Positions 1 to 64,000 of a DNA stretch of 64,000 nucleotides are shown piece after piece. The notes under the pieces are model-generated. The model saw only the letters and a list, made by a program, of their open reading frames with translations. It did not search any database and was not told the DNA's origin. Numbering within the stretch: position 1 is the first letter of the stretch; the number at the start of each line of letters is the position of its first letter. The DNA is from Gemmatales bacterium (GTDB taxonomy: Bacteria; Planctomycetota; Planctomycetia; Gemmatales; HRBIN36), in the NCBI GenBank assembly GCA_041640595.1, contig JBEPZY010000004.1, positions 162,373 through 226,372 on the forward strand. Direction: 5' to 3'. The translations under genes were made by a program, and so were the position numbers.

Positions 1-373
1 GATCGCCAGGCGATTCGATTTCCACGCACAAATCCGCCGGGCCGTACAGCCGACCGTCACGCAAGCGTTCCGCATGTTCCTTAGCGAGAAAGACGATGTC
101 CGGCACGTAGCTCAGCGGTTTGCGCAGATCGAGAATCATGTCAATCTCCGGCCAGACCCAGCCCAGGTCGTGAGCTTTGACCCAGCGGTGCAGGACGTGG
201 TGCAGGTAATAAAGCCACTCCTGATGCCAACTCCGAGGCCGGGGACTCACAATCGGCTCTCCGTCGAGCAATTCGATTTTGCGTTCGTCGCTGGTGTCGG
301 CGAGATACTGGGCCAGCGTCATCCGTCGCGGTAACCGGGCACGGTTCGCTTTGCGTCGCAACACCGTCGTCAT
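1..373 (-). CDS. Uma2/DUF820 family PD-(D/E)xK-like endonuclease, runs off window edge
   Basis: Hand translation from ATG at 373: MTTVLRRKANRARLPRRMTLAQYLADTSDERKIELLDGEPIVSPRPRSWHQ...YVPDIVFL...GPADLCVEIESPGD. Uma2 motifs ELxDG, P..H, PD, DLxVEIxSP. Absent from ORF track because it has no stop in the window. Confidence 0.85.
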   Translation of the reverse strand, partial: MTTVLRRKANRARLPRRMTLAQYLADTSDERKIELLDGEPIVSPRPRSWHQEWLYYLHHVLHRWVKAHDLGWVWPEIDMILDLRKPLSYVPDIVFLAKEHAERLRDGRLYGPADLCVEIESPGD

Positions 374-553
374 AGCTGCCCCTCGGTTGCGGAAGTCGCA
401 AAGACCAGGACACTGGATTTTTACCTTCGCATCCGGGTGTCTGCGTGGTTCTGTATTCTTCGCGTTGGGCGCAAGCTGGGTGGTCTTCCGCCAGCGATTC
501 CGGCGGATCGCCAGTACTGGCGATATGCCCGCGGGCCAGATGTTCGCCGGTCC

Positions 554-1870
554 TTACACCGAGGCAACGTCGGCGAGAAGTTCGCGGATCGGTTCGGCAT
601 CGGCCAGCGGCAAGCTGGTGCCATCCGGCAAGGTAAGACGGGTTTGCGGCGAAATGCCCAGGAGCTGATAAATGGTGGCCGCCAGTTCCGCCGGGCTTAC
701 CGGCCGTTCTTCGGGGTACATGCCCCAGGCATCGGTGCGGCCGATGACTGTGCCGCCGCGGATCCCACCACCGGCCAGCAGCACCGACCAGGCGCCCGTG
801 TGGTGATCCCGACCGCCTCGGGAATTGAGCAACGGCGTGCGACCAAATTCCCCCATCGCCACCACCAGAGTGCTTTCCAGCATGCCCCGCGATTGCAGGT
901 CGTCCAGAAGCGCTGATAGCGTTTGATCGAGCATCGGCCCGAGCCAGCGGCGATAATCTTCCAGCGTGGAACCGAGCGAGCCACCGTCGGCGTGACAATC
1001 CCAGGTCACCGTGTCGTACACCGTCTCGAACATATTAACGGTCACCAGTCGCACACCGGCTTCCACCAGCCGTCGCGCCAGCAGGCACGATTGCCCGAAG
1101 GTGTGCATGCCGTAGCGATGCCGCAGTGAGGCCGGTTCGCTCTCCAATCGCAGGGCCCGACGCACCGCCGGATTCCACACCGCGCCCGCCAGCGGATTTT
1201 CCTCCGCCTGCCGACGGGCCCGATCATACGCACACAGCAATGCCGCTTCCGTATCCAGCCGGGCCAGATCGGCTTCCGGCAGGTGCGGCGCTAAATAGAG
1301 CGGTTCGTGGTGCGGCCCAAGGAAACCGGCTCCCTGACCGTGGCTGATGCTGATTCCGGTATTGCCGATCGGTCCCGGCACCACCGCAAAAGCCGGAACC
1401 GTATTCCGCGCACCCCGCAAATACGACACTACCGCTCCATAATGGGGATATTCACAATCCAGCCGACACAGCCGACCGGTCTGCATCAGCTGATGGCCGG
1501 CTTCGTGCACAGCCGCTTCCCGATGATACACCGTTCGCACCAGCGCCAGCCGATCCAGTCGCTGGGCCAGCTGCGGAAAGAGCTCACTGAGATACACGCC
1601 CGGCAAACGCGTCGGAATAGCGCGGAACGGCCCACGCACTTCCGTCGGGGCATGCGGTTTGGGATCGAAAGTGTCCAGATGGCTTGGCCCGCCTACCAGA
1701 GACAGCAGGATGCACGATTTCTCGCCCGAACCTGCCTGCGCCGATAGCCGCGACCATTCGCTCAGCGTCCAGCCCACTGCCCCGGCACACAGACCACCGG
1801 CACGCAGAAAATCGCGGCGGCTCATGCCATCGCAAAAGCGCACTTCCCGTCGTGCTTCCAGAATCAGCAT
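554..1870 (-). CDS. DUF1501 domain protein (planctomycete-type, Tat-like leader)
   Basis: SRRDFL, GGPSHLDTFDPKP, GQSCLLARRLVEAGV, WDCH, GEFGRTP, GRDH motifs. Confidence 0.9.
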   Translation of the reverse strand: MLILEARREVRFCDGMSRRDFLRAGGLCAGAVGWTLSEWSRLSAQAGSGEKSCILLSLVGGPSHLDTFDPKPHAPTEVRGPFRAIPTRLPGVYLSELFPQLAQRLDRLALVRTVYHREAAVHEAGHQLMQTGRLCRLDCEYPHYGAVVSYLRGARNTVPAFAVVPGPIGNTGISISHGQGAGFLGPHHEPLYLAPHLPEADLARLDTEAALLCAYDRARRQAEENPLAGAVWNPAVRRALRLESEPASLRHRYGMHTFGQSCLLARRLVEAGVRLVTVNMFETVYDTVTWDCHADGGSLGSTLEDYRRWLGPMLDQTLSALLDDLQSRGMLESTLVVAMGEFGRTPLLNSRGGRDHHTGAWSVLLAGGGIRGGTVIGRTDAWGMYPEERPVSPAELAATIYQLLGISPQTRLTLPDGTSLPLADAEPIRELLADVASV

Positions 1871-2048
1871 GGTTGCCTCCTATCCTGCTTAGCCGATCAA
1901 TCAGCCGGCTTGACCATTTGGCTTGCTCCGCCCATTCTGCGATTAACCTATTCGCAATTCCCCGCCAAACAACCCGCCGCCCCAAAGCAACTCCCTCATT
2001 GCCCGGAAACCATCTATTTGCTGCGAAACAGCAACCGAAGTCGCTATC

Positions 2049-3372
2049 GAGAGCGGCGGGCGTCAGCCCGCCGTGGTGTGTGGCGCGAACGGTTGCGGAT
2101 GAAAATCCAACAATGCTCGCTGGCAGTCGAACGCGCAATCAAGAGCGGCGGCGCGACGTTAGCCCGCCGTGGCGGTGTAACGCAATCGCAACGGGGTCAG
2201 CCTACCACGGCTGGCTTACGCCAGCCGCTCCTGGTTGCACGACGTTCGTTCGCAGTGAAAAACGACATTCGCGATGCACAAACGCACGTTCACAAGAGCG
2301 GCGGGCGTTAGCCCGCCGTGGTTTGGCAATGCGAACGCTGGCCGGCGAGAGTCGAGTAATGTTCGGGGACTGGCGAATACGCAACCAAGAGCGGCGGGCG
2401 TTAGCCCGCCGTGGCGGTGTAAAGCATTCGCAAGGGGGTCAGCGTACCACGGCTGGCTTACGCCAGCCGCTCCTGGTTGCACGACGTTCGTTCGCAGTGA
2501 AAAACGACATTCGCGATGCACAAACGCACGTTCGCAAGAGCGGCGGGCGTGAGCCCGCCGTGGTTTTCCGAACCGCGTCTGTGACTGCCATGCGACGACT
2601 TTCCGCGTTTCGCGTTTGCATGCGGCCTGGACTCGACGGGGGGCTTACACCCCCCGCTCCTGGTTGCATGCGCGACACATCGCCTGCGATATCCGTTTCC
2701 GATTCGCAACGGCGGATGTCTCCCACGGGGGGCTGACGCCCCCCGCTCTTGGCGCCATGCACGGTGCCCGGTCACCGGCCAAATAACGCCTTTTGCGATG
2801 CACAAACGCACGTTCGCAAGAGCGGCGGGCGTCAGCCCGCCGTGGTGTGTGCGGCGAACGGCCGCGGATCAAAATCCAACAATGCTCGCTGGCAGTCGAA
2901 CACGCAATCAAGAGCGGCGCGACGTCAGCCCGCCGTGGCGGTGTAACGCATTCGCAAGGGGGTCAGCGTACCACGGCTGGCTTACGCCAGCCGCTCCTGG
3001 TTGCACGACGTTTGTTCGCAATGAAAAACGACATTCGCGATGCACAAACGCACGCTCACAAGAGCGGCGGGCGTGAGCCCGCCGTGGTTTTCCGAACCGC
3101 GTCTGTGACTGCCATGCGACGACTTTCCGCGTTTCGCGCTTGCATGCGGCCTGGACTCGACGGGGGGCTTACACCCCCCCGCTCCTGGTTGCATGCGCGA
3201 CACATCGCCTGCGATATCCGTTTCCGATTCGCAACGGCGGATGTCTCCCACGGAGGGCTGACGCCCCCCGCTCTTGGCGCCATGCACGGTGCCCGGTCAC
3301 CGGCCAAATAACGCCTTTTGCGATGCACAAACGCATGCTCACAAGAGCGGCGGGCGTGAGCCCGCCGTGGTT
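2049..3372. repeat. REP/REPIN-like hairpin cluster 1 (about 16 copies, both orientations)
   Basis: Recurring CAAGAGCGGCGGGCGTCAGCCCGCCGTGG and reverse-complement variants; internal blocks duplicated (about 2530-2845 vs 3060-3370). Confidence 0.9.
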
Positions 3373-3430
3373 CGACAATCACGATGGTGGCTCGACAAGC
3401 ACGATGGTGGCACGACATGCACGATGGTGG
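3371..3430. repeat. 20-bp tandem repeat x3
   Basis: ttcgacaatcacgatggtgg / ctcgacaagcacgatggtgg / cacgacatgcacgatggtgg. Confidence 0.85.
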
Positions 3431-3449
3431 ACGGAATGCGACTTCCGCG

Positions 3450-3554
3450 GGGCTGCGTATTGGTAAGCGTGGCCTGTAGCGATCGTCATCGGGGGCACGC
3501 CTGTTTGCTTACCACGCAGGGCTGCGTATAAGTAAGAACGGCCGGTAGCGACCG
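3450..3554. repeat. Repeat-spacer-repeat unit (36 bp + 33 bp, period 69)
   Basis: gggctgcgtattggtaagcgtggcctgtagcgatcg at 3450 vs gggctgcgtataagtaagaacggccggtagcgaccg at 3519. Confidence 0.7.
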
Positions 3555-3682
3555 CGATAGTTGCATCTTCGCGGGTCGGTATGGCCGGACTCGAACAGCG
3601 AGTCGCCTGGTCGAACACATCTGCGGCATACAGGCAGCAGATTCGCTGCCTGGCCATTTACGGCAGTAACAAGGAGCATCGC

Positions 3683-4684
3683 GTGGTCAAACGCATTGCC
3701 GTCTTGGGCGATGGCGCGATGGGCATTGCCTGCGCCCTGATCCTGGCCTCGAAAGCGGAACTGCAGGTAACCGTGTGGAGTCCGGTAGAAGAATACGGTC
3801 GGCTGATTCAGCAAAAGCGTGAAAGTTTCCGTTATTTGCCGGGCGTCCCTATCCCGGAGCGTATCGGGCTAACACTGGATTTGTCCGAAGCGGCCACCGG
3901 GGCGGATTTGTTGCTGGTGGCCATTCCCACGGTGTATTTGCGAGCCACTCTGGAACGTGGTCAGGAGGTGCTGCGCCAGAATCGGTCGGCGGTGGTCAGT
4001 GTGATCAAGGGTTTGGAACAGAGGACGTTGTTGCGGCCGACGCAGATTATTGCGGAAATCCTCGGAGAGCGTCCGCTGGTCGTGCTGGCCGGGCCGAGTC
4101 ATGCTGAGGAGATCAGCCGCGGTTTACCGGCCAGTGTCGTGGCGGCCAGTCGGGACGCCTATTGGGCTGAGCAGGTGCAGCGTCTGTTCGGTACGGAGCG
4201 TTTCCGCGTATATACCAATCCCGATCCGGTAGGGGTGGAATTGTGCGGGGCGTTGAAAAACGTCATCGCCATTGCCGCGGGAATTTGTGATGGTCTGCAA
4301 CTGGGGGATAATGCGAAATCGGCGCTGTTGACGCGGGCGTTGGTGGAGATGGTGCGATTTGTCGAAGCTCATGGTGGGCGAGCGCAGACGGTTTACGGTC
4401 TGGCCGGTGTGGGCGACCTGATCACCACGTGCATCAGCGTGCACGGGCGCAATTTACGTGTCGGGAGAGAAATCGGTCGCGGCCGAAAACTCAACGAGAT
4501 TCTCGCCGACATGCAGCAAACCACAGAAGGGGTCTGGACTGCCCGAGCGGTTTACGAACGGGCCTGCCAGCTGGGTCTGGACATGCCGATCTGCACCGAG
4601 GTGTATCGGGTTCTGTACGAGCAGAAAGCTCCGCTGGCGGCTGTGCATGACCTGATGACGCGGGAAGCCGGCTCCGAGTATTAG
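3683..4684 (+). CDS. gpsA: NAD(P)H-dependent glycerol-3-phosphate dehydrogenase
   Basis: GDGAMG Rossmann motif, KGLE, GPSHAEE, GALKNVIAIAAG, GxGDLITTC, RN; GTG start at 3683 after AAGGAG RBS. Confidence 0.95.
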   Translation: MVKRIAVLGDGAMGIACALILASKAELQVTVWSPVEEYGRLIQQKRESFRYLPGVPIPERIGLTLDLSEAATGADLLLVAIPTVYLRATLERGQEVLRQNRSAVVSVIKGLEQRTLLRPTQIIAEILGERPLVVLAGPSHAEEISRGLPASVVAASRDAYWAEQVQRLFGTERFRVYTNPDPVGVELCGALKNVIAIAAGICDGLQLGDNAKSALLTRALVEMVRFVEAHGGRAQTVYGLAGVGDLITTCISVHGRNLRVGREIGRGRKLNEILADMQQTTEGVWTARAVYERACQLGLDMPICTEVYRVLYEQKAPLAAVHDLMTREAGSEY

Positions 4685-4791
4685 CAGTTTTGATGCTCGC
4701 AGGAACATTGTCTTGCCAAAATCGGCAAGCGATTTACAATCCGCTGGCGTAGTGGTCGTGTCGGTGTCTCGTCCGCCGGGGATTAGCGAGG

Positions 4792-4797
4792 TATAAT
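4792..4797 (+). promoter_or_regulatory. Putative -10 box (TATAAT) of clpC
   Basis: Perfect TATAAT about 85 bp upstream of the start; conserved in the duplicated copy at 36893-36898. Confidence 0.55.
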
Positions 4798-4879
4798 GCC
4801 AGTGAACGCAGCTTCCCGGAGCCAGGCGAGCGTGGGCCGGTTCGGGTCAGGCTGCGGATGAGCAAACAGGTGAACAGCC

Positions 4880-7405
<2,526 letters not shown>

Positions 7406-7469
7406 GCGGCACAATTCTCGCTGCATCGTACCACGCGACCGGAAGGTGAGTTTTCCGATCCCGCCCTGA

Positions 7470-7649
7470 CGGTCTGCGCAGCCCGCGCATGGATAGCTTA
7501 CCCACCGCTGAGTTGACCCTGAAAGACCGCGCCGTTCACTTGCGGTCTGCGCAGGCATCGCACGAATAGCTTACCCCTGTTCGGGAGCAACCACCTCGTA
7601 ATGAGGCGGTTCTCATAGTTTGCGCACCCCGCGCATGAATAGCTCACCC
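7470..7649. repeat. Mini-array: 3 x 34-bp repeats, 39-bp unique spacers, period 73
   Basis: cggtctgcgcagcccgcgcatggatagcttaccc (7470), cggtctgcgcaggcatcgcacgaatagcttaccc (7543), tagtttgcgcaccccgcgcatgaatagctcaccc (7616). Confidence 0.8.
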
Positions 7650-7659
7650 ATCTTCCGTA

Positions 7660-8385
7660 CAAGAGCGGGGAGCGTCAGCCCCCCGTGGGATACATCCGCC
7701 GTTGCGAATCGTAAACGCACATCGCAGGCGATGTGTCGCGCATGCAACCAAGAGCGGGGAGCGTCAGCCCCGCGTAGGATACATCCGTCGTTGCGAATCG
7801 GAAACGCACACCGCAGGCGATATGTCGCGCACGCAACCAGGAGCGGGTGGTGTAAGCCCCCCGTGGCACGCGAGCGTTCTCGTCCGGGCTAAAACGTGCG
7901 CTACTGCAAGTGCATTTCGTTCCCACGGCGGGCTGACAGGCGGCGTTCTTGTTAAAAAACCGCGCGCCACTTGCAGCACGTTTTTCCGAGCCACGGCGGG
8001 CTTACGCCGCGCTGCGCTTGTGCACAGCGTGCGTTCACCGACGATAGTCGCACTCCGTGCACCATCGTGCTTGTCGGGCCACGGCGGGCTTACGCCCGCC
8101 GCTCTTGTGAACGTGCGTTTGTGCATCGCAAAAGGCGTTATCTTTCCGGCCAACGGACGCCGTGCAGTGCACCAGGAGCGGGGGGCGTCAGCCCCCCGTG
8201 GGAAATATCCGCCGTTGCGAATCGGAAACGCACACCGCAGGCGATATGTCGCGCATGCAACCAAGAGCGGGGGGCGTCAGCCCCCCGTGGGAAACGTTCG
8301 CCGCTGCGAATCGGAAACGCATACCGCAGGCGATGTGTCGCGCATGCAACCAGGAGAGGCTGGCGTAAGCCAGGCGTGGGTGTGG
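7660..8385. repeat. REP/REPIN-like hairpin cluster 2 (about 9 copies; 89-bp sub-period)
   Basis: aagagcggggagcgtcagccccccgtgg-type copies at 7661, 7750, 7839, 8174, 8263, 8352 plus reverse copies. Confidence 0.9.
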
Positions 8386-8503
8386 TAGCGCGCCAGCAAT
8401 GCCCGATCGGGTGCGAGCAGCTTACTGATGCCCGCTATTGAAGAATTGCCGGTTTGTCGGTGAACGTGCATTTTTCGCGGCACGCCGGGCTGGGGTAACA
8501 CCA

Positions 8504-8784
8504 CGGCAGAGAGGCCGTGTAGCACGACCTCGACGTCCTCAGCGATCTGCTCACCACTGGGCAGCACCACCCCAGAGAGGCGTGTAGCACGACCTCGATG
8601 TCCTCAGCGATCCGCTCACCACTGGGCAGCACTACCCCAGAGGGGCCGTGTAGCACGACCTCGATGTCCTCAGCGATCCGCTCACCACTGGGCAGCACTA
8701 CCCCAGAGGGGCCGTGTAGCACGACCTCGATGTCCTCAGCGATTCGCTCACCACTGGGCAGCACCGCTCCAGAGAGGCCGTGTA
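8504..8784. repeat. 66-bp tandem repeat, about 4.2 near-identical units
   Basis: ccccagaggggccgtgtagcacgacctcgatgtcctcagcgatccgctcaccactgggcagcacta at 8635 and 8701, with variants either side. Confidence 0.9.
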
Positions 8785-8906
8785 CCTGGTTGACTTGTTC
8801 CGTCGCGTGAATTGCTGTTTCGAGGAGTTGGTGTTATGCCACGTCGAAGAAGCGGCGAGTCGTTGCCTTTTCCCGTTGCCCGAATCGCTGGCTCGGCCGG
8901 TTCGTG

Positions 8907-10061
8907 TTACGCCAGGCCGAAGAGGCGGCGGAAAAGACCCGGTTTGGCCGGCGGTTGGTTCGAGCCAGACTGGCTGGGTGCTGCACCGGATGTGGTGGGG
9001 CAGCTGGACGGATTGGCGGTGAAGTTCCCGCTTGCTGAATCGGATGCGATCGGAGCGACGGGACTAGTTTTCGGGTTGGCCATCGCGCCACGCGGACTGA
9101 TTGCCGGATCCGATGAGACCTGGCCGGCGGGAGTACCTTTCCGGTTGGGCAGCGAGCCAATTGTGTTCTCAGCCGCAACAGGATGCTGGGATGGGCAGGG
9201 CATCTGATCGGCTGAACTGACAAGCTGGCCCGGAGCGGAGGCGTTCGGGCCAGCATTCGGGGTACTCCCGCGCGCGCCAGGTGAGGTGGTGGGTTGCGCT
9301 GATCGGCTGGCGGAGGGCATCTCCGGCAGGCTGGGACGCGAGAGCGGTCGGCGCGACGGGCGTACTTCGCCGAAATAGCGGCGTTGTAACTCGGCATGCA
9401 GTTCGTACAAAGGCGCCAGCCGTTCCCGCAACGCAGCCTCCCGGGAGGCGATTTCCAGTTCGGTCTGGATTTGCTGATGCAGGCGTTGCAGTTCGTTCCG
9501 CTGCCGCGCCAGGTCAGCACGTTCCCGGGAAAGGGCCACTTCCATCTGCCGGATTTCGGCCATGAGTTGCTCTTCGTCGCGTTTGAGCTGTTCCCGTTCC
9601 CGCAGCAGTTCCTGTTCGAGTGCGAGGAGTTCCTCTTCGCGTGGAACACGGCGGTCGGGAGCGGGACGTTCTTTGGCCAGCTGCAGTTCCTGGTGAAGCT
9701 GACGGATGAGTTCGGACTTCTCCTCGAGGAGAGCTTCGTATTCCTGCTCACGTTGCCGCCAGCGGGCCGCTTCACGTTCCATGAGATTGAGTCGTTCGCG
9801 GGCCTGGTCGAGCAAAGTACGGAGGCGACGGTTTTCCTCTTCCAGTCGGGCCAGTTCCGCCGTCGGGTCTTTGGTCGGGGCGTTCGGCAACTTGTCCACC
9901 AGTGACAGAATCATGGCACTGCTGACGCCTGGTTCCTCGTCGCTGGCCGAAACCGGCTCGGCAGCATGTTCCGCATGGGCCAGCTCTGCCGACGTGGCCT
10001 GGCTCAGCTTATCGTTTTCCGACGCACGCCGTTCGTGGTTTACCGGAAGAGGCATCGCCAT
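8907..10061 (-). CDS. Coiled-coil protein with low-complexity Pro/Ser C-terminus
   Basis: Long E/R/L/Q heptad region; C-terminal amphipathic GLFRRLFG; ATG 10061 after GGGAG. Confidence 0.75.
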   Translation of the reverse strand: MAMPLPVNHERRASENDKLSQATSAELAHAEHAAEPVSASDEEPGVSSAMILSLVDKLPNAPTKDPTAELARLEEENRRLRTLLDQARERLNLMEREAARWRQREQEYEALLEEKSELIRQLHQELQLAKERPAPDRRVPREEELLALEQELLREREQLKRDEEQLMAEIRQMEVALSRERADLARQRNELQRLHQQIQTELEIASREAALRERLAPLYELHAELQRRYFGEVRPSRRPLSRPSLPEMPSASRSAQPTTSPGARGSTPNAGPNASAPGQLVSSADQMPCPSQHPVAAENTIGSLPNRKGTPAGQVSSDPAISPRGAMANPKTSPVAPIASDSASGNFTANPSSCPTTSGAAPSQSGSNQPPAKPGLFRRLFGLA

Positions 10062-10384
10062 AGGTTGCTCCCATCCGCGAGTCGCTCGCCTGGCATGATT
10101 CATCCGAGCAAGTATAGCACAAAATCTGCCGGCAAGTCGGAAAATGACGGATCTGCCGGTTGTGCCGATTGGGTGGGCGGTTCTGGTGGGGGTGGAAAAG
10201 TTTGGCAAAAATGTTGCCAGCCCGCAAAGTTTGCGCAGTCGCTAAAGCCGACCTGTCCGATACGTCGAAAAAATCCTCTACTTCCCGCACCTGGCCGCTC
10301 GATTAACAGACCAGGCCATCTGGGCCGGCAAACGACCCGCCAACGGATGCTGCCCAGACCAGGAGGGACGGGAACGAGGATGCC

Positions 10385-11152
10385 ATGTGCGCGAAACTGC
10401 AGATGAGTGCGCGGGCACTGCTCGTGCTCACAGTAGGGCTGAATGTCTGGCCAACCACCGGCCGGGAGTCCGCGTGGGCCAGTATCTGGCAGCCGGAACT
10501 GCTCAACCAATTGGAAGAACCCTGGCGACACCGGGCCCTGGAGATCACGCGAGCTCCGCAGATTCAATTGCGGGGTGTCGCGGAAAGTTTTCCCTGCCAG
10601 CGGGACGTCTATCGCTGGTTGCTCGACCATCCCGATTGGGCGTACCGCTTGTGGGAGGAATTGGGTGTGCGCGGGGCACGGGTGTATCGTCAGCCGGATG
10701 GTTCGTTCGCGGGCGAGGATGAGCAAAAAAATCGCCTGGTCTGGCGGAAGATTTTTCACCAGCCCGGATTGCATCTCTGGTACGTGGAAGCGACTGGACA
10801 GGGAAACTGGCTGAAGCAACCGATGCGGGTGCGGGCGTTGCTTTTGCTGCAATATGAGCCGGTTCGCTCACCGGCCGGCAAAACGGGAATTCGCCATGCC
10901 ACCGAACTGCTCGCCCAGGTGGATTCGCGAAGCTGGCAATGGATCCTGCGCTTCGGCAAAAACCTCGCTGAGGATTATGCCCGACACTGTCTGGAGCAGG
11001 TGCAAATGTTTTTTGCCGGCCTGGCCTGGTACCTGAGTGAGCATCCCCACTGGGGCGAACAACGCATCCGGCAGGTCATCCAGGAGCGACCCGAAGAAAC
11101 AGCAACCGGCCAGGAACTGCTCCGTTTGTTGAGTGCGACCGCCAGCCAGTGA
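10385..11152 (+). CDS. Hypothetical exported protein
   Basis: 255-aa ORF with hydrophobic N-terminus; natural composition. Confidence 0.7.
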   Translation: MCAKLQMSARALLVLTVGLNVWPTTGRESAWASIWQPELLNQLEEPWRHRALEITRAPQIQLRGVAESFPCQRDVYRWLLDHPDWAYRLWEELGVRGARVYRQPDGSFAGEDEQKNRLVWRKIFHQPGLHLWYVEATGQGNWLKQPMRVRALLLLQYEPVRSPAGKTGIRHATELLAQVDSRSWQWILRFGKNLAEDYARHCLEQVQMFFAGLAWYLSEHPHWGEQRIRQVIQERPEETATGQELLRLLSATASQ

Positions 11153-11317
11153 ACTGCTCTGGCACGCATCGGCTATTGTCAGCCACCTGGCAAAACCCAG
11201 CGCGAGCCCACCCATGAGGATACCTATCCTTCCGCTGCCTGCCGATTCCATGAGCTTCACCGTATCCGAAAGCCGAGTCGTTACCCAAACGCCTGGACAG
11301 AACCAATCCGCAAGGCC

Positions 11318-11411
11318 GGCGCACGCTCCACGATGTGTTTGTGACTCTCTAAACTCGCTGGCGTTGCGACTACGCATTCAACAGGCGCGCGTTCCACGAT
11401 GGGTTTGTGAC
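11318..11411. repeat. Repeat-spacer-repeat unit (28 bp + 38 bp, period 66)
   Basis: ggcgcacgctccacgatgtgtttgtgac (11318) vs ggcgcgcgttccacgatgggtttgtgac (11384). Confidence 0.7.
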
Positions 11412-11449
11412 CCAGACCATGCGATTCGGCATCCTTCCACCCCGCAACC

Positions 11450-11632
11450 AAAAGCGGCGGGCGTTAGCCCGCCGTGGAACCGCCAGACAAACGAACGACC
11501 AAGCGAACGGATTACACGGACAACCAGAGCGGCGGGCGCTAGCCCCCCGTGCGACGCTCGGACACACCAACCGCAAAGCGGAAGGACTATGCGGACAACA
11601 AGATCAGCAACCGTCAGCCCGCCGTGGAACCG
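11450..11632. repeat. Three REP-containing 74-bp tandem units overlapping the TolC start
   Basis: REP cores near 11450, 11524 and 11598, with homologous linkers. Confidence 0.75.
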
Positions 11633-14390
11633 CTGGTTGACGGTGGCCTGCACCGTCTGGCTGGTGATCGCGGTGGGGCTGAGCGGATGCACCAGGGAGT
11701 TTTTCCGCCGTCGCGCAGACCACGATGTCGCCGAAATCCTCGCTGAGAAAGAAGCAGTTTCCGAAGGCCGACTCCGTACTTATTTCGTCTATCCGCATCC
11801 GCTGTCTCGCTTTGCCGATCCGAGCGATCCCGATCATCCGCCCATGCCTCCTGACGATCCGGCCGCCTGGGCACTGGCACCACGACCGCAGCGGCCTCGC
11901 GTCGTCGCTTACCTGGAAGGGGACGGTTATCTGCAATTGCTGGCGCGATGGGACGAAGAGAACCGCCAGCGTCTCGGTCTGCCCGCCCGGCAACCGAGCC
12001 AGTTCGGCGACCGCTATCATCCCGTCTTACCCACACCGGATACACCGAACCAGCCACCAAAGCCAACCGATGATGCCTACGTGATCACACTCGAACAAGC
12101 GGTGGAGCTCGGTTTCATCAACAGCCGCGAATTCCAGAACCGGCGGGAGGATTTGTATCTGGCCGCGTTACCGGTAAGTTTGGAACGTTTTGCGTTTCTG
12201 CCGCAATTCGAGGCCACCATGTTAGCGATGCGGCAATGGATAGGCGAAGAAGTGCCCGGAGGCCCGGCGAATCGCTGGCGCGTCAATCCGACGACCGGCG
12301 TAAGGCAGTTATTTCCCACGGGCGCACTGCTGCTGGTGCGTCTGGCCAACCAGACCGTGATCAACCTGACGGGTACCGGCAAACATACGCTGAGCCAATC
12401 GCACCTCATCCTGGACATTTCGCAACCGTTGCTGGCCGGCGGCGGTCGAGCGGTGACACTCGAACCATTGACCCAGGCCGAACGCAACCTCCTGTATGAA
12501 CTGCGACGCTTCGCCCGATTTCACCGGGAATTTTTCGTCAGCATTGCCGCCGGGGGTGGACTGGCAGGCACGGCAGGGGCAGCCGCAGGCCTCGATGTCA
12601 CCGGACTGGCCACGGGCGTGACTGCCCAGCCCGTCGGCTATTTCCCGACACTTCTGCGTCAGCAGCAACTGTACAACAACGAAAAGATTGTCGTCGAACT
12701 GGAACGCGAGTTACGCCGATTCCAGAACCTCGCCGGAGGATACAGCGGCATCTCGGAGTTGCAGGTCAACCAGGTCGAGCAGGTGTATCGGGAGGCCCAG
12801 TCCACGGTGCTGCAAAGTCGGGTGAGTTATGCCAACGCCCTGGATCAGTTCAAATTGCAGCTGGGGTTACCGACGGAATTACCGCTGCGGCTCGACCCAG
12901 GGCCTCTGGAACCATTACGGCGGCAGCTGGAGCAACTCGATCAGGCGATCAACGGGTACACCGCCCTGGTCAACCGCATTCGGGAATTGGAGCCACGCCC
13001 CGAGGCCGCTCAGATTTTGCGGCGGGAAATTGAAGCCGCCCTGTTTCATTCCGACTACGTGCAGGGAACCCAGTTGCAGCGCAGCATCGAAGGCCGCTGG
13101 GCTTTCTGGCGAAGTTTGAGTACGGAAGCCGATCAGGGAGCGCTGGCCGTGAGCGAATTGGCCTCGGTCTTTGCCCAGGCTCCACTTCTGCCAGGCTTTT
13201 CCCCTGCGGCGTTCTGGATTGGCCGACGTCCCGCCATTGAACTGTTCCTCGAAGCTCTGCGGCGTGAGCGGGATCATCTCGAAGACTTGCAGGCCGATTA
13301 CAAACTCCACGACCAGGACTTGCCCGAACCTTTGAAAAACCGCCTGCAGGAGGTGTTGCGGCAGTTGCATGTCGGGCAGATGGAGCGGGCGTTGCGGCAA
13401 GTGGAACGGCGGCCCTGGCAGCTGGCGGTAGAAGTCGAGGCGTTGCTCGGTGCCTCCGTTGCCCCCAGTGTGCTGCAACGCGAACCGTTCCGGGGTCAGC
13501 GCGTACTCGAATTGCGGCAATTGCTTCGCAGTCGTGCTTTCCAGCCCGTCTTCGACAACTTCGCACTGGTGCTGCTGGAGGCCAGAGATGAGAAATTGAT
13601 GAGATTGGAAAAATCCTGGCCCACCCTTCCCCGTATCGTGATCGAGGGAATAGACTTAATTGAGGCACCCGAAGAGGTGGCGCTGCAGGTAGCCGGTGCC
13701 GTGGCGTTGCGGCAGCGGCTCGACCTGATGAATCAGCGGGCACAACTGGTAGATGCCTGGCGGCAGATAGCCGTCACCGCGAACGCCCTGCTGGGCGTGG
13801 TGGACTTGCGCTACCACGTAGATGTCGCCAGTCCTGCTTTGCTGGCGCGACCGCTGGATTTCGAAGGCACCCGCGCCCAGCATGAACTCAGCCTCAACAC
13901 CGAGCTCCCTCTGGTACGCCGACTCGAACGCAATCGCTACCGTGCCGCACTGATCGCGTTCCAGAGGCAACGCCGGGCTTTGATGGCCCAGGAAGATAAC
14001 GTCCTGTTGCAGATTCGCCAGACGGTGCGGCGGCTGCGACAATTGCATCAGGACTATGCCCTGCGGCAACGCACGGTGCTGCTGACCTACCTGCAGGTGA
14101 ATCAGTCCCGCGAAGTGCTGGTCGCCCCACCCGAACCTGGAGTGCAACGGGATGCAGCCACGGCAGCCGCAGCACTGACCCAGCAATTGCTCGGTGCCCT
14201 GCGCTCTCTCCCAACCGCGGAAAATGCTCTGTTTGACACCTGGACGACCTACCTGACCACCCGCATGGTGCTGTTCCGCGACCTGGAAATGATGAACCTC
14301 GACGAACGAGGAGTCTGGATCGATGAGCTCGACACCACCCACCCCAACGAAACCCGCCTCCCTCCACCTGCCATCCTCCCAGGACCGTAA
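11589..14390 (+). CDS. TolC-family outer-membrane efflux lipoprotein (planctomycete long form)
   Basis: Lipobox GLSGC; TLEQAVELG..NSREFQ; RLDLMNQRAQLVDAWR; first gene before HlyD/ABC genes; ATG 11589 after GGAAGGA. Confidence 0.8.
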   Translation: MRTTRSATVSPPWNRWLTVACTVWLVIAVGLSGCTREFFRRRADHDVAEILAEKEAVSEGRLRTYFVYPHPLSRFADPSDPDHPPMPPDDPAAWALAPRPQRPRVVAYLEGDGYLQLLARWDEENRQRLGLPARQPSQFGDRYHPVLPTPDTPNQPPKPTDDAYVITLEQAVELGFINSREFQNRREDLYLAALPVSLERFAFLPQFEATMLAMRQWIGEEVPGGPANRWRVNPTTGVRQLFPTGALLLVRLANQTVINLTGTGKHTLSQSHLILDISQPLLAGGGRAVTLEPLTQAERNLLYELRRFARFHREFFVSIAAGGGLAGTAGAAAGLDVTGLATGVTAQPVGYFPTLLRQQQLYNNEKIVVELERELRRFQNLAGGYSGISELQVNQVEQVYREAQSTVLQSRVSYANALDQFKLQLGLPTELPLRLDPGPLEPLRRQLEQLDQAINGYTALVNRIRELEPRPEAAQILRREIEAALFHSDYVQGTQLQRSIEGRWAFWRSLSTEADQGALAVSELASVFAQAPLLPGFSPAAFWIGRRPAIELFLEALRRERDHLEDLQADYKLHDQDLPEPLKNRLQEVLRQLHVGQMERALRQVERRPWQLAVEVEALLGASVAPSVLQREPFRGQRVLELRQLLRSRAFQPVFDNFALVLLEARDEKLMRLEKSWPTLPRIVIEGIDLIEAPEEVALQVAGAVALRQRLDLMNQRAQLVDAWRQIAVTANALLGVVDLRYHVDVASPALLARPLDFEGTRAQHELSLNTELPLVRRLERNRYRAALIAFQRQRRALMAQEDNVLLQIRQTVRRLRQLHQDYALRQRTVLLTYLQVNQSREVLVAPPEPGVQRDAATAAAALTQQLLGALRSLPTAENALFDTWTTYLTTRMVLFRDLEMMNLDERGVWIDELDTTHPNETRLPPPAILPGP

Positions 14391-16521
14391 TCGGGAACCA
14401 ACGCACGAGGATCAGACCGGGACTTCGGCTGTCGAACCGGCGTTTTCGCTCCATCAAACCGCCAACGGCCCGGCAGGAACGGGCGATGGGAAAGGGCCCG
14501 TTCTGACCCGTCACCACATCCCATCCGGCACAGCCGCAGCCCAGTTGATCACGCGCACCGGTCTGGACACCGACCTCGGCTTGCCGCCGGTGCGTCGGCA
14601 ATGGTTCAGGCTGAGTCGGTTGCTTGGCGGCCTGGTGATCCTGGGATTGCTTGCGGGTGTCGGCGTGCTGGTGGCTTCCTGGTTGGGCGTCTTCGACAAC
14701 CCCTACAAAGACCTGGAATTTCACCGCGTGGATCGCGGCGATATCATTTTGACTGCGGTGCAATGGGGCGAACTGGAATCCGCCCGCAACACCGAGATCG
14801 TTTGCAAGGTGCGCAGCAGCGGTCGGGGCAACAATATCGCCACCACCATCAAATGGGTCATCCCCGACGGTTCGCACGTGCGCAAAGGCGACCTCATTTG
14901 CCTGCTCGACGATTCCGCCCTCAAAGAACAGTACACGGCCCAGGAAATTGTCGTCGCCGAAAAGCACGCTTTACTGGTGCAGGCCGAAAAAGACCGCGAA
15001 ATTGTCCTGAGCCAGAACAAGAGCGATCTGGAAAACGCTGAGAACAACGTCCGCCTGGCCGAGATTGACCTGAAAAAGTTTCTCGAAGGCGATATTGAGC
15101 AGAAACGCAAGGACGTGCTGGGACGTATTTCGCTGGCCGAATCCGATCTGGCGCAGTGGCGGGATCGTTTCAGCTGGACTATGCGGATGGTCAAACTCGG
15201 TTACATGAGCGTCAGCCAGGCCCAGTCCGATGAGTCGCGGTTGCGGAGTGCCCAGATCGCCCTGGAAAAGTTGCTGGAAGAAAAGCGCGTCCTGGAGGAA
15301 TACGAGTTCCAGCGCGGCTTGATTGATTACCAGAACAAACTGGCCCAGGCGAGAGCGGCCCTGGCGGTTGTGCGCACCCAGGCCGAAGCCAAAGCCGCTC
15401 AGGCTGAGGCGACTTACAAATCGCGGCTCTCCATTTACGAACAGGAGCTGCGCAAGCTCGAAGAACTGGCCGAGGATATTCGCAATTGCACCATCTACGC
15501 CCCCAATGACGGACTGGTCATTTACTATGTGCCGGAAACCAGCCGCTGGGGTATCGGCAGCCAGCAGGTGCTCATTCAGGAAAACGAACCGGTGCGGGAA
15601 GGGCAGCGTTTGATGCGTATTCCCGATCTGCGACGGATGCAGGTGCGTGTCAAAATCCACGAATCGCTGGTCAGTCGCATCCGCGGGGATGTCATCCGGC
15701 GGACAGGTTTCAGCGATACGCTGTTCGCCGCGCTGGCAGTTACCCCCAGCCACTGGACGAAGGTCACCACGCTCATGCTCGGCCCGAAAATGAAAGAGGA
15801 ATACAGCGAGCTTGAGGAGGAAGTAGTGCGGCCCGGGCTGCGGGCGCAGATTCGCATTCCCGATTATCCCCGCCCGATTCAGGGGCACGTCAAATCCATT
15901 GCCGCCGTCGCCTCCTCCACCGATTTCCTTTCCAGTGATGTCAAGGTGTATCAAACCATCGTCGCCGTGGACGAGGAGGTGCCCAATCTGCGTCCCGGCA
16001 TGAGTGCCGAGGTGACCATCTACCTGGAAGGTGAACGCGAGAATGTGCTTCGCCTTCCCATCCATGCCGTGCTGGAAGTCAACGGCAAGAAATTCTGCTA
16101 CGTGAAAAACGAGGTGACTGGCGAGATCGAAAAACGCTCCATCCGCACTGGCGTCAGTAATAATCGCTGGGTGGAAATCCTGCCGGAATCCGAATTGCGC
16201 GAAGGCGAACTGGTCGTGCTCAATCCGCGAACGCTGGCGGAACGGCGAGGCGATCTGGTTGAAATGGAGGAACGCCGAGCGCCGCGCAGTTCCTCTCCCG
16301 GCAAGCCGAACAAGTCGTCCGCCGGTCGGGCCGACGCATTGCCTGCTGCCGGCAACGGCGATGCCACTGCCCAAAAGCCGTTCTCCTCAACAGGTGGGGA
16401 AAATCCCGAAGCCAAGCCGAAGCCTGGTTTCGGAGGCAAACCGCGAAAGCCCGGCTTCGGGACTCGTCCTGGAGGCTTGCCGCCCGGCTTCAAACCCGAT
16501 GCAGGTGCTGTGTCTCCCTGA
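14323..16521 (+). CDS. HlyD/MacA-like efflux periplasmic adaptor subunit
   Basis: Single TM, GELES, GSHVRKGDLICLLD, long coiled coil, IYAPNDG, LRPGMSAEV; exact start uncertain. Confidence 0.85.
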   Translation: MSSTPPTPTKPASLHLPSSQDRNREPTHEDQTGTSAVEPAFSLHQTANGPAGTGDGKGPVLTRHHIPSGTAAAQLITRTGLDTDLGLPPVRRQWFRLSRLLGGLVILGLLAGVGVLVASWLGVFDNPYKDLEFHRVDRGDIILTAVQWGELESARNTEIVCKVRSSGRGNNIATTIKWVIPDGSHVRKGDLICLLDDSALKEQYTAQEIVVAEKHALLVQAEKDREIVLSQNKSDLENAENNVRLAEIDLKKFLEGDIEQKRKDVLGRISLAESDLAQWRDRFSWTMRMVKLGYMSVSQAQSDESRLRSAQIALEKLLEEKRVLEEYEFQRGLIDYQNKLAQARAALAVVRTQAEAKAAQAEATYKSRLSIYEQELRKLEELAEDIRNCTIYAPNDGLVIYYVPETSRWGIGSQQVLIQENEPVREGQRLMRIPDLRRMQVRVKIHESLVSRIRGDVIRRTGFSDTLFAALAVTPSHWTKVTTLMLGPKMKEEYSELEEEVVRPGLRAQIRIPDYPRPIQGHVKSIAAVASSTDFLSSDVKVYQTIVAVDEEVPNLRPGMSAEVTIYLEGERENVLRLPIHAVLEVNGKKFCYVKNEVTGEIEKRSIRTGVSNNRWVEILPESELREGELVVLNPRTLAERRGDLVEMEERRAPRSSSPGKPNKSSAGRADALPAAGNGDATAQKPFSSTGGENPEAKPKPGFGGKPRKPGFGTRPGGLPPGFKPDAGAVSP

Positions 16522-16536
16522 TGCCGGAGGTTTACC

Positions 16537-17232
16537 GTGGCCGTCGTAGCCCAGGTGATGGACCTGGTCAAGTATTACCAGATGGAAGAAGTGGTCGTGC
16601 CTGCTTTGCGCGGGGTGAGTTTGTCGTTTGAGCGGGGCGATTTCATTGCCCTCATGGGGCCGTCGGGTTCCGGCAAGTCCACACTGCTCAATATTCTCGG
16701 TTGCCTCGACCGACCCACTTCCGGCCGATATATCCTCGCCGGTCGTGATGTGTCGCAACTTTCCGACGACGAGCTTTCAGAAATTCGCGGTCGGTATCTC
16801 GGCTTCATTTTCCAGTCGTACAACCTCATCCCGCAATATACCGTGGTGGAGAACATCGAGGTCCCGCTGCTGTATCAGGGACGGCTGGACGCTCAGACGC
16901 GGCGACGGTGCATCGAACTGGCTCACATGGTCGGACTGGGCGACCGGCTCGATCACCGCCCGACTCAGCTTTCCGGTGGTCAGCAACAGCGCGTCGCCAT
17001 TGCTCGGGCCCTGGTCAACGACCCGGAAATCATTCTCGCCGACGAACCTACCGGCAACCTCGACAGCAAGACCAGTGAAGAAATCATGCAACTGCTCTGC
17101 GCTCTGAATGAAGCCGGGCGAACCATTATCATGGTCACTCACGAAAACGACATTGCTGCCTGGGCCCGGCGTGTCGTCCGTCTGCGCGACGGTCGCGTGG
17201 AATCCGACCAGCGCATAGACCTGGCCGCCTGA
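16537..17232 (+). CDS. ABC transporter ATP-binding protein (MacB/LolD-like)
   Basis: [34 protein letters not shown]. Confidence 0.95.
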
Positions 17233-17299
17233 GAAGCATTTTCGCCCGGTATCATTCTCGAACAATGCCCGGGGGTTGACGCTCTCAAAGAACGATACA

Positions 17300-17370
17300 C
17301 ACGGGGGGCTGACGTCTCCCGCTCTTGAAAAAACGATACATGGAAGCCTGATCCTCCCGCTCCTGGTGCG
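17300..17370. repeat. Two degenerate REP copies inside the operon
   Basis: cacggggggctgacgtctcccgctcttg and catggaagcctgatcctcccgctcctgg. Confidence 0.6.
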
Positions 17371-17393
17371 GCTCGATACGATTGGATGGTGGA

Positions 17394-18800
17394 ATGAGCC
17401 TGGATCGGCAATCGCTGCTGGACATCCTGACCTACGTTTTTTACGCCGGACTGGTGGCCGCCACGGTTCTGGTGGTGCTGGCTCCTTTTTTGCTGGGCGT
17501 GAAAGGCCGACGTTGCGTCAGTGCCGCCGTCCGCAGTCTCTGGCTGCACAAGATGCGGTCGTTTCTCTCGGTGCTGGGTATTATCATTGGCACGCTTTCG
17601 GTGATCGTTCTGATGGCCTTCGGCGAAGGGAGCATGCACGAGGCCCTGGAAGAGATCAAACGTCAGGGCGCCACCAACATTGTCATTACCAGTGTCAAAC
17701 CGCCGGAAGATTCCAGTGCGACGCGGCGATCCTTCGTGGCCCGCTACGGTTTGACCTACGACGATCTTCGCTATTATCAGGATGCCCTGGGCGAGCAAGT
17801 GGTTTCGATTCTGCCGTTGCGGATTATGTCGGCAGAGGTGCGACCGGTGCTGGCCGGCAATCGCATGATGACCTGCCGCGTGGTTGGTACCCGGCCGTAT
17901 TATGCCGTGGCATTTCAACTGGAAAACGCCCTGGCCGAGGGACGATTTTTGACCGAAGCCGATGAGACTCCCGTTCCCGCCAACGTCGCCGTGATTGGTT
18001 CCGATGTTGCCGCCACGTTGTTCCCTGGCGAATCGCCGCTGGGGAAAAGCATCAAGTTCAGTGGCAAAGATCGGGCCTTCGTGGTGGTCGGGGTTTTGAA
18101 ATCGCGCAGCCCCAGCACCAGCGGGGCCATTATCGAACAATTCAACTCCGACGTGTACATTCCCCTGGAAGCCTCGCGGGCCTTGCTCGGCGAAACCCAG
18201 TACGTGCGTACCACTGGTTCGCGCAGCGCGGAGCAGGTGCAGTTGCACCAGATCATTGTCACGGTGCGGGAGATGTCCCAGGTGCGTCCCACTGCCGACA
18301 TGATCCGCGAACAGCTCAGCCGCTACCATCTCAAATCCGATTGGGACATCAAGATTCCGCTCGACCGACTCGAACAGGCCGAACGGACCCGCACCCGCGC
18401 CCGTATTCTGCTGGCGGCCATTGCCGGGATTTCTCTGCTGGTCGGCGGCATCGGCATTATGAACATCATGCTGGCCAGCGTCACCGAACGCACCCGCGAA
18501 ATCGGTATCCGCCGGGCCCTGGGTGCCAAACGCGGCGATATTACCCTGCAATTCCTGACCGAGGCGATTGTGCAAACCACCGTCGGAGGCATCGTCGGAG
18601 TCGTTCTCGGTTTGCTGATCGTGCTGGTGGCTCCTCTGGTGGCCGAACGCTTCTTTGCCACCCATTTGCCTGCGAAAATCCACGTTCCCTCTATCTTCGT
18701 CGCCTTCTTCTTCGCCGTAGCAGTCGGTGTGGTGTTCGGATGGTACCCGGCCCGCCGTGCCGCTCACCTCGATCCCATCGAAGCCCTTCGCCACGAATGA
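17394..18800 (+). CDS. ABC transporter permease (MacB/FtsX-like)
   Basis: RSFLSVLGIIIG, GGIGIMNIMLASVTERTREIGIRRALGA, PARRAAHLDPIEALR. Confidence 0.95.
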   Translation: MSLDRQSLLDILTYVFYAGLVAATVLVVLAPFLLGVKGRRCVSAAVRSLWLHKMRSFLSVLGIIIGTLSVIVLMAFGEGSMHEALEEIKRQGATNIVITSVKPPEDSSATRRSFVARYGLTYDDLRYYQDALGEQVVSILPLRIMSAEVRPVLAGNRMMTCRVVGTRPYYAVAFQLENALAEGRFLTEADETPVPANVAVIGSDVAATLFPGESPLGKSIKFSGKDRAFVVVGVLKSRSPSTSGAIIEQFNSDVYIPLEASRALLGETQYVRTTGSRSAEQVQLHQIIVTVREMSQVRPTADMIREQLSRYHLKSDWDIKIPLDRLEQAERTRTRARILLAAIAGISLLVGGIGIMNIMLASVTERTREIGIRRALGAKRGDITLQFLTEAIVQTTVGGIVGVVLGLLIVLVAPLVAERFFATHLPAKIHVPSIFVAFFFAVAVGVVFGWYPARRAAHLDPIEALRHE

Positions 18801-18834
18801 TTCCGCAATGCCACGAACGGCGGCATCAGTTAGC

Positions 18835-19004
18835 CATGAAACGCGACCGTTTTCATTCGGGAAAAACTCATTTTCTCCACAACGTGCAGGTGAGGTCCTA
18901 TAGCATGAAACGTGACCGTTTTCGTTCGGGAAAACCCCGTGTGGTGGCGGCAGACACGCTTCCGAGCCACACATGAAATCCGACCGTTTTCGCTCGGGAA
19001 AAAC
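18835..19004. repeat. Mini-array: 3 x 33-bp repeats, 35-36-bp unique spacers, period 68-69
   Basis: catgaaacgcgaccgttttcattcgggaaaaac (18835), catgaaacgtgaccgttttcgttcgggaaaacc (18904), catgaaatccgaccgttttcgctcgggaaaaac (18972). Confidence 0.8.
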
Positions 19005-19029
19005 CCTCGCCGTTGCAACTGCCTCACTA

Positions 19030-20297
19030 CGGCACGGCGCACAGTCGCCCCCCGCTCTTGATTGTGTATTCGGTCGCTGCTGAACAATGTATGATGCTCG
19101 CGGGACAGCGTTCGCGTCACCGCACCACGGCGGGCTAACGCCCGCCGCTCTTGTGCACGTGCGTTTGTGCACCGCAAAAGTCGCTGTTCCGCCGGCAAAC
19201 GTCCGTACACCGACACAGGAGCGGGGAGCGTAAGCCCCCCGTGGGAAACGAGTCGTTCTTACACGTCCGTTTGCGATACAGTTGCGGGCAACGTTCGATC
19301 GATTGCACCACGGTGGACGGTCGCCCGCCGCTTTTGCGCATGACGCGAGTTACTCGGCTGCAATCGCGTTGTGTCCGTCATCGTGATGCTCGAACCACGG
19401 CGGGCTAACGCGGGCCGCTCTTGATTGTGTATTCGGTCGCTGCTGAACAATGTATGATGCTCGCGGGACACCGTTCGCGTCACCGCACGACGGCGGGCTA
19501 ACGCCCGCCGCTCTTGCTGACGTGCGTTAGTGTATCGCAAAAGTCGCTGTTCCGCCGGCAAACGTCCGTACACCAACACAGGAGCGGGGGGCGTAAGCCC
19601 CCCGTGGGTTCGCTACCGCGACTGCACCGGCGTTCGTGAGCACAGCAATGGCAGTCTCCCGCGACTTTGCGGCAGTGTTCCTGGAAGTGCATTTCCGTAA
19701 CAGCCACGGTGGACGGTCGCAGCGCCGCTCCTGGTCGTGTGTTCGCTCCTCGCTGAACAACATTCGCCTCTCACGGCACAGCGATCGTATGACCGCACCA
19801 CGGCGGGCTGACGCCCGCCGCTCTTGATTGTGTATTCGGTCGCTGCTGAACAATGTATGATGCTCGCGGGACAGCGTTCGCGTCACCGCACCACGGCGGG
19901 CTCACGCCCGCCGCTCTTGTGCACGTGCGTTTGTGCACAGCAAATCGCGCATTTCGCACCGAACGCGCGTCGCGCAGCAAGAGCGGCTGGCGTGAGCCAG
20001 CCGTGGTATGGGAAGCGAATGTGCGGGGCGAAACGTAATCAGTCCACAAAAGCAGGTGCCGTCGCAAGCGCGAATTCGAGCCACGGCGGGCTGACGCCCG
20101 CCGCTCTTGCTGACGTGCGTTGGTGCATCGCAAATCGCGCATTTCGCACCGAACGCGCGTCGCGAACCAAGAGCGGCTGGCGTGAGCCAGCCGTGGTATG
20201 GGAAGCGAATGTGCGGGGCGAAACGTAATCAGTCCACAAAAGCAGGTGCCGTCGCAAGCGCGAATTCGAACCACGGCGGACGGACGCCCGCCGCTGT
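19030..20297. repeat. REP/REPIN-like hairpin cluster (about 14 copies)
   Basis: ccacggcgggctaacgcccgccgctcttg and forward variants; linker blocks reiterated. Confidence 0.9.
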
Positions 20298-20425
20298 TGC
20301 GAGATATGCGCTTCCGATGGGTCAGGTAGAAACAGCCCAGCGAAGGGGCGAGTTCTCACGCCGTCGGCGGGTCTCATTCTCACGCCGTGGGTGACGCAAA
20401 CCAGCGTTGGGCCGGTCGGTGCGAG

Positions 20426-21262
20426 CTAGTTGGCCTGGAGTGCTTCGGCGAGTTTGTTGAGAGCTTCGGTTTCGATCTGCCGCACCCGCTCGCGCGTCAG
20501 ACCGAGACGTTCGCCAATTTCCTTGAGTGTTTTCGGTTCTTCGTTGTCCAGGCCGAACCGCATCCGCAGAATCGTGGCCTCGCGTTCGTCCATTTTCTGG
20601 AGCAACTGCATGACCTGCGTCAGGTCGTCGTGCTCGACCAGTTCCACATCGGGGGTTTTGGTGCGTTCGTCGGTCACCATTTCGCCGAGAGTCCAGTTGG
20701 TTTCCAACTGTTCGGTTTGCGGCAGGGAGTTGTAAATCCGGATGGCTTTCTTGATGATGTTGAGCTTTTTCTTGGGCAAATTGAGGGCGCGGGCGATCTC
20801 TTCCTGAGTGGGAGTGCGGCCGAGCTCATCCTGCAACTGATGCGCCATCCGTCGCCATTTGTTGAGCAATTCCACCATGTAAGCGGGAATGCGGATGGTC
20901 TTGCCGCAATTTACCAGGGCCCGCTTGATGGATTGCTTGATCCAGTAACTGGCATAGGTGCTGAAACGGGTGTTCATGTTGGGATCAAAACCTTCCACGG
21001 CCCGCAAGAGTCCGAGGTTGCCCTCTTCGATCAGGTCCTGCAATGACAGACCCTTGCCGGTGTAGTTGCGAGCGATGTTGACGACCAGTCGCAGATTGGC
21101 CCGGATCATGCGGTCGCGGGCTTCGCTATCGCCCTGAGCGATGCGGCGGGCCAGTTCCTTTTCCTCTTCCGGCGTCAACAGGGGCGTTTCGTTGATCTCA
21201 CGGAGATAGGTCTCCAGCGGGGACTGGACGGGATCATCCTTTGAGCGTTTTGTGCGGGCCAT
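20426..21262 (-). CDS. RNA polymerase sigma-70 factor, RpoD/RpoS-like short form (no region 1.1)
   Basis: YLREI, ANLRLVV, DLIEEGNLGL, FSTYASYWIKQ, TLKEIG..LTRERVRQIE. Confidence 0.92.
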   Translation of the reverse strand: MARTKRSKDDPVQSPLETYLREINETPLLTPEEEKELARRIAQGDSEARDRMIRANLRLVVNIARNYTGKGLSLQDLIEEGNLGLLRAVEGFDPNMNTRFSTYASYWIKQSIKRALVNCGKTIRIPAYMVELLNKWRRMAHQLQDELGRTPTQEEIARALNLPKKKLNIIKKAIRIYNSLPQTEQLETNWTLGEMVTDERTKTPDVELVEHDDLTQVMQLLQKMDEREATILRMRFGLDNEEPKTLKEIGERLGLTRERVRQIETEALNKLAEALQAN

Positions 21263-21921
21263 GGTGTCAGACTCCTGGAGTGGTGCAGTATCTATCTGGG
21301 CTTATCGAGGCCGCGGAGCCATTTTGTTCTGGGGAGCACTGCCAGATCACGCCGACGAGCTTTTCCTGGCCGGCAGGTTTACTGCGAAAGGCAAATTCGC
21401 GCATTTCGGCAAATTCGGCACGCGAGCAATCCACTCGCAAAAGATGGACGTCGCCTTCCAGCGAGGAAATTGCCGTCGCGGTGCCCTGGAAAACATCGGA
21501 TACGTTTTGCCGGTAACGCAGTTCCGCCCGGCCCGTGGACGCAAAAATCGCTCGACCGCCAGCCTTCTAAACCGTGCGTCCGATGAAACACATTGCACCG
21601 GCATAACAGCTAAGCTCGGCCGGTTGCTTTCCCGTCGCAAATTCCGAGCGATTCGCCCAGGGGGGAATTGCGACCAGCGTCGGCTACTAGCCATCGGCAA
21701 TTCGGGATCGCGGAATGAAAGTTGGGGATTGGGAATTGAGGACTGGGCGTCCGCAAAGTGGGAATCGGCAATCAGCAACCGACATTTACGCGTGGGGCCG
21801 CAGGAAATCGGAAAGCCGGCAACGGGGAATCGCCAAAGCTAATGAGCAACTTCATAAGCGACTTTGCAATCGAAATGGCGCCTAAAGCAACGCGACTGCT
21901 ACCGGGGAACGCACGCTGTTC

Positions 21922-22998
21922 ACAAGAGCGGCGGGCGTTAGCCCGCCGTGGTGCGAATTCGCGCTTGCAACGGCTACCGCTTTTGTGGACTAATTACGTT
22001 TCGCCCCGCACATTCGCTTCCCATACCACGGCTGGCTCACGCCAGCCGCTCTTGTTGCAGGGTGCGAGTCGGCTGAGAAATAACGACATTCGCGGTGCAC
22101 AAACGCAGGTTCACAAGAGCGGCAGGCGTCAGCCCGCCGTGGTGCGAATTCGCGCTTGCAACGGCTACCGCTTATTTCAGAATGAGTGCGTTTGCTCGGT
22201 ACGATCGGTTCGCACACCACGGGGGGGCTTACGCCCCCCGCTCCTGACTGCACAAATGTTCGCCGTTGCAGGTAGATGTTTGCGACTTGAAGAAACGTTC
22301 CGTAATTACGCACCGGGGGCTTACGCCCCCCGCTCCTGTGTTGGCGTACGAACGTCTGCCGGCGAAATAACGATTTTTGCGATGCGCGAACGCACGTCAG
22401 CAAGAGCGGCGGGCGTCAGCCCGCCGTGGTGCGAATTCGCGCTTGCAACGGCTACCGCTTATTTCAGACTGAGTGCGTTTGCTCGGTACGATCGGTTCCC
22501 GCACCACGGGGGGTTTACGCCCCCCGCTCATGACTGCACAAAGGTTCGCCATTGCGGATACATGTTTGCGACGTTGAAAAACGTTCCGTAATTACGCACG
22601 GGGGGCTTACGCCCCCCGCTCCTGTATTGGCGTACGAACGTCTGCCGGCGAAATAACGATTTTTGCGATGCACGAACGCACGTCAGCAGGAGCGGCGGGC
22701 GTTAGCCCGCCGTGGTGCGAATTCGCGCTTGTAACGGCTACCGCTTTTGTGGACTAATTACGTTTCGCCCCGCACATTCGCTTCCCATACCACGGCTGGC
22801 TCACGCCAGCCGCTCTTGTTGCAGGGTGCCGGTCGGCTGAGAAATAACGACATTCGCGGTGCACAAACGCAGGTTCACAAGAGCGGCGGGCGTCAGCCCG
22901 CCATGGTGCGGTCATACGATCGCTGTGCCGTGAGAGGCGAATGTTGTTCAGCGAGGAGCGAACACACGACCAAGGGCGTCGAATGTCAGCCCGCCGGG
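21922..22998. repeat. REP/REPIN-like hairpin cluster (about 12 copies)
   Basis: Same core; some linkers are inverted copies of those in the 19030-20297 cluster. Confidence 0.9.
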
Positions 22999-23081
22999 TT
23001 TATTTGTGCGAGTAACGCACGGTGGGCTGCGATGATCCTGCGACGGTCAGCCGCAAAAGATTTGCCGCGTCCGCGGTTGGG

Positions 23082-24911
<1,830 letters not shown>

Positions 24912-25430
24912 GCGATCCTTTCCAGCGGGTGGGATGGTTAGTTCGTGAGCTACAAGGGAGCCATTCCCTCCGTGCAGCCGACCGACCGTCGGTCGGATTC
25001 CCTTCTGTCACGTCGGGCTTGTCATTATACAGCCAACGCTTCAGTATCGCTAGGCTATCCCAGCCCTCCTGGCCTGGATAGTTACGGGGGTCATAAAATA
25101 CAAAGCGATACATCACGGGAAGCGGTTCCGGCGAGGTATTCGGAATGCACCTTCGCCCGGGCACCGCTTTATCCTAACCCTCTCGGAAACCGCCTGCCGC
25201 TAGCGGAATTTTTCCTGCCGGAGAATCTTCCTGAATGGAGGTTGTGGAGCATCGCTTCTGGGCCATGCGGCTGGGATGGTCGCGGAAAGTGAGCCGCACG
25301 GCGAGTCGGCCACGGTGGCCGATAGTCATCCTGCCCATTCGGCCGGTAGCGGTTCCCGACAGGACGAAGCAAGCGCTGAGCCTGGGCCAGACAGGAAGCC
25401 TTCTGGGCATTACCGGTTGCAGCGGTCACC

Positions 25431-25541
25431 GACGGGGTGACCTTCTCGCTGATCCGATCGCTGGGGACGTGCGACCATTCCAGACCGTGGTACAACAACC
25501 GTAAGGCAAAGTGGCGCTCTGGCTGATCGGATCGCTGGGAA
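25431..25541. repeat. Degenerate repeat-spacer-repeat unit (37 + 37 bp, period 74)
   Basis: gacggggtgaccttctcgctgatccgatcgctgggga (25431) vs ggcaaagtggcgctctggctgatcggatcgctgggaa (25505). Confidence 0.6.
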
Positions 25542-25563
25542 AACTGGATTTTGGAGACAGCAG

Positions 25564-27834
25564 ATGTGCGGTCGAACGATAGCGATGGCCTATTTGTGGC
25601 GATTGGCTTTGGCGGTGGTGGTCGGGCTGGGCAGTGCGGTAGGGCAGTCGGCATTTGCCCAAGAAAGCGTGTCGTTCGAGCGCGAAGTGATGGCGGTACT
25701 GTCGCGGGCGGGGTGCAATCAGGGAGTCTGTCACGGCAATCAGCAGGGCAAAGGGGGATTCAAACTTTCGCTGCGCGGCGAATCTCCGGAAGCGGATTAC
25801 CTGGCGCTGACCCGCGATGGTGCCGGTCGCCGAATCAATCCCGTGATTCCGGAACTGAGCCTGATTTTGCTCAAACCGACCGGTGCCGTCCCGCACGAAG
25901 GTGGGCAGCGGTTTGCACGCGATTCGGAAAGTTACCGCATTCTGTATCGCTGGATTGCCGCGGGGATGCCTCGCCGATTGCCGAACGAGTCGCCGCTGGC
26001 ACGTCTGGAACTGTCGAGCCGGGAGATTTTCGTCTCTCAGTCCGACCAGGCTCAGCCCTCAGCACCGCGGTTGACGGCGTGGGCGATTTTTGCCGATGGC
26101 AGCCGGCGGGAGGTGACTTCGCTGGCCGTCTTTGAATCCAGTGATCCCCGGGTGCGGGTGGAAGCTGACGGAACCGTAATATGTGAGGGCGAACCCACGC
26201 AATTGATCGAAGCCGCCATTCTGGTGCGTTACCTGCATCAGCAGGCCGTCGTTCGTGTAGCTTTTGTACCACACCGGGCGAACGTCGAATGGGATTTTCC
26301 CACGAACCATCCGATAGACCGGATCGTAGCGCAGCGCTGGCGACGGTTGGGTTTGGCCCCGTCGGAAGTGTGCGACGATTCGGCGTTTTTGCGGCGGGTT
26401 TATCTCGATCTCCTCGGTCGTTTGCCGGAGCCGGAAGAAGTCCGGCGGTTCCTCGCCGACGCTTCACCGAACAAGCGAACCGAACTGGTGGAGCGATTGC
26501 TGAAGCGACCGGAGTTTGCGGAGTTCTGGGCGATGAAATGGGCGGATTTGCTCCGCGTCGAGGAAAAACCGCTCGATCGCAAAGGCGTGCAACTATTCCA
26601 CCAGTGGCTACGCCGGGCGATAGAAGAGGATATGCCGCTCAACGAATTCGCCCGCCAGATCGTCGCCGCTCAGGGCAGCAGCTATCATGTCCCGCCCGCC
26701 AATTTCTACCGTGCTCTGCGCGAGCCGATGACTCGTGCCGAAGCGGTGGCCCAGGTTTTCCTCGGTGTGCGCCTGCAATGTGCCCGCTGCCACAACCATC
26801 CGTTTGATCGCTGGACGCAGGACGATTACCACGCGCTGACGGCCTTTTTCGCACGCATTCAATACCGCATTCTGGACAACAATCGCCGCGACCGACTCGA
26901 TTTGAATGAGTTCGTTGGCGAACAATTGATCTACCAGGACCGCCAGGGAGAATGGACACATCCACGTACGGGGCAAACCGTTCGGCCACGCCTGCCCGGT
27001 CATACCGAACCAATCCCGGACGCTCAGGCAGACCGCTTGCGCATTCTGGCTGACTGGATTGCCGACCCACAAAATCATTATTTCGCCCGCGCTCAGGTGA
27101 ATCGCGTCTGGTATCACCTGTTCGGTCGCGGCCTGGTGGAGCCGATTGACGATTTCCGAGCCTCGAATCCCGCCAGCCAGCCGGAATTGCTGGATTGGCT
27201 CGCTGCCGATTTCGTGGCTCACGGTTACAGTCTGCGGCACCTGTTGCAGACGATCATGACCTCGCGGACTTATCAATTGAGCAGCAGGCCGAACCCGACT
27301 AACGAGGCGGATGATCGCTATTTCTCGCGGGCTTTGGAACGGCCGCTCCAGGCAGAACAGCTCCTCGACGCCCTGGCTCAGGTGATCGGCGTGGAGCTGC
27401 AGTTCCCGGGTTATCCCGAAACGAGGTGGGCCCGTCAATTGCCAGCGCCGTTATCCACACCGCGACGCGAAGGACCGCCGAGCATGCTCGAAACTTTCCT
27501 CAAAATGTTCGGCAAGCCGCAGCGGTTGCTGACCTGTGAATGCGAACGCACTGCCGGACCGACCCTGGGGCAGGCCTTGCAAATGCTCAGCGGCCCGATG
27601 ATCCACTCCTGGATCAGCAAACCCGATAATCGTCTCGGTAAACTTCTAGCGGCCGGCAAGACCGACGCCCAAATCCTCGAGGAATTTTACCTGGCCGCTT
27701 TGGCACGGTATCCGACCGAGCAGGAGCGAAGCCAGCTGCTGGCCTGGTTGCAAGCCCGTCCCAATCGCCGTCAGGCCTGGGAAGACCTCCTCTGGGGCCT
27801 GGTCAATGCCAAGGAATTCCTCCTCCGCTACTAA
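25564..27834 (+). CDS. DUF1549 (PSCyt2)/DUF1553 (PSD1) planctomycete protein
   Basis: GCNQGVCHG..GKGGFKLSL, FLRRVYLDL, QCARCHNHPFDRW, NRVWYHLFGRGLVEPIDD, CECER, WGLVNAKEF. Confidence 0.92.
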   Translation: MCGRTIAMAYLWRLALAVVVGLGSAVGQSAFAQESVSFEREVMAVLSRAGCNQGVCHGNQQGKGGFKLSLRGESPEADYLALTRDGAGRRINPVIPELSLILLKPTGAVPHEGGQRFARDSESYRILYRWIAAGMPRRLPNESPLARLELSSREIFVSQSDQAQPSAPRLTAWAIFADGSRREVTSLAVFESSDPRVRVEADGTVICEGEPTQLIEAAILVRYLHQQAVVRVAFVPHRANVEWDFPTNHPIDRIVAQRWRRLGLAPSEVCDDSAFLRRVYLDLLGRLPEPEEVRRFLADASPNKRTELVERLLKRPEFAEFWAMKWADLLRVEEKPLDRKGVQLFHQWLRRAIEEDMPLNEFARQIVAAQGSSYHVPPANFYRALREPMTRAEAVAQVFLGVRLQCARCHNHPFDRWTQDDYHALTAFFARIQYRILDNNRRDRLDLNEFVGEQLIYQDRQGEWTHPRTGQTVRPRLPGHTEPIPDAQADRLRILADWIADPQNHYFARAQVNRVWYHLFGRGLVEPIDDFRASNPASQPELLDWLAADFVAHGYSLRHLLQTIMTSRTYQLSSRPNPTNEADDRYFSRALERPLQAEQLLDALAQVIGVELQFPGYPETRWARQLPAPLSTPRREGPPSMLETFLKMFGKPQRLLTCECERTAGPTLGQALQMLSGPMIHSWISKPDNRLGKLLAAGKTDAQILEEFYLAALARYPTEQERSQLLAWLQARPNRRQAWEDLLWGLVNAKEFLLRY

Positions 27835-27959
27835 CGGGCCGGTTAGCCACGCTGGTCGCCCCAGCGCTGCGGATGGGAAATACTCCTGCTGACTACTGGT
27901 CGCTTCCTCTCGGCCACATAGTCATGGAAACGGCAGCAACATTTGTCGGCCGGGTGGGG

Positions 27960-28069
27960 AGCAGTTCGTCCGATCACCAACAGTCCGTCGCGTCCCTGAC
28001 TAACCCGGCACCGCGTAGCCGCAGTCCCTGCGGCAGCAGTTCGTCCGATCACCAACAGTCCGTCGCATC
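27960..28069. repeat. Repeat-spacer-repeat unit (35 + 40 bp, period 75)
   Basis: agcagttcgtccgatcaccaacagtccgtcgc(g/a)tc at 27960 and 28035. Confidence 0.85.
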
Positions 28070-28091
28070 GGCAGCCACGAGTCGCATCGGC

Positions 28092-28204
28092 GGCGTCAGG
28101 GTATCAACGGCAGTAGTCGCCTAGCGACGGCCACCGGCAGAAGGGGATGAAATCTGGGTCTTCTGGGCGTCAGGGGATCGGCGGCAGTAGTCGCCTAGCG
28201 ACGG
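28092..28204. repeat. Repeat-spacer-repeat unit (39 + 35 bp, period 74)
   Basis: ggcgtcaggg(t/g)atc(aa/gg)cggcagtagtcgcctagcgacgg at 28092 and 28166. Confidence 0.85.
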
Positions 28205-28270
28205 TGAGATCATGGTGCCGAAGAGCATCGGTCGAACATCGAAAGCAGGCGGGCAAACGGAACACGGCGG

Positions 28271-28645
28271 TCAGTCTATTGTGCCGAAGACCGATTGCAG
28301 AAAGCGTTTCAGTTTGCGATGAGCAGGGGTGCGTCCCTGAGCCAGGATTTGTGCTTCTGCCAGAGTTAGCTGCGGGTCGGGTACCGGCAGGTATTGCAGA
28401 ACGCGCGTCAGGGGGGTTTCCAGGAAGTAGAGTTTATCCTGCAGGACGATGCGAATGCCGAGTTGACGGAGCCATTCCAGGTCGCGGTAAAAGGTTCGCT
28501 GTTCCACTCGCAAACGCCGTAAGAGTTTGTGGCGTGGGTAGGGCCGGGCCGCCAGGGCTTTCACCAGGCGATAAATCCGCCGCAGACGATCCGGGGTGAG
28601 CACATGGTCAGCCTGTCGGCGTGTTGTCCGCCGTCGTTTCGCCAT
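28271..28645 (-). CDS. Small winged-HTH protein (HTH_11-like, as in N-termini of WYL regulators)
   Basis: RLRRIYRLV...LRVEQRTFYRDLEWLRQLGI; ATG 28645 after GAGG. Confidence 0.7.
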   Translation of the reverse strand: MAKRRRTTRRQADHVLTPDRLRRIYRLVKALAARPYPRHKLLRRLRVEQRTFYRDLEWLRQLGIRIVLQDKLYFLETPLTRVLQYLPVPDPQLTLAEAQILAQGRTPAHRKLKRFLQSVFGTID

Positions 28646-28860
28646 ACCCCTACCTCGCAGGCGACCGCAGACACTGTTAGCGCAGACCGGGCGATTCCGC
28701 ATCGCCCCGCCACATTCCAAGGAGGGCGGAAAGTCAAGATGATGATAATCGGAAAGCTGGGAAAATCAAGAAGTGTGGAAAATTTTCCCGACACGGGCTG
28801 GATTGTTTATCCGTCGGCGTGCTCAGCGGAAAGGCCACACAAAAAGGGATTCGCGGGGTT

Positions 28861-30210
28861 TTAGCGGCCCAGCAGATTAAGCACGGCACTGGTCATGGCC
28901 AGAACACCGGTGCGAATCGTCGGTTCGGGAACGGGGTAGTATTCATCGGAATGCAGAGACGGCAACGGACGCCCGCCTTTCTGCGCTGCTTCCACCCGTT
29001 CCGGGTCCACCGTGCCAATGCGGAACATGCACACGGGAACTCCCGCCTGGGCGTATCGGCTGAAATCCTCAGCTCCCATGACCGGAGGCCGCGGATACAC
29101 TTTTGCTTCGCCGAGCACCGCTTTCAGTGCCGCCACCGTTCGCCGTGTCAACGCGGTGTCATTCACCAGCGCCGGAGTAAACTCGCCGGGGTTGATCCGC
29201 ACAATCGGTTCCGGAGCCCGAGCCGCCTGGGCTGCTGCTTTGGCAATCCGCTCAATGGCTTCCAGAACGTGCTTCCGCGTCGTGTCCTTCATCGTGCGAA
29301 CGGTGAGCTGCAAATGCACTTCGGAAGGAATAATGTTGTGCTTGGTGCCGCCGTGAATGGAACCCACCGTTACCACCACCGCGTCGAGCGGATCGGTTTC
29401 GCGGCTGGCAATGGTCTGCAAATCGAGGATGATGCGGGCGGCAATGACAATCGGGTCAATGCTCTGGTGCGGCGCGGCACCATGCCCACCTTTACCGCGA
29501 ACGATAATGTCCACGGCATCGGCATTGGCCAGGCTCACACCTTCCGTGTAATTCACCGTGCCGTACGGGGCGAAACCGTCGCAATGCAACGCCAGGGCGT
29601 AATCGGGTTTCGGAAACCGCGTGAACAAGCCGTCCTCGAGCATGGCACGGGCTCCGCCACCAATTTCCTCGGCCGGCTGGGCGATGAACACCAGCGTCCC
29701 TCTCCAGCGATCCTTGAGCTTCACCAGCATCCGCGCTGTTCCAACCCAGCAGGTCATGTGCACATCGTGGCCGCAGGCATGCATCACGCCCACTTCCCGT
29801 CCTTCCGCATTCCGAACCCGCACGCGACTCGCATACGGTAAACCCGTCCGCTCAACAATCGGCAAAGCATCCATGTCGGTGCGGACCATCACCACCGGCC
29901 CGGCACCGTTTTTCAACACGCACACCAGTCCCGTCTTGCCCACACCTTCGGTCACCTCAAAACCCAGACCTCGCATTTCCTTCGCCAGACGTGCCGCCGT
30001 CTCCTTCTCCTGGAACGACAACTCAGGATGGGCGTGAAGGTGCTTATAGAGAGCGTCCAGGTAAGGGTAATCTTCGTCCAGCCAGGATTGCACCTGTTTG
30101 GCCAGTTGCGGTAAATCGCTGGCTGGTTTCGTTTCCTCGCTTTGACCCGACACAGCCAGACCGGCCATCAGGCCAACCCACACGCTCAAAAGTATCCGCC
30201 ATCGGAGCAT
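28861..30210 (-). CDS. M20D amidohydrolase with signal peptide
   Basis: HAHPELSFQE, RTDMDALP, MHACGHDVH, QPAEE, GKGGHG, AEDF, LHS. Confidence 0.93.
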   Translation of the reverse strand: MLRWRILLSVWVGLMAGLAVSGQSEETKPASDLPQLAKQVQSWLDEDYPYLDALYKHLHAHPELSFQEKETAARLAKEMRGLGFEVTEGVGKTGLVCVLKNGAGPVVMVRTDMDALPIVERTGLPYASRVRVRNAEGREVGVMHACGHDVHMTCWVGTARMLVKLKDRWRGTLVFIAQPAEEIGGGARAMLEDGLFTRFPKPDYALALHCDGFAPYGTVNYTEGVSLANADAVDIIVRGKGGHGAAPHQSIDPIVIAARIILDLQTIASRETDPLDAVVVTVGSIHGGTKHNIIPSEVHLQLTVRTMKDTTRKHVLEAIERIAKAAAQAARAPEPIVRINPGEFTPALVNDTALTRRTVAALKAVLGEAKVYPRPPVMGAEDFSRYAQAGVPVCMFRIGTVDPERVEAAQKGGRPLPSLHSDEYYPVPEPTIRTGVLAMTSAVLNLLGR

Positions 30211-30541
30211 TGCATCGGCCCTCGTGATTGGTGAATAGCGGGAAGCGTTCGTCCGAGAATCACGGCAAGCTGTCTGTTCGCAGGTACGCTTACACTCGCC
30301 GCTCCTCAGTGTTCTATGGACACACTTGCGGGCAGTCACGGCATCGGTTTCGTCGTCAGCAGTTTGGAAAAGCATCCGGCGTTCGATCGCTGTTCGGCGG
30401 CGAGCAAGGCAGGCAGATTCGCCATAAGCACTTTGCTCAAGCCGAGCCGGGCGACTCGATCGCGATTGCCGGCCACCGGTTTTGCCACAGGCGTCCCAGC
30501 GAAATGGACTCGGAGAATTCGAGCATCGTTCACGCCCAGCC

Positions 30542-30652
30542 GTGCGGCCGCTTTCGCCATCAGCATAGTCAATCATGCAGGCATTGGGTGGTTGCTGGCT
30601 CTGCTGGCGGTATGGGTGCGGCCGCTTTCGCCATCAGCATAGCCCATCGTGC
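30542..30652. repeat. Repeat-spacer-repeat unit (37 + 37 bp, period 74)
   Basis: gtgcggccgctttcgccatcagcatagtcaatcatgc (30542) vs gtgcggccgctttcgccatcagcatagcccatcgtgc (30616). Confidence 0.85.
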
Positions 30653-30731
30653 CACCCTCGGCGACTGGCAGACCGGCAGGAAACCGGATTCGCCCAAAAA
30701 ACGTCATTCGCGGTGCACATACGCACATTCA

Positions 30732-31633
30732 CAAGAGCGGCGTGCGTCAGCCGCAGTGGTTCGATAACGCAGCTGCAGATGCAATCGCTTTTCCCGGACT
30801 GAGCACGTCCGCGTGCCACGGCTGGCTCATGCCAGCCGCTCCTGGTGTGCGGCGTCGGTCCGCTGAAAAATAGCGACATTCGCGGTGCACATCCGCACAT
30901 TTTACAAGAGCGGCAGGCGTCAGCCCGCCGTGCGTAACGTAACGTTCTTGCAAATCGGAAACGCCGATCGGCAGCCGCAGCCGTGTGTGCAACCAGGAGC
31001 GGCGGGCGTCAGCCCGCCGTGGGTGTGGAAAACATGTTTGCGCAGACACGAGCGCGATTGTTCGGCGCACTGCCGACGGTGTGCGGTTCGCCGTTGCATT
31101 TGCGTTAATAGTTACCACGGGGGGCTTACGCCCCCCGCTCTTGGTGGTTCTGCGGTGCGGACATTTGCCGGCGAAACTGCGACTTGTGCGATACACAAAC
31201 GCTCGTTTACAGGAGCGGCGTGCGTCAGCCCGCCGTGGGTAACGTAACGTTCTTGCAAATCGGAAACGCCGATCGGCAGCCGCAGCCGTGTGTGCAACCA
31301 GGAGCGGCGGGCGTCAGCCCGCCGTGGGTGTGGGAAACATGTTTGCGCAGACACGAGCGCGATTGTTCGGCGCACTGCCGACGGTGTGCGGATCGCCGTT
31401 GCATTTGCGTTAATAGTTACCACGGGGGGCTTACGCCCCCCGCTCTTGGTGGTTCTGCGGTGCGGACATTTGCCAACGAAACTGCGACTTGTGCGATACA
31501 CGAACGCTCGTTCTACAAGAGCGGCGGGCGTCAGCCCGCCGTGGGTAACGTAACGTTCTTGCAAATCGGAAACGCCGATCGGCAGCCGCAGCCGTGTGTG
31601 CAACCAGGAGCGGTGACCGTCAGCCCGCCGTGG
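30732..31633. repeat. REP/REPIN-like hairpin cluster (about 10 copies; about 305-bp tandem block)
   Basis: Same REP core; block near 30905-31210 repeated near 31210-31515. Confidence 0.9.
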
Positions 31634-31748
31634 TTTGGTAACGGCCCGCGCTTGCAGGGCATAGCGAACAATTTTCGGCGAACACCGCCCGCCGTGCGAC
31701 GGGAATCGCGCCGGCAGCAGCAATGCCGCAACTTTCCGAACACCGTCT

Positions 31749-32078
31749 TCATCCATCAGGCGCAGCGGGCGTTACTGAAGGTGGAGTCCAGCGCATCAGC
31801 CACCACAGGGCCAGCCCGTGACCCAGCACCAGTGCCCAGGGGATGCTCGAATCAATCCAGGCCGGTCCTAGCCAGCTGTTGAGCCAGCGAGCAACCACCA
31901 GGGCATCGTACAGGGCCAGTTCGAAGTAGGCAAAAATCGAAACCAGGCCAAGCAACCGCCAGACGGTCGGCCAGAAGGGTAGCATCAGGCCCAATGCCAC
32001 TATCACGTCGTAGGCCGTCCAGCTCCACTGGACTGCGGGTCGGTCCAGCCAACTGCTGGCCAGAGCACTACGTGGCAC
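31749..32078 (-). CDS. Small hypothetical membrane protein
   Basis: 109 aa, three hydrophobic segments. Confidence 0.5.
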   Translation of the reverse strand: MPRSALASSWLDRPAVQWSWTAYDVIVALGLMLPFWPTVWRLLGLVSIFAYFELALYDALVVARWLNSWLGPAWIDSSIPWALVLGHGLALWWLMRWTPPSVTPAAPDG

Positions 32079-32439
32079 TCACCCACTGCCGAAGCAAACG
32101 GCCTGCTCGGCTGGCGAACCACACCAACGGATTACCTGACCGCTGATGCGCATCCCCGCACCAAACATCAACCACGCTACGACCGGTAATACCCACCAGC
32201 GAGTTTGCTGCCAGCGCAAGTTCGGCTCCTTACATCGGTGGGAGTTGGCTTTCCGAGCCCTTGGCTCTGCCGGGCATCATTCGCGTCGTCGAAAGTACCG
32301 AGGCTTCGCGGTTACGAAATCGCCAGGTGTCCCGCTACTCGATCAGATGCGTGCGTTCACCGGGATTGCTCGACCGCACCCGCCGCGATGGTGGTTATTC
32401 CGTGGCCGGTCAAATTTCGTCCGCGGCCTGGCTACGCTC

Positions 32440-34053
32440 TCAGCCGCCCAATGCCGCACGGGCACGCTGAATGAGTTGATTATCGCGGTGGCTGGTGCCT
32501 TTGAGATTGAAAAGGCTGGCCGCCAGGAAGCGGTTTCGCCAAACCGGACTGGCGTGGAAGAAATCTTCCAATGCCGCCGAGCTGAACTTGTAATCGTGGG
32601 AATCGAAACCTTTGGCGAAAATCAACCGTCGTGCCGTGGCGATCAGAGCCACCGGGTCCACGACATTTTGCTGCAACGCGGTAAGGGTCTTGCGAGCCGC
32701 CAGCAGCGTATCTTTGCCCACGAGATCGAAAATCTCCTCGACGGCATCGGTGCCGGTTTTGGTCAGCGGAGCCGGTTCCAGTTCGTCCAGCCGCAACGCT
32801 TCGTTGAGTTTGCCCCGTTGCCGCATCGCCTCGCGGAACATGGCCAGGAAGGCCGCGTTTTGCAGCAGAATGTAGCGCCGATGCTCGTCCACACCGCTGT
32901 TTTGAAAGGCGAAGTGCATGGCGTTGGTCATGGTGACGCAATGCAGACCGACGATGCCCGGCTGGCGTGCCAACCATTCGCCCGCACACAGGAACAGGCC
33001 ATCGTAAATCGACTGCGGACTGATCCCAGCGTTGAGCAATTTCACCACGTACGCACTGGCTTCCTCCGCGTCGGCGCTACGCAGCACCTGCACCAGTTCT
33101 GCCGCGGCCTTGGCATCGGGCCGACCGGCATACCAGTCCGCACGAATTTCCCGGATTCGCTCCCGATTGCGGCGACCGGGCCGATCCGCCGGAAGGTCGT
33201 TTTGCGCTGGATTGGGATCCCGACCGCGGTCGAGCAAGGCATACGCTAAGGAACGCAGCACCGGTTCGGCATAACGCCAGCCGATCACCTGTAAAGTTCG
33301 CCAGGCGTTAGCAGCGTAAATGATTTTGTGGCCAATGTCACGGAAATCCCGCACTGCCAGCCGCCAGAAACACTCACTGATCTCTGCCTGCCCGGCCGAA
33401 CGCGCTAAGACCGTGATTGCCCGATCCGCCTCTTCCTCATCCCAGGCTTCCATAGCCTGGAGGAAACGTTCCCTGGCCCGTTCCGGCGGCGGCAACCGCT
33501 TGTCATCGGCAGGAGGCAGACGCCAATCCCCTTCGACGCGGTTCCTTTCCTGGGCCACCTTGAAATAGTCCAGCGCCCAGAACAGCGGCAGCCAGCGATC
33601 GCGGTCACTGGAAGCCATCGCCGCCAGATGCGCCGAATTGACCACCAGAACCGCGTGAAATTTATATCCGACCGGACGCGGTTGTATGCCGCGCACCCCT
33701 GCCAGCATCAATGCCGCCAGCCATTGCTGATAGCTCGTCCCCGCACGGATACGTTCAGCGACTACCTCCAGCAAGCGGTCTCGCGGAGTTTCTTCGATGA
33801 GCCGAACCAGCGGTTCCACCTCGGCAGGATATTGCACCATGGGGCGAACGATCTGCGTTTGCTCCGCCGACACCGCCGGTAACCGGCTCAGAAAATCCAG
33901 CCCGATTAGCCCCACCGCACTACCCAGAAACTCCCGTCGGGCGATTGCCACCCGTCCGAGTTCGCCATGCGACGGTACGCTCCCTGACGTGCTGCTTACC
34001 GGAAACTCACGTTGCACCATCCCCGCTACCGTGTTCCCGACGGACCTGCTCAT
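32440..34053 (-). CDS. Conserved hypothetical helical protein with Tat-like leader
   Basis: RREFLG motif plus AxA; repeated His motifs (KFHAV, IGHKI, GLHCV, DSHDYK). Confidence 0.8.
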   Translation of the reverse strand: MSRSVGNTVAGMVQREFPVSSTSGSVPSHGELGRVAIARREFLGSAVGLIGLDFLSRLPAVSAEQTQIVRPMVQYPAEVEPLVRLIEETPRDRLLEVVAERIRAGTSYQQWLAALMLAGVRGIQPRPVGYKFHAVLVVNSAHLAAMASSDRDRWLPLFWALDYFKVAQERNRVEGDWRLPPADDKRLPPPERARERFLQAMEAWDEEEADRAITVLARSAGQAEISECFWRLAVRDFRDIGHKIIYAANAWRTLQVIGWRYAEPVLRSLAYALLDRGRDPNPAQNDLPADRPGRRNRERIREIRADWYAGRPDAKAAAELVQVLRSADAEEASAYVVKLLNAGISPQSIYDGLFLCAGEWLARQPGIVGLHCVTMTNAMHFAFQNSGVDEHRRYILLQNAAFLAMFREAMRQRGKLNEALRLDELEPAPLTKTGTDAVEEIFDLVGKDTLLAARKTLTALQQNVVDPVALIATARRLIFAKGFDSHDYKFSSAALEDFFHASPVWRNRFLAASLFNLKGTSHRDNQLIQRARAALGG

Positions 34054-34381
34054 GGCCAGCCCTCCTCTTTCGGAAAATCCTACCGTTGTAACAACCGACG
34101 CTGCCGGCAGCTAATCTATCAGTTTTCCAGCCACCGGCGAGTGCCCCACCGCAAGACCGAGACGCTCGCATCAGCCCCATGCCCAATCGCAACTGGTTCC
34201 CTGTATTGTCGGGTGCGCGAGTTTCAATGGCCTAATGCTCAATCGCAGTTGGCTCGCGGACACGTGCCGCAATGACTACGCTCGAGCAAACTCACGATTT
34301 GGCCAGCGCTGGACAGGTTCGGTAGCCCTGATCTCGACGGAAGCACGCCACCGCGGCGAAACCGCATCGGCGTACGAAACC

Positions 34382-34617
34382 GCCTGGTTCACCGTATCGG
34401 CGTTGCTTTTGGACTTCGCGGACGCTCACAAGTGCATGCCCGTGGTTGTTCTGGTTCGCAGTATCAGCGCTTTGCCCGGACTTCAGCAACCCTCGCAAGC
34501 GGATGCGCATTGTCGGCCTGGTTCATCATCGGTGTTCCATCCGCAGTCCGCGAACACAACCTCGATGCTGATCCGAACAGAGCCTCGTTCATCATCGGCG
34601 TTACACCCGCAGCCCGC
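34382..34617. repeat. Degenerate mini-array, 4 repeats, period 66-67
   Basis: gcctggttcaccgtatcggcgtt (34382), ttctggttcgcagtatcagcgct (34449), gcctggttcatcatcggtgttccatccgcagtccgc (34516), gcctcgttcatcatcggcgttacacccgcagcccgc (34582). Confidence 0.65.
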
Positions 34618-34730
34618 TCATTTCCACAACGGTTCGCCCGGCGCGCGACCTATTTTCGGACAATCGCCCGGTAAGGTGGATTTTCTCTCCAAGCCGCGGC
34701 ATCGGCTACCGTGTCCAGGCTGACAAGCCG

Positions 34731-34828
34731 GTTGCATGACTCCTGCACACTGGATTTGTTCGCATCAGCGCGACCGGCAGCACAACGTCCGCAACAAGTT
34801 GCATGAACCCTGCACGCAGGGTTTCTTC
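34731..34828. repeat. Repeat-spacer-repeat unit (31 + 36 bp, period 67)
   Basis: gttgcatgactcctgcacactggatttgttc vs gttgcatgaaccctgcacgcagggtttcttc. Confidence 0.7.
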
Positions 34829-34923
34829 ACCAGCCGAACGGGCCGGCAATACGCCGCCGCGTGTCCTCTGGTGAACTTGCGCTGCGGGCCAGTTTTTTCG
34901 CCGGTCGTAAGCATCACCGGCCT

Positions 34924-36810
34924 TCATTGCAACGGAGCAAATCCGAGCGAACCGCCGCCCAGTAACCGCGCCCCGAGCCGACCGCTCTGGTGGAGCATTT
35001 CTTCCAGTGCCTTCTGGACATCGGCCAACTGGAGTGTTCCGGTACCGCCTTCGCTGACGTGAAACTGCCACGCCCGACGCATCAGTTCCTTGATAAATGC
35101 AGCACTAGCCTGGTTAGTCCGCCGAACAATTTCTTCCAGCACCGCTTCCGGTATCGAGAGCCCGCGGCCATACAGTTGGGCCAGTCTTCTGCGGCAGTCT
35201 TCGTCCGGCAGGGGAAATTCGATTGCCTGATCGACACGCCCGGGCCGGGCTGCCAGGGCTTCCTCCAGAACCTCGGGCCGGTTCGTGGTCAATATGAACA
35301 ATATCTCGTTATCTTCGCCGATACCGTCCATCTCGTTGAGCATGCGATGGAGCAGCGGCAGGCTACTGCCTGGAAAGTCTCTATCTTCGCCTATCAAGTC
35401 CACGTCCTCAATAACGACCACTGCCGGCTGGAGTTGTCGGGCGAGGTCAACGTAGGCATCGAGGTAGGCCATCTGCTCCGCACGCACCAGCGCCACGGTT
35501 TGTCCCAGTTTCGTCAACTCGCTGATGAGATAGGCAATGGTGTGGGTTTTTCCGGTACCCGGAGGCCCGTAAAACAAGACGCCTTTCTTTACGTGCAGGT
35601 TCCAGTTTTTCAACTGTTGCCGATGGGCAACGAAGCCGAGAACATTTCGCTCGATTACTTCCAGCACCTTGTTGGGCAGAATTACTTCCTCGCGTCGTAC
35701 ATTCGGCACGTCGTGAACCTTGATATGCACGCCTGGACTGCCGAAAAACTCCACGTCCTTTTCCAGCGAAAGCACCTTCGTCCGATAAAAAGGCGATTGC
35801 TTGGCCGCCTCGCGGATGCGGTTGATCAAACTGGAAACCGTTTGTTCCACTTCCGGAGTATTGGGGCCGGCCAGCTGCAACGACACATGCACATCGCCGA
35901 ACCAGGAAGTGCCCATCATCAACATCGCCAGGGGATGCTCACCAACGCGCAGCAGCCACAGGCCATTCTTGACAAACCGCGCTTCCGCATCCTTGCCAAT
36001 GTTGATATGCTCGTACTCGATAGTACCGTAATTCCAGCGGTCTTTACCAGACGCTCCGAGCAGTTGGCTGAAGTTGACTTCCCTGAACAGTTCAATTGCC
36101 CCTGCAATTCTTCCCCTGGCACTACTCACACCCACGCACTGGATTATTTGGGCCTCCTTCTGCAGAACAGCGTCCAGCGCGAACTGGAGATTGGCGCGTA
36201 AAAAATAGGGGAAACGATACACCTGCACGGAAATGTCATTGACATCCCGCACACCCAGATGGTTCATCACCAGCCGTCTAAGGGATTTGGACCGGCCGGC
36301 ACCAGCGGCGGTGCTGCGCTCGCCTCCACTTTCCACCGGATCAGCAGTCATATCGTCCCTCAGTAAATTCAGGACCTCCTCGCGGACTTCTCCCAGGCGC
36401 AGACCCAGGTTCCGCAGTACCTGAGCGGCCACTCCTTCCTCTTCACGCAACAGGCCCAGTAACAAATGTTCGGTGCCGACGTAATTGTGATTGAGATTGC
36501 GGGCCTCTTCGATGGCATACTCGATGACTTTCTTAGCTCGGGGCGTGTACGGGAGTTTCCCCATGGTCACCATTTCGGTGCCGCTTTGCACCAGCCGTTC
36601 CACCTCCTGGCGAACCTTCTGCAGGTCCACGTCCAGATTTCTCAGGACGTTGGCGGCGACGCTCGCACCTTCTTTCACCAATCCCAGCAGAATGTGCTCC
36701 GTGCCGATGTATTCGTGATTGAAGCGCTGGGCCTCTTGTCTGGCCAGTTTCAACACCTTGCGAGCGCGATCCGTAAACCGTTCAAACATGCGTCCTTCAC
36801 TCATGCTCAT
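34924..36810 (-). CDS. Chimeric ClpC N-domain / classic single-ring AAA ATPase
   Basis: First about 175 aa nearly identical to ClpC; then GPPGTGKT, VVVIEDVD, LNEMDG, TTNRPEVLEEALAARPGRVD (second region of homology). Confidence 0.88.
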   Translation of the reverse strand: MSMSEGRMFERFTDRARKVLKLARQEAQRFNHEYIGTEHILLGLVKEGASVAANVLRNLDVDLQKVRQEVERLVQSGTEMVTMGKLPYTPRAKKVIEYAIEEARNLNHNYVGTEHLLLGLLREEEGVAAQVLRNLGLRLGEVREEVLNLLRDDMTADPVESGGERSTAAGAGRSKSLRRLVMNHLGVRDVNDISVQVYRFPYFLRANLQFALDAVLQKEAQIIQCVGVSSARGRIAGAIELFREVNFSQLLGASGKDRWNYGTIEYEHINIGKDAEARFVKNGLWLLRVGEHPLAMLMMGTSWFGDVHVSLQLAGPNTPEVEQTVSSLINRIREAAKQSPFYRTKVLSLEKDVEFFGSPGVHIKVHDVPNVRREEVILPNKVLEVIERNVLGFVAHRQQLKNWNLHVKKGVLFYGPPGTGKTHTIAYLISELTKLGQTVALVRAEQMAYLDAYVDLARQLQPAVVVIEDVDLIGEDRDFPGSSLPLLHRMLNEMDGIGEDNEILFILTTNRPEVLEEALAARPGRVDQAIEFPLPDEDCRRRLAQLYGRGLSIPEAVLEEIVRRTNQASAAFIKELMRRAWQFHVSEGGTGTLQLADVQKALEEMLHQSGRLGARLLGGGSLGFAPLQ

Positions 36811-36957
36811 GGCTGCTCACCTGCTTGCTCATCCGCAACCCGACCGGAACCGGCCCATGCTCCCCTGGCTCCGGGAAGCTGCGTTTAGTCGCATTATACC
36901 TCGCTAATCCCCAGCGGACGAGACGCGACACATCCACTACGCCAGCGGATTGTCAAT
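36285..36957 (-). repeat. Inverted copy of the clpC promoter and 5' coding region (4731-5405)
   Basis: Reverse complement aligns from gatt(g/t)acaatccgctggcgtagtgg through gtgccggccg(g/a)tccaa with scattered substitutions. Confidence 0.95.
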
Positions 36958-37074
36958 CTGGCTGATCCCCAGTTTGGTTCGACGCAGGGGATTTCCCAAC
37001 ATATGGCCGGACAACGGCTGACGAATAGTCCCATTTTTTCAACCTCGGGCACCGCACGCCCACATCGTTGCCGC

Positions 37075-37175
37075 GTTCAGGACCGAACAGCACGACCTTT
37101 TTCTCCGCTTAGATGCTCATGCGACGCGCTGCGAAGTACCTGTTCAGCACCGAGCAGCACAACCTTTTTGTCCGC
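37075..37175. repeat. Repeat-spacer-repeat unit (34 + 33 bp, period 67)
   Basis: gttcaggaccgaacagcacgacctttttctccgc vs gttcagcaccgagcagcacaacctttttgtccgc. Confidence 0.8.
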
Positions 37176-37414
37176 CTCTGGCTGACCGCACGCTCACATC
37201 GGCGCAGTGTTCAGCCAAGACGATTGCGGCCCATTGCGTGGCTAGCAGTCGGCGGCCCTTTGCCAAAACCTGACGAAGCTAAGGCAGACCTTGCGCGTTC
37301 CAAACGCCCCCCTAGCAAGCACTCGCGGTCCGTAGGCTGGTCCGGTACCAGCCGTAGGCAGGCCTCGCGTGTTCCAGGTGCCCCCGAACAAACAGGCGAC
37401 CCGACGTAACCGTT

Positions 37415-37750
37415 ATGACCCCCATGCCTTACCTCCAGCGGAGCCCCCGTCAAAACCGGCGACGAACCAGACCGTGCATGAGCGCCGCTTGGCAAATTAA
37501 CCAGCAGCAATATCAGGCAGTAATCAACCGGTTTAACAGGGACGCAAACAATCCACCTAATTACAGTGTCTTCGACTATAATTGTACGAACTGGGCATTC
37601 GATGTGCTCAATCGGGAAACTCATATCCGCTGGAGGCCCCAACTTGTACAGGAGCGTGTAACAGGCAGGTGGTTGTTGGCACCAGCTCAAGTCGGTGTAG
37701 AATTGCGCAGGAATCCAGTACCACAAAACGGGATAGGGTTAGAACCCTAA
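37415..37750 (+). pseudogene. C-terminal fragment of a permuted papain-like (NC-motif) putative toxin
   Basis: YSVFDYNCTNWAFDVL resembles the Y...NCxxW/F motif of PPPDE/LRAT-like enzymes; no credible N-terminus. Confidence 0.45.
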
Positions 37751-37782
37751 GCAATGAAAAGTCCATGCGAGGGAGAGCAAAC

Positions 37783-39078
37783 ATGACCAGGTCTCACCGA
37801 GTGGTGAAGCTGGCGGTCTTCTCAATGTTCGCGGCTGTCCTGGGAGGGATAATTAGCATGTCGCTGGCGGCTAGAAAAATCTCCGTTCTTGGAGACCTCG
37901 AGGACTGTGCACACGTAAGATTGTCTTTGCAAGATGGCCAGGTTCGAGTGCACGCTATAGAACCCTCAGGCCGGTTACTCATGCTCGACTTGAAGACTAA
38001 GGAAATCAAAAAACTGAGGGTAAAAGATTTAGAACTTGACGGCACGCAGCACATCTCCGTCGGAGGCCTGTTTGCCCCTATGAGTCCAACTCATTACGGT
38101 GTTAGAGCTCCAGATTCAAGCTTAGTCAACCTTTTTGTCGTGAGGGGAGCCGGTGAGGATTGCCAAACCTGGCTAGTTGATTTAGATACTGGAGCCGCCG
38201 TACTTCGACTCGAGGGTGGCTGGTACTGCTTGCCTACCGGCGATGGGATCTACGTTGTCTGGTCAGGCGAGCGAATACCTGGAAAAACGAAGCAGGAGTA
38301 TATTATCTATCGCTATGCAAATGCTAGGTTAGAAAAATTCTCGTCCTGGCAGCCTGATTTACCCATACAGAGTATTCTTTTTGCTCGATCACACGGAAAC
38401 TCGATTCGTATAGTTTGCGAGCGTCTCGTAGGAGAGAATCAAGGTACCCAACACAAGGTCGGGCAATTAGGACAAGCTCGTGCTATTTATCTCATAGATT
38501 TAGAAACACAGACAGCCAGAGTCCTGAGGTCTAAAAAGGTATTGGAGCTAAAACGCACTCCAGGCCGTGACAAGTCCTGGCCTTCAGCAGCAGTCTTCCC
38601 CGCACCATCGCCTGATAGCGTCTATATATACGAGCCTCAGAATCGTTCTCTCTATCTTTTTGACTGGAAGACGCTCCAAATGATTCGTGAGTTAAAACTG
38701 CGGATTCAAAAGAACTCAGAGGATAATGAATGGGAGCTCATTCCCTTCTTTATTATCCATCCTAATAAACCTCTGGCATTGCTGGTGTTTCCTATGGGGT
38801 TCGTATATCTGTTAGACTTGTCAGACGGTAGCCTTCGCCTATTGGGCGATGAACATTTCAAGAAGTTAAATCAATTTGTCATGACGCGCAGCCAGGAAGA
38901 GCCACTGGTTGGGTTAGCGGCAGTGCATTTTATGATGAAAGATGGAGTTTTCATGCCTAACGAGAATCAGGTGGTTGTAGTCGCGGGTTCTGGACATGTT
39001 TATATTTACAACTTAGCGCAGTCCAGACTGGACGCAGTTTTTCGTCTGACAGCAGAAGACCTCTTCGAACGCAAATAA
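37783..39078 (+). CDS. Exported beta-rich (propeller-like) protein, putative immunity
   Basis: Signal/TM N-terminus; repeated YLxDLxxG blades; directly after the toxin-like fragment; ATG 37783 after GGAG. Confidence 0.65.
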   Translation: MTRSHRVVKLAVFSMFAAVLGGIISMSLAARKISVLGDLEDCAHVRLSLQDGQVRVHAIEPSGRLLMLDLKTKEIKKLRVKDLELDGTQHISVGGLFAPMSPTHYGVRAPDSSLVNLFVVRGAGEDCQTWLVDLDTGAAVLRLEGGWYCLPTGDGIYVVWSGERIPGKTKQEYIIYRYANARLEKFSSWQPDLPIQSILFARSHGNSIRIVCERLVGENQGTQHKVGQLGQARAIYLIDLETQTARVLRSKKVLELKRTPGRDKSWPSAAVFPAPSPDSVYIYEPQNRSLYLFDWKTLQMIRELKLRIQKNSEDNEWELIPFFIIHPNKPLALLVFPMGFVYLLDLSDGSLRLLGDEHFKKLNQFVMTRSQEEPLVGLAAVHFMMKDGVFMPNENQVVVVAGSGHVYIYNLAQSRLDAVFRLTAEDLFERK

Positions 39079-39127
39079 ATTAATAAACCACCGTCAATAT
39101 AATTTTGCCTGTCCTGCGCACGGGCAC

Positions 39128-39829
39128 GATCCCGACGGGGACACTATGACCGCCCCAATGCCTTCAACCCCAGCGTTCCCGCGGCGTAATCAATTTCGCC
39201 TCCGGCCAACAGGCCTGACCAACGGCACACTGACACTCAATCCCGACGGCAGCTTCACCTATACGCCGAACACGCACTACGTCGGCCCGGACAGTTTCAC
39301 CTACACTTGGTCGGATGGTATGGGAAGCAGCGATGTCGGCACGATAAGTATAGATGTGGGGACCTACGCCGAGGATGAGTTGTGGGCACTGATGATCGAA
39401 ACGGACGGGGAGACGCGAGTACCTTACTGCAATGCGGATGATGAGGTCGTTCATTGGACTAGACACGACATATTACATATCCAACTTAGTCGGCCTATTG
39501 ACCGGGATGTTATAGTTGAATTACGGCTCGGCGTTATGGGCGACAATGGTGAACCCGCCGTTCAGGAATCGTCACGTTTATTTCTTCAAGTAGGAGAAAC
39601 CAGGGGAAAGTATCTGACGATTCCGATCACCACGGATGGTTCAGGACATCTAATATTGGTTTGTGTCGATCAAGACACCGGGGCTAGCGTAGACCTGGGA
39701 GAGACATGTATTCCAGCCCGTATACTGGCTGCTACTGGGACCTGGGTGCCACTGCGACCAGTCGTTACACTTGTACCCAATGCGGTGAGGACCTACAAAA
39801 AGACGATTTTCTGCGAGACCTCGGTATAA
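39128..39829 (+). pseudogene. Orphan cassette: partial Ig-like (Big_9) repeat plus degraded unique domain
   Basis: TNGTLTLNPDGSFTYTPNTHYVGPDSFTYTWSDG nearly identical to the repeats at 52.5-53.3 kb; downstream frames broken. Confidence 0.7.
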
Positions 39830-40631
39830 GCGAGCTCATCCACAACTGTGAACGTCAGCATCCGATCGCTCTGGAAATGCATCACGACTTTCAGCATGCC
39901 CTCGGAGAATATCTCAAGGATGTCAAGGTAGGGAGGATCCGCTTGAGAATCTCCGTCTTGTTCCCGGAGAAATCCATCAGCAAGCAACAGAATCCCATAG
40001 GCTCTGGTGGAACAAGAAAATGAATGAACCTGATGCGAGAGGCCTGATCCCAAGAAGGAGAAAAGGATTTCTGGACTTAGACCCACGTTTCGCTAAAGAG
40101 GCATAGGAACGATAACTGGTCATTGTATCTTAGTACAATGCGCTAATTCAGAGATTGGTCAGCGAACACACTTAAATCCGCACTCGTCCCCGTCTCATTC
40201 TCGAAGGCTGATCTGAACGGAGCGGTTAGCAAGCTGAGGGATATAGCCGAGCTTGCCCATGAGTCCAATCAACGAGGACGGTACTGGGCCAGAACTATCG
40301 CGTAACTACGCCGAGGAGTAACGATCATGGGCGCTGTTGCCAGTGGGCTATAACTAGCAAACCTGGTATTTAGAGCGGCAGACCTCCAGGAACAGCAAAC
40401 AGTTATTAACCCAACTATTGAGTGTGTTAGCAGACTTAGAGACTTTGAAGACGCACTGGCTCGTGGTTATTACCATCTAGTGGAGCTTGCTCTGGAGCGT
40501 AGGGTCAACTTCAGCGAAGCGTTGACTACATAGTTGCAGCATCAATTTCAATATAATTGATGACACAACTAAGGGAGTCCTCAAGAAGAACGTGTGGTTG
40601 ACTTTGTGAGCGCCATCGGGCAATCGTTGTT

Positions 40632-41280
40632 TTGCCCTGTCAGAATGGTATTCCTGAGTTGGTAAAGAAAAAGAACATCTTCAGCCCCGATAAACGTATG
40701 TGGATCAGCCATTTTGGAAGACACGGGGACCGGCTTTCCGTGATAAGTCGTGGCATAGTCACTCATGGTGGAGAGGACTTAGATATTGGAGAGGCTATGG
40801 TTTATATAATTGACCTAGCTCGGCAAACGGTTGTCAGAAAAATTCGGGCCATAGACTTATGGGAAGCTGACTATGAACCGGTGTGGATTAGCCCTTCCGG
40901 GCAATACGTGGTCAATGCCGCTGGCGGCTGGTATCTAATACGGCACTAGAATAGACATAAGAAGGACGAGGTAGAGTTCCCATCATTGGGACGCATGTAC
41001 CGGGAAGTGGGGGACAAACAACTCAGTGGTGACCCACACAGTTATTATGTCCGAACCAAGCGCATTGTAGCTGCTGTGGAGGGCGATGGAGGAGCCGTGA
41101 TACTTTTCCAGATCCGTGACGATATGATTGACCTCCTAATTTATTAGCACGCCCATGATGACCAGATAGCAGCACTGGAACTCGATAGCTCCGGAGAGTA
41201 GGTGCTCACGGCGGGGGTTGACGGATTAATCAAGATATGTTCAATCCAACCGCACAAGTGATTCCTTTGGAAGACATAAG
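40632..41280 (+). pseudogene. WD40/beta-propeller pseudogene with in-frame TAG stops
   Basis: Frame continues past TAG: ISPSGQYVV...IRH*...IY*HAHDDQIAALELDSSGE*VLTAGVDGLIKI. Confidence 0.65.
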
Positions 41281-41474
41281 GTGTTGAAGCGAGGTTTTGC
41301 GGGCTAGTTTCACAAGTGCCTTGCAAGAAGCGAAGTCCAACGAGTTTTACAAGCCTATTGATCGCCCGTGGCGGAATTCTGTGGCGAAGACAGGCAAGGC
41401 GATAAGAGCATGAATAAGACTTCCGCCTGGCTGCTCTCTCTGATAAGGTACGACGGTACCCTTTGCGATAGGCG

Positions 41475-42824
41475 TTATGGTTTCTGCGGACCAGTGGCGG
41501 GTACACTAGGGGGTTTGTGGGCCTTGCGTTCAGTTGTGACTTTCCAGACTGGCCGCAGATATTCTTTTCCGGTGTTTTCTTTACCCCAATGCTCCCAGGG
41601 TATGATAGGGTAAACGTCGCCGGTTCTAGCGTTAATCCACAGTTCTTGCAAGGTGGGCTGCACGAAATATAAACTGGCTTTGGCCATATCAACCTTATCG
41701 GGGTGGCGAAAGCGCGGAAGGGCTACACGTACGATCCAGTAGCAATCTCCTAAGGCATCCGTCAAGCCCATTATGTGAAAGCAAAATTCATCATAATGCA
41801 CCATGGCGTGAAAGTACAATCCATCATGTGCCTTCGGCTCTGGCTCAGGTAGCAGGTCAAATTCTCTGGAATACTTTATAAGGGCGTGCGCTAGCTCTGG
41901 TTTAGACTTCACAACCTCCTGCATCGCCCGTTCCAGAGCCTGGCGCTCATTGGTTACCTTAGCGTTTTTCGGAAAATTAAATAAAGTAAATGCCTCACCT
42001 GGATTACGGAGTAGCAGTGGCCAGGAACCAAGGTCCCGTTCCATCTGGTCCAGAAGACCAGGGAAAGGAATTCCTGATCCGGGCATTCTCTTGGTCTGTA
42101 TTGGCTTCCTTTTCAGTCTCTCATCAGGCAAAGCTGACTCGTCCTGCACGATTAGAAATTCGAGTATGCGTGTACTTCGGGCATTGAGAAAAACATAGCA
42201 GGGCTGCATCTCCGACACCTCTCGTTTCAAAACCCAGACAGGGTCCCCGGCTTCGCCGAAACCATCTACAGGTACTCCGAGAATTAGCAAACTCGTAACA
42301 ACGTAGGGGTGGATCGGTTCCATAGCTGCTGGCCAATATTCATCACCCTGCGTCATTAGAAACTCCAGCGCCTCTTTGGGACTGCGAATTTTGCACTGCT
42401 GGACTATACTTTCTCTCCACTCTTTGAACACGATATTCATCTCTTCACACAGGAGGTATGCGGCGTAACCATCGGTTCCCGATTGTAAATCCAGCAGCGG
42501 TAGTAAACATTTGACCCGGGCCATGGCTATCTGACCAAGCGTACCTCGCCGACTGGGAGGCTCCAGAAATCCCTTCCATATATCAAGAAGCTTTTCAACT
42601 TCTTCGCCCTTGGCTTCTGGAATCCTGGACACAGTTCCAGCAGCTTTATCTTGCTCCTTCGACGACCCAGATTCCAGGACTTTTTGCGGCTTGCCAGCTG
42701 CCTCGCCACTGGAGCCACCTTTGGTTCCAGCCTCCTGGTCGGACTCGACGCAAGCGCTCTGGATAGTTAGTAGCCAGACTATTCCCAGAGCATAGATCGC
42801 AATGGTTGCAAGGGTCTTCCTCAT
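41475..42824 (-). CDS. Putative lipoprotein, immunity candidate with a duplicated domain
   Basis: Signal peptide with IQSAC; two GD.(V/Y)W...(L/I)NAR(S/T) units. Confidence 0.7.
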   Translation of the reverse strand: MRKTLATIAIYALGIVWLLTIQSACVESDQEAGTKGGSSGEAAGKPQKVLESGSSKEQDKAAGTVSRIPEAKGEEVEKLLDIWKGFLEPPSRRGTLGQIAMARVKCLLPLLDLQSGTDGYAAYLLCEEMNIVFKEWRESIVQQCKIRSPKEALEFLMTQGDEYWPAAMEPIHPYVVTSLLILGVPVDGFGEAGDPVWVLKREVSEMQPCYVFLNARSTRILEFLIVQDESALPDERLKRKPIQTKRMPGSGIPFPGLLDQMERDLGSWPLLLRNPGEAFTLFNFPKNAKVTNERQALERAMQEVVKSKPELAHALIKYSREFDLLPEPEPKAHDGLYFHAMVHYDEFCFHIMGLTDALGDCYWIVRVALPRFRHPDKVDMAKASLYFVQPTLQELWINARTGDVYPIIPWEHWGKENTGKEYLRPVWKVTTERKAHKPPSVPATGPQKP

Positions 42825-42907
42825 GGCTGGTCTCCTGTTTACTTAGATCGGGTGCTGCTGCAAAGCGTGTAATCGCATGCTTCTACTTATCAGCGGCGGT
42901 TGTGCCG

Positions 42908-43675
42908 TCACTTTTTAGGCGGCTTCATTTCTTCGGGGGCGTATAACACGTGGGAAACACGGACTCCGGGATTAAGGGGCGGAAACAAGCCCACCATCTG
43001 TCATGTCCGCGAATTAACGAAATAAAAATTCGAAGTCGTGATTCTAAATGGGCTTCCTTCCGTTCGGCTGTCCCAACAACCCTCGCTCACCAACCAGATC
43101 AAATCTCCGGCCTTTCCTAAACCCGGTGTGTCGCGTCCCAGCATGAATATAGCCTCTATCCTTGGAATGTAAAGTCTCAGCCTCACTTCCTCCCTGATTA
43201 CTTCCGGTGGAAGTCCGGGCAGCTCTTTCAGGAGGCGTTTTTCCAAGGCGATTGGCGGATTGGCGTCGTGCGCTTCCGGAACAAAAAAATTGTCCAGCTG
43301 GCATTCCCCGGGCAGCATAAGCTTGACAGAGTTGATATGGCAGAGCTTGTTCTCCTTCTGGAACTTCGTAAACCACTCGTGATCATCTTAGCGCTCGAAT
43401 AGATGATCCGTGCAGTTGAGGAAACGGATGACGCCGGCGTCTTCGCGGGCGCGATGGTATAGATATTCCCAAGTGGATCGGCCTGCCTGTGTATTGTTAG
43501 CGCGCGCACGAGCCAAGATCTGGTCTTTATAAAACGTTAGTACATCGGTCAGTGGAATCGGAAAACGGTTAAATCGCTCAGGCTCCTGAGCAATCGAGTA
43601 ATACGTCAGGGCTGTTCCAGCCAAGAAGGCTACTAGGTGACTGAGGCAATACAGGGCATAGCGGCGCATCATCAT
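42908..43675 (-). pseudogene. Paralog of 41475-42824 with two in-frame premature stops
   Basis: ORFs 43388-43675 and 43001-43318 share a frame (TAA at 43388); GKAGDLIWLV...FVNSRT*QMVGLFP matches INARTGDVYPIIP. Confidence 0.7.
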
Positions 43676-43791
43676 TGTTCCTCCTTATTGCAGAATCAAT
43701 ACAGTTTAGGCGTGCACATCCCGATCTTGTTCCCGCTCAAATGTGGCCTTGCCAGTAGAATCCGCGCAGGTAAATTATCTTGTGTGTGTCT

Positions 43792-44574
43792 TTATTCTCC
43801 TTTCCTAATAAGCTTCTCTAAACGCCAATCCTTCGAGTTCTTGCCAGAGGTAGAAAGTTCAATGACGTAGGGGCCGCACCCTGCAACAAGCGTCCATTTT
43901 TCGTCCTTGAAGTGCAGCGCGACGATTCTGATGTCCTTTGTGAGCAATTGCCTAGCGGCCTCACGACCTAGAGCTTCTGTCAATTTTTCCTTTAAAGGTA
44001 CCTGATGGTCAGGGATAGTAGTAAAGTTTTTCCATTCGGATAACCTATAGTGTACGCCCAGCTTGTCGTACGAGGCTGGTCGAGGTGGCAGGGGATCCAT
44101 GTGCGACTGATTAAGGTTAATGCTATAAAACGCTAAACAGGGTTTTTCTTCTCCTGGCAATGCGAAAACAAGCTCAAACAACCCTTCGTTAGACAGGCTA
44201 GCTTGAAACCCATAAGGGGCCTTCTTTGGTTCTGTGAAGTCTCTATCGCCAAACCTGGCTGTCCAATTAACTGACCGCACTCTGCTTTTGGAGTCCCGCA
44301 ACTGATCTAGTATTTCGACGTATAGCCTGATCCAGACATCTTTATAAGAGACGTTCGGGGGCGCCCCAAAGTCGTGCTCGACACGAATTTTCTCCCAGCC
44401 AACTTCGGCCACTTGATGCGCAGCTATGCGCACGCTCAAGACCTTGTGTGGGCCATCCTGATTGGCTTGCGTTGACACGGCATTATTCGAAGTGAGCAGC
44501 AGGACAGTTCCAAATAAGGACAAATATGCCTTTATTGGGTTCATGGAATTCACCCTCACGTTAGTGGAAATCAT
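43792..44574 (-). CDS. Exported hypothetical protein, putative immunity to the transglutaminase-like toxin
   Basis: Signal peptide; immediately downstream of the toxin C-terminus. Confidence 0.65.
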   Translation of the reverse strand: MISTNVRVNSMNPIKAYLSLFGTVLLLTSNNAVSTQANQDGPHKVLSVRIAAHQVAEVGWEKIRVEHDFGAPPNVSYKDVWIRLYVEILDQLRDSKSRVRSVNWTARFGDRDFTEPKKAPYGFQASLSNEGLFELVFALPGEEKPCLAFYSINLNQSHMDPLPPRPASYDKLGVHYRLSEWKNFTTIPDHQVPLKEKLTEALGREAARQLLTKDIRIVALHFKDEKWTLVAGCGPYVIELSTSGKNSKDWRLEKLIRKGE

Positions 44575-44610
44575 TTATCAGTTACTGCAGACTATCTAAG
44601 CAATCTACCA

Positions 44611-46171
44611 TTAGCCTACCTGCACGAAGACGATCTCTAAAATGGTCGGGTCATTTTTCTTAGCCCGCAATCCCGCTGGGAAAACGTATACGAAACCATC
44701 CAGAGCAGCGTTCTCCCACTCATTTTTCCGTGCTGTATGGTCCTCCGCCATAAGAAGGATCATAATAGGCATCTGCAACCCGCACGACGAAATGATTTGC
44801 AAAAGCGGAAGGTGGATCGGGATTGCCTTGTCCCGGTACCCCCGCTTTTGGCTTAACTTCGGAGACCGTCGGGTCATCCAAATCTATTATATATGTGTAG
44901 GGACTAGTCGCTGGAGAACCGCCTGCGCCGTTGAATTCCCAGTTCTTGACCAGCATACCTGTTCGCCACGGTAGGGCATATAGTCCGGTGACTGGGTCTA
45001 TGGGTTGGTCAGCACTAAATACCATGAATTTTCTAGCCCCCTGAACGCTTATGGCCCCGTAAGTATCTATCAGCAACTCGGCCCAGGAGCCGCACTGGCC
45101 GTTTGCGTGGGCTAAAAGTTGCTGTGTGTTGACCGCAGTGGCCCTGCCGCCAGCCCAGTACCTCAATTGAGTGTCATCCACACGACGGACTTCCCGATCA
45201 GTGAAATCACTCCAAATTGCTGAGATAACATCTGATTCGTTTGTTTTGCCGTCAGCGTTCTTCGAGCCCAGATGCACCAGGGTATGGTATAAGTTTACCC
45301 CTGGTTTGAGGGCAGGGTCGGCAAAAGTAAGGTACAAAGGATTTGGCGTCGACCCCGCCTTCGTCCAGGTTGAGTTGGCGCGCTGGCTGTCGGAGGTGGC
45401 TTGCCAGTCCAGCCTGAAGAGATTTGCACCAACGTAAGCTTGCACCACATTCGGAAATGCCACCGGCGACTCCGTTACGTCAAGCACGAGTTCAGTCGGG
45501 TTCGTCGGGTCGACGCGCACAGCCTTCGGCCCTACGTGAATCTGGAATCCCGTCGCAGGGTCCGCCGGCCCCGTCGCCATCACATAAATCGGGCCGCCAC
45601 CCCACGCAGTATCTAAGACGAACCGGGCACTCACTTTCAACGTTGTACCCCGGGTGTAAGCGTATGGCCAGCTATGCTCATCCGCATCCTCCGCATCCCC
45701 GTCTAAGTTTTTGTCCAACCAGTGTTCCGAACTATAGGCCACGTCGGGAGCTATTACTCCAGTCGGGTCCAGCTCCGGGTCCCGGTACACGGTATGCCCG
45801 CCGCTGAACGTTACCGACCGGATACCAAGGATTTTAGCCGTGTGAACAACGACCGTTTGCGTCGCCTCGGCAACCCCATCACTAACGGTGTACGTGAACG
45901 AGTCGTCCCCAGTGTGTGGAGCATCTGGCCGCTCGACTGCATAATAAACAAAATCACCGTTGGGATTCATCACCAGCTGAGCACCGGATGGTAGTCGCAT
46001 CAACTGCCGCGGTGGCTGATCGTTAATCTTGACCACGCGTAAGCTATCGCCATCGGCGTCAGTATCGTTCGCCAGGACGTTTCCCCGAACGGCACTCCCC
46101 GCCAGGACGTAATACTCGTCATTTACAGCCTCCGGAGCAGTGTTATGAACAGCAATCCAAGCCACAGCCAT
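44611..46171 (-). pseudogene. Ig-like repeat + transglutaminase-like (Cys-His-Asp) putative toxin; 5'-interrupted, probable frameshift near 44725
   Basis: GNVLANDTDADGD..DSFTYTVSDG; GQCGSWA, NHFVV, YYDPSYG; EWENAALDGF tail lies in another frame. Confidence 0.7.
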
Positions 46172-46317
46172 TTGTCGGAACTAGAGAATTCATTTGCCAA
46201 CCAGAGAGGAGCAGTGTTATGAACAGTGTCCAAGCCATAGCCACTGGGATTGTTAACAGTGAGTTTATTATACTGGTAGTGGAGCAGTGTTATGAACGGT
46301 GATCCAAGCCATAGCCA
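46134..46317. repeat. CRISPR-like mini-array made of duplicated coding sequence: 3 x 36-37-bp repeats, 2 x 37-bp spacers
   Basis: ggagcagtgttatgaac...tccaagcca(c/t)agcca at 46134, 46208 and 46281; encodes AMAWITVHNTAP on the minus strand. Confidence 0.9.
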
Positions 46318-46785
46318 GGCCTAAAGCTATACCATCCGTAAACCCAAATACAAAAGCATCGGTGCCAGTATAACCAGCCGCCGGTGTATATCTAAACCTG
46401 CCATCATCATTCAATACCACCGTGCCATTCGTCGGAGCGGAGATTAGTTGCGCCGAGAAAACGCTGGGGCTTGAAAGCATTGGCACGGTGATAGCGTCGC
46501 CGTCCGGATCGTAGCCGCAGAGCTGGCCGACCAACTCGCGGTCGTGCAATACACTGAAACTCTGCATGGCGCCCAGCTGGGCAGACCTCCACCTATAGTA
46601 GCCGGTCGGTTTGTGATCATCCAATACGCTGAAGCTGGCATCGTAGGCATACGGCGCGTTGTTATAAACATCTATCACGACAGTGGCCGTGTTGCCGGTG
46701 GTCAGCCCATCCGACCAGGTGTAGGTGAAACTATCCGTACCGACGTAGTGCGTGTTCGGTGTATACGTGAAGCTGCCGTCGGGAA
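46268..46785 (-). pseudogene. Ig-like (Big_9) 5' arm of the transglutaminase cassette, carrying insertions
   Basis: PDGSFTYTPNTHYVGTDSFTYTWSDG..IDVYNNAPYAYDASFSVL[75-bp insert]HDRELVGQL..DAIT[33-bp insert]AQL. Confidence 0.75.
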
Positions 46786-46832
46786 GGGCACTTGGCTGTG
46801 AGCAAACAGCAGCTGCCCATCTTACGGGCAGC

Positions 46833-47828
46833 CTACGGAGTTTTCGGAGCTAAGTCGCCACTCGGTTTCAGAAGGTTTTCTACCAAAGGTTTGATCGCTG
46901 GATGGTTTTCTTTCTCCATTAGCTTCAGGAGTTCTGGAGTCATGTATAACTTCGGATGCTTTCGCACCTGTTCTACCAAATATCGCCTCACATACCACTG
47001 CGGACACGAATCCCATAGTCGTTGAAGGTCTTGCGCAACTCTCTTTTTGAGCACCTCAACATCTTTCTGCAAAGCTAAGCATCGATCCTCTGGCAGGTAC
47101 TTTCGCAACTCGGCCTCACTTCTCACCCAGGTCTGCTTAAGCTCTAAATTACGGACCTCGGAAGACACATACCCAAACAGCACCCTATGTCCTGGCGGTA
47201 CTTCTTCGTCTAGCCAAGAACTATAAACTTCGAAGAATAGTTGGACGGCCTGTACGGGCTTTTCCTCGAAAAGTCGGTCCAGGAATTCTTTCGGAGGCAA
47301 TTTTCCCTGACGCAAGTATGAGGCCAGCCATGTTTCTATCCCAGCAGGTCTAGATGGATATGGTCCAAAAGACTTATCAGGCAGGAATTCAAGTACATAT
47401 TCTAATGCGGACCTGCGGAGCTTGTCATCGTCGGAAGATTCTATCAGAGGCAATAATGCTCCTGTAAACCGGTCTCCCGCAACTTGGGTGACAATTGTGA
47501 TTAGCTTGTAAATTGCCATAAACTCGGGATGCGGCTGGTCGTCGGACGTCTGCTCGCCCAAGAACAGCAACTCTTTTAACAGTTCTTTAGCTGCTGCTGT
47601 CTGAGCAGCATCCGGCACAGGTTTCTGGAACAGCAGCAGCGCCTCATGGGCAACTAACCAGTGTTCCTTATCCGTTTTTGCCCTTTTTGCTTGGTGGATG
47701 ATCTGCCGCATCTTTTCGGCCGCTTGATGCTCTGCATTAGCCTCCTGAGCATCTGCGTTTAGTGTCACCAGCACTTGCAGCAGCACGAGCACTCGTGCGA
47801 AATTATTGACGACTCTGAGCATAGCCAA
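46833..47828 (-). CDS. Exported helical immunity-like protein, paralog 3
   Basis: Signal peptide; conserved C-terminus WYVRRYL..TPELLKLMEKENHPAIKPLVE. Confidence 0.8.
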   Translation of the reverse strand: MAMLRVVNNFARVLVLLQVLVTLNADAQEANAEHQAAEKMRQIIHQAKRAKTDKEHWLVAHEALLLFQKPVPDAAQTAAAKELLKELLFLGEQTSDDQPHPEFMAIYKLITIVTQVAGDRFTGALLPLIESSDDDKLRRSALEYVLEFLPDKSFGPYPSRPAGIETWLASYLRQGKLPPKEFLDRLFEEKPVQAVQLFFEVYSSWLDEEVPPGHRVLFGYVSSEVRNLELKQTWVRSEAELRKYLPEDRCLALQKDVEVLKKRVAQDLQRLWDSCPQWYVRRYLVEQVRKHPKLYMTPELLKLMEKENHPAIKPLVENLLKPSGDLAPKTP

Positions 47829-47834
47829 TGCCTC

Positions 47835-48260
47835 CTACTTCCATGACCGAGCTTCCAGACGGGTGCGGATTCCCCTCCAAACCAGAATTTGGTTATCAAT
47901 ATTGTAATGGTCTATATCTGCGCTAACCAAGGTCATATCAATGTTCACTGTAGGACGGCCTCCAGGATCCAAGTCGGTAGCAAAGCCAACGGGGCCACCG
48001 TTTCTTTGGTAGTAGTTAACGTGGTATTCTGAAGGAGGACGCCTCCTTTCGGGGAAAGGTAAACGGCGATTGGACCAGGTCACAGCGTCAATGTAGGCTG
48101 TGAAATCGATAACAAAGGGCCCCTCTAGCTTTTGCTCGTCGCGCAATTTCTTGAGCTGTGTGGTAAACTCATAGGTCATGGCTCCGCCGGAACTATAGCC
48201 CATGGCAGCTATATACTTGACACCCCGCGAGCCAACTATGGCACCTTTGAGGTTTACCAT
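47835..48260 (-). CDS. Orphan alpha/beta-hydrolase toxin tip 2
   Basis: AMGYSSGG nucleophile elbow, AYIDA, NYYQ, DHYNID. Confidence 0.75.
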   Translation of the reverse strand: MVNLKGAIVGSRGVKYIAAMGYSSGGAMTYEFTTQLKKLRDEQKLEGPFVIDFTAYIDAVTWSNRRLPFPERRRPPSEYHVNYYQRNGGPVGFATDLDPGGRPTVNIDMTLVSADIDHYNIDNQILVWRGIRTRLEARSWK

Positions 48261-48475
48261 GTGTTAGCGCAGCATTAGGTAGTCGCAACAGCTGTCGAGC
48301 TCTCACACTCTAACCTGACGGGAAAAAGCGGGCATAAACTTCCTCGAGCTCTTCCACGAGCGGCTTGATCGCCGGATGCTTTTCCTGACGCATCAACTTC
48401 ATTAACTCGGGAGTCAGAAAAATGTTCGGATACTTCCGCACATAATGAACCAGATACCGTCGCACATACCATTCC
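48163..48475. repeat. About 310-bp direct repeat (second copy 49610-49922)
   Basis: Spans immunity 3' end, intergenic DNA and hydrolase-tip 5' end; offset 1447 bp. Confidence 0.9.
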
Positions 48476-49263
48476 GAGCAAGCTTCCCAGCTGTCTGTCA
48501 GCATTCGTCGTACACGTAGTTTCTCTGATTCGAAAAGCCTCCGAAGCTCCTTCGCCACTGCCTCTGTCTTATATTCAGAATCATGGACGTACCAAAACAA
48601 TTCGACCGCGTTCCTGACTGAATACGTAGCAAGACTCAGATAGTCCTTACTCTTCTCAGACAGTTGAGTACCACAGTACCGTTCGTTTATTTGCCACAAT
48701 TTGCGCAAAGCCATTTCCGGATCCTTTTCGAACATTTTATCTAACAAGCCTTTTGGCGGCAGCTCTCCTTTCTTCAAGTATTGACCAATCCACGAATCTA
48801 TCCGATGATCCTCACCGGAAGCGTAGTAGTCTATTATATGACTCCTGGCGGATTCCACCACCTTATCGCTGCGGGGCCCCTCTAACATTGGTAAAAGCGA
48901 GACAACAAAATTCCTTCGCGCTGGTGGAACCATCTCTATCACTGTGTGCACGGTTATTACCGCATCCAGGCGGGGGTCGGGCTTGTCATCGGTCGTTTTT
49001 TCCATAGCATCCACTAACTCTTCTATAAGTGCACTTGCTGCTGGAACATCTGTCTTCTGCTCGAACATCGAAACTGCCTGCACTATCAAAAGCCATCTTT
49101 TCTCAGGAGCCTTGGTGTTCTGCAGTTCACGAAGCAGCGCGCGAATCCTAACCGCGGAGTCCTGATCCACATTCTGCTGCTGAGCAGTGCCCTGTAGAAA
49201 GAGCGCTGTCACAATTGCCGCTGATGCTAACAAGGCAAGTTTGTATCTGATAGTCATGGTCAT
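48310..49263 (-). CDS. Exported helical immunity-like protein, paralog 2
   Basis: Signal peptide; YLKKGELPP, WYVRRYL, TPELMKLMRQEKHPAIKPLVEELEE. Confidence 0.8.
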   Translation of the reverse strand: MTMTIRYKLALLASAAIVTALFLQGTAQQQNVDQDSAVRIRALLRELQNTKAPEKRWLLIVQAVSMFEQKTDVPAASALIEELVDAMEKTTDDKPDPRLDAVITVHTVIEMVPPARRNFVVSLLPMLEGPRSDKVVESARSHIIDYYASGEDHRIDSWIGQYLKKGELPPKGLLDKMFEKDPEMALRKLWQINERYCGTQLSEKSKDYLSLATYSVRNAVELFWYVHDSEYKTEAVAKELRRLFESEKLRVRRMLTDSWEACSEWYVRRYLVHYVRKYPNIFLTPELMKLMRQEKHPAIKPLVEELEEVYARFFPSG

Positions 49264-49269
49264 TTCTCC

Positions 49270-49707
49270 TTATTTCCAGCCCCAGCTCTCCAGCGCTTCA
49301 CGTATTCTCCTCTGCACGTCCGCTTGATTATCAATGCTGTAATGGTCTACCGGTGGGTCCAGACGAATGTTAATCGTCGTGCGAATGGGAGCCCCGACTG
49401 CTGCGGTTGCCTCTCCGTTCAGGGGTATAGAACCTGTCGAGAACCCAGTATTTTGTTGATAATGGTTTATGTGATAAGTGGTTGGTGGCCTCTTTGTTTC
49501 TGCCGAAGTCTTGCCCTCAGTGGACCACTTTATGGCGTCAATGTAGGCACTAAGGCTCAATTGTGCCCAGTTAACTTGACTTTTGCTAATGCGGTCGAAC
49601 AGTTCCGTCGTAAACTCATAGGTCATGGCGCCGCCGGAACTATAGCCCATGGCAGCTACATACTTGACACCCCGCGGCCCAATTATGGCACCTTTGAGGT
49701 TTACCAT
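49270..49707 (-). CDS. Orphan alpha/beta-hydrolase toxin tip 1
   Basis: MVNLKGAIIGPRGVKYVAAMGYSSGG, AYIDA, DHYSID. Confidence 0.75.
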   Translation of the reverse strand: MVNLKGAIIGPRGVKYVAAMGYSSGGAMTYEFTTELFDRISKSQVNWAQLSLSAYIDAIKWSTEGKTSAETKRPPTTYHINHYQQNTGFSTGSIPLNGEATAAVGAPIRTTINIRLDPPVDHYSIDNQADVQRRIREALESWGWK

Positions 49708-49756
49708 GTGTAAGCCCAGCATTAGGTAGTCGCAACAGCTGTCGAGCTCTCACACC

Positions 49757-50743
49757 CTAACCTGACGGGAAAAAGCGGGCATAAATTTCCTCGAGCTCTT
49801 CCACGAGCGGTTTAATCGCCGGATGCTTTTCCTGACGCATCAACTTCATTAACTCGGGAGTCAGAAAAATGTTCGGATATTCCCTCACATAATGCAAGAG
49901 ATGCCGGCGCTCATACCATTCCTGGAATGAGGCCCAAGCCCGCACTAGCAAGGCACGGGCCTGTTTCTTATCACTCTCGCACCACGTCTTGACCTCTGCA
50001 ATGAAAGCCCGATCCCTTATATTGCCCTCCAAGCCATCCGCTTTTATCTGACGCAGTAAGCTATCAGCTGCAATAGCCTTTCTGATAGAGTGAAAAGTTG
50101 CATCTTTCAAGAATTCTCTTGCCGGGTCGGTCGCACGATTAGGTGTGTAATGGATCTCCTTGAGCATTATCGAAGCCTCCCCGGGACTCCGCTCAAATAG
50201 TTTGTCTAAAAATCTCCCCGGCGGCAACTGGTCCTTTTTCAAATAAGTAGCTACCCAGTCTCTTATGCGGCGATCCCCGGTATCACAATAATATTCAACC
50301 ACAAGATTGACATAGTCATTCGCCGTTTGCTGATCGGAATCCATCAAGGGTAGCAGGGAAACCATGAAATTGCCGTATTCAAATGGCATGTAGTAGAAAA
50401 GATACCGGATCAAAACCAAAGGCGCAGCGCACATTTTCGAAGGGTCTGCTTCGAGGTCCTCTAACTTTGGACATGCGTTTAATAGCGCCAAAGCTGCCTG
50501 TGGGTCCGGCCCTTTGAAAATCTCTCTTAAACCTGGCATCGCTATGACCAGCTTTTCCTCAAACTTTAGGTCTTTGCCTGTGGTCTGTTCGAACCGCATG
50601 ATTAGCTGGCGGACTTTTTCGGCCGACTCATCAGCAGGTTCAGCCTTTTGAGCAAAAGTAAGCGTCGAGATGACCGCCACTATTAGCCCTCCGATCACCG
50701 CCGAAACGCACACCGTAATTACTGCGCGATCCACTACGTTCAT
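49757..50743 (-). CDS. Exported helical immunity-like protein, paralog 1
   Basis: N-terminal TM/signal; GGAGG RBS; same C-terminal block as paralogs 2 and 3. Confidence 0.8.
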   Translation of the reverse strand: MNVVDRAVITVCVSAVIGGLIVAVISTLTFAQKAEPADESAEKVRQLIMRFEQTTGKDLKFEEKLVIAMPGLREIFKGPDPQAALALLNACPKLEDLEADPSKMCAAPLVLIRYLFYYMPFEYGNFMVSLLPLMDSDQQTANDYVNLVVEYYCDTGDRRIRDWVATYLKKDQLPPGRFLDKLFERSPGEASIMLKEIHYTPNRATDPAREFLKDATFHSIRKAIAADSLLRQIKADGLEGNIRDRAFIAEVKTWCESDKKQARALLVRAWASFQEWYERRHLLHYVREYPNIFLTPELMKLMRQEKHPAIKPLVEELEEIYARFFPSG

Positions 50744-50762
50744 GGCATACCTCCCTTCCTCG

Positions 50763-53504
50763 TCATTTCCAGCCTTGCTCTGCTAAGCGCTGTCGAATAG
50801 TGTCGTGTACGGGTGGGTGGTCGTCAATGTTGTTATGAGTCACTCCGCTATCCTTTACCTCAATGTTTATGGTGCTGTTATCGTCAGGAGACAATTTATT
50901 GGTGGGAAGACCAATACTAACTCGGTCTGGACTGTTTTGCTGGTAAAGATTCACATGTATCTTGCTTGCGGGTCTTTGTCGTAGGGGAATAAATATTGGT
51001 TTCCTTAGCAGATCCATGGACCAGGCATCAACATATGCCGTGAAGCTTACCCCGATTTTGTTTTCGTCGAGCTGTTGCTCTTTAATCCACTTGGAGATAT
51101 TCGTTGTGAATTCTAATACGCTGCTCCCGCCTACACAATAACCCAGCGCCGCTAACTTTTGTACACCGCGTTTCTCGACCCCTACCTTCGCCTCAGCCGA
51201 GGCTGCTCTCTCGTCGCTATGCTTAAAGAGATATACGTCATAGCCACTTTTGTAAAGTTCATAACCAAGCTGGTACATTCCATCGCCTTTCCCGATCGGC
51301 CACGCTGGTTTGTCGTAAGCAAAACCGCCGAAAACAAATACCATGCCTTGCAAACCGAAGAATTCAATGCTATAAGTACTGACCACGTTGCCACCAACCA
51401 GGGCCTCGAAGGTCAAGACCGTCTTGTTTCCCCCAGCCGCCTGGTCAGGTGGTCGCATCCATTCCACCCATATCGTCATCTTGCCGGAATCCGCCCCTAC
51501 CGGAAAACCTACAACGTTCTCTAACAGCGCACCGGCAAACCCTCCTCCCGGAGCTACTATCGGGCCAAGCACCGCAGTAGCTGCAGGGGTTTTGTCAGGG
51601 CCGTACAGCCAGACACGTATATTATCATTATCCACCCGTAGCCGATAAGTAACCACCCCGGCAGGTGGTGGCTGGCGGTTTTGGTCGCCAAACTTGAAAT
51701 CGAGTACTACCTTAACCAGGTCATTCTCATTAGCCACGTTATTATCCCAGCGGTCATGAATACCATCGTTATCGTCATCGTCATTATTCCACCGCACCCC
51801 GACACGGACCTTGCCATCCTGCTCGGGCTGCACCTGGGTTTCCTCGAATATATTATGCTTTGGCCGGTAACCTGTCATGTACACGACTGGCCCTCCCGCA
51901 GGGGGTTCAGCCACCATCTGGTCGCGCACTAATTCGACCCTCTTTATTTCGCTGGCAGTAATGCCATCGCGCACGCGGTAGTAAAACCAATCTCGATTTT
52001 GCCCCGACGAATCAGGGTTGGGAGTATAGACAACATACCGGCCCCAGCTTTCTAGCTGCCCCTGATAAGGCCCAGCGACAATTTCCACCTGCAGCGGATC
52101 ACCGTCCGGATCGTAAGCCCCTTCGCATCCACAACCAGGGTCATCGCAAATCAACGACAGCGTAACTGGCATCTGATCGGGTACATGTATGGTCATATCG
52201 CGGGCAACCGGCGGCGTGTTAGTTATATAGATGCGAATGGTCGCCGCGAGGCTTTCCGCCACACCATCACTTACCGTGTAAGTGAACGAATCACCGCCCA
52301 CTGTTCGACTATGCGGTGTATAGACAAACTCACCATTGTTCAAAATAAGCACACGGGCTCCCGAAGGCAGACTCACCTCCTCTCCCACCTCGACAACACT
52401 GTCATTGATTCGGGCTATCCAGAAATTATCCCCGTCCGGGTCGTAAGCGGCTACTTGCTGGCGAAGTTCGCGATCATGCAGCACCGAATAATCCGCCTCC
52501 ATCGCGTATGGCCCATTATTATACACCTCAATCCTGACCGTGGCGGGCTCACTCGCCGCTATGCCATCCGACCAGGTATAGGTGAAGCTATCCGGGCCGA
52601 CATAATGCGTGTTCGGGTTGTAGGTGAAAGTGCCGTCGGGATTGAGTGTTAGTGTGCCGTTGGTTGGGCCAGAGACTAGTTGCGCGGTGATTGGGTCGCC
52701 ATCGGGATCGTAGCCGTAGAGCTCGCCGACTAACTCGCGGTCGTGCAATACGCTGAAGCTGGCGTCGTAGGCATACGGGGTGTTGTTATAAACATCTATC
52801 ACGACAGTGGCCGCGTTCCCAGAGGTTAGGCCATCCGACCAGGTGTAGGTGAAGCTATCCGGGCCAACATAGTGCGTGTTCGGCGTATAGGTGAAGGTGC
52901 CGTCAGGATGGAACGTTAGTGAACCGTTAGTGGGGCCGGAGACGAGTTGCGCGGTGATAGCGTCGCCGTCGGGATCGTAGCCGTAGAGCTGGCCGACCAA
53001 CTCGCGGTCGTGCAATACGCTGAAGCTGGCGTCGTAGGCATACGGGGCGTTGTTATACACATCTATCGTGACAGAGGCCGTGCTGCCGGTGGTCAAGCCA
53101 TCAGACCATGTATAGGTGAAACTGTCGGAACCGACGTAGTTCTCATTAGGTGTATAGGTGAAAGTGCCGTCGGGATTGAGTGTTAGTGTGCCGTTGGTGG
53201 GGCCGGAGACCAGCTGCGCTGTAATCGCATCGCCATCGGGATCGTAGCCGTACACGCAGCCGGTCAGTTCGCGGTCGTGCAGCACGCCGAAGCTATCACT
53301 GCATGCGTAATTGAGCAATGCATCATGCTTGCCCAACCTGATCTCGTCGAGTGCAAAGTCTATTTTGCGTTTGTGGGACGCTTTCAGAAACCGAAAGGTA
53401 ACCTGGCCGGGTGCTACATAGGGACGCCGTTCGTCTATACCTAGAACGAGTTGACCAAACATTACTAACCGAGATTGCATGAACAGTTTTCGCATTGCTG
53501 TCAT
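50763..53504 (-). CDS. Tandem Ig-like (Big_9/cadherin-like) repeat protein with C-terminal alpha/beta-hydrolase tip; 5' end probably not native
   Basis: Five about 88-100-aa repeats (YDPDGD..GPTNG..FTYTP..DSFTY..DG), NNDDDDNDG motif, FVFGG, LGYCVGG, AYVDA, THNNID; repeat homology starts abruptly at about 53296. Confidence 0.85.
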   Translation of the reverse strand: MTAMRKLFMQSRLVMFGQLVLGIDERRPYVAPGQVTFRFLKASHKRKIDFALDEIRLGKHDALLNYACSDSFGVLHDRELTGCVYGYDPDGDAITAQLVSGPTNGTLTLNPDGTFTYTPNENYVGSDSFTYTWSDGLTTGSTASVTIDVYNNAPYAYDASFSVLHDRELVGQLYGYDPDGDAITAQLVSGPTNGSLTFHPDGTFTYTPNTHYVGPDSFTYTWSDGLTSGNAATVVIDVYNNTPYAYDASFSVLHDRELVGELYGYDPDGDPITAQLVSGPTNGTLTLNPDGTFTYNPNTHYVGPDSFTYTWSDGIAASEPATVRIEVYNNGPYAMEADYSVLHDRELRQQVAAYDPDGDNFWIARINDSVVEVGEEVSLPSGARVLILNNGEFVYTPHSRTVGGDSFTYTVSDGVAESLAATIRIYITNTPPVARDMTIHVPDQMPVTLSLICDDPGCGCEGAYDPDGDPLQVEIVAGPYQGQLESWGRYVVYTPNPDSSGQNRDWFYYRVRDGITASEIKRVELVRDQMVAEPPAGGPVVYMTGYRPKHNIFEETQVQPEQDGKVRVGVRWNNDDDDNDGIHDRWDNNVANENDLVKVVLDFKFGDQNRQPPPAGVVTYRLRVDNDNIRVWLYGPDKTPAATAVLGPIVAPGGGFAGALLENVVGFPVGADSGKMTIWVEWMRPPDQAAGGNKTVLTFEALVGGNVVSTYSIEFFGLQGMVFVFGGFAYDKPAWPIGKGDGMYQLGYELYKSGYDVYLFKHSDERAASAEAKVGVEKRGVQKLAALGYCVGGSSVLEFTTNISKWIKEQQLDENKIGVSFTAYVDAWSMDLLRKPIFIPLRQRPASKIHVNLYQQNSPDRVSIGLPTNKLSPDDNSTINIEVKDSGVTHNNIDDHPPVHDTIRQRLAEQGWK

Positions 53505-53555
53505 ATGGGTTGGAATTCAGTTGTTAGATGTCTGCCCGTTATGTTTCGCCCCAGA

Positions 53556-53975
53556 TTATCGAGGGACCGCTTTGTAAAGGAAATATTTTTCTGCCTTGGT
53601 ACGCACGAAATAAAGATCCATTTCCTTGGTTCGAACAAGATGACAATCTGATGGCAGCTTCGTATATGCCTCGAAAGTTAGATCGTGCTTAGCCAGCAAC
53701 TCCCGTAGTTTTGCGCCGTAGCTCAGGGAAACCAGCGCGTTCTCCCGAGACCATTTCTCCTCGTCCTTGACAATTTCCATCAATTTAGAATAGCTCCTGT
53801 ATAATTCTGCAGGAAGGATATGCTCTGGTCCAACCTTCTTGACCTCGATTTGCTCCGCATGAGCCTTATGATTGGCGATGTAACAGACGGGCAAAAGTAA
53901 GGCACTACCAAGGAAGACCAGAAAGACGCCTGGCAGATTGTATGCAATGGGCAAGGGGTGAGGCTCGAATCGCAT
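53556..53975 (-). CDS. Small exported hypothetical protein (immunity candidate)
   Basis: Hydrophobic N-terminus, AHA cleavage-like site, GAGGAG RBS. Confidence 0.6.
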   Translation of the reverse strand: MRFEPHPLPIAYNLPGVFLVFLGSALLLPVCYIANHKAHAEQIEVKKVGPEHILPAELYRSYSKLMEIVKDEEKWSRENALVSLSYGAKLRELLAKHDLTFEAYTKLPSDCHLVRTKEMDLYFVRTKAEKYFLYKAVPR

Positions 53976-54021
53976 GAGTGCTTCTCCTCTGGTTTATCAC
54001 ACGAGTTGGGCCATCGTTTAC

Positions 54022-55779
54022 TTATTGATTTTCCAAGTACGAATGGCCATACAGCCAATACTTCCACCCACTCGGGGTTGCCAAGAAGACAAGACGAAAC
54101 TCGTGTACCCGACTTTTGAGAGTCACTAGACAAACGTCCGGATTATAGTGCGTAATGGCTTCCATAGTCGCAGAGCTAAGGTTGCTAATAGCGGAGCGAA
54201 AGGTTCGCACCTCAGGGTACGAATCTACTCCGAAAATACTCAGGCGGGACAAGGTCACCTTGTCGTCAGCAATCACTGCATCGGCAAACTCCGCTAGAGT
54301 CGTGACCAAATCTACCATGCCCTGCCAGCGACCCTGCGATGTGCGTTGCCAGTGATCCTTCGGCAAACCTTGGGGTAGACGCGGGCCAGCCGGGCCCACT
54401 GGACGGTTGTACACTAAGTGGCACGGAGTGCTAAGTAGCGATACGGACGTAACTTGCGGTTGGCTGTTATTTTGGCAGTAACGCTCTATATCGCTTGATA
54501 ACGCCGTTTGGTGCTGCGCTTTTTGCTGCGCCTGGATTTTTGCGCTCGGAATTGTCGCAATTGCATTGTCTTGCTCGGCAGCTGCGGGTATTGCCGTCGG
54601 TTGGCGTTGCAGGGTAGCGGTTCCGGTTGGCAGTTGCTCGGCCGTACCAGGCTGCCCGCTGACGCCTGCCGCTTTCCGGAAGTGTTCGTCCGTTACGGAA
54701 CGGTAAAACTGGTCGGCAATCGCTTGGCTATGGCCCAGCCAGGCCGCGCAAGTATGCGAGGGGAAAATATCGGCCAGCTCGGTCGCCCGTGTAGCTCGCA
54801 TGTTCTGAAACGGTTTCGGCCAGGGTTGAACGCCTGCCAGTAGGCAGTAGCGGTTCAGTTGGGTTCGCAGGTTGGCATCCGGCTTGTAGCGAGTAATCAC
54901 TTGGTCGGGTGCGCCTTCCGGCAGTTGGTGCCATAGTTCCTCTAAGTATGGCCGTACCTCGGCAAAAATGGGAATAATCCGGACGCCTTGGTCGGGATGG
55001 TGTGCGGTTTTTGGCGAACGGATAATCATCCGATGATTGGCCCAGTCTATATCCGACCAGCGTAGTGTGGCGATTTCCGACGGAATGCGTAATCCTGCCC
55101 AGCGTGCCAGCGCCACAATCAGCCGAAACTGGGGGCAGGGAATTACGTCCAAAACTTTCCTAACTTCGTCCGCAGGAATCAATTTCCGACGGCCAGGATC
55201 GCCTTGGACGGTCAGTCCCTTGATATGCTCAAAAGGATTGCTGGCAATGTAACCGCGTCGGCAGGCTGCGCGGAAAAACTCCTTGATTAGCCGCGTCCAT
55301 TTATTCGCCGTTGCTTTGGCTCGGCCTCGGAGTAATTCAGCCCGAATACGGTCGGCATCCGCTGGGCTAATTCGGTCTAGCGGTGTATTCGGGTCAACCG
55401 AACGGAGTAACCAACGGGCAGCTTGCCGCAAAATGATATGTGTGGACGGCTTGACCTCGGCAGCCCGCAATTGTAAGTGCTCGGCAATAAACTCGCCCAG
55501 AGTCGGTGTCCGTTGACGCTGGCGCGGTTCCGCTAAGTCCCAGGCTTCCAATTTCCTGTAGATGCGTTCCGGCAGGCTGTCCAGCCATTTTGCAGTTGCT
55601 AATGGCAAAGGCGTTGCCGTAGTTTTGGCCGCAACCAGTTCGCGCACGTGTAGGGCGATATGCTCGGCAGTCTTACGGTCTCTGACGCCAGGCAACCGCA
55701 ACGCTCGCCGGATGCCGTGATGATCGAAAAAGTCAATCCGGTAGATGCCGCTTTTTGGGTCTTTCAATATACTGGCCAT
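54022..55779 (-). CDS. Tyrosine recombinase/integrase; C-terminal about 120 aa come from host DNA beyond the att junction
   Basis: GLRIPSEI (R), SPKT (K), QNMRATR, WLGHS, QFY; GGAGG RBS. Confidence 0.9.
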   Translation of the reverse strand: MASILKDPKSGIYRIDFFDHHGIRRALRLPGVRDRKTAEHIALHVRELVAAKTTATPLPLATAKWLDSLPERIYRKLEAWDLAEPRQRQRTPTLGEFIAEHLQLRAAEVKPSTHIILRQAARWLLRSVDPNTPLDRISPADADRIRAELLRGRAKATANKWTRLIKEFFRAACRRGYIASNPFEHIKGLTVQGDPGRRKLIPADEVRKVLDVIPCPQFRLIVALARWAGLRIPSEIATLRWSDIDWANHRMIIRSPKTAHHPDQGVRIIPIFAEVRPYLEELWHQLPEGAPDQVITRYKPDANLRTQLNRYCLLAGVQPWPKPFQNMRATRATELADIFPSHTCAAWLGHSQAIADQFYRSVTDEHFRKAAGVSGQPGTAEQLPTGTATLQRQPTAIPAAAEQDNAIATIPSAKIQAQQKAQHQTALSSDIERYCQNNSQPQVTSVSLLSTPCHLVYNRPVGPAGPRLPQGLPKDHWQRTSQGRWQGMVDLVTTLAEFADAVIADDKVTLSRLSIFGVDSYPEVRTFRSAISNLSSATMEAITHYNPDVCLVTLKSRVHEFRLVFLATPSGWKYWLYGHSYLENQ

Positions 55780-56037
55780 AGCAATCCTCCATCTGAGCCA
55801 GGCTTGCCCAGCGTCGGTGCTGGTAGGTCTGGCTCGCCTTTTGTATGCCGTTCAGCTGCCGTTCAATATGCGCGGTTCGGTTAGCTTCGTCCAGTTGGTC
55901 GCCGGATATAGCAACGTCTGGCCGATTGCTGGTCGCTTGCGGTGCGTTGCCGCATGGCTTCCCGTTGCCGATGGTCGGTCTGGGAATAGGTAGCGGTGCG
56001 GCTTGCTTTCTGGCCAGCTCTGCGCCAGGGAAGGCGA

Positions 56038-56748
56038 TTAGCGTTTTAGCTTCAAAATCCGCTCTGCTTCGTCGCGTGAATAGCCTCGCGCCACGAATGC
56101 ATCCACGAGTTTGGTTGCGTGTTCTGATACTGCGCGCTCAATCGGCACTGACCCGGTAGGTTGCCCGGTCTGTTTCAGTTGAATTTGTTTTTGCATAACT
56201 GATGCGCATGCGAAACGCCCAGTCACTGGCGGAAAAAATGATTGCGAATACGTGAACCGCGAATGCGCAAAACCAATCAGGATTCGGATAGGATCATAAT
56301 TCCTTGTCGGCGGCGAATAATGCCGCTCGAATTTCGTGTAATTGTGCTTGTTGTCGCCTCGCGTTACTATAACCGGCCCGTGTGCAATTGCTGCAGCAAA
56401 CTCACAAACTGCCTCGAACGGAAGCAATAAAACGCATGGCGCCCAGTCGCCGTGTTCCTGCATGGCAAAAATTGTACACGCAGCTGCCAACTGTGTTTTT
56501 TCGCGTAGCGCGGCGGCGATATCGTCGCGCAGCTGGCACCGGCAAAATGCATTGAACGGCCAGCCAGGCAAAAAGGCAAAGTTTGTTTGCGACCAACACA
56601 AAACTACGTTGCGATTGTGATAATGATACGTGTATCGAACGTACACAACGTCGCCGACTACATCGAATTGTTCTGCAACCTTTTCAAGTGGGGGCATCGC
56701 GTGCACGATGATTTGCTCGCCATTCCGCAAAGTTTTGTATGCTGTCAT
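56038..56748 (-). CDS. Hypothetical element protein
   Basis: 236-aa ORF with GAGG RBS, downstream of the ori-like repeats. Confidence 0.55.
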   Translation of the reverse strand: MTAYKTLRNGEQIIVHAMPPLEKVAEQFDVVGDVVYVRYTYHYHNRNVVLCWSQTNFAFLPGWPFNAFCRCQLRDDIAAALREKTQLAAACTIFAMQEHGDWAPCVLLLPFEAVCEFAAAIAHGPVIVTRGDNKHNYTKFERHYSPPTRNYDPIRILIGFAHSRFTYSQSFFPPVTGRFACASVMQKQIQLKQTGQPTGSVPIERAVSEHATKLVDAFVARGYSRDEAERILKLKR

Positions 56749-56770
56749 TATTGCCTCGTTGTGTTAGTGC

Positions 56771-56865
56771 CCCATCTCATCTCATCTTCTTTCATCTAGA
56801 TGAGACGCTTAGAGCTTAGATGAGATGTTAACCATCTCATCTCATCTAGATGAGATGAGATGAGA
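56771..56865. repeat. CATCT/AGATG pentamer iterons in palindromes centred on TCTAGA (ori-like)
   Basis: catctcatctcatctagatgagatgagatg perfect palindrome plus a second partial copy. Confidence 0.75.
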
Positions 56866-56889
56866 GGCGGTATGGGGGAGAGAAGTGTA

Positions 56890-57099
56890 TCAATAATCGC
56901 TGTCGCGTTTTGTTTGCATTCGACGTAGCAGCCAGCCCTCAATCGTTTGCGCGTGAAAAACAACCCGTCGCCCTAGTCGCAGGTAGGGAATCTCTCCACG
57001 TCTCACAAGATTTCGCAAGTGCCCAACGCTGATTTTTAGACGCTGCGCTGTTTCGCGCATGTTCCATACAAGTGCAGCAATCTGCTCAGTGTGTTGCAT
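56890..57099 (-). CDS. HTH_17 excisionase-like DNA-binding protein
   Basis: ETAQRLKISVGHLRNLVRRGEIPYLRLGRRVVF..IEGWL; AAGGAG RBS. Confidence 0.85.
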   Translation of the reverse strand: MQHTEQIAALVWNMRETAQRLKISVGHLRNLVRRGEIPYLRLGRRVVFHAQTIEGWLLRRMQTKRDSDY

Positions 57100-57396
57100 C
57101 GTGTTGCTCCTTTTGCTTGTGTGTTCACTTAAACGTTGCGAGTTCAGATAATTTCCATGCTCAACCGACGTAACCTACGCCAGCAAAATCACTTGTGACA
57201 AATCGCGGCGTTCAGATGCGTTCACATACTGTGAAGAAGTTGTGAAGAAGCGTTCAGATGCGCGCATAGAGTTGGCCATACCTAGCTTGATAGTCGCATG
57301 GACAATCAACCGAAAACAAGGCCAACTCTAAGTTCCCGCTTAGGCAAAACCGGCCTAGCTAGTGCCCTACCTTGATTAGCAACGCCCAGTCAGCTG

Positions 57397-58308
57397 CTAA
57401 CTTTCGTCCCGTCTCGGTAGTTCGCAACTTTGCGCGCGTGCACGGTAACGCTCGGCTTGTTGCTGCTTAGTTGCTTCGCGCATGCCTTTGATGGCCGATG
57501 ACTGGGATACAGCGCTCTTAGCGCAAACCAGAAGCCCCGCGAGTGCCTCTATAGCGCCCGTCTGGTTCAACTGATGGGGGCGGATAAACTCAATCTCTAT
57601 AAGTTGCCTGATTGTCAGGTTGACGCATCTTGCGTGCGGGTTGATTTGTTTGGTTTCCTCATGCCGTAACAAAATATCAATCGCGCGCTGGAAGGTTTCT
57701 GTGGCATCCGGCTCGCGTTGCCAAATGGCCTCTATAAACTCGGAATCCTCAACCGCCTTCAGGTATTTCAGTAGCTTTTTGCCAGCCTCTTGCCTGTTGT
57801 CTGCATCTGAATCCCCAGCGCCGGGGTCTGCAACGGGGCGAGGTTCGCAGGACAAAATAGCGCTCCAGATTTCGGCACGGATTACCTTGTGCTTTCTAGT
57901 GTCGAGTTCAAGTTCAACGAGATATTTTGACGACACTTGCCAGGGCAGTATGCCTAATTCGCGCTCGCAAAGATATTGCTCACTTGCGAGTGCCTCTTTT
58001 ACCTTGTCCGCTAGTTGCTTGAACGTATAACCTCGGCTCTTGTGCCACTTTCTTAGCCGACTGCCAGAGAAGGCTGGTAAGTTCTTGTATCTATCGCAGT
58101 ACACTATCAGCGCGCTGGCCAGGTTTTGCAATGCTTCCCAGCTAAACCTATGCGAATCATTTGTGGGCTGTTTCCCGCGAAAAAGATTTTCTATCGCCTC
58201 AAGCGCGTTTTGCTTTGTCGCCCGGTCGCATAGGTTCGCATCGCTATACATCGCCACGCACAGGTACGTCCATTCGTATGAGAAGCGTCGTTTTTCCAGC
58301 CATCGCAA
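57397..58308 (-). CDS. Hypothetical protein with possible degenerate XRE-like HTH
   Basis: FSGSRLRKWHKSRGYTFKQLADKV..SKYLVELE. Confidence 0.55.
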   Translation of the reverse strand: MRWLEKRRFSYEWTYLCVAMYSDANLCDRATKQNALEAIENLFRGKQPTNDSHRFSWEALQNLASALIVYCDRYKNLPAFSGSRLRKWHKSRGYTFKQLADKVKEALASEQYLCERELGILPWQVSSKYLVELELDTRKHKVIRAEIWSAILSCEPRPVADPGAGDSDADNRQEAGKKLLKYLKAVEDSEFIEAIWQREPDATETFQRAIDILLRHEETKQINPHARCVNLTIRQLIEIEFIRPHQLNQTGAIEALAGLLVCAKSAVSQSSAIKGMREATKQQQAERYRARAQSCELPRRDES

Positions 58309-59132
58309 GTTTTCTCGAATCTGACGTATCAGCGTACACGCAGCAGCGTATGTTTCCTTCGCCCGTTGCAGTATCCGCTCTCGGTCTGATGGTGGCGGAA
58401 GGCCAGTGCCATTTAGCCAGCTTTTTAGATCGGCCTCGGTGCAACCGATGCGGTTTGCGAAACTCTCTGTTTGAGGTACGTCGCCTCGAATAATTCCCGC
58501 AACTTTTTGACGAAATCGGCGTCCGATAACGCAGAGATTCCGAATTTCTGATGTTCAGGTTGCCAGGGGCTATCTTGGTCGCTATATTTAGCCATGCTTA
58601 GACTCCAGGCACGGCCACGATGCGAAATCTAGGTATTGGCGTCGTGGCCGCTGCTTTTTAGTTATGCGATAGGCACTAGGGGTCAAGTCTGCGAAACTTG
58701 AGTCGCTACCTAGAGCGCAGGTTTTCCGCTTCCAGTTGGCCAGGAAGCCTACCTCAGCCATCGGCGTTGTCCGCAATGGCTTCCTGCCGCTTGGCGGGGC
58801 ATCGGCCATTCGGTGCGCTGGCAGCCCGTAACCGGATAGGGGGGAAAAATTTTGCCGCTAGGCAGCCGTGTAACGTTCGCCCAGCCGCGCGTGCATTTTT
58901 GCGAAATTGGCCAATCAACACGGTGCACGTCGGCAACCGGTCTTGCTGCGGAGCGTGCGGCTTGCGGTTCGGCCAGGTCTCGGTGCATCGGCAACGTTGC
59001 ACGCTGGGCAACCGACCTCGGTGCGGATGCGGTGCGGTTCGCATCGGTTGAACGTCGGCAACCGGTCTTGCTGGGGAGCGTTCGCGTGCGGCTTGCGGTT
59101 CGCATCGGCCAGGTCTCGGTGCGGCTGCGGTG

Positions 59133-59400
59133 CTACGGCTTGTTTTTCCCGAAACTTTCCAGCAACCGTATCAGTAACTCGCGTTCGGTCTCGGATAGGG
59201 ATGCGATAATCCGCAGTGCCTCGGCCAATCGGTTGCCAGGTTCGGACGTTTGCGATTCGCCAGGATTGCCGCTTGCGGTATCCGGACGGTCTGGCTTGGC
59301 TTTTTCCCCGAAACTGCGGTTAAGTGCTGCGCTTTTTGCTGCGCCGGAATCGCCAACCTCGCATTTTCCTAGGAAATTTGCAGGATGTTCGAATCCTGCC
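59133..59400 (-). other. Detached C-terminal tail of the integrase, restored on the excised circle
   Basis: PAGFEHPANFLGKCEVGDSGAAKSAAL...LLESFGKNKP is in frame with integrase ...PVGP when the ends are joined at GCCGG. Confidence 0.6.
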
Positions 59401-59854
59401 GGCCTACCCAGTCGCACACACCAAGAGGATGCCGGCGATTTACATAGATTCTTTCGACCCGGTCCCATTCGCAACGGTTGCCAAGGCGACGCAGTTTTAG
59501 CACCACCTGGATTTCCCGGCCTTTATCCTCACTTACGTCTCTCCAGAAGCGAAGCTCGATCGCTTCCCGCCAGCTCTTATTGACCTGAATCGCTACCGAC
59601 ATCAGGGTAACAATCTTTTCTTCGGCCAAAGCGTCTTTCAACTCTTCAAGCTGTTCGACGTTCTTCTCTTTACGTCCGCCTCCCACTACTAATTCATGCA
59701 ACTGGCGACAATAGTCGAGGGCGGCTACTAAGTCCCAGTGAATTCCGGTCCGCTGACCGTCTCTGGGATCGTTATCCGCCTTTGGAGCTACTGAGCTTAC
59801 CAGGAGAGCTATTATCACTATTGCTAATGCTTTTACCGTCCGCATAGAGCACAC
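59369..59854 (-). pseudogene. Exported immunity-like gene interrupted by the integrative element
   Basis: Signal peptide MRTVKALAIVIIALLVSSVA; last residues QDSNILQIS derive from the element end. Confidence 0.65.
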
Positions 59855-59877
59855 CTCCCATCTAAAGGAAATACTGG

Positions 59878-62091
59878 TTATTGTCCCAGCCTTGTAAGTA
59901 AATTGCTCTTTAAAATCTGTTGCTGCTGATCTGGGAATATCCGCCGCGGGTAATCCACTCGCCTTGGGTCAAAATCTTTGTCAAAAATGTCTTCTCGACC
60001 GGTTTGCATCGCATTGACGGCGTTTATCCCGACCTTTGGATCGACATGGTCGTCTACGCCAACGGGACTGTTCAATAGGACGTGGACAAGTTCATGGGCC
60101 AGGACTGCTGTATACTTGGGATATTCAATCAGTCTTCCTTCTTCGAAAGCACGACGTTGAGGATCTGTGCTTATGAGTCCAGCCAAGATTATCGAGTTTG
60201 CCAACCTTGGGTTCGACATGCCTTCTTGGGTAAAGGCCTGACCTACCACCGGAAAGCCAAAGACACCTAAGAGAGTAGACCTGAACACATTGACTGTATA
60301 TACATGGACCACTTTGGCGTCTTGCTCGCGGTAGCTTATCAATAGATTATGGAGCTCTCCCGATCCATTTGGTACCATTTTGTTCTGGCTGTCAAATTCA
60401 AAACTCAAATCATCCAACCCGTCCGCGTCATTCAGATTCACCTGCGGGGGCGGTGGCTTGACGTCAGTGCGCTCCCCGATAACGTCTAGTCTAATTCCCA
60501 AAGGAGCCAGAATATATCGTGCTTCTCGTAAATTGGCTTCTGTCCACTGATAGTATATGCCATCAATCGGAGCGGGATGCTGCCAGTTTATGAAGACCGA
60601 CTTCACGCGCAGTGAATATTGGGCGGGAACATCGGCGTCAACCCACCATCTACCCTTGTATATCGCCCGAACCTTCCCCTCCAGCTCCCCGAGAAAAGTT
60701 GGATCTCCTTTCTGGTTGTCTGCGACAGGAATATTCAACAAGTCGTCATCTGGGTGGGCCACTAACAATAGCTCGTCGGACCAGAACTCCCCTTCTGCGT
60801 CTGGTTTTTCTCGTAGAACGATCTCGTTCCCATTATCCAGCAAACGGCCCTCCTTATCGAAAGTCACAATGAGCGCTGTGATCTGGTCGTTTCCTGGACC
60901 CGGTGTTATATTGGCGGCCGGGTCGTTGATGCGGAGGATAAATTTTTTCGGGTCGCGGCGAACATAGTCATTTCTTAGTACGACCTTATCATTAACACGC
61001 TCAAATGCACTCGGCCCTTCCAAACCAGAAAGCTTCAAAGTGTTCGTGCGCGAGTAAAAACTCCACCCGTTCTCGCTCCTCTCATAAGCCGCAAAATACA
61101 TATTTATCGCGCCGCCACCTCCACCGCCACCACCAGCACCGACCTGCAACAGCATGCGTACATGCCAGCTCGCACTATAAGGATATGCCTCGTCCTCATT
61201 GTAAGTGTCGTTGTACGGGGGATAAGGCGGCCTAATCGGAATCCGATCGGTAACAAAATATTCAAAGCTGCCGTCTATACCCTCATAGTCCGCTGGCGGA
61301 CGGAACACCCACGCATTCCACGAGCTGTCAAACTCCCAATGTTCCGAAAGCTGGCCCGTCTTTACTAACTCAAGAGCATCTCCATCCGGATCCCAATCGT
61401 TTTCTAACAGCGTGGCCAGAGTGATAGCCGGCCCCTGGTAATCAGCCGGAATACTATCCCCCAGAAATACTGCGAAAGTTTGCCCCGGCTCTACTATAAA
61501 CCACTCCCCCTGCGCCATCGGCGGATTATTATATACACGAATCGTAACCGTGGCCACATTGCTCCTGTTCACCCCGTCGGTCCATTCGTATGTGAACGTA
61601 TCCGGGCCAACATAACCTGGATTAGGTGCATACACGAAGACCCCGTGCTCTGGGTCCACAAAATCCACTGTTCCATGAGCTGGCCCACTGACCAGTGCAG
61701 CGGTAAGCGAATCCCCATCGGCGTCGTAACCCTCTAACATGCTAGACACGGTTCGGTCGTGCAATACACTGAGGTGAGCATCAAAAGCGACCGGCGATTC
61801 GCCGTTGTGGATTACCAGTGTTACCGTGAGCACCGCGCTTTCGCTTATTCCGTCAGACCAGACATAACTAAAACTGTCAGTCCCGAGGTAGTTCTCTTCT
61901 GCGGTATAAGTAAACGTGCCATCCTGGTGCAGCTCAAGTGTTCCGTGAACCGGCCCCGTATCGAGAATCGCGGCGATGCTGTCACCGTCGGGGGCGTTAC
62001 CGTAGAGCTGGCCACTAAGCACCTGTCCAGCTTGCACATAGAACGTCGCCCCATAACCATAAGGTGCGTTGTTATACACATCTATCGTCAC
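59878..62091 (-). CDS. Ig-like repeats + C-terminal zinc metallopeptidase putative toxin (5'-truncated cassette)
   Basis: Big_9-like repeats, poly-Gly linker, VLAHELVHVLL..DDH..NAM; frame stays open upstream through another partial repeat to about 62275 without a start codon. Confidence 0.8.
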   Translation of the reverse strand: MTIDVYNNAPYGYGATFYVQAGQVLSGQLYGNAPDGDSIAAILDTGPVHGTLELHQDGTFTYTAEENYLGTDSFSYVWSDGISESAVLTVTLVIHNGESPVAFDAHLSVLHDRTVSSMLEGYDADGDSLTAALVSGPAHGTVDFVDPEHGVFVYAPNPGYVGPDTFTYEWTDGVNRSNVATVTIRVYNNPPMAQGEWFIVEPGQTFAVFLGDSIPADYQGPAITLATLLENDWDPDGDALELVKTGQLSEHWEFDSSWNAWVFRPPADYEGIDGSFEYFVTDRIPIRPPYPPYNDTYNEDEAYPYSASWHVRMLLQVGAGGGGGGGGAINMYFAAYERSENGWSFYSRTNTLKLSGLEGPSAFERVNDKVVLRNDYVRRDPKKFILRINDPAANITPGPGNDQITALIVTFDKEGRLLDNGNEIVLREKPDAEGEFWSDELLLVAHPDDDLLNIPVADNQKGDPTFLGELEGKVRAIYKGRWWVDADVPAQYSLRVKSVFINWQHPAPIDGIYYQWTEANLREARYILAPLGIRLDVIGERTDVKPPPPQVNLNDADGLDDLSFEFDSQNKMVPNGSGELHNLLISYREQDAKVVHVYTVNVFRSTLLGVFGFPVVGQAFTQEGMSNPRLANSIILAGLISTDPQRRAFEEGRLIEYPKYTAVLAHELVHVLLNSPVGVDDHVDPKVGINAVNAMQTGREDIFDKDFDPRRVDYPRRIFPDQQQQILKSNLLTRLGQ

Positions 62092-62506
62092 CGTGCCGAT
62101 ATTACTGCCCTCTAAACCATCCGACCAGGTATAGCTGAAACTATCGGGGCCAACATAGTGCGTGTTCGGGGTATAGGTGAAGGTGCCGTCGGGATGGAAT
62201 GTTAGTGTGCCGTTAGTTAGACCGGAGGCAAATTGCGCCGGGAAACGTTGGGTCTTGGCAGTAATGGGACAATCATGTGATCATAGTCAGGATAGGTGGG
62301 CTGGGACTGGCGGGCAATGCTGTACTCATGAGAGTGCGTGTTAGAACTTGCTAATGAACCGGGGAGCACTGCCATGCATCAACGGCATTTGTTTTGCCTA
62401 TTGTTGTTATAGCTAGAATTGCTATCATTTTATCGTTATACAAATCAGCCGTGTATGTGGCGGCAACTCGTATACCCTGGCAGTCCGATGGGAATCATTG
62501 ACCTGG

Positions 62507-63814
62507 CTAAGATTTACGTGGTGCCGGTGCTGGCTTGGTCGGTTCAGGCGTCGGAGAAGTAGCTGGCGACTCTGGAATCTCTACGGGTAATCGCAACTTG
62601 TCCAGTGGGATAAAAGCATCTTCAGGGACCGCTGCGATATCCCAGACATAACAATTTCCAGCGATGCGGGCAATGACAAATCGGCCGCTGTCAGCAAACT
62701 GGAGGTTATAGAGCGACCAATCTCCCAGCGAAGCCAAACGTGCGGCTACTTTGCGTTTAAGATCGCACATAACAACTTCCCCTTTATATGCAAACACGGC
62801 TCTGTCGGTTTCTCCATCGAAGGCATAGCGATTCAACAATCCATATCCCCACCCGGGTCTGGTCAGAACTTCTGCTATTGGTGGACCCGGTTCGAGCTTC
62901 TCCAGGTCAAGCTTTCTAAAGCATAGAACCAAGCCTTTCATATCTTCGTCCCAATTATTAATTGATGCGAATTGGTAATGGCTTCTGCTCTGGTCAAAAA
63001 CTATTGCATATTTAGAATCCCTGCAAAGGCCAACGTACTGCGTGGATAACAAGTCTTTGGACCATCGCTGCATTTCGCCCGTTTTCTTGTTGTAAGTCAC
63101 AAGAAAAGTGTGCCTGAATGATCCGGAGGTCTGATGTAGTGCTAATACCTCTTGGCCTCGCACAGCCAGACTGCAGACACTATGATAATCTGGAATAAAA
63201 TCATCGGTAACCTTAGTAGATTTGAGAACTGTTTTCCAATCAATTGTGTTGTCCCATAACACTTTGCCGGACTCCAGGTCCAATGCAAAAACCCGTCCGC
63301 CCCTACTGCCACAGTAAGCTATTTTTTCCCCCGCCGGCACCTGCATTGTAATAACATCACCGGGCAAAAAACACATCGCTTCCCGGAGATTAGGGGCACC
63401 ATACTGGGCGATCACATTGCCATCGAGATCAACTACAGCAGCGCAGCCGTTATCGTTTGCCAGAAATACTAACTTCGATTCTTTATCAACATGGATGAGT
63501 ATGTTGTTGCCCAGGGGAGCCAATGGTAAACCTGCCTTGAAACTCAGGCGAAAGGTTTCTTCTTTTGATGGGAGCCGCACAACACGAAGTGAAGCGTGAC
63601 CAGGCATGAATAAAGGGGGTGTGGTTAGAACGGCGATCTCTGCCCCGTTGGGCAGTACACCTATTCCTTGCACACGCTCGGATGAGCCGTTTATGGCCTG
63701 GCCATGGTAGATGCGCAGGCCCGGGTAATTGACGCCGCCTGCGTCGCTGGCTTTGCTGCATCCGCTCAGAACGACACCGAGGCTCAGGAGTATCCCGACG
63801 ACCAGCCTGGGCAT
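62507..63814 (-). CDS. Beta-propeller lipoprotein (PQQ/WD40-like), immunity candidate
   Basis: Lipobox LSGC; GSRGGRVFALDLESGKVLW, FADSGRFV, YVWD; AGGAG RBS. Confidence 0.8.
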   Translation of the reverse strand: MPRLVVGILLSLGVVLSGCSKASDAGGVNYPGLRIYHGQAINGSSERVQGIGVLPNGAEIAVLTTPPLFMPGHASLRVVRLPSKEETFRLSFKAGLPLAPLGNNILIHVDKESKLVFLANDNGCAAVVDLDGNVIAQYGAPNLREAMCFLPGDVITMQVPAGEKIAYCGSRGGRVFALDLESGKVLWDNTIDWKTVLKSTKVTDDFIPDYHSVCSLAVRGQEVLALHQTSGSFRHTFLVTYNKKTGEMQRWSKDLLSTQYVGLCRDSKYAIVFDQSRSHYQFASINNWDEDMKGLVLCFRKLDLEKLEPGPPIAEVLTRPGWGYGLLNRYAFDGETDRAVFAYKGEVVMCDLKRKVAARLASLGDWSLYNLQFADSGRFVIARIAGNCYVWDIAAVPEDAFIPLDKLRLPVEIPESPATSPTPEPTKPAPAPRKS

Positions 63815-63825
63815 GATACATCTCC

Positions 63826-64000
63826 TATGTTTGGATTACCCGGAAAATCTGCAGCGGCGCAACGGCATGGCTTTCGATTGCAGTGCCATCTCCTTCCAAA
63901 GCCGAGATGGTTCGCCGAGGTGGCCCGTTGTGATCGTATTCGTAGATTCTCGAATGGGCTACTTGCAAATCGTTGGCAGGGCCGTGTTCGAGAGTTACGA
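63826..64000 (-). CDS. Probable 3' end of an upstream gene (frame ambiguous)
   Basis: Two minus frames are open to the window edge and stop just before the lipoprotein RBS. Confidence 0.3.

Follow-up and report, generated by a model that had tools for sequence, protein, structure and literature searches.

Scattered repeat–insert–repeat units in a hot-spring planctomycete genome as probable scars of off-target CRISPR spacer integration

What process leaves short direct repeats, each split by an unrelated insert of spacer-like length, at scattered places in ordinary chromosomal DNA? The question was raised by a 64,000-nucleotide stretch of a Gemmatales genome (the window), in which a first-pass annotation had listed 13 such loci and had proposed off-target spacer integration, possibly by two adaptation modules.

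Repeat units in the window

Twelve of the 13 listed loci stand out clearly as direct repeats enclosing an unrelated insert. Under local ungapped scoring their best periods are 66–69 or 73–75, with scores of 14–33, against off-period best scores at the listed loci of mostly 7–10.5 (a single 14 came from a neighbouring 20-bp tandem at 3367). The strict genome catalogue (at least 23/26 matches) recovers six of the 13, plus a unit at 34516 and a second unit at 18904; the remaining seven are more decayed. An independent direct-repeat search recovers 3446, 7470, 18835, 27957, 28092, 30542, 34516 and 46131. The units, classed by the length of the duplicated segment, are as follows.

3446–3554: unit of period 69, copies 3446–3485 and 3515–3554 (32/40 identical), insert 3486–3514 (29 nt); between predicted genes at 554–1870 (minus strand) and 3581–4684 (plus strand, gpsA-like)
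7470–7649: two-insert unit, 37-nt class, periods 73 and 73, 34-nt copies 7470–7503, 7543–7576 and 7616–7649, inserts unrelated; begins 65 nt past the stop of a ClpB/ClpC-like gene (4880–7405)
11318–11411: unit, 30-nt class, period 66, copies 11318–11345 and 11384–11411 (25/28), insert of about 38 nt
18835–19006: two-insert unit, 30-nt class, periods 69 and 68, copies of 31–35 nt at 18835, 18904 and 18972, inserts unrelated; begins 35 nt past the stop of a MacB/FtsX permease gene (17382–18800)
25431–25541: decayed unit, 37-nt class, period 74, best stretch 25444–25465; just upstream of a DUF1549/DUF1553 gene (25564–27834)
27957–28069: unit, 37-nt class, period 75, copies 27957–27994 and 28032–28069 (36/38; core 32/32), insert 37 nt
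28092–28204: unit, 37-nt class, period 74, copies 28092–28130 and 28166–28204 (36/39), insert 35 nt
30542–30652: unit, 37-nt class, period 74, copies 30542–30578 and 30616–30652 (34/37), insert 37 nt
34382–34480: decayed unit, 30-nt class, period 67, local score 14
34516–34617: unit absent from the first-pass list, period 66, copies 34516–34551 and 34582–34617 (31/36), insert of about 30 nt
34731–34828: decayed unit, 30-nt class, period 67, copies 34731–34761 and 34798–34828
37070–37215: compound locus, 30-nt class, inner copies 37075–37108 and 37142–37175 (30/34), period 67
46131–46314: two-insert unit, 37-nt class, periods 74 and 73, copies starting at 46131, 46205 and 46278; duplication judged by eye to span about 37 nt, including a 1-nt indel
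46526–46637: doubtful unit, period 75, about 23/37 matches by eye and a weak score of 10 that equals the off-period background

The duplications at 27957 (38 nt), 28092 (39 nt) and 30542 (37 nt) fit a 37-nt repeat. Two units fit the class geometry poorly: that at 34516 (36+30), and that at 3446, whose 40-nt duplication and 29-nt insert are atypical and leave its class uncertain. The unit at 27957 is young and intergenic, and only 23 nt separate it from its neighbour at 28092. The unit at 30542 is located either at the 5′ end of an M20 peptidase open reading frame (28861–30576, minus strand) or upstream of it; the Pfam domain of this frame begins only at residue 230. Contigs of runs X3 and X13 span 34708–35409 without a gap, so the unit at 34731 is common to those strains, which are about 1–2% diverged. 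A relaxed scan (at least 21/30 matches) suggests further decayed candidates near 8786–8862, 9032–9094, 28197 and 37272. No Rfam match was found in the window. A true full tandem repeat occupies 8499–8784, with a 66-bp unit, 4.3 copies and 94% matches.

Period classes across the genome and the resident CRISPR systems

The two tight period classes of the first-pass annotation hold well beyond the window. Across the whole genome (4.45 Mb), the periods of short direct repeats are sharply bimodal, with peaks at 65–69 and 72–76 bp. Together these periods hold 256 units (257 in one count) against a mean of 1.27 per control period (52 controls), from which about 13 false units are expected among the 256; 199 of the 256 are intergenic, for which the control mean is 0.87 per period. 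The duplicated segment has a modal length of 36–38 nt in the 72–76 class and of 28–31 nt, peaking at 30, in the 65–69 class, and the insert modes are 36–38 and 36–37 nt, respectively. As had been claimed, the repeats lack a consensus: their sequence differs at every locus, and no repeat family is common to several loci. A single insert is present at 224 of 238 loci, 12 loci of the strict catalogue carry two or three unrelated inserts, and the longest chain is three. Most of the units appear old.

Replication slippage or unequal crossing-over could in principle yield such periods if the units were decayed tandem duplications of 66–75 bp, with the apparent insert as the faster-decaying half. The window does contain a full tandem of similar period (8499–8784), and protein repeats of 22–25 residues, which account for some of the units in coding sequence, give matches at periods 66, 72 and 75. 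Yet the inserts show no relationship to what lies one period to either side (identity 0.285–0.287, against 0.267 for a distant control; 254 units genome-wide), none of these 254 exceeds 0.7 identity to that sequence, and homology does not extend across the whole unit, so they are not flank copies that have decayed. Slippage, moreover, predicts neither two fixed periods nor exact 30- and 37-nt duplications, and paralogous copies (see below) reveal a clean foreign insertion with one extra copy of the target. We therefore regard tandem duplication as a very improbable source of the units.

The genome contains two giant CRISPR arrays, each adjoining its own cas1–cas2 pair, and these are the two cas1 and two cas2 genes of the genome.

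C1:359749–377934: array A, 247 repeats of 37 nt, spacers of 36–38 nt (mode 37)
C8:3–21080 and C10: array B, 317 + 27 repeats of 30 nt, spacers of 36–37 nt (mode 36)

Reverse-transcriptase-associated CRISPR adaptation modules are a known kind, and module A resembles them: beside the 247-repeat array it comprises Cas2, a separate group-II-intron-like reverse transcriptase and Cas1. Module B, beside array B, comprises type I-B Cas1, Cas2 and Cas4, accompanied by Cas3, Cas5, Cas7 and Cmr1–6. The array unit sizes (37+36–38 and 30+36–37) are those of the two scattered period classes and, judged by modes, in both classes the target duplication has the length of the resident repeat and the insert that of the resident spacer. 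The genome thus holds both the cas1 and cas2 genes and the arrays of matching unit size that the first-pass proposal called for.

Empty sites, landing sites and the sources of the inserts

Paralogous copies of dispersed repeats provide the empty sites. At a minimum of ten loci the paralog carries the duplicated segment once and lacks the insert, as at C9:75166 (three paralogs), C10:64668, C3:419213, C3:358949 and C5:180131. In the window, comparison of locus 37075 with two paralogs (C9:75230–75430 and C2:27990–28212) shows one extra 134 nt (2 × 67), which can be placed at 37082–37215 or at 37070–37203 and may represent two successive insertions. Same-genus relatives are 70–78% identical and alignable in coding DNA only, and the empty sites are thus known from paralogs within the genome. 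In the population data, none of the 15 listed joints (of 96) skips 65–76 nt, so no empty allele occurs among those listed; the one metagenome contig compared is 99.99% identical to the window.

These paralogs also bear on whether the units could be remnants of many true CRISPR mini-arrays, horizontally acquired or decayed, each with a repeat family of its own. Small canonical and variant-repeat arrays do exist here, such as the array-B unit of two repeats at C3:328836 and, with a variant repeat, the array on C20. However, the ‘repeat’ of a scattered unit is native single-copy sequence at the paralogous empty sites, the lengths copy those of the two resident systems, single inserts prevail as noted above, and no one repeat is common to many units, as it would be in a working array. 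An origin from mini-arrays is accordingly most unlikely.

The sequence comparisons make it very probable that each unit was left behind when a Cas1–Cas2 integrase carried out a full-site spacer integration outside CRISPR repeats, and the geometry, together with a handful of inserts, points to the two integrases of this hot-spring planctomycete. An integrase carrying a 36–38-bp prespacer would attack both DNA strands one repeat length apart, at a spacing of 37 bp in the case of module A (with its reverse transcriptase) and of 30 bp in that of module B (type I-B Cas1–Cas2–Cas4). Gap repair would then presumably duplicate the intervening stretch, leaving local sequence (30 or 37 nt), the spacer, and the same local sequence again. 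Target choice would be loose, with a preference for G where the strand is attacked and hardly any other signal detected, and scars would persist mainly in non-coding DNA, where a few sites would be hit again. On this count there are roughly 240 scars in one wild genome, some 18 kb in total or about 2% of its non-coding DNA.

Of 180 strand ends, 86 have G as the first (5′) base of the duplication, against a genomic G content of 29%. The sites bear only a weak likeness to the resident repeats (mean 11.9/30 against 11.0 for random intergenic sequence; 13.7/37 against 13.5). Non-coding DNA holds 200 of 257 units, and 27 of 257 lie fully within predicted coding sequence; put differently, four fifths of the scars lie in the non-coding fifth of the genome. 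The scarcity of hits within genes may reflect removal by selection. The suggestion that the process acts as a mutagen is, with 200 of 257 units in non-coding DNA, only partly upheld.

Informative matches (to an array spacer, contig C15 or a plain protospacer) were found for only about 8 of 257 inserts; 27 of 257 have any match elsewhere in the genome, mostly at duplicated loci. The insert at C2:174386 matches the array-B spacer at C8:12371 at 30 of 31 positions with an offset of 2 nt, which indicates separate captures from one target. One locus, present as paralogous copies at C2:407699 and C3:561426, has inserts that match contig C15. Array spacers match this contig too, 36 of class B and one of class A; of these 37, 29 have a 5′-CCN PAM, and the split between the strands is 32 to 5. 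For three self-derived inserts of the 30-nt class, CCN stands beside the protospacer, as read by eye. The GC content of 30-nt-class inserts (0.545) is close to that of array-B spacers (0.551) and lower than that of their own flanks (0.583; p=2e-5); the 37-nt-class inserts show no GC difference from their flanks.

The first-pass annotation had alternatively proposed an undescribed activity of fixed-length DNA capture. Such a capture or insertion activity might, for instance, be tied to the reverse transcriptase or to a mobile element, and the match with CRISPR sizes would then be a coincidence. In its favour, most inserts have no known source and the link to the integrases is drawn from sequence. 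Against it, two independent size pairs (30+36–37 and 37+36–38) both match resident arrays, some inserts have a source in common with array spacers or a CCN PAM, and the inserts, duplicated loci aside, have no common sequence, unlike a mobile element. Such an activity seems to us highly unlikely and is not needed. The proposal of off-target integration by two modules came through the checks on periods, cas genes, unit sizes and inserts alike, and through that on empty sites in paralogous copies.

Among relatives, each of those with Cas1 yields one to three clean units over about 375 kb, and a Cas1-less relative has no such unit in 400 kb. In 376 kb of the relative G003, which has both Cas1 types, no 65–69 unit enclosing an unrelated insert was found; a single period-67 match there is a full tandem repeat.

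Relation to known off-target integration and significance

Off-target integration itself is known. Nivala, Shipman and Church (2018, Nat Microbiol 3:310), as represented in the accounts consulted, described off-target spacer integration giving rise to ‘neo-CRISPR’ loci in Escherichia coli overproducing type I-E Cas1–Cas2, and proposed it as a source of new arrays (PMC7054753, bioRxiv 10.1101/148544, PMC6698737); natural occurrence was backed by circumstantial evidence from two species (bioRxiv 10.1101/148544). As in those accounts, the units described here are spacer-sized inserts between repeat-length duplications of ordinary DNA outside an array. They differ in being natural, fixed and mostly old, at about 240 events per genome, rather than products of overproduction, in involving a I-B system with Cas4 and a reverse-transcriptase-linked module, and in the 12 loci with two or three unrelated inserts.

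For Pyrococcus furiosus Cas1–Cas2 in vitro, off-target full-site integration into plasmids is described, with opposite-strand attacks 30 bp apart, a preference for guanine and several repeat-like internal bases at the sites (PMC6698737). The 30-bp spacing at non-CRISPR DNA and the G at the attacked base (here 86/180) are common to both, whereas the sites described here show only the weak likeness to resident repeats given above. In Streptococcus thermophilus and S. mutans, ectopic spacer acquisition is described inside CRISPR arrays (PMC7999890, PMC8265633); there too the integrase misses the leader-proximal repeat, but a true in-array repeat is used, and here the target is unrelated DNA. Our literature search found no account that ascribes off-target scars in a genome to a reverse-transcriptase-linked module and, with Nivala et al. 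known through citing texts, no paper on genome-wide natural scars of this kind. New here are the scale reached in nature, the involvement of a reverse-transcriptase-linked module and the finding of sites hit more than once.

The 12 strict loci with two or three inserts, together with 7470, 18835 (one of the 12) and 46131, with two each, and 37075, seemingly with two, suggest that a site once hit may be prone to further hits, in register or close by, and that some sites could be nascent arrays with the potential to gain function. The first-pass idea that the process seeds new arrays survives to that extent, as sites hit two or three times, and does not extend to a working neo-array. Somewhat short of an even chance, in our judgement, is the broader reading that off-target integration is a standing genome-shaping process here and a natural birth route of arrays with new repeats; part of the same reading, and held just as tentatively, is that two unrelated integrases may need little beyond the set ruler length and a guanine at the point of attack.

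Integration specificity has usually been studied in a few model systems, overexpressed or in vitro. A wild genome such as this one would serve as a long natural record of the landing sites of two integrases that miss, from which ruler lengths, base preference at the attack site, PAM retention and re-hitting of the same sites can be read, and it would offer a natural example that can be ascribed to a reverse-transcriptase-linked module. The record bears on the cost of adaptation to the host, since a non-coding bias would be expected if hits in genes are removed, and on the origin of CRISPR arrays with new repeats.

Repeat units in the window and across the genome

The first-pass annotation had listed 13 places in the window where a short direct repeat flanks an unrelated insert, and had attributed them to off-target spacer integration, possibly by two adaptation modules, or else to an undescribed fixed-length DNA-capture activity. 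Using local scoring, we found that the best self-match fell at a period of 66–69 or 73–75 bp for 12 of the 13, with scores of 14–33, against off-period best scores of mostly 7–10.5 (one of 14 came from a neighbouring 20-bp tandem); the place at 46526 scored 10 and is doubtful. Aligned print-outs displayed unrelated sequence between the repeat copies at the listed loci. An independent repeat search of the window recovered eight loci, with repeats of 24–40 nt and identities of 79–95%, and a unit at 34516 (period 66), absent from the original list, was found in this way. Three copies of the repeat and two different inserts are present at each of 7470, 18835 and 46131. All units in the window are intergenic or at a gene end, and the genes beside them are ordinary ones:

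glycerol-3-phosphate dehydrogenase
ClpB/ClpC-like ATPase
MacB/FtsX permease
ribosomal protein S1
DUF1549/DUF1553 protein, of a kind typical of Planctomycetota
M20 peptidase

No Rfam families were found in the window, and a phage database gave no match to 27950–28210. A 66-bp tandem repeat at 8499–8784 (4.3 copies, 94% matches across the whole unit) is not a repeat-insert-repeat scar; it may be a repeat within coding sequence or a unit that was amplified. Across 38000–64000, the G+C content falls from about 0.60 to 0.49–0.53; this region contains cadherin-like/Big_9 adhesin genes (44720–46171, 50763–53504 with 267-bp repeats, and 59878–62091) and a phage-integrase-family gene (54022–55779), and is probably an acquired island.

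Across the host assembly (4.45 Mb, 42 contigs), in which the window is C4:162373–226372, we searched all periods between 15 and 300 for direct repeats matching at 23 or more of 26 positions. The resulting period histogram, a check proposed with the original list, is not flat, and two peaks stand out. The lower comprises 251 matches at period 66 and 169 at 67, and the higher 154, 174 and 125 matches at 73, 74 and 75 with a shoulder of 43 at 76, while periods near the peaks mostly have about 20 or fewer; harmonics are seen at double, triple and quadruple the peak periods. A separate peak at 88–93 is due to the tandem units of a REP-like element.

The majority of peak-period matches lie in two giant CRISPR arrays. 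We dropped canonical-like repeats, N runs, array regions and the contig C20, and retained duplications of 22–46 nt, which left 256 units at periods 65–69 and 72–76 (199 intergenic). The 52 control periods averaged 1.27 units each (0.87 intergenic), which predicts about 13 false units among the 256. When de-duplicated in a slightly different way, an earlier tally came to 257 units (130 in one class, 127 in the other). With looser thresholds the counts rise, as does the background, chiefly at multiples of three.

Arrays, adaptation genes and the origin of inserts

The two arrays are as follows:

Array A, C1:359749–377934: 247 repeats of 37 nt, ending ATTGAAAC; spacers of 36–38 nt, mode 37
Array B, C8:3–21080 and C10:65236–66999: 317 + 27 repeats of 30 nt; spacers of 36–37 nt, mode 36

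The reverse complement of the array B repeat also ends ATTGAAAC, and the C8 part of this array runs off the contig start. Unit geometry agrees with the arrays class by class. At periods 72–76, both the duplicated segment and the insert have a mode of 36–38 nt, equal to the repeat and spacer lengths of array A (the 37-nt class); at periods 65–69, the duplicated segment peaks at 28–31 nt (maximum 30) and the insert at 36–37 nt, equal to those of array B (the 30-nt class). A single capture process of one fixed length would not be expected to yield two matched length pairs.

Pfam Cas1 matches occur at two places in the genome, each adjoining one array and each with Cas2 beside it. By NCBIfam, the neighbours of array B are Cas2, type I-B Cas1, Cas4, Cas3, Cas5 and Cas7, followed by Cmr1–6 (type III-B). 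Those of array A are Cas2, a separate group-II-intron-like reverse transcriptase (a 550-residue ORF) and Cas1, with housekeeping genes upstream and no effector genes at the locus. At the leader end of array A (C1:359749–360700), next to the reverse transcriptase, adjacent spacers overlap in sequence, which shows that given short targets were captured from more than once. Two smaller arrangements were also seen: two array-B repeats around one 37-nt spacer at C3:328836–328932, remote from cas genes, the spacer matching the contig C15 at 91%; and a small array with a variant 30-nt repeat at C20:1207–1584.

Inserts are not decayed tandem copies of their flanks: compared with the sequence one period to either side they are 0.285–0.287 identical, a control at a distance of five periods gives 0.267, and none of 254 units has an insert more than 0.7 identical to sequence one period away. 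Matches elsewhere in the genome were obtained for 27 of 257 inserts, mostly at duplicated loci and one to a repeated element, with about 8 of the 257 informative. The insert at C2:174386 agrees with the array-B spacer at C8:12371 at 30 of 31 positions; it starts 2 nt later and differs by one base, and so is a separate capture from a target shared with that spacer. Outside the arrays, 34 of 588 array spacers match the host genome, nearly all on C15, and a more sensitive search against this contig gave 36 class-B spacers and one class-A spacer. Upstream of the C15 protospacers lies 5'-CCN in 29 of 37 cases, the strand bias is 32 to 5, and the matching spacers are mostly from the leader-proximal end of array B, a pattern that we take to reflect recent primed adaptation. 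C15 is also matched by the inserts of two paralogous copies of a single locus, C2:407699 and C3:561426. Self-derived 30-nt-class inserts at C2:136237, C3:484583 and C3:643266 have, by eye, CCG or CCC beside the protospacer in one orientation. In G+C content, the 30-nt-class inserts (0.545) resemble array-B spacers (0.551) and differ from their flanks (0.583, p=2e-5); no G+C difference was detected between 37-nt-class inserts and their flanks. Judged from their sequences, the inserts appear to behave like spacers.

C15 (C15:1–9585, locus L156) is 9.6 kb long with a G+C content of 0.50, and its ORFs are nearly all orphans, apart from one M10 peptidase domain and one match to a protein-primed family-B DNA polymerase below the Pfam cut-off (E=8e-4). 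Its nine ORFs matched nothing in PHROGs, and the contig had no match in the phage database. We regard C15 as probably a host virus or plasmid that was assembled together with the host genome. A 37-nt-class insert at C9:139927 matches the type I-B cas1 gene (C8:23069–23092) at 23 of 24 positions.

Empty sites, age and repeated insertion

Same-genus genomes are 70–78% identical and align in genes only, with the flanking genes on different contigs, and no orthologous empty sites were obtained from them. The host genome itself is rich in dispersed repeats, and each unit with 150-nt flanks was compared with the rest of it. In many paralogs, the left flank plus segment and the segment plus right flank map so that they overlap, by approximately the duplication length. 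Among the empty paralogous sites are the copies at C9:102820–103086 and C1:12199–12487. Explicit alignments at five loci revealed paralogs with one copy of the segment and no insert, the kind of single-copy empty site that the first-pass annotation had proposed to seek in related genomes:

C9:75166, three paralogs
C10:64668
C3:419213
C3:358949, two paralogs
C5:180131

In a global alignment with cheap long gaps, locus 37075 has one 134-nt insertion (2 x 67) relative to its paralogs at C9:75230–75430 and C2:27990–28212. By eye, this may represent one 30-nt-class insertion followed by another at a shifted position.

Chaining the units gave 238 loci, 224 with a single insert and 14 with several. 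Twelve of these 14 loci carry unrelated inserts, with best identities not exceeding 0.45, and the other two are amplified copies. One of the two, C8:39397–39800, lies about 16 kb from the cas locus and has five 74-bp units with a best insert identity of 0.97; two insert sequences take turns along it, and we interpret the locus as a scar with two inserts that tandem duplication has amplified. Repeated insertion in the same register cannot be accounted for by random placement: either certain sites are preferred, or a first insertion improves the site as a target.

Most scars are old, since only 9 units (3 + 6 by class) have identical copies over the canonical length and the mode is 2–5 differences; the detection threshold excludes still older ones. 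In the window, the units at 27957, 28092 and 30542 are the youngest. In two runs, from strains that share 0.60–0.66 of the sampled words of the stretch, contigs span the unit at 34731 without gaps; it is therefore older than that strain split. Among contigs from four population runs compared over window 18001–38000, none of the 15 joints listed, beyond which there are 81 more, is of 65–76 nt; such contigs tend to break at duplications. The single contig recovered from a metagenome matches the window at 99.99% identity. At least 20 public runs contain the stretch, those after the top two with 0.53–0.66 of its sampled words; the 20 listed are all metagenomes, chiefly of hot springs or microbial mats. 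The aspartyl-tRNA synthetase of the host is closest to those of Planctomycetota, with 55–65% identity in the best-matching genomes.

Placement, relatives and known off-target integration

With 80.8% of the host genome called coding by a crude codon-usage gene finder, 200 of 257 units fall between genes, 30 across a gene end and 27 within predicted genes; some of these 27 are protein repeats of 22–25 residues, for example in leucine-rich-repeat-like genes on C2. Density differs between regions: C2 has 11.4 units per 100 kb, C1 has 2.2 and C6 has none. Loci are clustered, 21% lying no more than 200 bp from another, compared with 8±2% for random intergenic placement, and close neighbours are often of different class (23 mixed pairs versus 13 and 8 same-class pairs).

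The one clear placement signal is in the edge bases. On either strand, G occupies the 5' end of the duplicated segment in 42 of 92 and 44 of 88 cases, compared with 29% G genome-wide, and segments with G first and C last outnumber those with C first and G last by 86 to 49. The duplicated segments only weakly resemble the resident repeats. When 46 and 45 well-measured units were submitted to an orientation-free EM search, total information was little above that of random sets, at 5.5 (random 4.3±0.3) and 5.7 (random 4.1±0.3), with no strong position and no clear target motif. Nor was there a preference for hairpins, the folding energy of duplicated segments being that of random intergenic DNA (p=0.9, 0.38), or for intergenic regions facing gene starts or gene ends.

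Regional unit density co-varies with a REP-like, G+C-rich hairpin family (34% versus 21% within 1 kb), but units do not adjoin these elements: 5% lie within 100 bp of one, compared with 13% of random intergenic positions. The element has a core like GAGCGGCGGGCGTCAGCCCGCCGTGG and forms 89–93-bp tandem units with higher-order repeats of 190, 286 and 305 bp. About 986 copies occur in the genome, 940 of them intergenic, unevenly distributed (C2 364, C1 53, C7 0). In the window it lies at:

2061–3288
7660–8381
11449–11629
19034–20300
22077–23001
30901–31635

We applied the same scan to samples of four relatives, 373–400 kb each or about 10% of each genome:

G002, same genus, 373 kb: one Cas1 match, scoring like module A; 3 clean units (periods 74, 76, 76), none at 65–69
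G003, same genus, 376 kb: two Cas1 matches (477- and 352-residue open frames), like modules B and A; 2 clean units (period 74)
G004, same family, 376 kb: one Cas1; 1 clean unit (period 75, 38+37)
G010, 400 kb: no Cas1 (96% complete); 0 clean units

A 37-nt-repeat array adjoins cas1 in G002. The host averages 5.8 units per 100 kb, and as single contigs of it vary between 0 and 18, the samples only suggest that it is unusually scar-rich among its relatives. The 376-kb sample of G003 held no 30-nt-class scars, its single period-67 match being a full tandem repeat, which counts against a simple rule that scars are present wherever the module is; the sample was the 20 longest contigs, and such contigs, in a fragmented assembly, avoid repeats.

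Off-target integration is a process already known. Nivala, Shipman and Church reportedly observed in 2018 that over-produced E. coli Cas1–Cas2 integrates off target to give ‘neo-CRISPR’ loci. For natural off-target integration, a preprint describes circumstantial evidence from two other species, at a frequency that is unclear (bioRxiv 10.1101/148544). An in vitro study of P. furiosus Cas1–Cas2 reports a guanine preference and 30-bp paired attacks at non-CRISPR sites (PMC6698737), which the signal at the duplication edges here matches. Papers on ‘ectopic spacers’ concern insertions within arrays, and full-text literature searches listed no paper on genome-wide natural scars. The repeats noticed in the first-pass annotation are real, and its main interpretation, off-target spacer integration by two adaptation modules, is very probably right. 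What merits reporting is the natural scale of the process, the probable involvement of two integrases, one of them linked to a reverse transcriptase, and the repeated insertions at the same sites.

Follow-up and report, generated by a model that had tools for sequence, protein, structure and literature searches.

A tandem array of Ig-like repeat cassettes with unrelated enzyme tips and exported partners: a probable polymorphic toxin/immunity system in a Gemmatales bacterium

A tandem cassette array in the genome of a hot-spring planctomycete, a Gemmatales bacterium, is probably a polymorphic toxin/immunity system; its silent cassettes, which lack leaders, would recombine onto a leader-bearing gene. 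This reading draws on sequence comparison and predicted folds. The array lies in a low-GC island at 37.6-64 kb of the window (the whole 64,000-nucleotide stretch that was analysed), with a GC content of 0.49-0.56 inside and 0.58-0.63 in the flanks. Four cassettes in the island join Big_9/tandem-95 Ig-like repeats of 267 nt (89 aa) to mutually unrelated C-terminal tips; cassette A is on the plus strand and all others are on the minus strand (Table 1). The first-pass annotation had proposed an Ig-stalk polymorphic toxin system, and the stalk, tips, partners, orphan modules, breakpoint and pairing agree with that proposal, while the full-length carrier and the near-identical arms that it included do not. 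Most of the cassette copies in this genome are silent or broken: A, B and D lack leaders, insertions further disrupt B, and a leader-bearing copy on contig C3 is stopped by a TAA.

Table 1. Features of the cassette array and its neighbourhood, in window positions.
Feature	Position	Strand	Description
Arm of A	39104..39370	+	One Big_9 repeat, begins mid-repeat at '..GHDPDGD'
Cassette A ORF	39146..39829	+	227 aa; partial repeat and 150-aa tail, no leader
Exported protein	41475..42824	-	449 aa; no known family; downstream of B partner gene
Partner of tip B	43792..44574	-	260 aa; hydrophobic N-terminus
Cassette B tip part	44720..46171	-	483 aa; one Big_9 repeat, predicted beta-sandwich and transglutaminase-like core
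Break in B	46172..46316	-	repeat(36)-insert(38)-repeat-insert(38)-repeat; insertion relative to C3 paralogue
Arm of B	46268..46800	-	About 2 repeats, begins mid-repeat; 33-nt arm insert, then CAA
Third hydrolase-family partner (imm3)	46833..47828	-	331 aa; predicted exported
Orphan hydrolase-tip fragment 2 (orph2)	47835..48260	-	141 aa
Second hydrolase-family partner (imm2)	48310..49263	-	317 aa; predicted exported
Orphan hydrolase-tip fragment 1 (orph1)	49270..49722	-	150 aa
First hydrolase partner (imm1)	49757..50743	-	328 aa; predicted exported/membrane-anchored; directly after intact hydrolase gene
Cassette C (C_full)	50763..53504	-	913 aa; only intact gene; 62-aa N-terminus, 5 Big_9 repeats, predicted PAD-like beta-sandwich and alpha/beta hydrolase
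Small exported protein	53556..53975	-	139 aa; no family; between D partner gene and cassette C
Mobile element	54393..59400	-	Integrase-bearing, inserted in array; integrase ORF 54022-55779
Partner of tip D	59369..59854	-	161 aa; predicted exported; last codons at mobile-element insertion point
Cassette D ORF	59878..62091	-	737 aa; 3 Big_9 repeats, poly-Gly linker, AHELVH (HExxH) tip, no leader
Arm of D	61500..62335	-	Repeat homology extends upstream of ORF start to about 62335; preceded by stop codons
Lipoprotein	62507..63814	-	Lipobox LSGC; weak BamB/PQQ beta-propeller match; island right edge

The Ig-like repeats seen in the first pass proved to be a single family (Pfam Big_9/Cadherin_5, NCBIfam tandem-95), present in 4/4 cassettes, with a direct repeat at 52516-53316 that recurs at 46.5-46.8 and 62.0-62.3 kb and, in inverted orientation, at 39212-39369. 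The arms are less alike than the near-identity first claimed for them, at 62-92% DNA identity with longest exact matches of 12-79 nt. Abrupt starts inside a repeat and a lack of signal peptides had also been claimed for all four cassettes. For A, B and D this held, the ORF opening partway through a repeat, shortly after stop codons, and the N-termini being neither hydrophobic nor leader-bearing (maximum KD12 0.13-0.92). Cassette C instead begins with an ATG and is a complete 913-codon ORF; its 62-aa N-terminus, ambiguous in character (KD12 1.77), was unmatched among 30 relatives and gave no Planc_extracel match.

The arms of A and D begin at the same repeat position, and together with a further cassette on contig C3 (C3_orph) they share a 5' limit within about 5 nt. 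Six arms carry a 33-nt insert in their first repeat: C3_N/tip, C3_orph, C4r and B_N, with A and D having it in degenerate form. The insert has a stop codon about 34 nt inside this boundary. Four arms, including that of the C3 leader-bearing copy, have an in-frame TAA in common, and three have a frameshifting 13-nt duplication; the arm of A contains the degenerate insert, the TAA and the duplication. Because the internal repeats of C_full lack the insert and the genome has no other copy of it, and because it lies near a common 5' limit, it might be read as a junction site at which tip-plus-partner cassettes are inserted or swapped. We consider such site-specific exchange very improbable: no recombinase is linked to the array, the sole integrase being on an element that other populations lack, a conserved flank or 3' site was looked for and none was found, the insert is missing in same-genus cassettes, and common descent of the arms accounts equally well for the boundary. 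The integrase block at 54.4-59.4 kb is an independent mobile insertion outside the system, missing in contigs from two other hot-spring metagenome runs. The first-pass annotation was silent on this element, as it was on the breaks in B and on the two orphan hydrolase-tip fragments with their partners.

Comparison of tip against tip bore out the earlier view that the tips are unrelated, and structure prediction agreed with two of the enzyme assignments already made. The model of tip B (pLDDT 92.5) is a predicted beta-sandwich with a transglutaminase-like core bearing the motifs QCGSWA...NHF...YDPSYG, in which Cys, His and Asp are nearly invariant; the C-terminus of tip B is shortened relative to homologue P0003. 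Its top Foldseek matches were TG3, TG2 and FXIII (E from 8e-7), and VIA-align gave Z scores of 9.0 for TG3, 7.4 for TglA (rmsd 2.8, 127 residues), 6.8 for LapG and 5.6 for PeiW. Animal TG2, TG3 and FXIII, S. pyogenes TglA, LapG (BTLCP) and PeiW likewise have a beta-sandwich followed by a Cys-His-Asp core; their identity to tip B is, however, 9-15%, tip B has no Pfam transglutaminase match, and the array, unlike those enzymes, has this domain as a C-terminal module paired with an exported partner. PeiW, a pseudomurein endoisopeptidase, illustrates that a transglutaminase fold is able to cut cell-wall peptide links.

Tip C was modelled (pLDDT 84.4) as a PAD-like beta-sandwich, its N-terminal part matching PAD Ig domains, followed at residues 197-394 by a predicted alpha/beta hydrolase (Z up to 14.7; phospholipase TleB, 9j3f, Z 13.3). 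The motif GYCVG places Cys at the nucleophile position, Asp and His are present, and the triad columns are conserved. For tip D, the HExxH motif reported earlier is kept in its single homologue; this motif and a weak ESM feature lead (0.86) that points to reprolysin-like clusters hint at a metalloprotease. The tip of A had been called degraded, which cannot be shown because relatives of its 150-aa tail were searched for and none was found.

As first noted, every enzyme tip has a gene for an exported protein behind it, and all partners are predicted to be exported from their strongly hydrophobic N-termini (KD12 2.05-3.16). Tips and partners had no match in Pfam, NCBIfam or PDB sequence families, catalogued toxin and immunity families included. 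At 46.8-49.7 kb an intact partner gene accompanies each of the two orphan hydrolase-tip fragments, giving the order C_full, imm1, orph1, imm2, orph2, imm3. The fragments are 35-47% identical and the hydrolase partners 29-36%, and a 300-nt tract of 94% identity spans a partner 3' end and an orphan 5' end. Orphan fragment 2 begins some 15 residues ahead of the GxSxG nucleophile and retains Ser, Asp and His.

A sign of exchange comes from cassette B and its C3 paralogue, which are mosaics. Their DNA is 95-98% identical up to window position ~45080; beyond it, neither the tip end nor the partner gene can be aligned. The dS is 0.067 upstream of the breakpoint, whereas pS is 0.76-0.82 (saturated) downstream, and the two partners are 29.5% identical. 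The breakpoint is sharp and sits at the catalytic Cys, so placed that tip end and partner gene appear from the alignment to move as one unit. In metagenome homologues the break points lie elsewhere.

Tip and partner also occur together widely. For the transglutaminase-like tip, 47 of the 54 genome loci with room had a same-strand ORF downstream (within -30 to +250 nt), and KD12 was at least 2.0 in 40 of these 47, compared with 216 of 1056 long ORFs (20.5%) in this genome as control. These partners are highly diverse and split into many unrelated groups, with families of 10, 5, 5, 3 and 2 members plus 28 singletons. The hydrolase tip had such an ORF at 50 of 57 metagenome loci with room; an HMM built on the partner family of the window matched 33 of the 50 (one being the genome's own C3 copy) and, among 1309 other ORFs, 11 more, each on the same strand as the tip at a locus that fails the simple rule. 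Among the 150 matches listed (159-2024 aa) the hydrolase tip was always C-terminal. In the 54 such proteins scanned, Big_9 was found in 11, TSP3 in 7, Calx-beta in 6, FG-GAP in 2 and RHS repeats in 1, the RHS-linked homologue (P0110) not being a canonical Rhs C-terminal toxin. The same-genus genome G402 has arrays of tip, partner, mid-repeat cassette and exported ORF. By these counts, the pair of tip and predicted exported partner is kept in many unrelated bacteria, across dozens of genomes and metagenomes.

Rather unlikely, in our judgement, is that these are ordinary secreted or surface enzymes with an exported helper (a Lif-like steric foldase, a self-protecting inhibitor or an anchor), engaged in substrate degradation or cell-envelope remodelling and not in attack on neighbours, the copies forming a decaying family shaped by gene conversion. 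In LipA/Lif operons the lipase gene is followed by that of its lipase-specific foldase, and a lipase-like hydrolase whose partner, of roughly 300 aa and membrane-anchored or exported, lies directly downstream fits a foldase too; the hydrolase partners form one conserved family of about 260-330 aa. The tips occur on planctomycete surface architectures (LExR leader, FG-GAP, Calx-beta, TSP3) and behind plain signal peptides, and planctomycete hydrolase-tip homologues in G127 and G156 have no obvious partner; the lack of a toxin/immunity family match and of a detected T6SS would also suit a helper. Against this, three intact partner genes stand beside two truncated enzyme fragments, and a foldase is useless when its enzyme is missing. 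At the sharp breakpoint the tip end and partner swap together, and the partner, unlike Lif, co-varies with the C-terminal part of the enzyme; the diversity of the transglutaminase-tip partners and the 5' truncation of the cassettes at a common position also argue against a helper. Nor is imm1 (C_imm1) a Lipase_chap protein by sequence, since Pfam at E <= 10 gave just a chance-level PAC2 match.

The island could also be a graveyard of horizontally acquired low-GC remnants, cut short and disrupted by rearrangements, off-target CRISPR spacer insertions and a mobile element and with no present function. The missing starts and leaders of A, B and D, the 146-nt repeat-insert scar and truncated end of B, the TAA of the C3 leader copy, the 13-nt duplications, the frameshifted counterpart in G402 and the integrase element within the array all suit decay. 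We nevertheless find it improbable: long frames stay open (913, 737 and 583 aa), every partner gene is intact, B and the C3 copy differ at a dN/dS of 0.44 and the partner and orphan pairs at 0.25-0.30 (dS saturated for these pairs), the only homologue of cassette D is 67% identical and open across 757 aa, and many hot-spring runs, spread over 18 studies, have contigs that carry the stretch.

In the proposed system the cassettes would recombine onto a leader-bearing gene, and the first-pass annotation expected a full-length one beyond 64 kb. No carrier gene lies to the right of the window, and over the remainder of the contig the search turned up just one frameshifted arm fragment, 12.2 kb to the window's right. 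The sole copy with a planctomycete export leader is that on contig C3, which is not giant (about 860 codons) and is TAA-interrupted; its leader, C3_N, is of the LxLExLExRxxP type and reads LRVEMLEDRNAP. Leaders of the type RRLxxExLExRxLLA / LxLExLExRxxP (Pfam PF07595) are described as planctomycete cell-surface export signals in PMC8567305, which cites Studholme 2004. About 18 ORFs of this genome carry the motif; PF07595 scored 12.5 bits on C3_N, under its 25.5 cut-off. The same-genus G402 copy of the leader-bearing gene is frameshifted, and no intact leader-bearing gene was found.

Several known systems resemble the array in part. T6SS envelope effectors with periplasmic immunity include the Tle lipases with Tli and the papain-like Tae amidases with Tai; they share with the array a GxSxG/Asp/His hydrolase, a Cys-His-Asp papain/transglutaminase-like enzyme, exported partners and arrays of extra partner genes. 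Here, in contrast, the enzymes sit on an Ig-like stalk as fusions, the genome (95% complete) yielded no T6SS sheath gene, and the libraries searched gave no sequence relation to Tle, Tli, Tae or Tai. In Neisseria pilE/pilS and MafB, leaderless, promoterless, 5'-truncated cassettes carry an arm common to one expression locus. Such cassettes with a conserved arm are matched here (for MafB see PMC7738311), but the expression copy is itself interrupted and the silent-cassette likeness is one of gene structure. Studies of Rhs and CDI (CdiA-CT/CdiI; Zhang et al. 2012, PMC3482391; Poole et al. 2011, PMC3150448) describe variable C-terminal tips on a conserved repeat region with the partner directly downstream, 5'-truncated orphan tip-plus-partner modules in tandem, and a sharp breakpoint after which tip end and partner diverge together, all as seen here. 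Unlike those systems, the array was found to have no RHS/YD or FHA repeats, TPS domain, DPxGL/VENN motif, CdiB or T6SS; it has a Big_9/tandem-95 stalk, a breakpoint that falls at the Cys motif, within the catalytic domain, and an LExR leader. The word 'cadherin' has 0 occurrences in the first 300,000 of the 357,715 characters of Zhang et al. (PMC3482391). Planctomycete surface proteins have in common with the array the leader on C3_N and on many homologues of both tips, as well as Big_9, Calx-beta and FG-GAP domains; they are, unlike this array, single large genes without downstream partners, orphan modules or swapped tips, and family-level relatives of 1292-1525 aa belong to this ordinary type.

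If the array is a polymorphic toxin/immunity system, the leader-bearing protein would reach the cell surface, where the Ig-like stalk would present the enzyme tip. The transglutaminase-like and HExxH tips may attack peptide cross-links or proteins of a neighbour's envelope and the hydrolase tip its lipids or esters, while the partner would neutralise the enzyme in the periplasm of the producer. Tips could be exchanged by homologous recombination or gene conversion, both between the repeat arms and inside the conserved stretch of a tip. The Big_9/tandem-95 stalk is likely a new stalk type for polymorphic toxin systems, one not yet described there.

The window occupies positions 162373-226372 of contig C4 in a 4.45-Mb genome (G000; 42 contigs, 95.5% complete), and the sequencing runs that contain it are hot-spring and microbial-mat metagenomes. 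From ~37.6 kb to the window end the GC content is 0.49-0.56, versus 0.58-0.63 on either side. There is no tRNA within the window, the edge genes w37582 and w62507 are not related to each other, and we found no motif conserved beside the cassettes outside their repeat arms. All genes lie on the minus strand, cassette A excepted.

Repeat cassettes and exported partner genes in the window
Feature	Position	Strand	Description
Cassette D	59878-62091	-	737 aa; three repeats, poly-Gly linker, AHELVH tip; repeat homology to 62335
D partner	59369-59854	-	161 aa, exported, 3' of D
Cassette C	50763-53504	-	913 aa; five repeats and hydrolase tip; only intact gene
C downstream array	46833-50743	-	328-aa partner, 150-aa tip fragment, 317-aa partner, 141-aa tip fragment, 331-aa partner
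Cassette B	46268-46678 and 44720-46171	-	repeats and tip QCGSWA...NHF...YDPSYG
B partner	43792-44574	-	260 aa, exported, 3' of B
Cassette A	39146-39829	+	one repeat and 150-aa tail without relatives

The first-pass annotation had all four cassettes opening abruptly in mid-repeat and lacking signal peptides. That description fits A, B and D, whose frames open in the repeat right after stop codons and whose N-termini are not hydrophobic (KD12, a measure of N-terminal hydrophobicity, 0.13-0.92). It does not fit the start of C, which belongs to an intact gene and has an intermediate KD12 of 1.77. As had also been proposed, an exported partner gene lies directly 3' of the tip in all three enzyme cassettes, and every partner protein is strongly hydrophobic at its N-terminus (KD12 2.03-3.16). 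The two tip fragments downstream of C, orph1 and orph2, align to its last 140 residues, starting ~15 residues ahead of the GxSxG elbow, and both keep the Ser, Asp and His. With their partners they form standalone units (orph1/imm2 and orph2/imm3, 46.8-49.7 kb), as do A, B, D and a mid-repeat cassette on contig C3.

Cassette B is broken at 46172-46316 (minus strand) by a repeat (36 nt)-insert (38 nt)-repeat-insert (38 nt)-repeat pattern with a unit of ~74 nt. Both inserts are missing in the paralogue on contig C3, and metagenome contigs placed on that copy show them as 37-nt extra letters; the pattern is compatible with off-target CRISPR spacer scars. In D, an eight-Gly run (61080-61110, residues ~322-331) joins the repeat stalk to the HExxH tip, and it is shorter yet kept in the sole homologue.

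Contigs from two metagenome runs skip a block that encodes a tyrosine recombinase, joining 54392 to 59401 (X4, shorter side 255 nt) and 54396 to 59413 (X7), so that the 5.0-kb block (54393-59400) is an insertion missing in other populations. Without it the D partner, a 139-aa gene and C adjoin. An integron-like reading was rejected, since the integrase is co-directional and is part of an element missing elsewhere. The integrase ORF (54022-55779) runs ~123 codons past the element end into flanking DNA, and positions 54503 and 59316 carry a 35-nt direct repeat (86%). A loose end beside the element in runs X2 and X6 resembles a tRNA T-arm (GGTTCGAA.CC); in other places the element may therefore occupy tRNA genes. 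Inside its end, the region 58920-59125 holds short direct repeats at 125-136-nt spacing, and its summed contig depth is far above that of its neighbours in three runs (maximum 722 versus ~20), so this piece is multi-copy or common to other organisms. A palindromic CATCT/AGATG block at 56770-56870 (15-nt perfect arms, 42-nt arms at 71%) sits just upstream of the element's 236-aa ORF.

The repeat is a 267-nt unit that matches Pfam Big_9/Cadherin_5 and NCBIfam tandem-95. Three units stand in tandem at 52516-53316, with 85% and 73% identity to the reference copy, and further copies occur at 46.5-46.8 and 62.0-62.3 kb (62-88%) and, inverted, at 39212-39369 (79-92% over 78-158 nt). With identities of 62-92%, and with the longest exact matches between arms spanning only 12-79 nt even when arms elsewhere in the genome are included, the arms are not near-identical as first described. 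They are, at the sequence level, clearly related, with patches that would be long enough for recombination. An in-frame 75-nt extra segment (SFSVLDDHKPTGYYRWRSAQLGAMQ) lies inside the repeat at 46560-46635, before SFSVLHDREL, and is also present at C4:238.7 kb and in protein P0009; its flanking copies resemble each other at ~67%. The segment may represent an older scar like that at 46172-46316, spread between arms.

Apart from Big_9 and the integrase, searches of tips and partners against Pfam, NCBIfam, PHROGs and PDB sequences returned nothing. The transglutaminase-like tip of B has 24 relatives, and its model (26 sequences, pLDDT 92.5) ranks animal transglutaminases first (Foldseek E 8e-7; VIA TG3 Z 9.0) and also matches TglA, LapG, PeiW and protein-glutaminase. 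Residues C246, H341 and D352 are nearly invariant across the 26 sequences, and the model thus bears out the earlier assignment, with a predicted Cys-His-Asp triad on a transglutaminase core fold. For the tip of C we found 267 relatives (E <= 1e-3) among 1.84 billion representatives; the 150 listed are 159-2024 aa long, and in these the matching region forms the C-terminus. Its model (36 sequences, pLDDT 84.4) consists of an N-terminal beta-sandwich like the PAD N-terminal domain (Foldseek E 1e-7) and an alpha/beta hydrolase at residues 197-394 (VIA Z 14.7, rmsd 2.6, 154 residues), with matches to lipases, esterases, dienelactone hydrolases and TleB (Z 13.3). G269, G273, D307 and H371 are invariant in the 36 sequences, and the tip is predicted to have a canonical alpha/beta hydrolase fold with elbow, Asp and His, in keeping with the alpha/beta-hydrolase named in the first reading. 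At residue ~790 of the intact gene C there is a Cys (GYCVG), versus a Ser (GYSxG) in both orphans and nearly all relatives. The HExxH tip of D, without a Pfam or PDB sequence match, has one homologue, which is 67% identical, likewise starts in mid-repeat and keeps the AHEL(V/T)HVLLN motif; an ESM feature lead (0.86) points to reprolysin-like clusters.

The architectures of the 54 longest hydrolase-tip relatives, out of 74 of at least 550 aa, were scanned for stalk families. Big_9 was found in 11, TSP3 in 7, Calx-beta in 6 and FG-GAP in 2; one had RHS repeats and 22 matched no family. In many hydrolase-tip relatives the N-terminus is a signal peptide or an LExR leader.

A full-length carrier gene had been expected beyond 64 kb. 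Neither to the right of the window nor genome-wide did we find a large gene carrying these repeats; those of C are matched solely by the window cassettes, by an arm fragment that is frameshifted and lies 12.2 kb to the right (C4:238.6 kb) and by C3:611-617.5 kb. Also rejected as carriers were two large Big_9 proteins on contigs C1 and C2 that do not share these repeats, and the family-level large proteins (1292-1525 aa), which are ordinary LEDR-leader surface proteins. The fragment (C4:238300-239900) is a B-like arm piece without a tip, with short tandem repeats on both sides. The locus on contig C3 is an 860-codon frame with one TAA: a leader, ~2.7 repeats, the TAA at a 33-nt junction and a B-type transglutaminase-like tip. 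The tip is followed by an exported partner, then by the mid-repeat hydrolase-tip cassette and its partner.

This C3 copy is the only one of the locus set to bear a leader (LRVEMLEDRNAP), and its ORF stops at the TAA. The leader, which reads …VRLRVEMLEDRNAPN…, matches the motif LxLExLExRxxP / RRLxxExLExRxLLA, a planctomycete cell-surface export signal according to PMC8567305; ~18 ORFs of the genome have a leader motif of this LExR type. The short Pfam model PF07595 gives the C3 copy 12.5 bits against a cut-off of 25.5, stays below cut-off across the rest of the genome and reaches the same level in control genomes. The N-terminus of C is ambiguous in character, and its 62 aa match neither PF07595 nor any of 30 relatives. 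A search with the C3 leader region returned only an unrelated surface protein in another genome (G403) and a copy in a genome of the same genus (G402), where the leader-bearing gene is present in frameshifted form and the arrays run from a tip through its partner and a mid-repeat cassette to an exported ORF. Between that gene and its cassette (G402:C22, locus L046, ~8000-9400) lies ~1 kb of repetitive, multiply frameshifted DNA, perhaps a further group of insert scars.

Cassettes A, D and one C3 cassette share a 5' start (YG.DPDGD) to within ~5 nt. About 34 nt inside this start, six arms contain a 33-nt insert, TGCCAATGCTTTCAAGCCCCRGCGTTTTCTSGG (coding VPMLSSPSVFS), which is missing from the internal repeats of C, from the rest of the genome and from the same-genus cassettes. 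Four arms have TAA after it (the C3 leader copy with its tip, the C3 mid-repeat cassette, the C4:238.6-kb fragment and A); B and D have CAA there. A frameshifting 13-nt duplication occurs in three arms. A contig of run X1 at the C3 locus agrees with the assembly. Most copies in this genome are silent or broken.

The clearest trace of recombination is in the comparison of B with its C3 paralogue. From 46560 down to ~45080 the DNA is 95-98% identical, the scar excepted, with a dS of 0.067; beyond ~45080, directly after NGQCGSWA, it is unalignable through the tip end and the entire partner gene, with synonymous sites saturated (pS 0.76 and 0.82) and the partners 29.5% identical. Metagenome homologues likewise have the 5' part in common and break at residue ~285 or ~110. 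A 300-nt tract at 94% identity, running from the partner 3' end to the orphan 5' end, is shared by two successive units whose identity is otherwise 36-47%, and the C3 leader gene combines C-like with B-like arm sequence in a mosaic (exact matches 52 and 59 nt). Arm joints in the near-identical run X2 were rejected as new recombination, being accounted for by the C3 paralogue and the C4 arm fragment. Further joints, a 534-nt (two-unit) contraction (X6) and 48238->51325 and 62085->46683 (both X7), are leads only: each is a lone contig whose sides are short or whose strain has lower identity. Run X6, an RNA library, has half of the words, as contigs, which is not a sign of transcription.

We surveyed the DNA downstream of homologous tips for partner genes. 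The transglutaminase-like tip was found at 59 genome loci from Planctomycetota, Verrucomicrobiota, Lentisphaerota, Kiritimatiellia, Bacteroidota, Acidobacteriota and others, 54 of them with at least 700 nt downstream. A same-strand ORF started -30 to +250 nt from the tip in 47 of the 54, and KD12 was at least 2.0 in 40 of these 47 ORFs, compared with 216 of 1056 long ORFs of the window's genome. These partners fell into groups of 10, 5, 5, 3 and 2, the window/C3 pair and 28 singletons. For the hydrolase tip we used 79 metagenome loci, leaving out the window's own copy (L113) and counting the organism's C3 copy (L159); the number of independent loci is lower, since several duplicate one another. 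Fifty of the 57 loci with downstream room had a same-strand ORF, 34 of them with KD12 of at least 2.0. An HMM of the window's hydrolase-partner family matched 33 of these 50 ORFs and 11 of 1309 others; these 11 come from nine loci that fail the simple rule, and each lies on the same strand as its tip.

Such partners might be immunity proteins or, for the hydrolase, a folding helper resembling Lif, the lipase chaperone. A helper of this kind is possible, and the hydrolase homologues in two planctomycete genomes (G127 and G156) stand without an obvious partner. By sequence, however, the first partner of C differs from Lif (Lipase_chap), as Pfam at E <= 10 gave only PAC2 (E 0.26); in the ESM Atlas it has only weak HEAT-like leads (0.85-0.87). 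Moreover, intact partner genes stand beside truncated tips, and tip end and partner have been exchanged as a unit, both of which favor immunity over folding.

Polymorphic toxins as delimited by Zhang et al. 2012 combine a constant region with C-terminal domains varied by recombination, and here Big_9 arms precede four unrelated tips, with a sharp breakpoint between paralogues. Orphan cassettes of a tip and a putative immunity gene lie near the main gene. Of the secretion element, there is a leader on the C3 copy alone and none on A, B or D. The structural side of the first-pass proposal of a polymorphic toxin system therefore stands, while a match to the Rhs or T6SS effector classes does not, and one to CDI appears unlikely. 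Unlike Rhs/YD toxins, no window protein has an RHS_repeat or YD-shell (Pfam, E <= 0.01), and, as regards CdiB/CdiA/CdiI systems, none has a TPS, FHA or CdiB/ShlB Pfam match; a ShlB search of the whole genome was also empty, with its control equally silent everywhere. As to T6SS Tle/Tli pairs, no TssC (PF05943) match was found in this 95.5% complete genome, the same search being positive in an E. coli control. On this sequence evidence we lean toward reading the locus as a polymorphic toxin/immunity system. No description of a planctomycete system with a Big_9 Ig-repeat stalk appeared in the open-access literature searched, including passages of Zhang et al. 2012 (PMC3482391).

A fuller reading joins these observations, although we consider it unlikely to hold in all its parts. 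Silent, leaderless tip and immunity cassettes, many in number, would be moved, in the manner of pilE/pilS, onto the single LExR-leader gene at a dedicated arm junction, the 33-nt insert, whose TAA or CAA state would turn the expression copy off or on. The system would deliver two widespread, unannotated effector-immunity families, pairing a transglutaminase-like enzyme with varied exported partners in one case and a PAD-sandwich alpha/beta hydrolase with a single conserved partner family in the other, without a known contact-dependent secretion machine.

Polymorphic toxins are mainly known with Rhs, CdiA, LXG or MafB scaffolds and in proteobacteria, firmicutes and Bacteroidota. To our knowledge planctomycetes are without the usual delivery machines, and we know little of how they compete. 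If the reading is true, the repertoire would gain a Big_9/tandem-95 Ig-repeat stalk and a phylum-specific export leader, both new, and the break within the tip would be a natural example of recombination breakpoints inside a catalytic domain. The two unannotated enzyme-partner pairs, present in dozens of genomes and metagenomes (PVC, Bacteroidota, Acidobacteriota and others), would then be directly testable as effector and immunity. Even as enzyme and helper, both conserved modules would be new families that deserve names.

Follow-up and report, generated by a model that had tools for sequence, protein, structure and literature searches.

The closest described counterparts of the locus reported here are the neo-CRISPR arrays of Escherichia coli. 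With a type I-E system and overproduced Cas1-Cas2, off-target integration can spawn arrays (Nivala, Shipman and Church, 2018, Nat Microbiol; via 10.1101/148544, PMC7054753), while for natural off-target integration a preprint citing that work speaks only of "circumstantial evidence", in two other species (10.1101/148544). In vitro, Cas1-Cas2 of Pyrococcus furiosus makes paired attacks on opposite strands of non-CRISPR DNA, 30 bp apart; G or C is preferred at the borders, and the preferred plasmid sites are repeat-like, with 43% identity (PMC6698737). Ectopic spacer acquisition has been described for type II-A arrays of Streptococcus thermophilus and S. mutans (PMC7999890, PMC5338259, PMC8265633), and casposon integration involves a Cas1-family integrase and produces target-site duplications (PMC5137440, PMC6977970). 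A search of the literature on natural ectopic or off-target insertions outside arrays returned no such scars in wild genomes, which may nevertheless exist elsewhere.

The window analysed here is a stretch of 64,000 nucleotides from a Gemmatales bacterium (GenBank assembly GCA_041640595.1, contig JBEPZY010000004.1, positions 162,373 to 226,372). Within one of its genes, a short coding segment (R) is present in three copies that alternate with two inserts (S1 and S2). This R-S-R-S-R structure is best regarded as a natural, twice-used off-target integration site within coding sequence, of the neo-CRISPR kind. It is very probably the scar of two successive off-target ("ectopic") integrations by the host Cas1-Cas2 that serves the 37-nt-repeat array of this genome, referred to below as array A. 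We infer the enzyme responsible, the order of the two insertions and an outside source of the inserts, and derive the course of events from the anatomy of the locus and the published mechanism of Cas1-Cas2; directly observed are the dimensions, an empty site, the adaptation genes, the occurrence in several wild populations and the many similar scars in the genome.

A coding segment in triplicate around two inserts

The unit spans window positions 46134-46317 and reads R1-S1-R2-S2-R3 on the plus strand. R1 (46134-46170, minus strand, 37 nt) is the target copy furthest from the presumed leader side and encodes AVAWIAVHNTAP. R2 (46208-46243, minus strand) is the middle copy and has 36 nt, one base being missing, and R3 (46281-46317, minus strand, 37 nt) adjoins the 5' part of the host gene and encodes AMAWITVHNTAP. 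The unstranded inserts S1 (46171-46207) and S2 (46244-46280) are 37 nt each and unique in the genome. An earlier note on this DNA had described a 37-nt segment in triplicate around two 37-nt spacers, and this description holds at the coordinates it gave. The borders of R are exact, because the bases outside it differ at all three copies (C, A and T before, T, C and G after). The copies are 89-97% alike, differing among themselves at one to four positions, and their start-to-start period is 74 and then 73 nt. The two inserts and two extra copies (37+37+36+37) come to 147 nt, or 49 codons.

The interrupted gene

The host gene lies on the minus strand. By its Pfam annotation, R is flanked by two Big_9 (bacterial Ig)/cadherin-like domains, in line with its earlier description as a linker between two Ig repeats. 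It had also been noted that one spacer introduces stops; this is S2, which carries an in-frame TAA TAA, while S1 is open in the frame of the host gene. The upstream piece therefore terminates in S2 and the host gene is split. This piece (46268-46849, minus strand, 193 codons from stop to stop) begins within a Big_9 domain, has no N-terminal part of its own, and ends in ...FTDGIALGLAMAWITVHNTAPLPV, i.e. ...NTAPLPV, with the stop inside S2; a 333-aa frame of no family ends at 46833. The downstream piece (44720-46180, minus strand, 486 codons), which starts ...MAVAWIAVHNTAPEAVNDEYY, holds one Big_9/cadherin-like domain followed by about 370 aa of no family. An ATG at 46171-46169 on the minus strand bridges the S1/R1 junction, taking its A from the spacer and its TG from the repeat. 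Counted from this junction ATG the downstream piece has 483 codons, so that through the insertion the C-terminal part may have acquired a start codon.

The gene had been called a toxin gene, a label that the domain searches do not bear out: Pfam and NCBIfam give only Big_9, Cadherin_4/5 and tandem-95 adhesin-type domains. The C-terminal 376 aa had no family match and no PDB relative at E<=1. Their neighbours in the Atlas are annotated as hypothetical, and a transglutaminase-like lead reached only 0.76. In the C-terminal stretch of about 370 aa (44720-45850, minus strand; L014:8955-10586 in the paralog described below) the motifs GQCGSWA, NH(F/Y) and YYDPSYG are conserved between the paralogs, and read GQCGSWA ... 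NHFVV ... YYDPSYG in the window; the domain may be an enzyme of the Cys-His-Asp type, similar to papain or transglutaminase. Its final 120 aa or so are far more diverged between the paralogs than the remainder, as in swappable C-terminal modules. Over 469 codons, the downstream pieces of the window copy and the paralog have a pN/pS of 0.47.

Between window positions 38000 and 64000 the GC content falls from about 0.60 to about 0.50, and the region is rich in fragments of Big_9-repeat genes, with segments that are 85-93% identical to one another, to C4:238600-239071 and to sequence on contig C3. The region looks like an island of recombining adhesin-like modules.

An empty site in a paralog

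A BLAST search of the region against the genome found a paralog on contig C3, about 95% identical, with a single R at C3:616446-616482. Window 45081-46170 aligns with C3:615405-616482 at 95.5% and window 46281-46561 aligns with C3:616446-616726 at 94%, so that the two alignments overlap on C3 by exactly the 37 nt of R. The immediate flanks of the paralog's R match the outer flanks in the window at 40 of 40 bases on each side. The reading frame of the paralog passes straight through R (...GIALGLAMAWIAVHNTAPEAVNDEYY...), and both S1 and S2 are absent. Since a single R lies between identical flanks in the paralog, the copies of R stem from duplication of a target, not from ordinary coding repetition, and S1 and S2 were inserted; the empty site is that of a paralog and not of an allele of the interrupted locus. 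The proposal that R is a target-site duplication of pre-existing coding DNA, used twice, thus stands, with the C3 paralog as the uninterrupted empty site and with the triplication absent from this homologue. A metagenome contig from a second public assembly, 99.6% identical to the paralog, is likewise empty.

The comparison also bears on whether the structure could have arisen from a tandem duplication of 74 nt, or from slippage during replication, with the interior diverging afterwards. Such an origin would account for the regular period of 74 and 73 nt, but S1 and S2 are identical at only 10 of 37 positions in register (11 of 37 when one is compared with the reverse complement of the other), which is the chance level and agrees with the earlier statement that the spacers are mutually unrelated. 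The R copies are 89-97% alike, and this is too uneven for adjacent 37-nt blocks. With S1 and S2 both missing from the paralog, slippage is already contradicted and retains a negligible probability.

The paralog is itself interrupted: some 130 nt upstream of R it has an in-frame TAA (L014:10614-10616; C3:616613-616615) in place of the CAA of the window copy. Taken with the start of the window's upstream piece in mid-domain, this makes both copies look, by their sequences, like decaying or orphan gene fragments. The window also has 75 additional in-frame bases relative to the paralog, at 46547-46621. Within a 37-nt window there, 24 of 37 bases are identical at a shift of 75 nt, against at most 14 at shifts of 73, 74 and 76 nt. 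The extra bases could be a strongly decayed scar of the 37-nt class retained as coding sequence, or the paralog could have undergone a deletion between short repeats. A contig from one public metagenome (run X4) has the form that is shorter by 75 nt and runs on into paralog sequence. Among 40 related genomes the best match to the locus was only 78% over 158 nt, so the insertion cannot be dated by way of orthologs in these relatives.

Divergence of the repeat copies and order of insertion

The three copies of R were compared with the paralog's R as outgroup, with positions numbered on the plus strand. R1 differs from it only by T31C, R2 by C20T, A21G and the loss of A22, and R3 by A18G, C20T and A21G. 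The change of CA to TG is thus common to R2 and R3 and absent from R1 and the paralog. This makes R2 and R3 sister copies, and on the pattern of shared substitutions S2 is probably the younger and S1 the older insert. Gene conversion of R1 by the paralog could give the same pattern and would undo this order. By analogy with native arrays, the leader-like side would be the upstream side of the host gene. One contig from an RNA library (run X5) has an extra A after 46228, which gives R2 its full 37 nt; both duplications were therefore of 37 nt, and the base was lost later, in some strains but not in others. As the three copies differ at one to four positions, the insertion events are old.

Source of the inserts

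The GC content of S1 is 0.41 and that of S2 is 0.35, against about 0.51 in the local 2 kb and 0.58 in the contig, which agrees with the claim that the spacers are AT-richer than their surroundings. Both fall in the low-GC tail of the native spacers, only some 25 of 246 of which have a GC content of 0.39 or less, and both differ from the other ectopic inserts in the genome, only 4 of 40 of which are below 0.45. Low GC hints at an AT-rich invader and proves nothing. Neither insert has another copy of at least 15 nt in the 4.45-Mb genome or among the native spacers. In scans that demand exact identity, which diverged protospacers would escape, the full 37-mers and the 20/21-nt halves had no match in viral_contigs and the 22-nt cores had none in genome_contigs; blastn against a phage collection gave no match at E<=1. 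The earlier description of the spacers as foreign is thus favoured, as an inference, by their low GC and lack of a self match, while the phage and contig collections yielded no source for them.

Resident CRISPR systems and the proposed origin

The genome has two sets of CRISPR arrays and two Cas1 genes above the Pfam cut-off. Array A (C1:359749-377934) is made up of 247 repeats of 37 nt, all but one identical, and 246 spacers. The spacers are most often 37 nt long (99), followed by 36 (81), 38 (38), 35 (12) and 39 nt (11), with 5 of other lengths. Directly upstream of it lie genes for Cas2, a 101-aa frame, a 550-aa reverse transcriptase and Cas1; the reverse transcriptase is group-II-intron-like, below the NCBIfam cut-off. 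Array B, on contigs C8 and C10, has 30-nt repeats and 36-37-nt spacers and adjoins a type I-B + III-B locus with Cas1b and Cas7 (above NCBIfam cut-offs), Cas4, Cas3 and Cas5 (Pfam) and Cmr genes. The 37/37 geometry of the mini-array has the dimensions of array A, in the length of R and in the lengths of both inserts. As the repeats of array A are of 37 nt and its commonest spacers are of 37 nt, the array-A module, rather than the 30-nt array, is named as the responsible one.

Two further observations concern the native arrays. At the leader end of array A (C1:359749-361000) neighbouring spacers overlap, several of them with ...CCTGTATCCGCGCTGCCGCC... or ...CAGCAATAATCATGTCCAACCACC..., which indicates that the RT-linked module drew spacers more than once from the same short stretches of its targets. 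At C3:328836-328932 two copies of a diverged array-B repeat (GTGCTAATCGAACCAACGTGGGATTGAAAA) enclose an insert that agrees at 31 of 34 bases with positions 699-732 of C15, a small contig of low GC content and perhaps a mobile element within this assembly.

The proposed course of events begins with two staggered attacks, 37 bp apart, by the array-A Cas1-Cas2, encoded beside the reverse transcriptase, on the Big_9-repeat gene. A 37-nt prespacer would have been joined in. Gap filling would then have doubled the 37-bp target to give R-S1-R. The copy on the 5' side would later have been struck in the same register, producing R3-S2-R2-S1-R1 on the minus strand. In the simplest order, S1 would have entered, CA would have changed to TG in the copy on the gene's 5' side, S2 would have entered that copy, and single changes would have followed. 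The second insert would have supplied the stop codons that split the gene, and the R copies would have drifted by four transitions and one 1-nt deletion.

The earlier note had gone further and proposed a nascent CRISPR-like array. In a functional sense this is not sustained, as R is unlike the native repeat and leader, its copies have diverged and no protospacer was found. In register, R is identical to the native repeat at 10 of 37 and 6 of 37 positions, which is the chance level. R with its flanks was also compared with the host leader-repeat junction, as had been suggested, and similarity was at the level of shuffled sequence: against the repeat together with the final 40 nt of leader A, the observed local-alignment score was reached by 232 of 300 and 298 of 300 shuffles. 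A working newborn array, in which a host transcript carries the units and is processed to guide RNAs used in defence, would fit with the re-use of the neo-repeat in register, like the first repeat of an array. If the younger spacer marks the leader side, its polarity would be the direction of transcription of the host gene, and contigs of the RNA library X5 cover the region, although transcription is not implied by them. Against this, R has no ATTGAAAC-type 3' end and is unlike both native repeats, and its copies are predicted to fold no better than shuffled sequence (an equal or better fold was reached by 70, 41 and 22 of 200 shuffles). Its copies have diverged and one has lost a base, whereas all but one of the 247 native repeats are identical, and a target was found for neither spacer. 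A working array is thus very unlikely, and the mini-array is most likely an inert scar.

Similar scars across the genome

After masking of the true arrays, the genome was scanned along all diagonals between 40 and 160 nt for a non-repeated spacer enclosed by short direct repeats. The resulting lists are unfiltered, with a few entries that occur twice and some repeats of the protein or tandem type (e.g. C4:157394, C8:39471 and C8:99324); they hold 5 matches in total at distances of 40-64 nt, 52 at 65-68 nt with a repeat-length mode of 30-31, and 75 at 72-76 nt with a mode of 36-38, including 18-24 per distance at 73-75 nt. The peaks thus lie at the two native array periods, and the duplication sizes are the two native repeat lengths; units of this kind exceed what chance would give. 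The distances are not limited to multiples of three, and every event has its own repeat sequence. The R-S-R-S-R unit at 46134 is itself absent from the lists because the base missing from R2 interrupts the ungapped diagonal. There is a third peak at 88-96 nt, which seems to come from paired copies of a palindromic CCACGGCGGGCTGACGCCCGCC element. The window has long tandem and dispersed repeats built on the palindrome AAGAGCGGCGGGCGTCAGCCCGCCGTGG (REP-like) at 7660-8371, 19890-20300, 22077-22746 and 30901-31633, and these repeats probably account for the 88-96-nt peak.

The sizes bear on an alternative independent of CRISPR, in which S1 and S2 would be very small mobile elements, either MITE-like or left over from transposons, that each duplicated 37 bp of target on entry. 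Direct duplication of a target around an insert is a general hallmark of transposition. Yet S1 and S2 occur once each and have no similarity to one another beyond chance, no inverted repeats were found in window 45000-47500, and the duplications across the genome have the two native repeat lengths. To our knowledge, no transposon family makes duplications of 30 or 37 bp; those of casposons are about 14-15 bp. Mobile elements are accordingly a highly improbable source.

A link to real spacers comes from a 30-nt-class scar at C2:174386, whose insert agrees with a spacer of native array B at 30 of 31 bases; another insert of this class contains 24 nt of the cas1b gene. Of 40 repeat pairs from the 37-nt class, 5 are identical, and 7, 19, 7 and 2 differ at one, two, three and four bases, respectively. 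With this usual difference of one or two bases, most scars are old, as is R-S-R-S-R. Both flanks lie in long open frames at 22 of 77 scars, against 63 +/- 3.4 for random sites; scars are therefore depleted from long open frames, and R-S-R-S-R, being in coding sequence, is of a rarer kind. A search for a target-site motif with orientation-optimised logos gave 5.5 bits for 40 sites of the 37-nt class and 6.3 bits for 35 of the 30-nt class, compared with 3.9-5.2 bits for random sites, and the sole position to stand out was a G at repeat position 1 in the 30-nt class (0.8 bit).

Other scars lie within the window. At 18835-19002 (C4:181207-181374) there is a 30-nt-class scar in which a 31-nt repeat, a 38-nt insert and a second 31-nt repeat are followed by a third, diverged copy at 18972 with 4 substitutions, making this a second multi-insert site in the window. 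Units of the 37-nt class lie at 27960-28066, 28092-28204 and 30542-30642 (C4:190332, C4:190464 and C4:192914), with periods of 75, 74 and 74 nt and each with its own repeat sequence.

An adjacent third copy was found at 12 of the 77 catalogued scars, some of which are ordinary tandem repeats. This number is far above that for independent events in 4.45 Mb and is the ground for a further, tentative reading. In it, a filled 37-bp site would become a preferred substrate of the RT-linked Cas1-Cas2, arrays would seed and grow from ordinary DNA that does not resemble a repeat, and the hundred-plus scars would be the record of an integrase with unusually relaxed site choice; this is possible but doubtful.

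Occurrence in public metagenomes

Parts of the window were found in 20 public runs, mostly metagenomes of hot springs and mats, and the mini-array is on contigs of all four that were examined in detail, from four studies (X1, X2, X4 and X5). Contigs of 197 nt in X1 and X4 cover 46135-46331 with 0 differences, and a 349-nt contig in X2 covers 46083-46431, bridging both flanks, also with 0 differences. Two contigs of X5, the RNA library, lie over the region; they give no ends or strand, and carry-over of DNA is possible. An artefact of assembly or binning might be suspected in a 42-contig assembly with an estimated completeness of 95%, the more so as X1 is possibly the same sample as the genome assembly. 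The same junctions are, however, present on independent contigs of X2, X4 and X5, which come from other studies, and the X2 contig spans both flanks without a difference. With contigs of four runs bearing the structure, the suggestion of an assembly artefact, raised in the earlier note as a possible objection, is not upheld, and there is practically no chance of its being correct.

Alleles with no spacer or one spacer were sought as well. No joint skipping 73, 74 or 147 nt was found in the four runs, whose contigs are short and break at repeats, and a metagenome search with the end of R and the right flank matched only the paralog's copy. The depth of the array contig was 30.3 in X1, against 30.5 and 30.7 for single-copy flanks, and 50.2 in X4, against 56.8 and 52.3; contig depth is a poor measure, and such equal depth is at most a weak hint.

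Comparison with known systems

The locus is a clean natural case in that the forms before and after insertion are present in one genome and the dimensions point to one of two resident adaptation modules. In addition, the neo-repeat was used twice and the structure was found in several independent hot-spring metagenomes. Since the insertion interrupts a gene, there was a cost, and on this reading CRISPR adaptation is able to mutate genes by insertion in nature. With the vacant site of the paralog and the occupied one, a concrete pair of substrates is at hand for studying how arrays begin. If the array-seeding reading were true, the locus would be a natural snapshot of the birth of a CRISPR array, with an empty paralog, two ordered steps and fixation in wild strains.

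Among the described systems, casposons share with the present case a Cas1-family integrase that makes target-site duplications. They are kilobase-sized elements with short duplications. The scars described here differ from them in having only spacer-sized inserts and no element. Ectopic acquisition in Streptococcus likewise involves insertion away from the leader-proximal repeat, but there "ectopic" refers to an internal repeat of a true array, whereas the target here was ordinary coding DNA. The in vitro reactions of the P. furiosus Cas1-Cas2 are similar in their paired attacks at repeat length on non-CRISPR DNA, and the 30-nt-class scars of this genome have a G at position 1. The P. furiosus sites, on a plasmid in vitro, resembled the repeat, in contrast to the chance identity of R (10 of 37).

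The E. coli neo-CRISPR arrays are alike in several respects: a spacer-sized insert, duplication of a non-CRISPR sequence of native-repeat length, the involvement of resident adaptation proteins, and the ability to seed an array. They are reported as a laboratory product of overproduced Cas1-Cas2 and as rare events, while the present case is natural and fixed in wild hot-spring populations. It differs from them further in lying within coding sequence, in having been used twice, in its association with an RT-linked module with 37-nt repeats, and in having an internal control in the form of the empty site.
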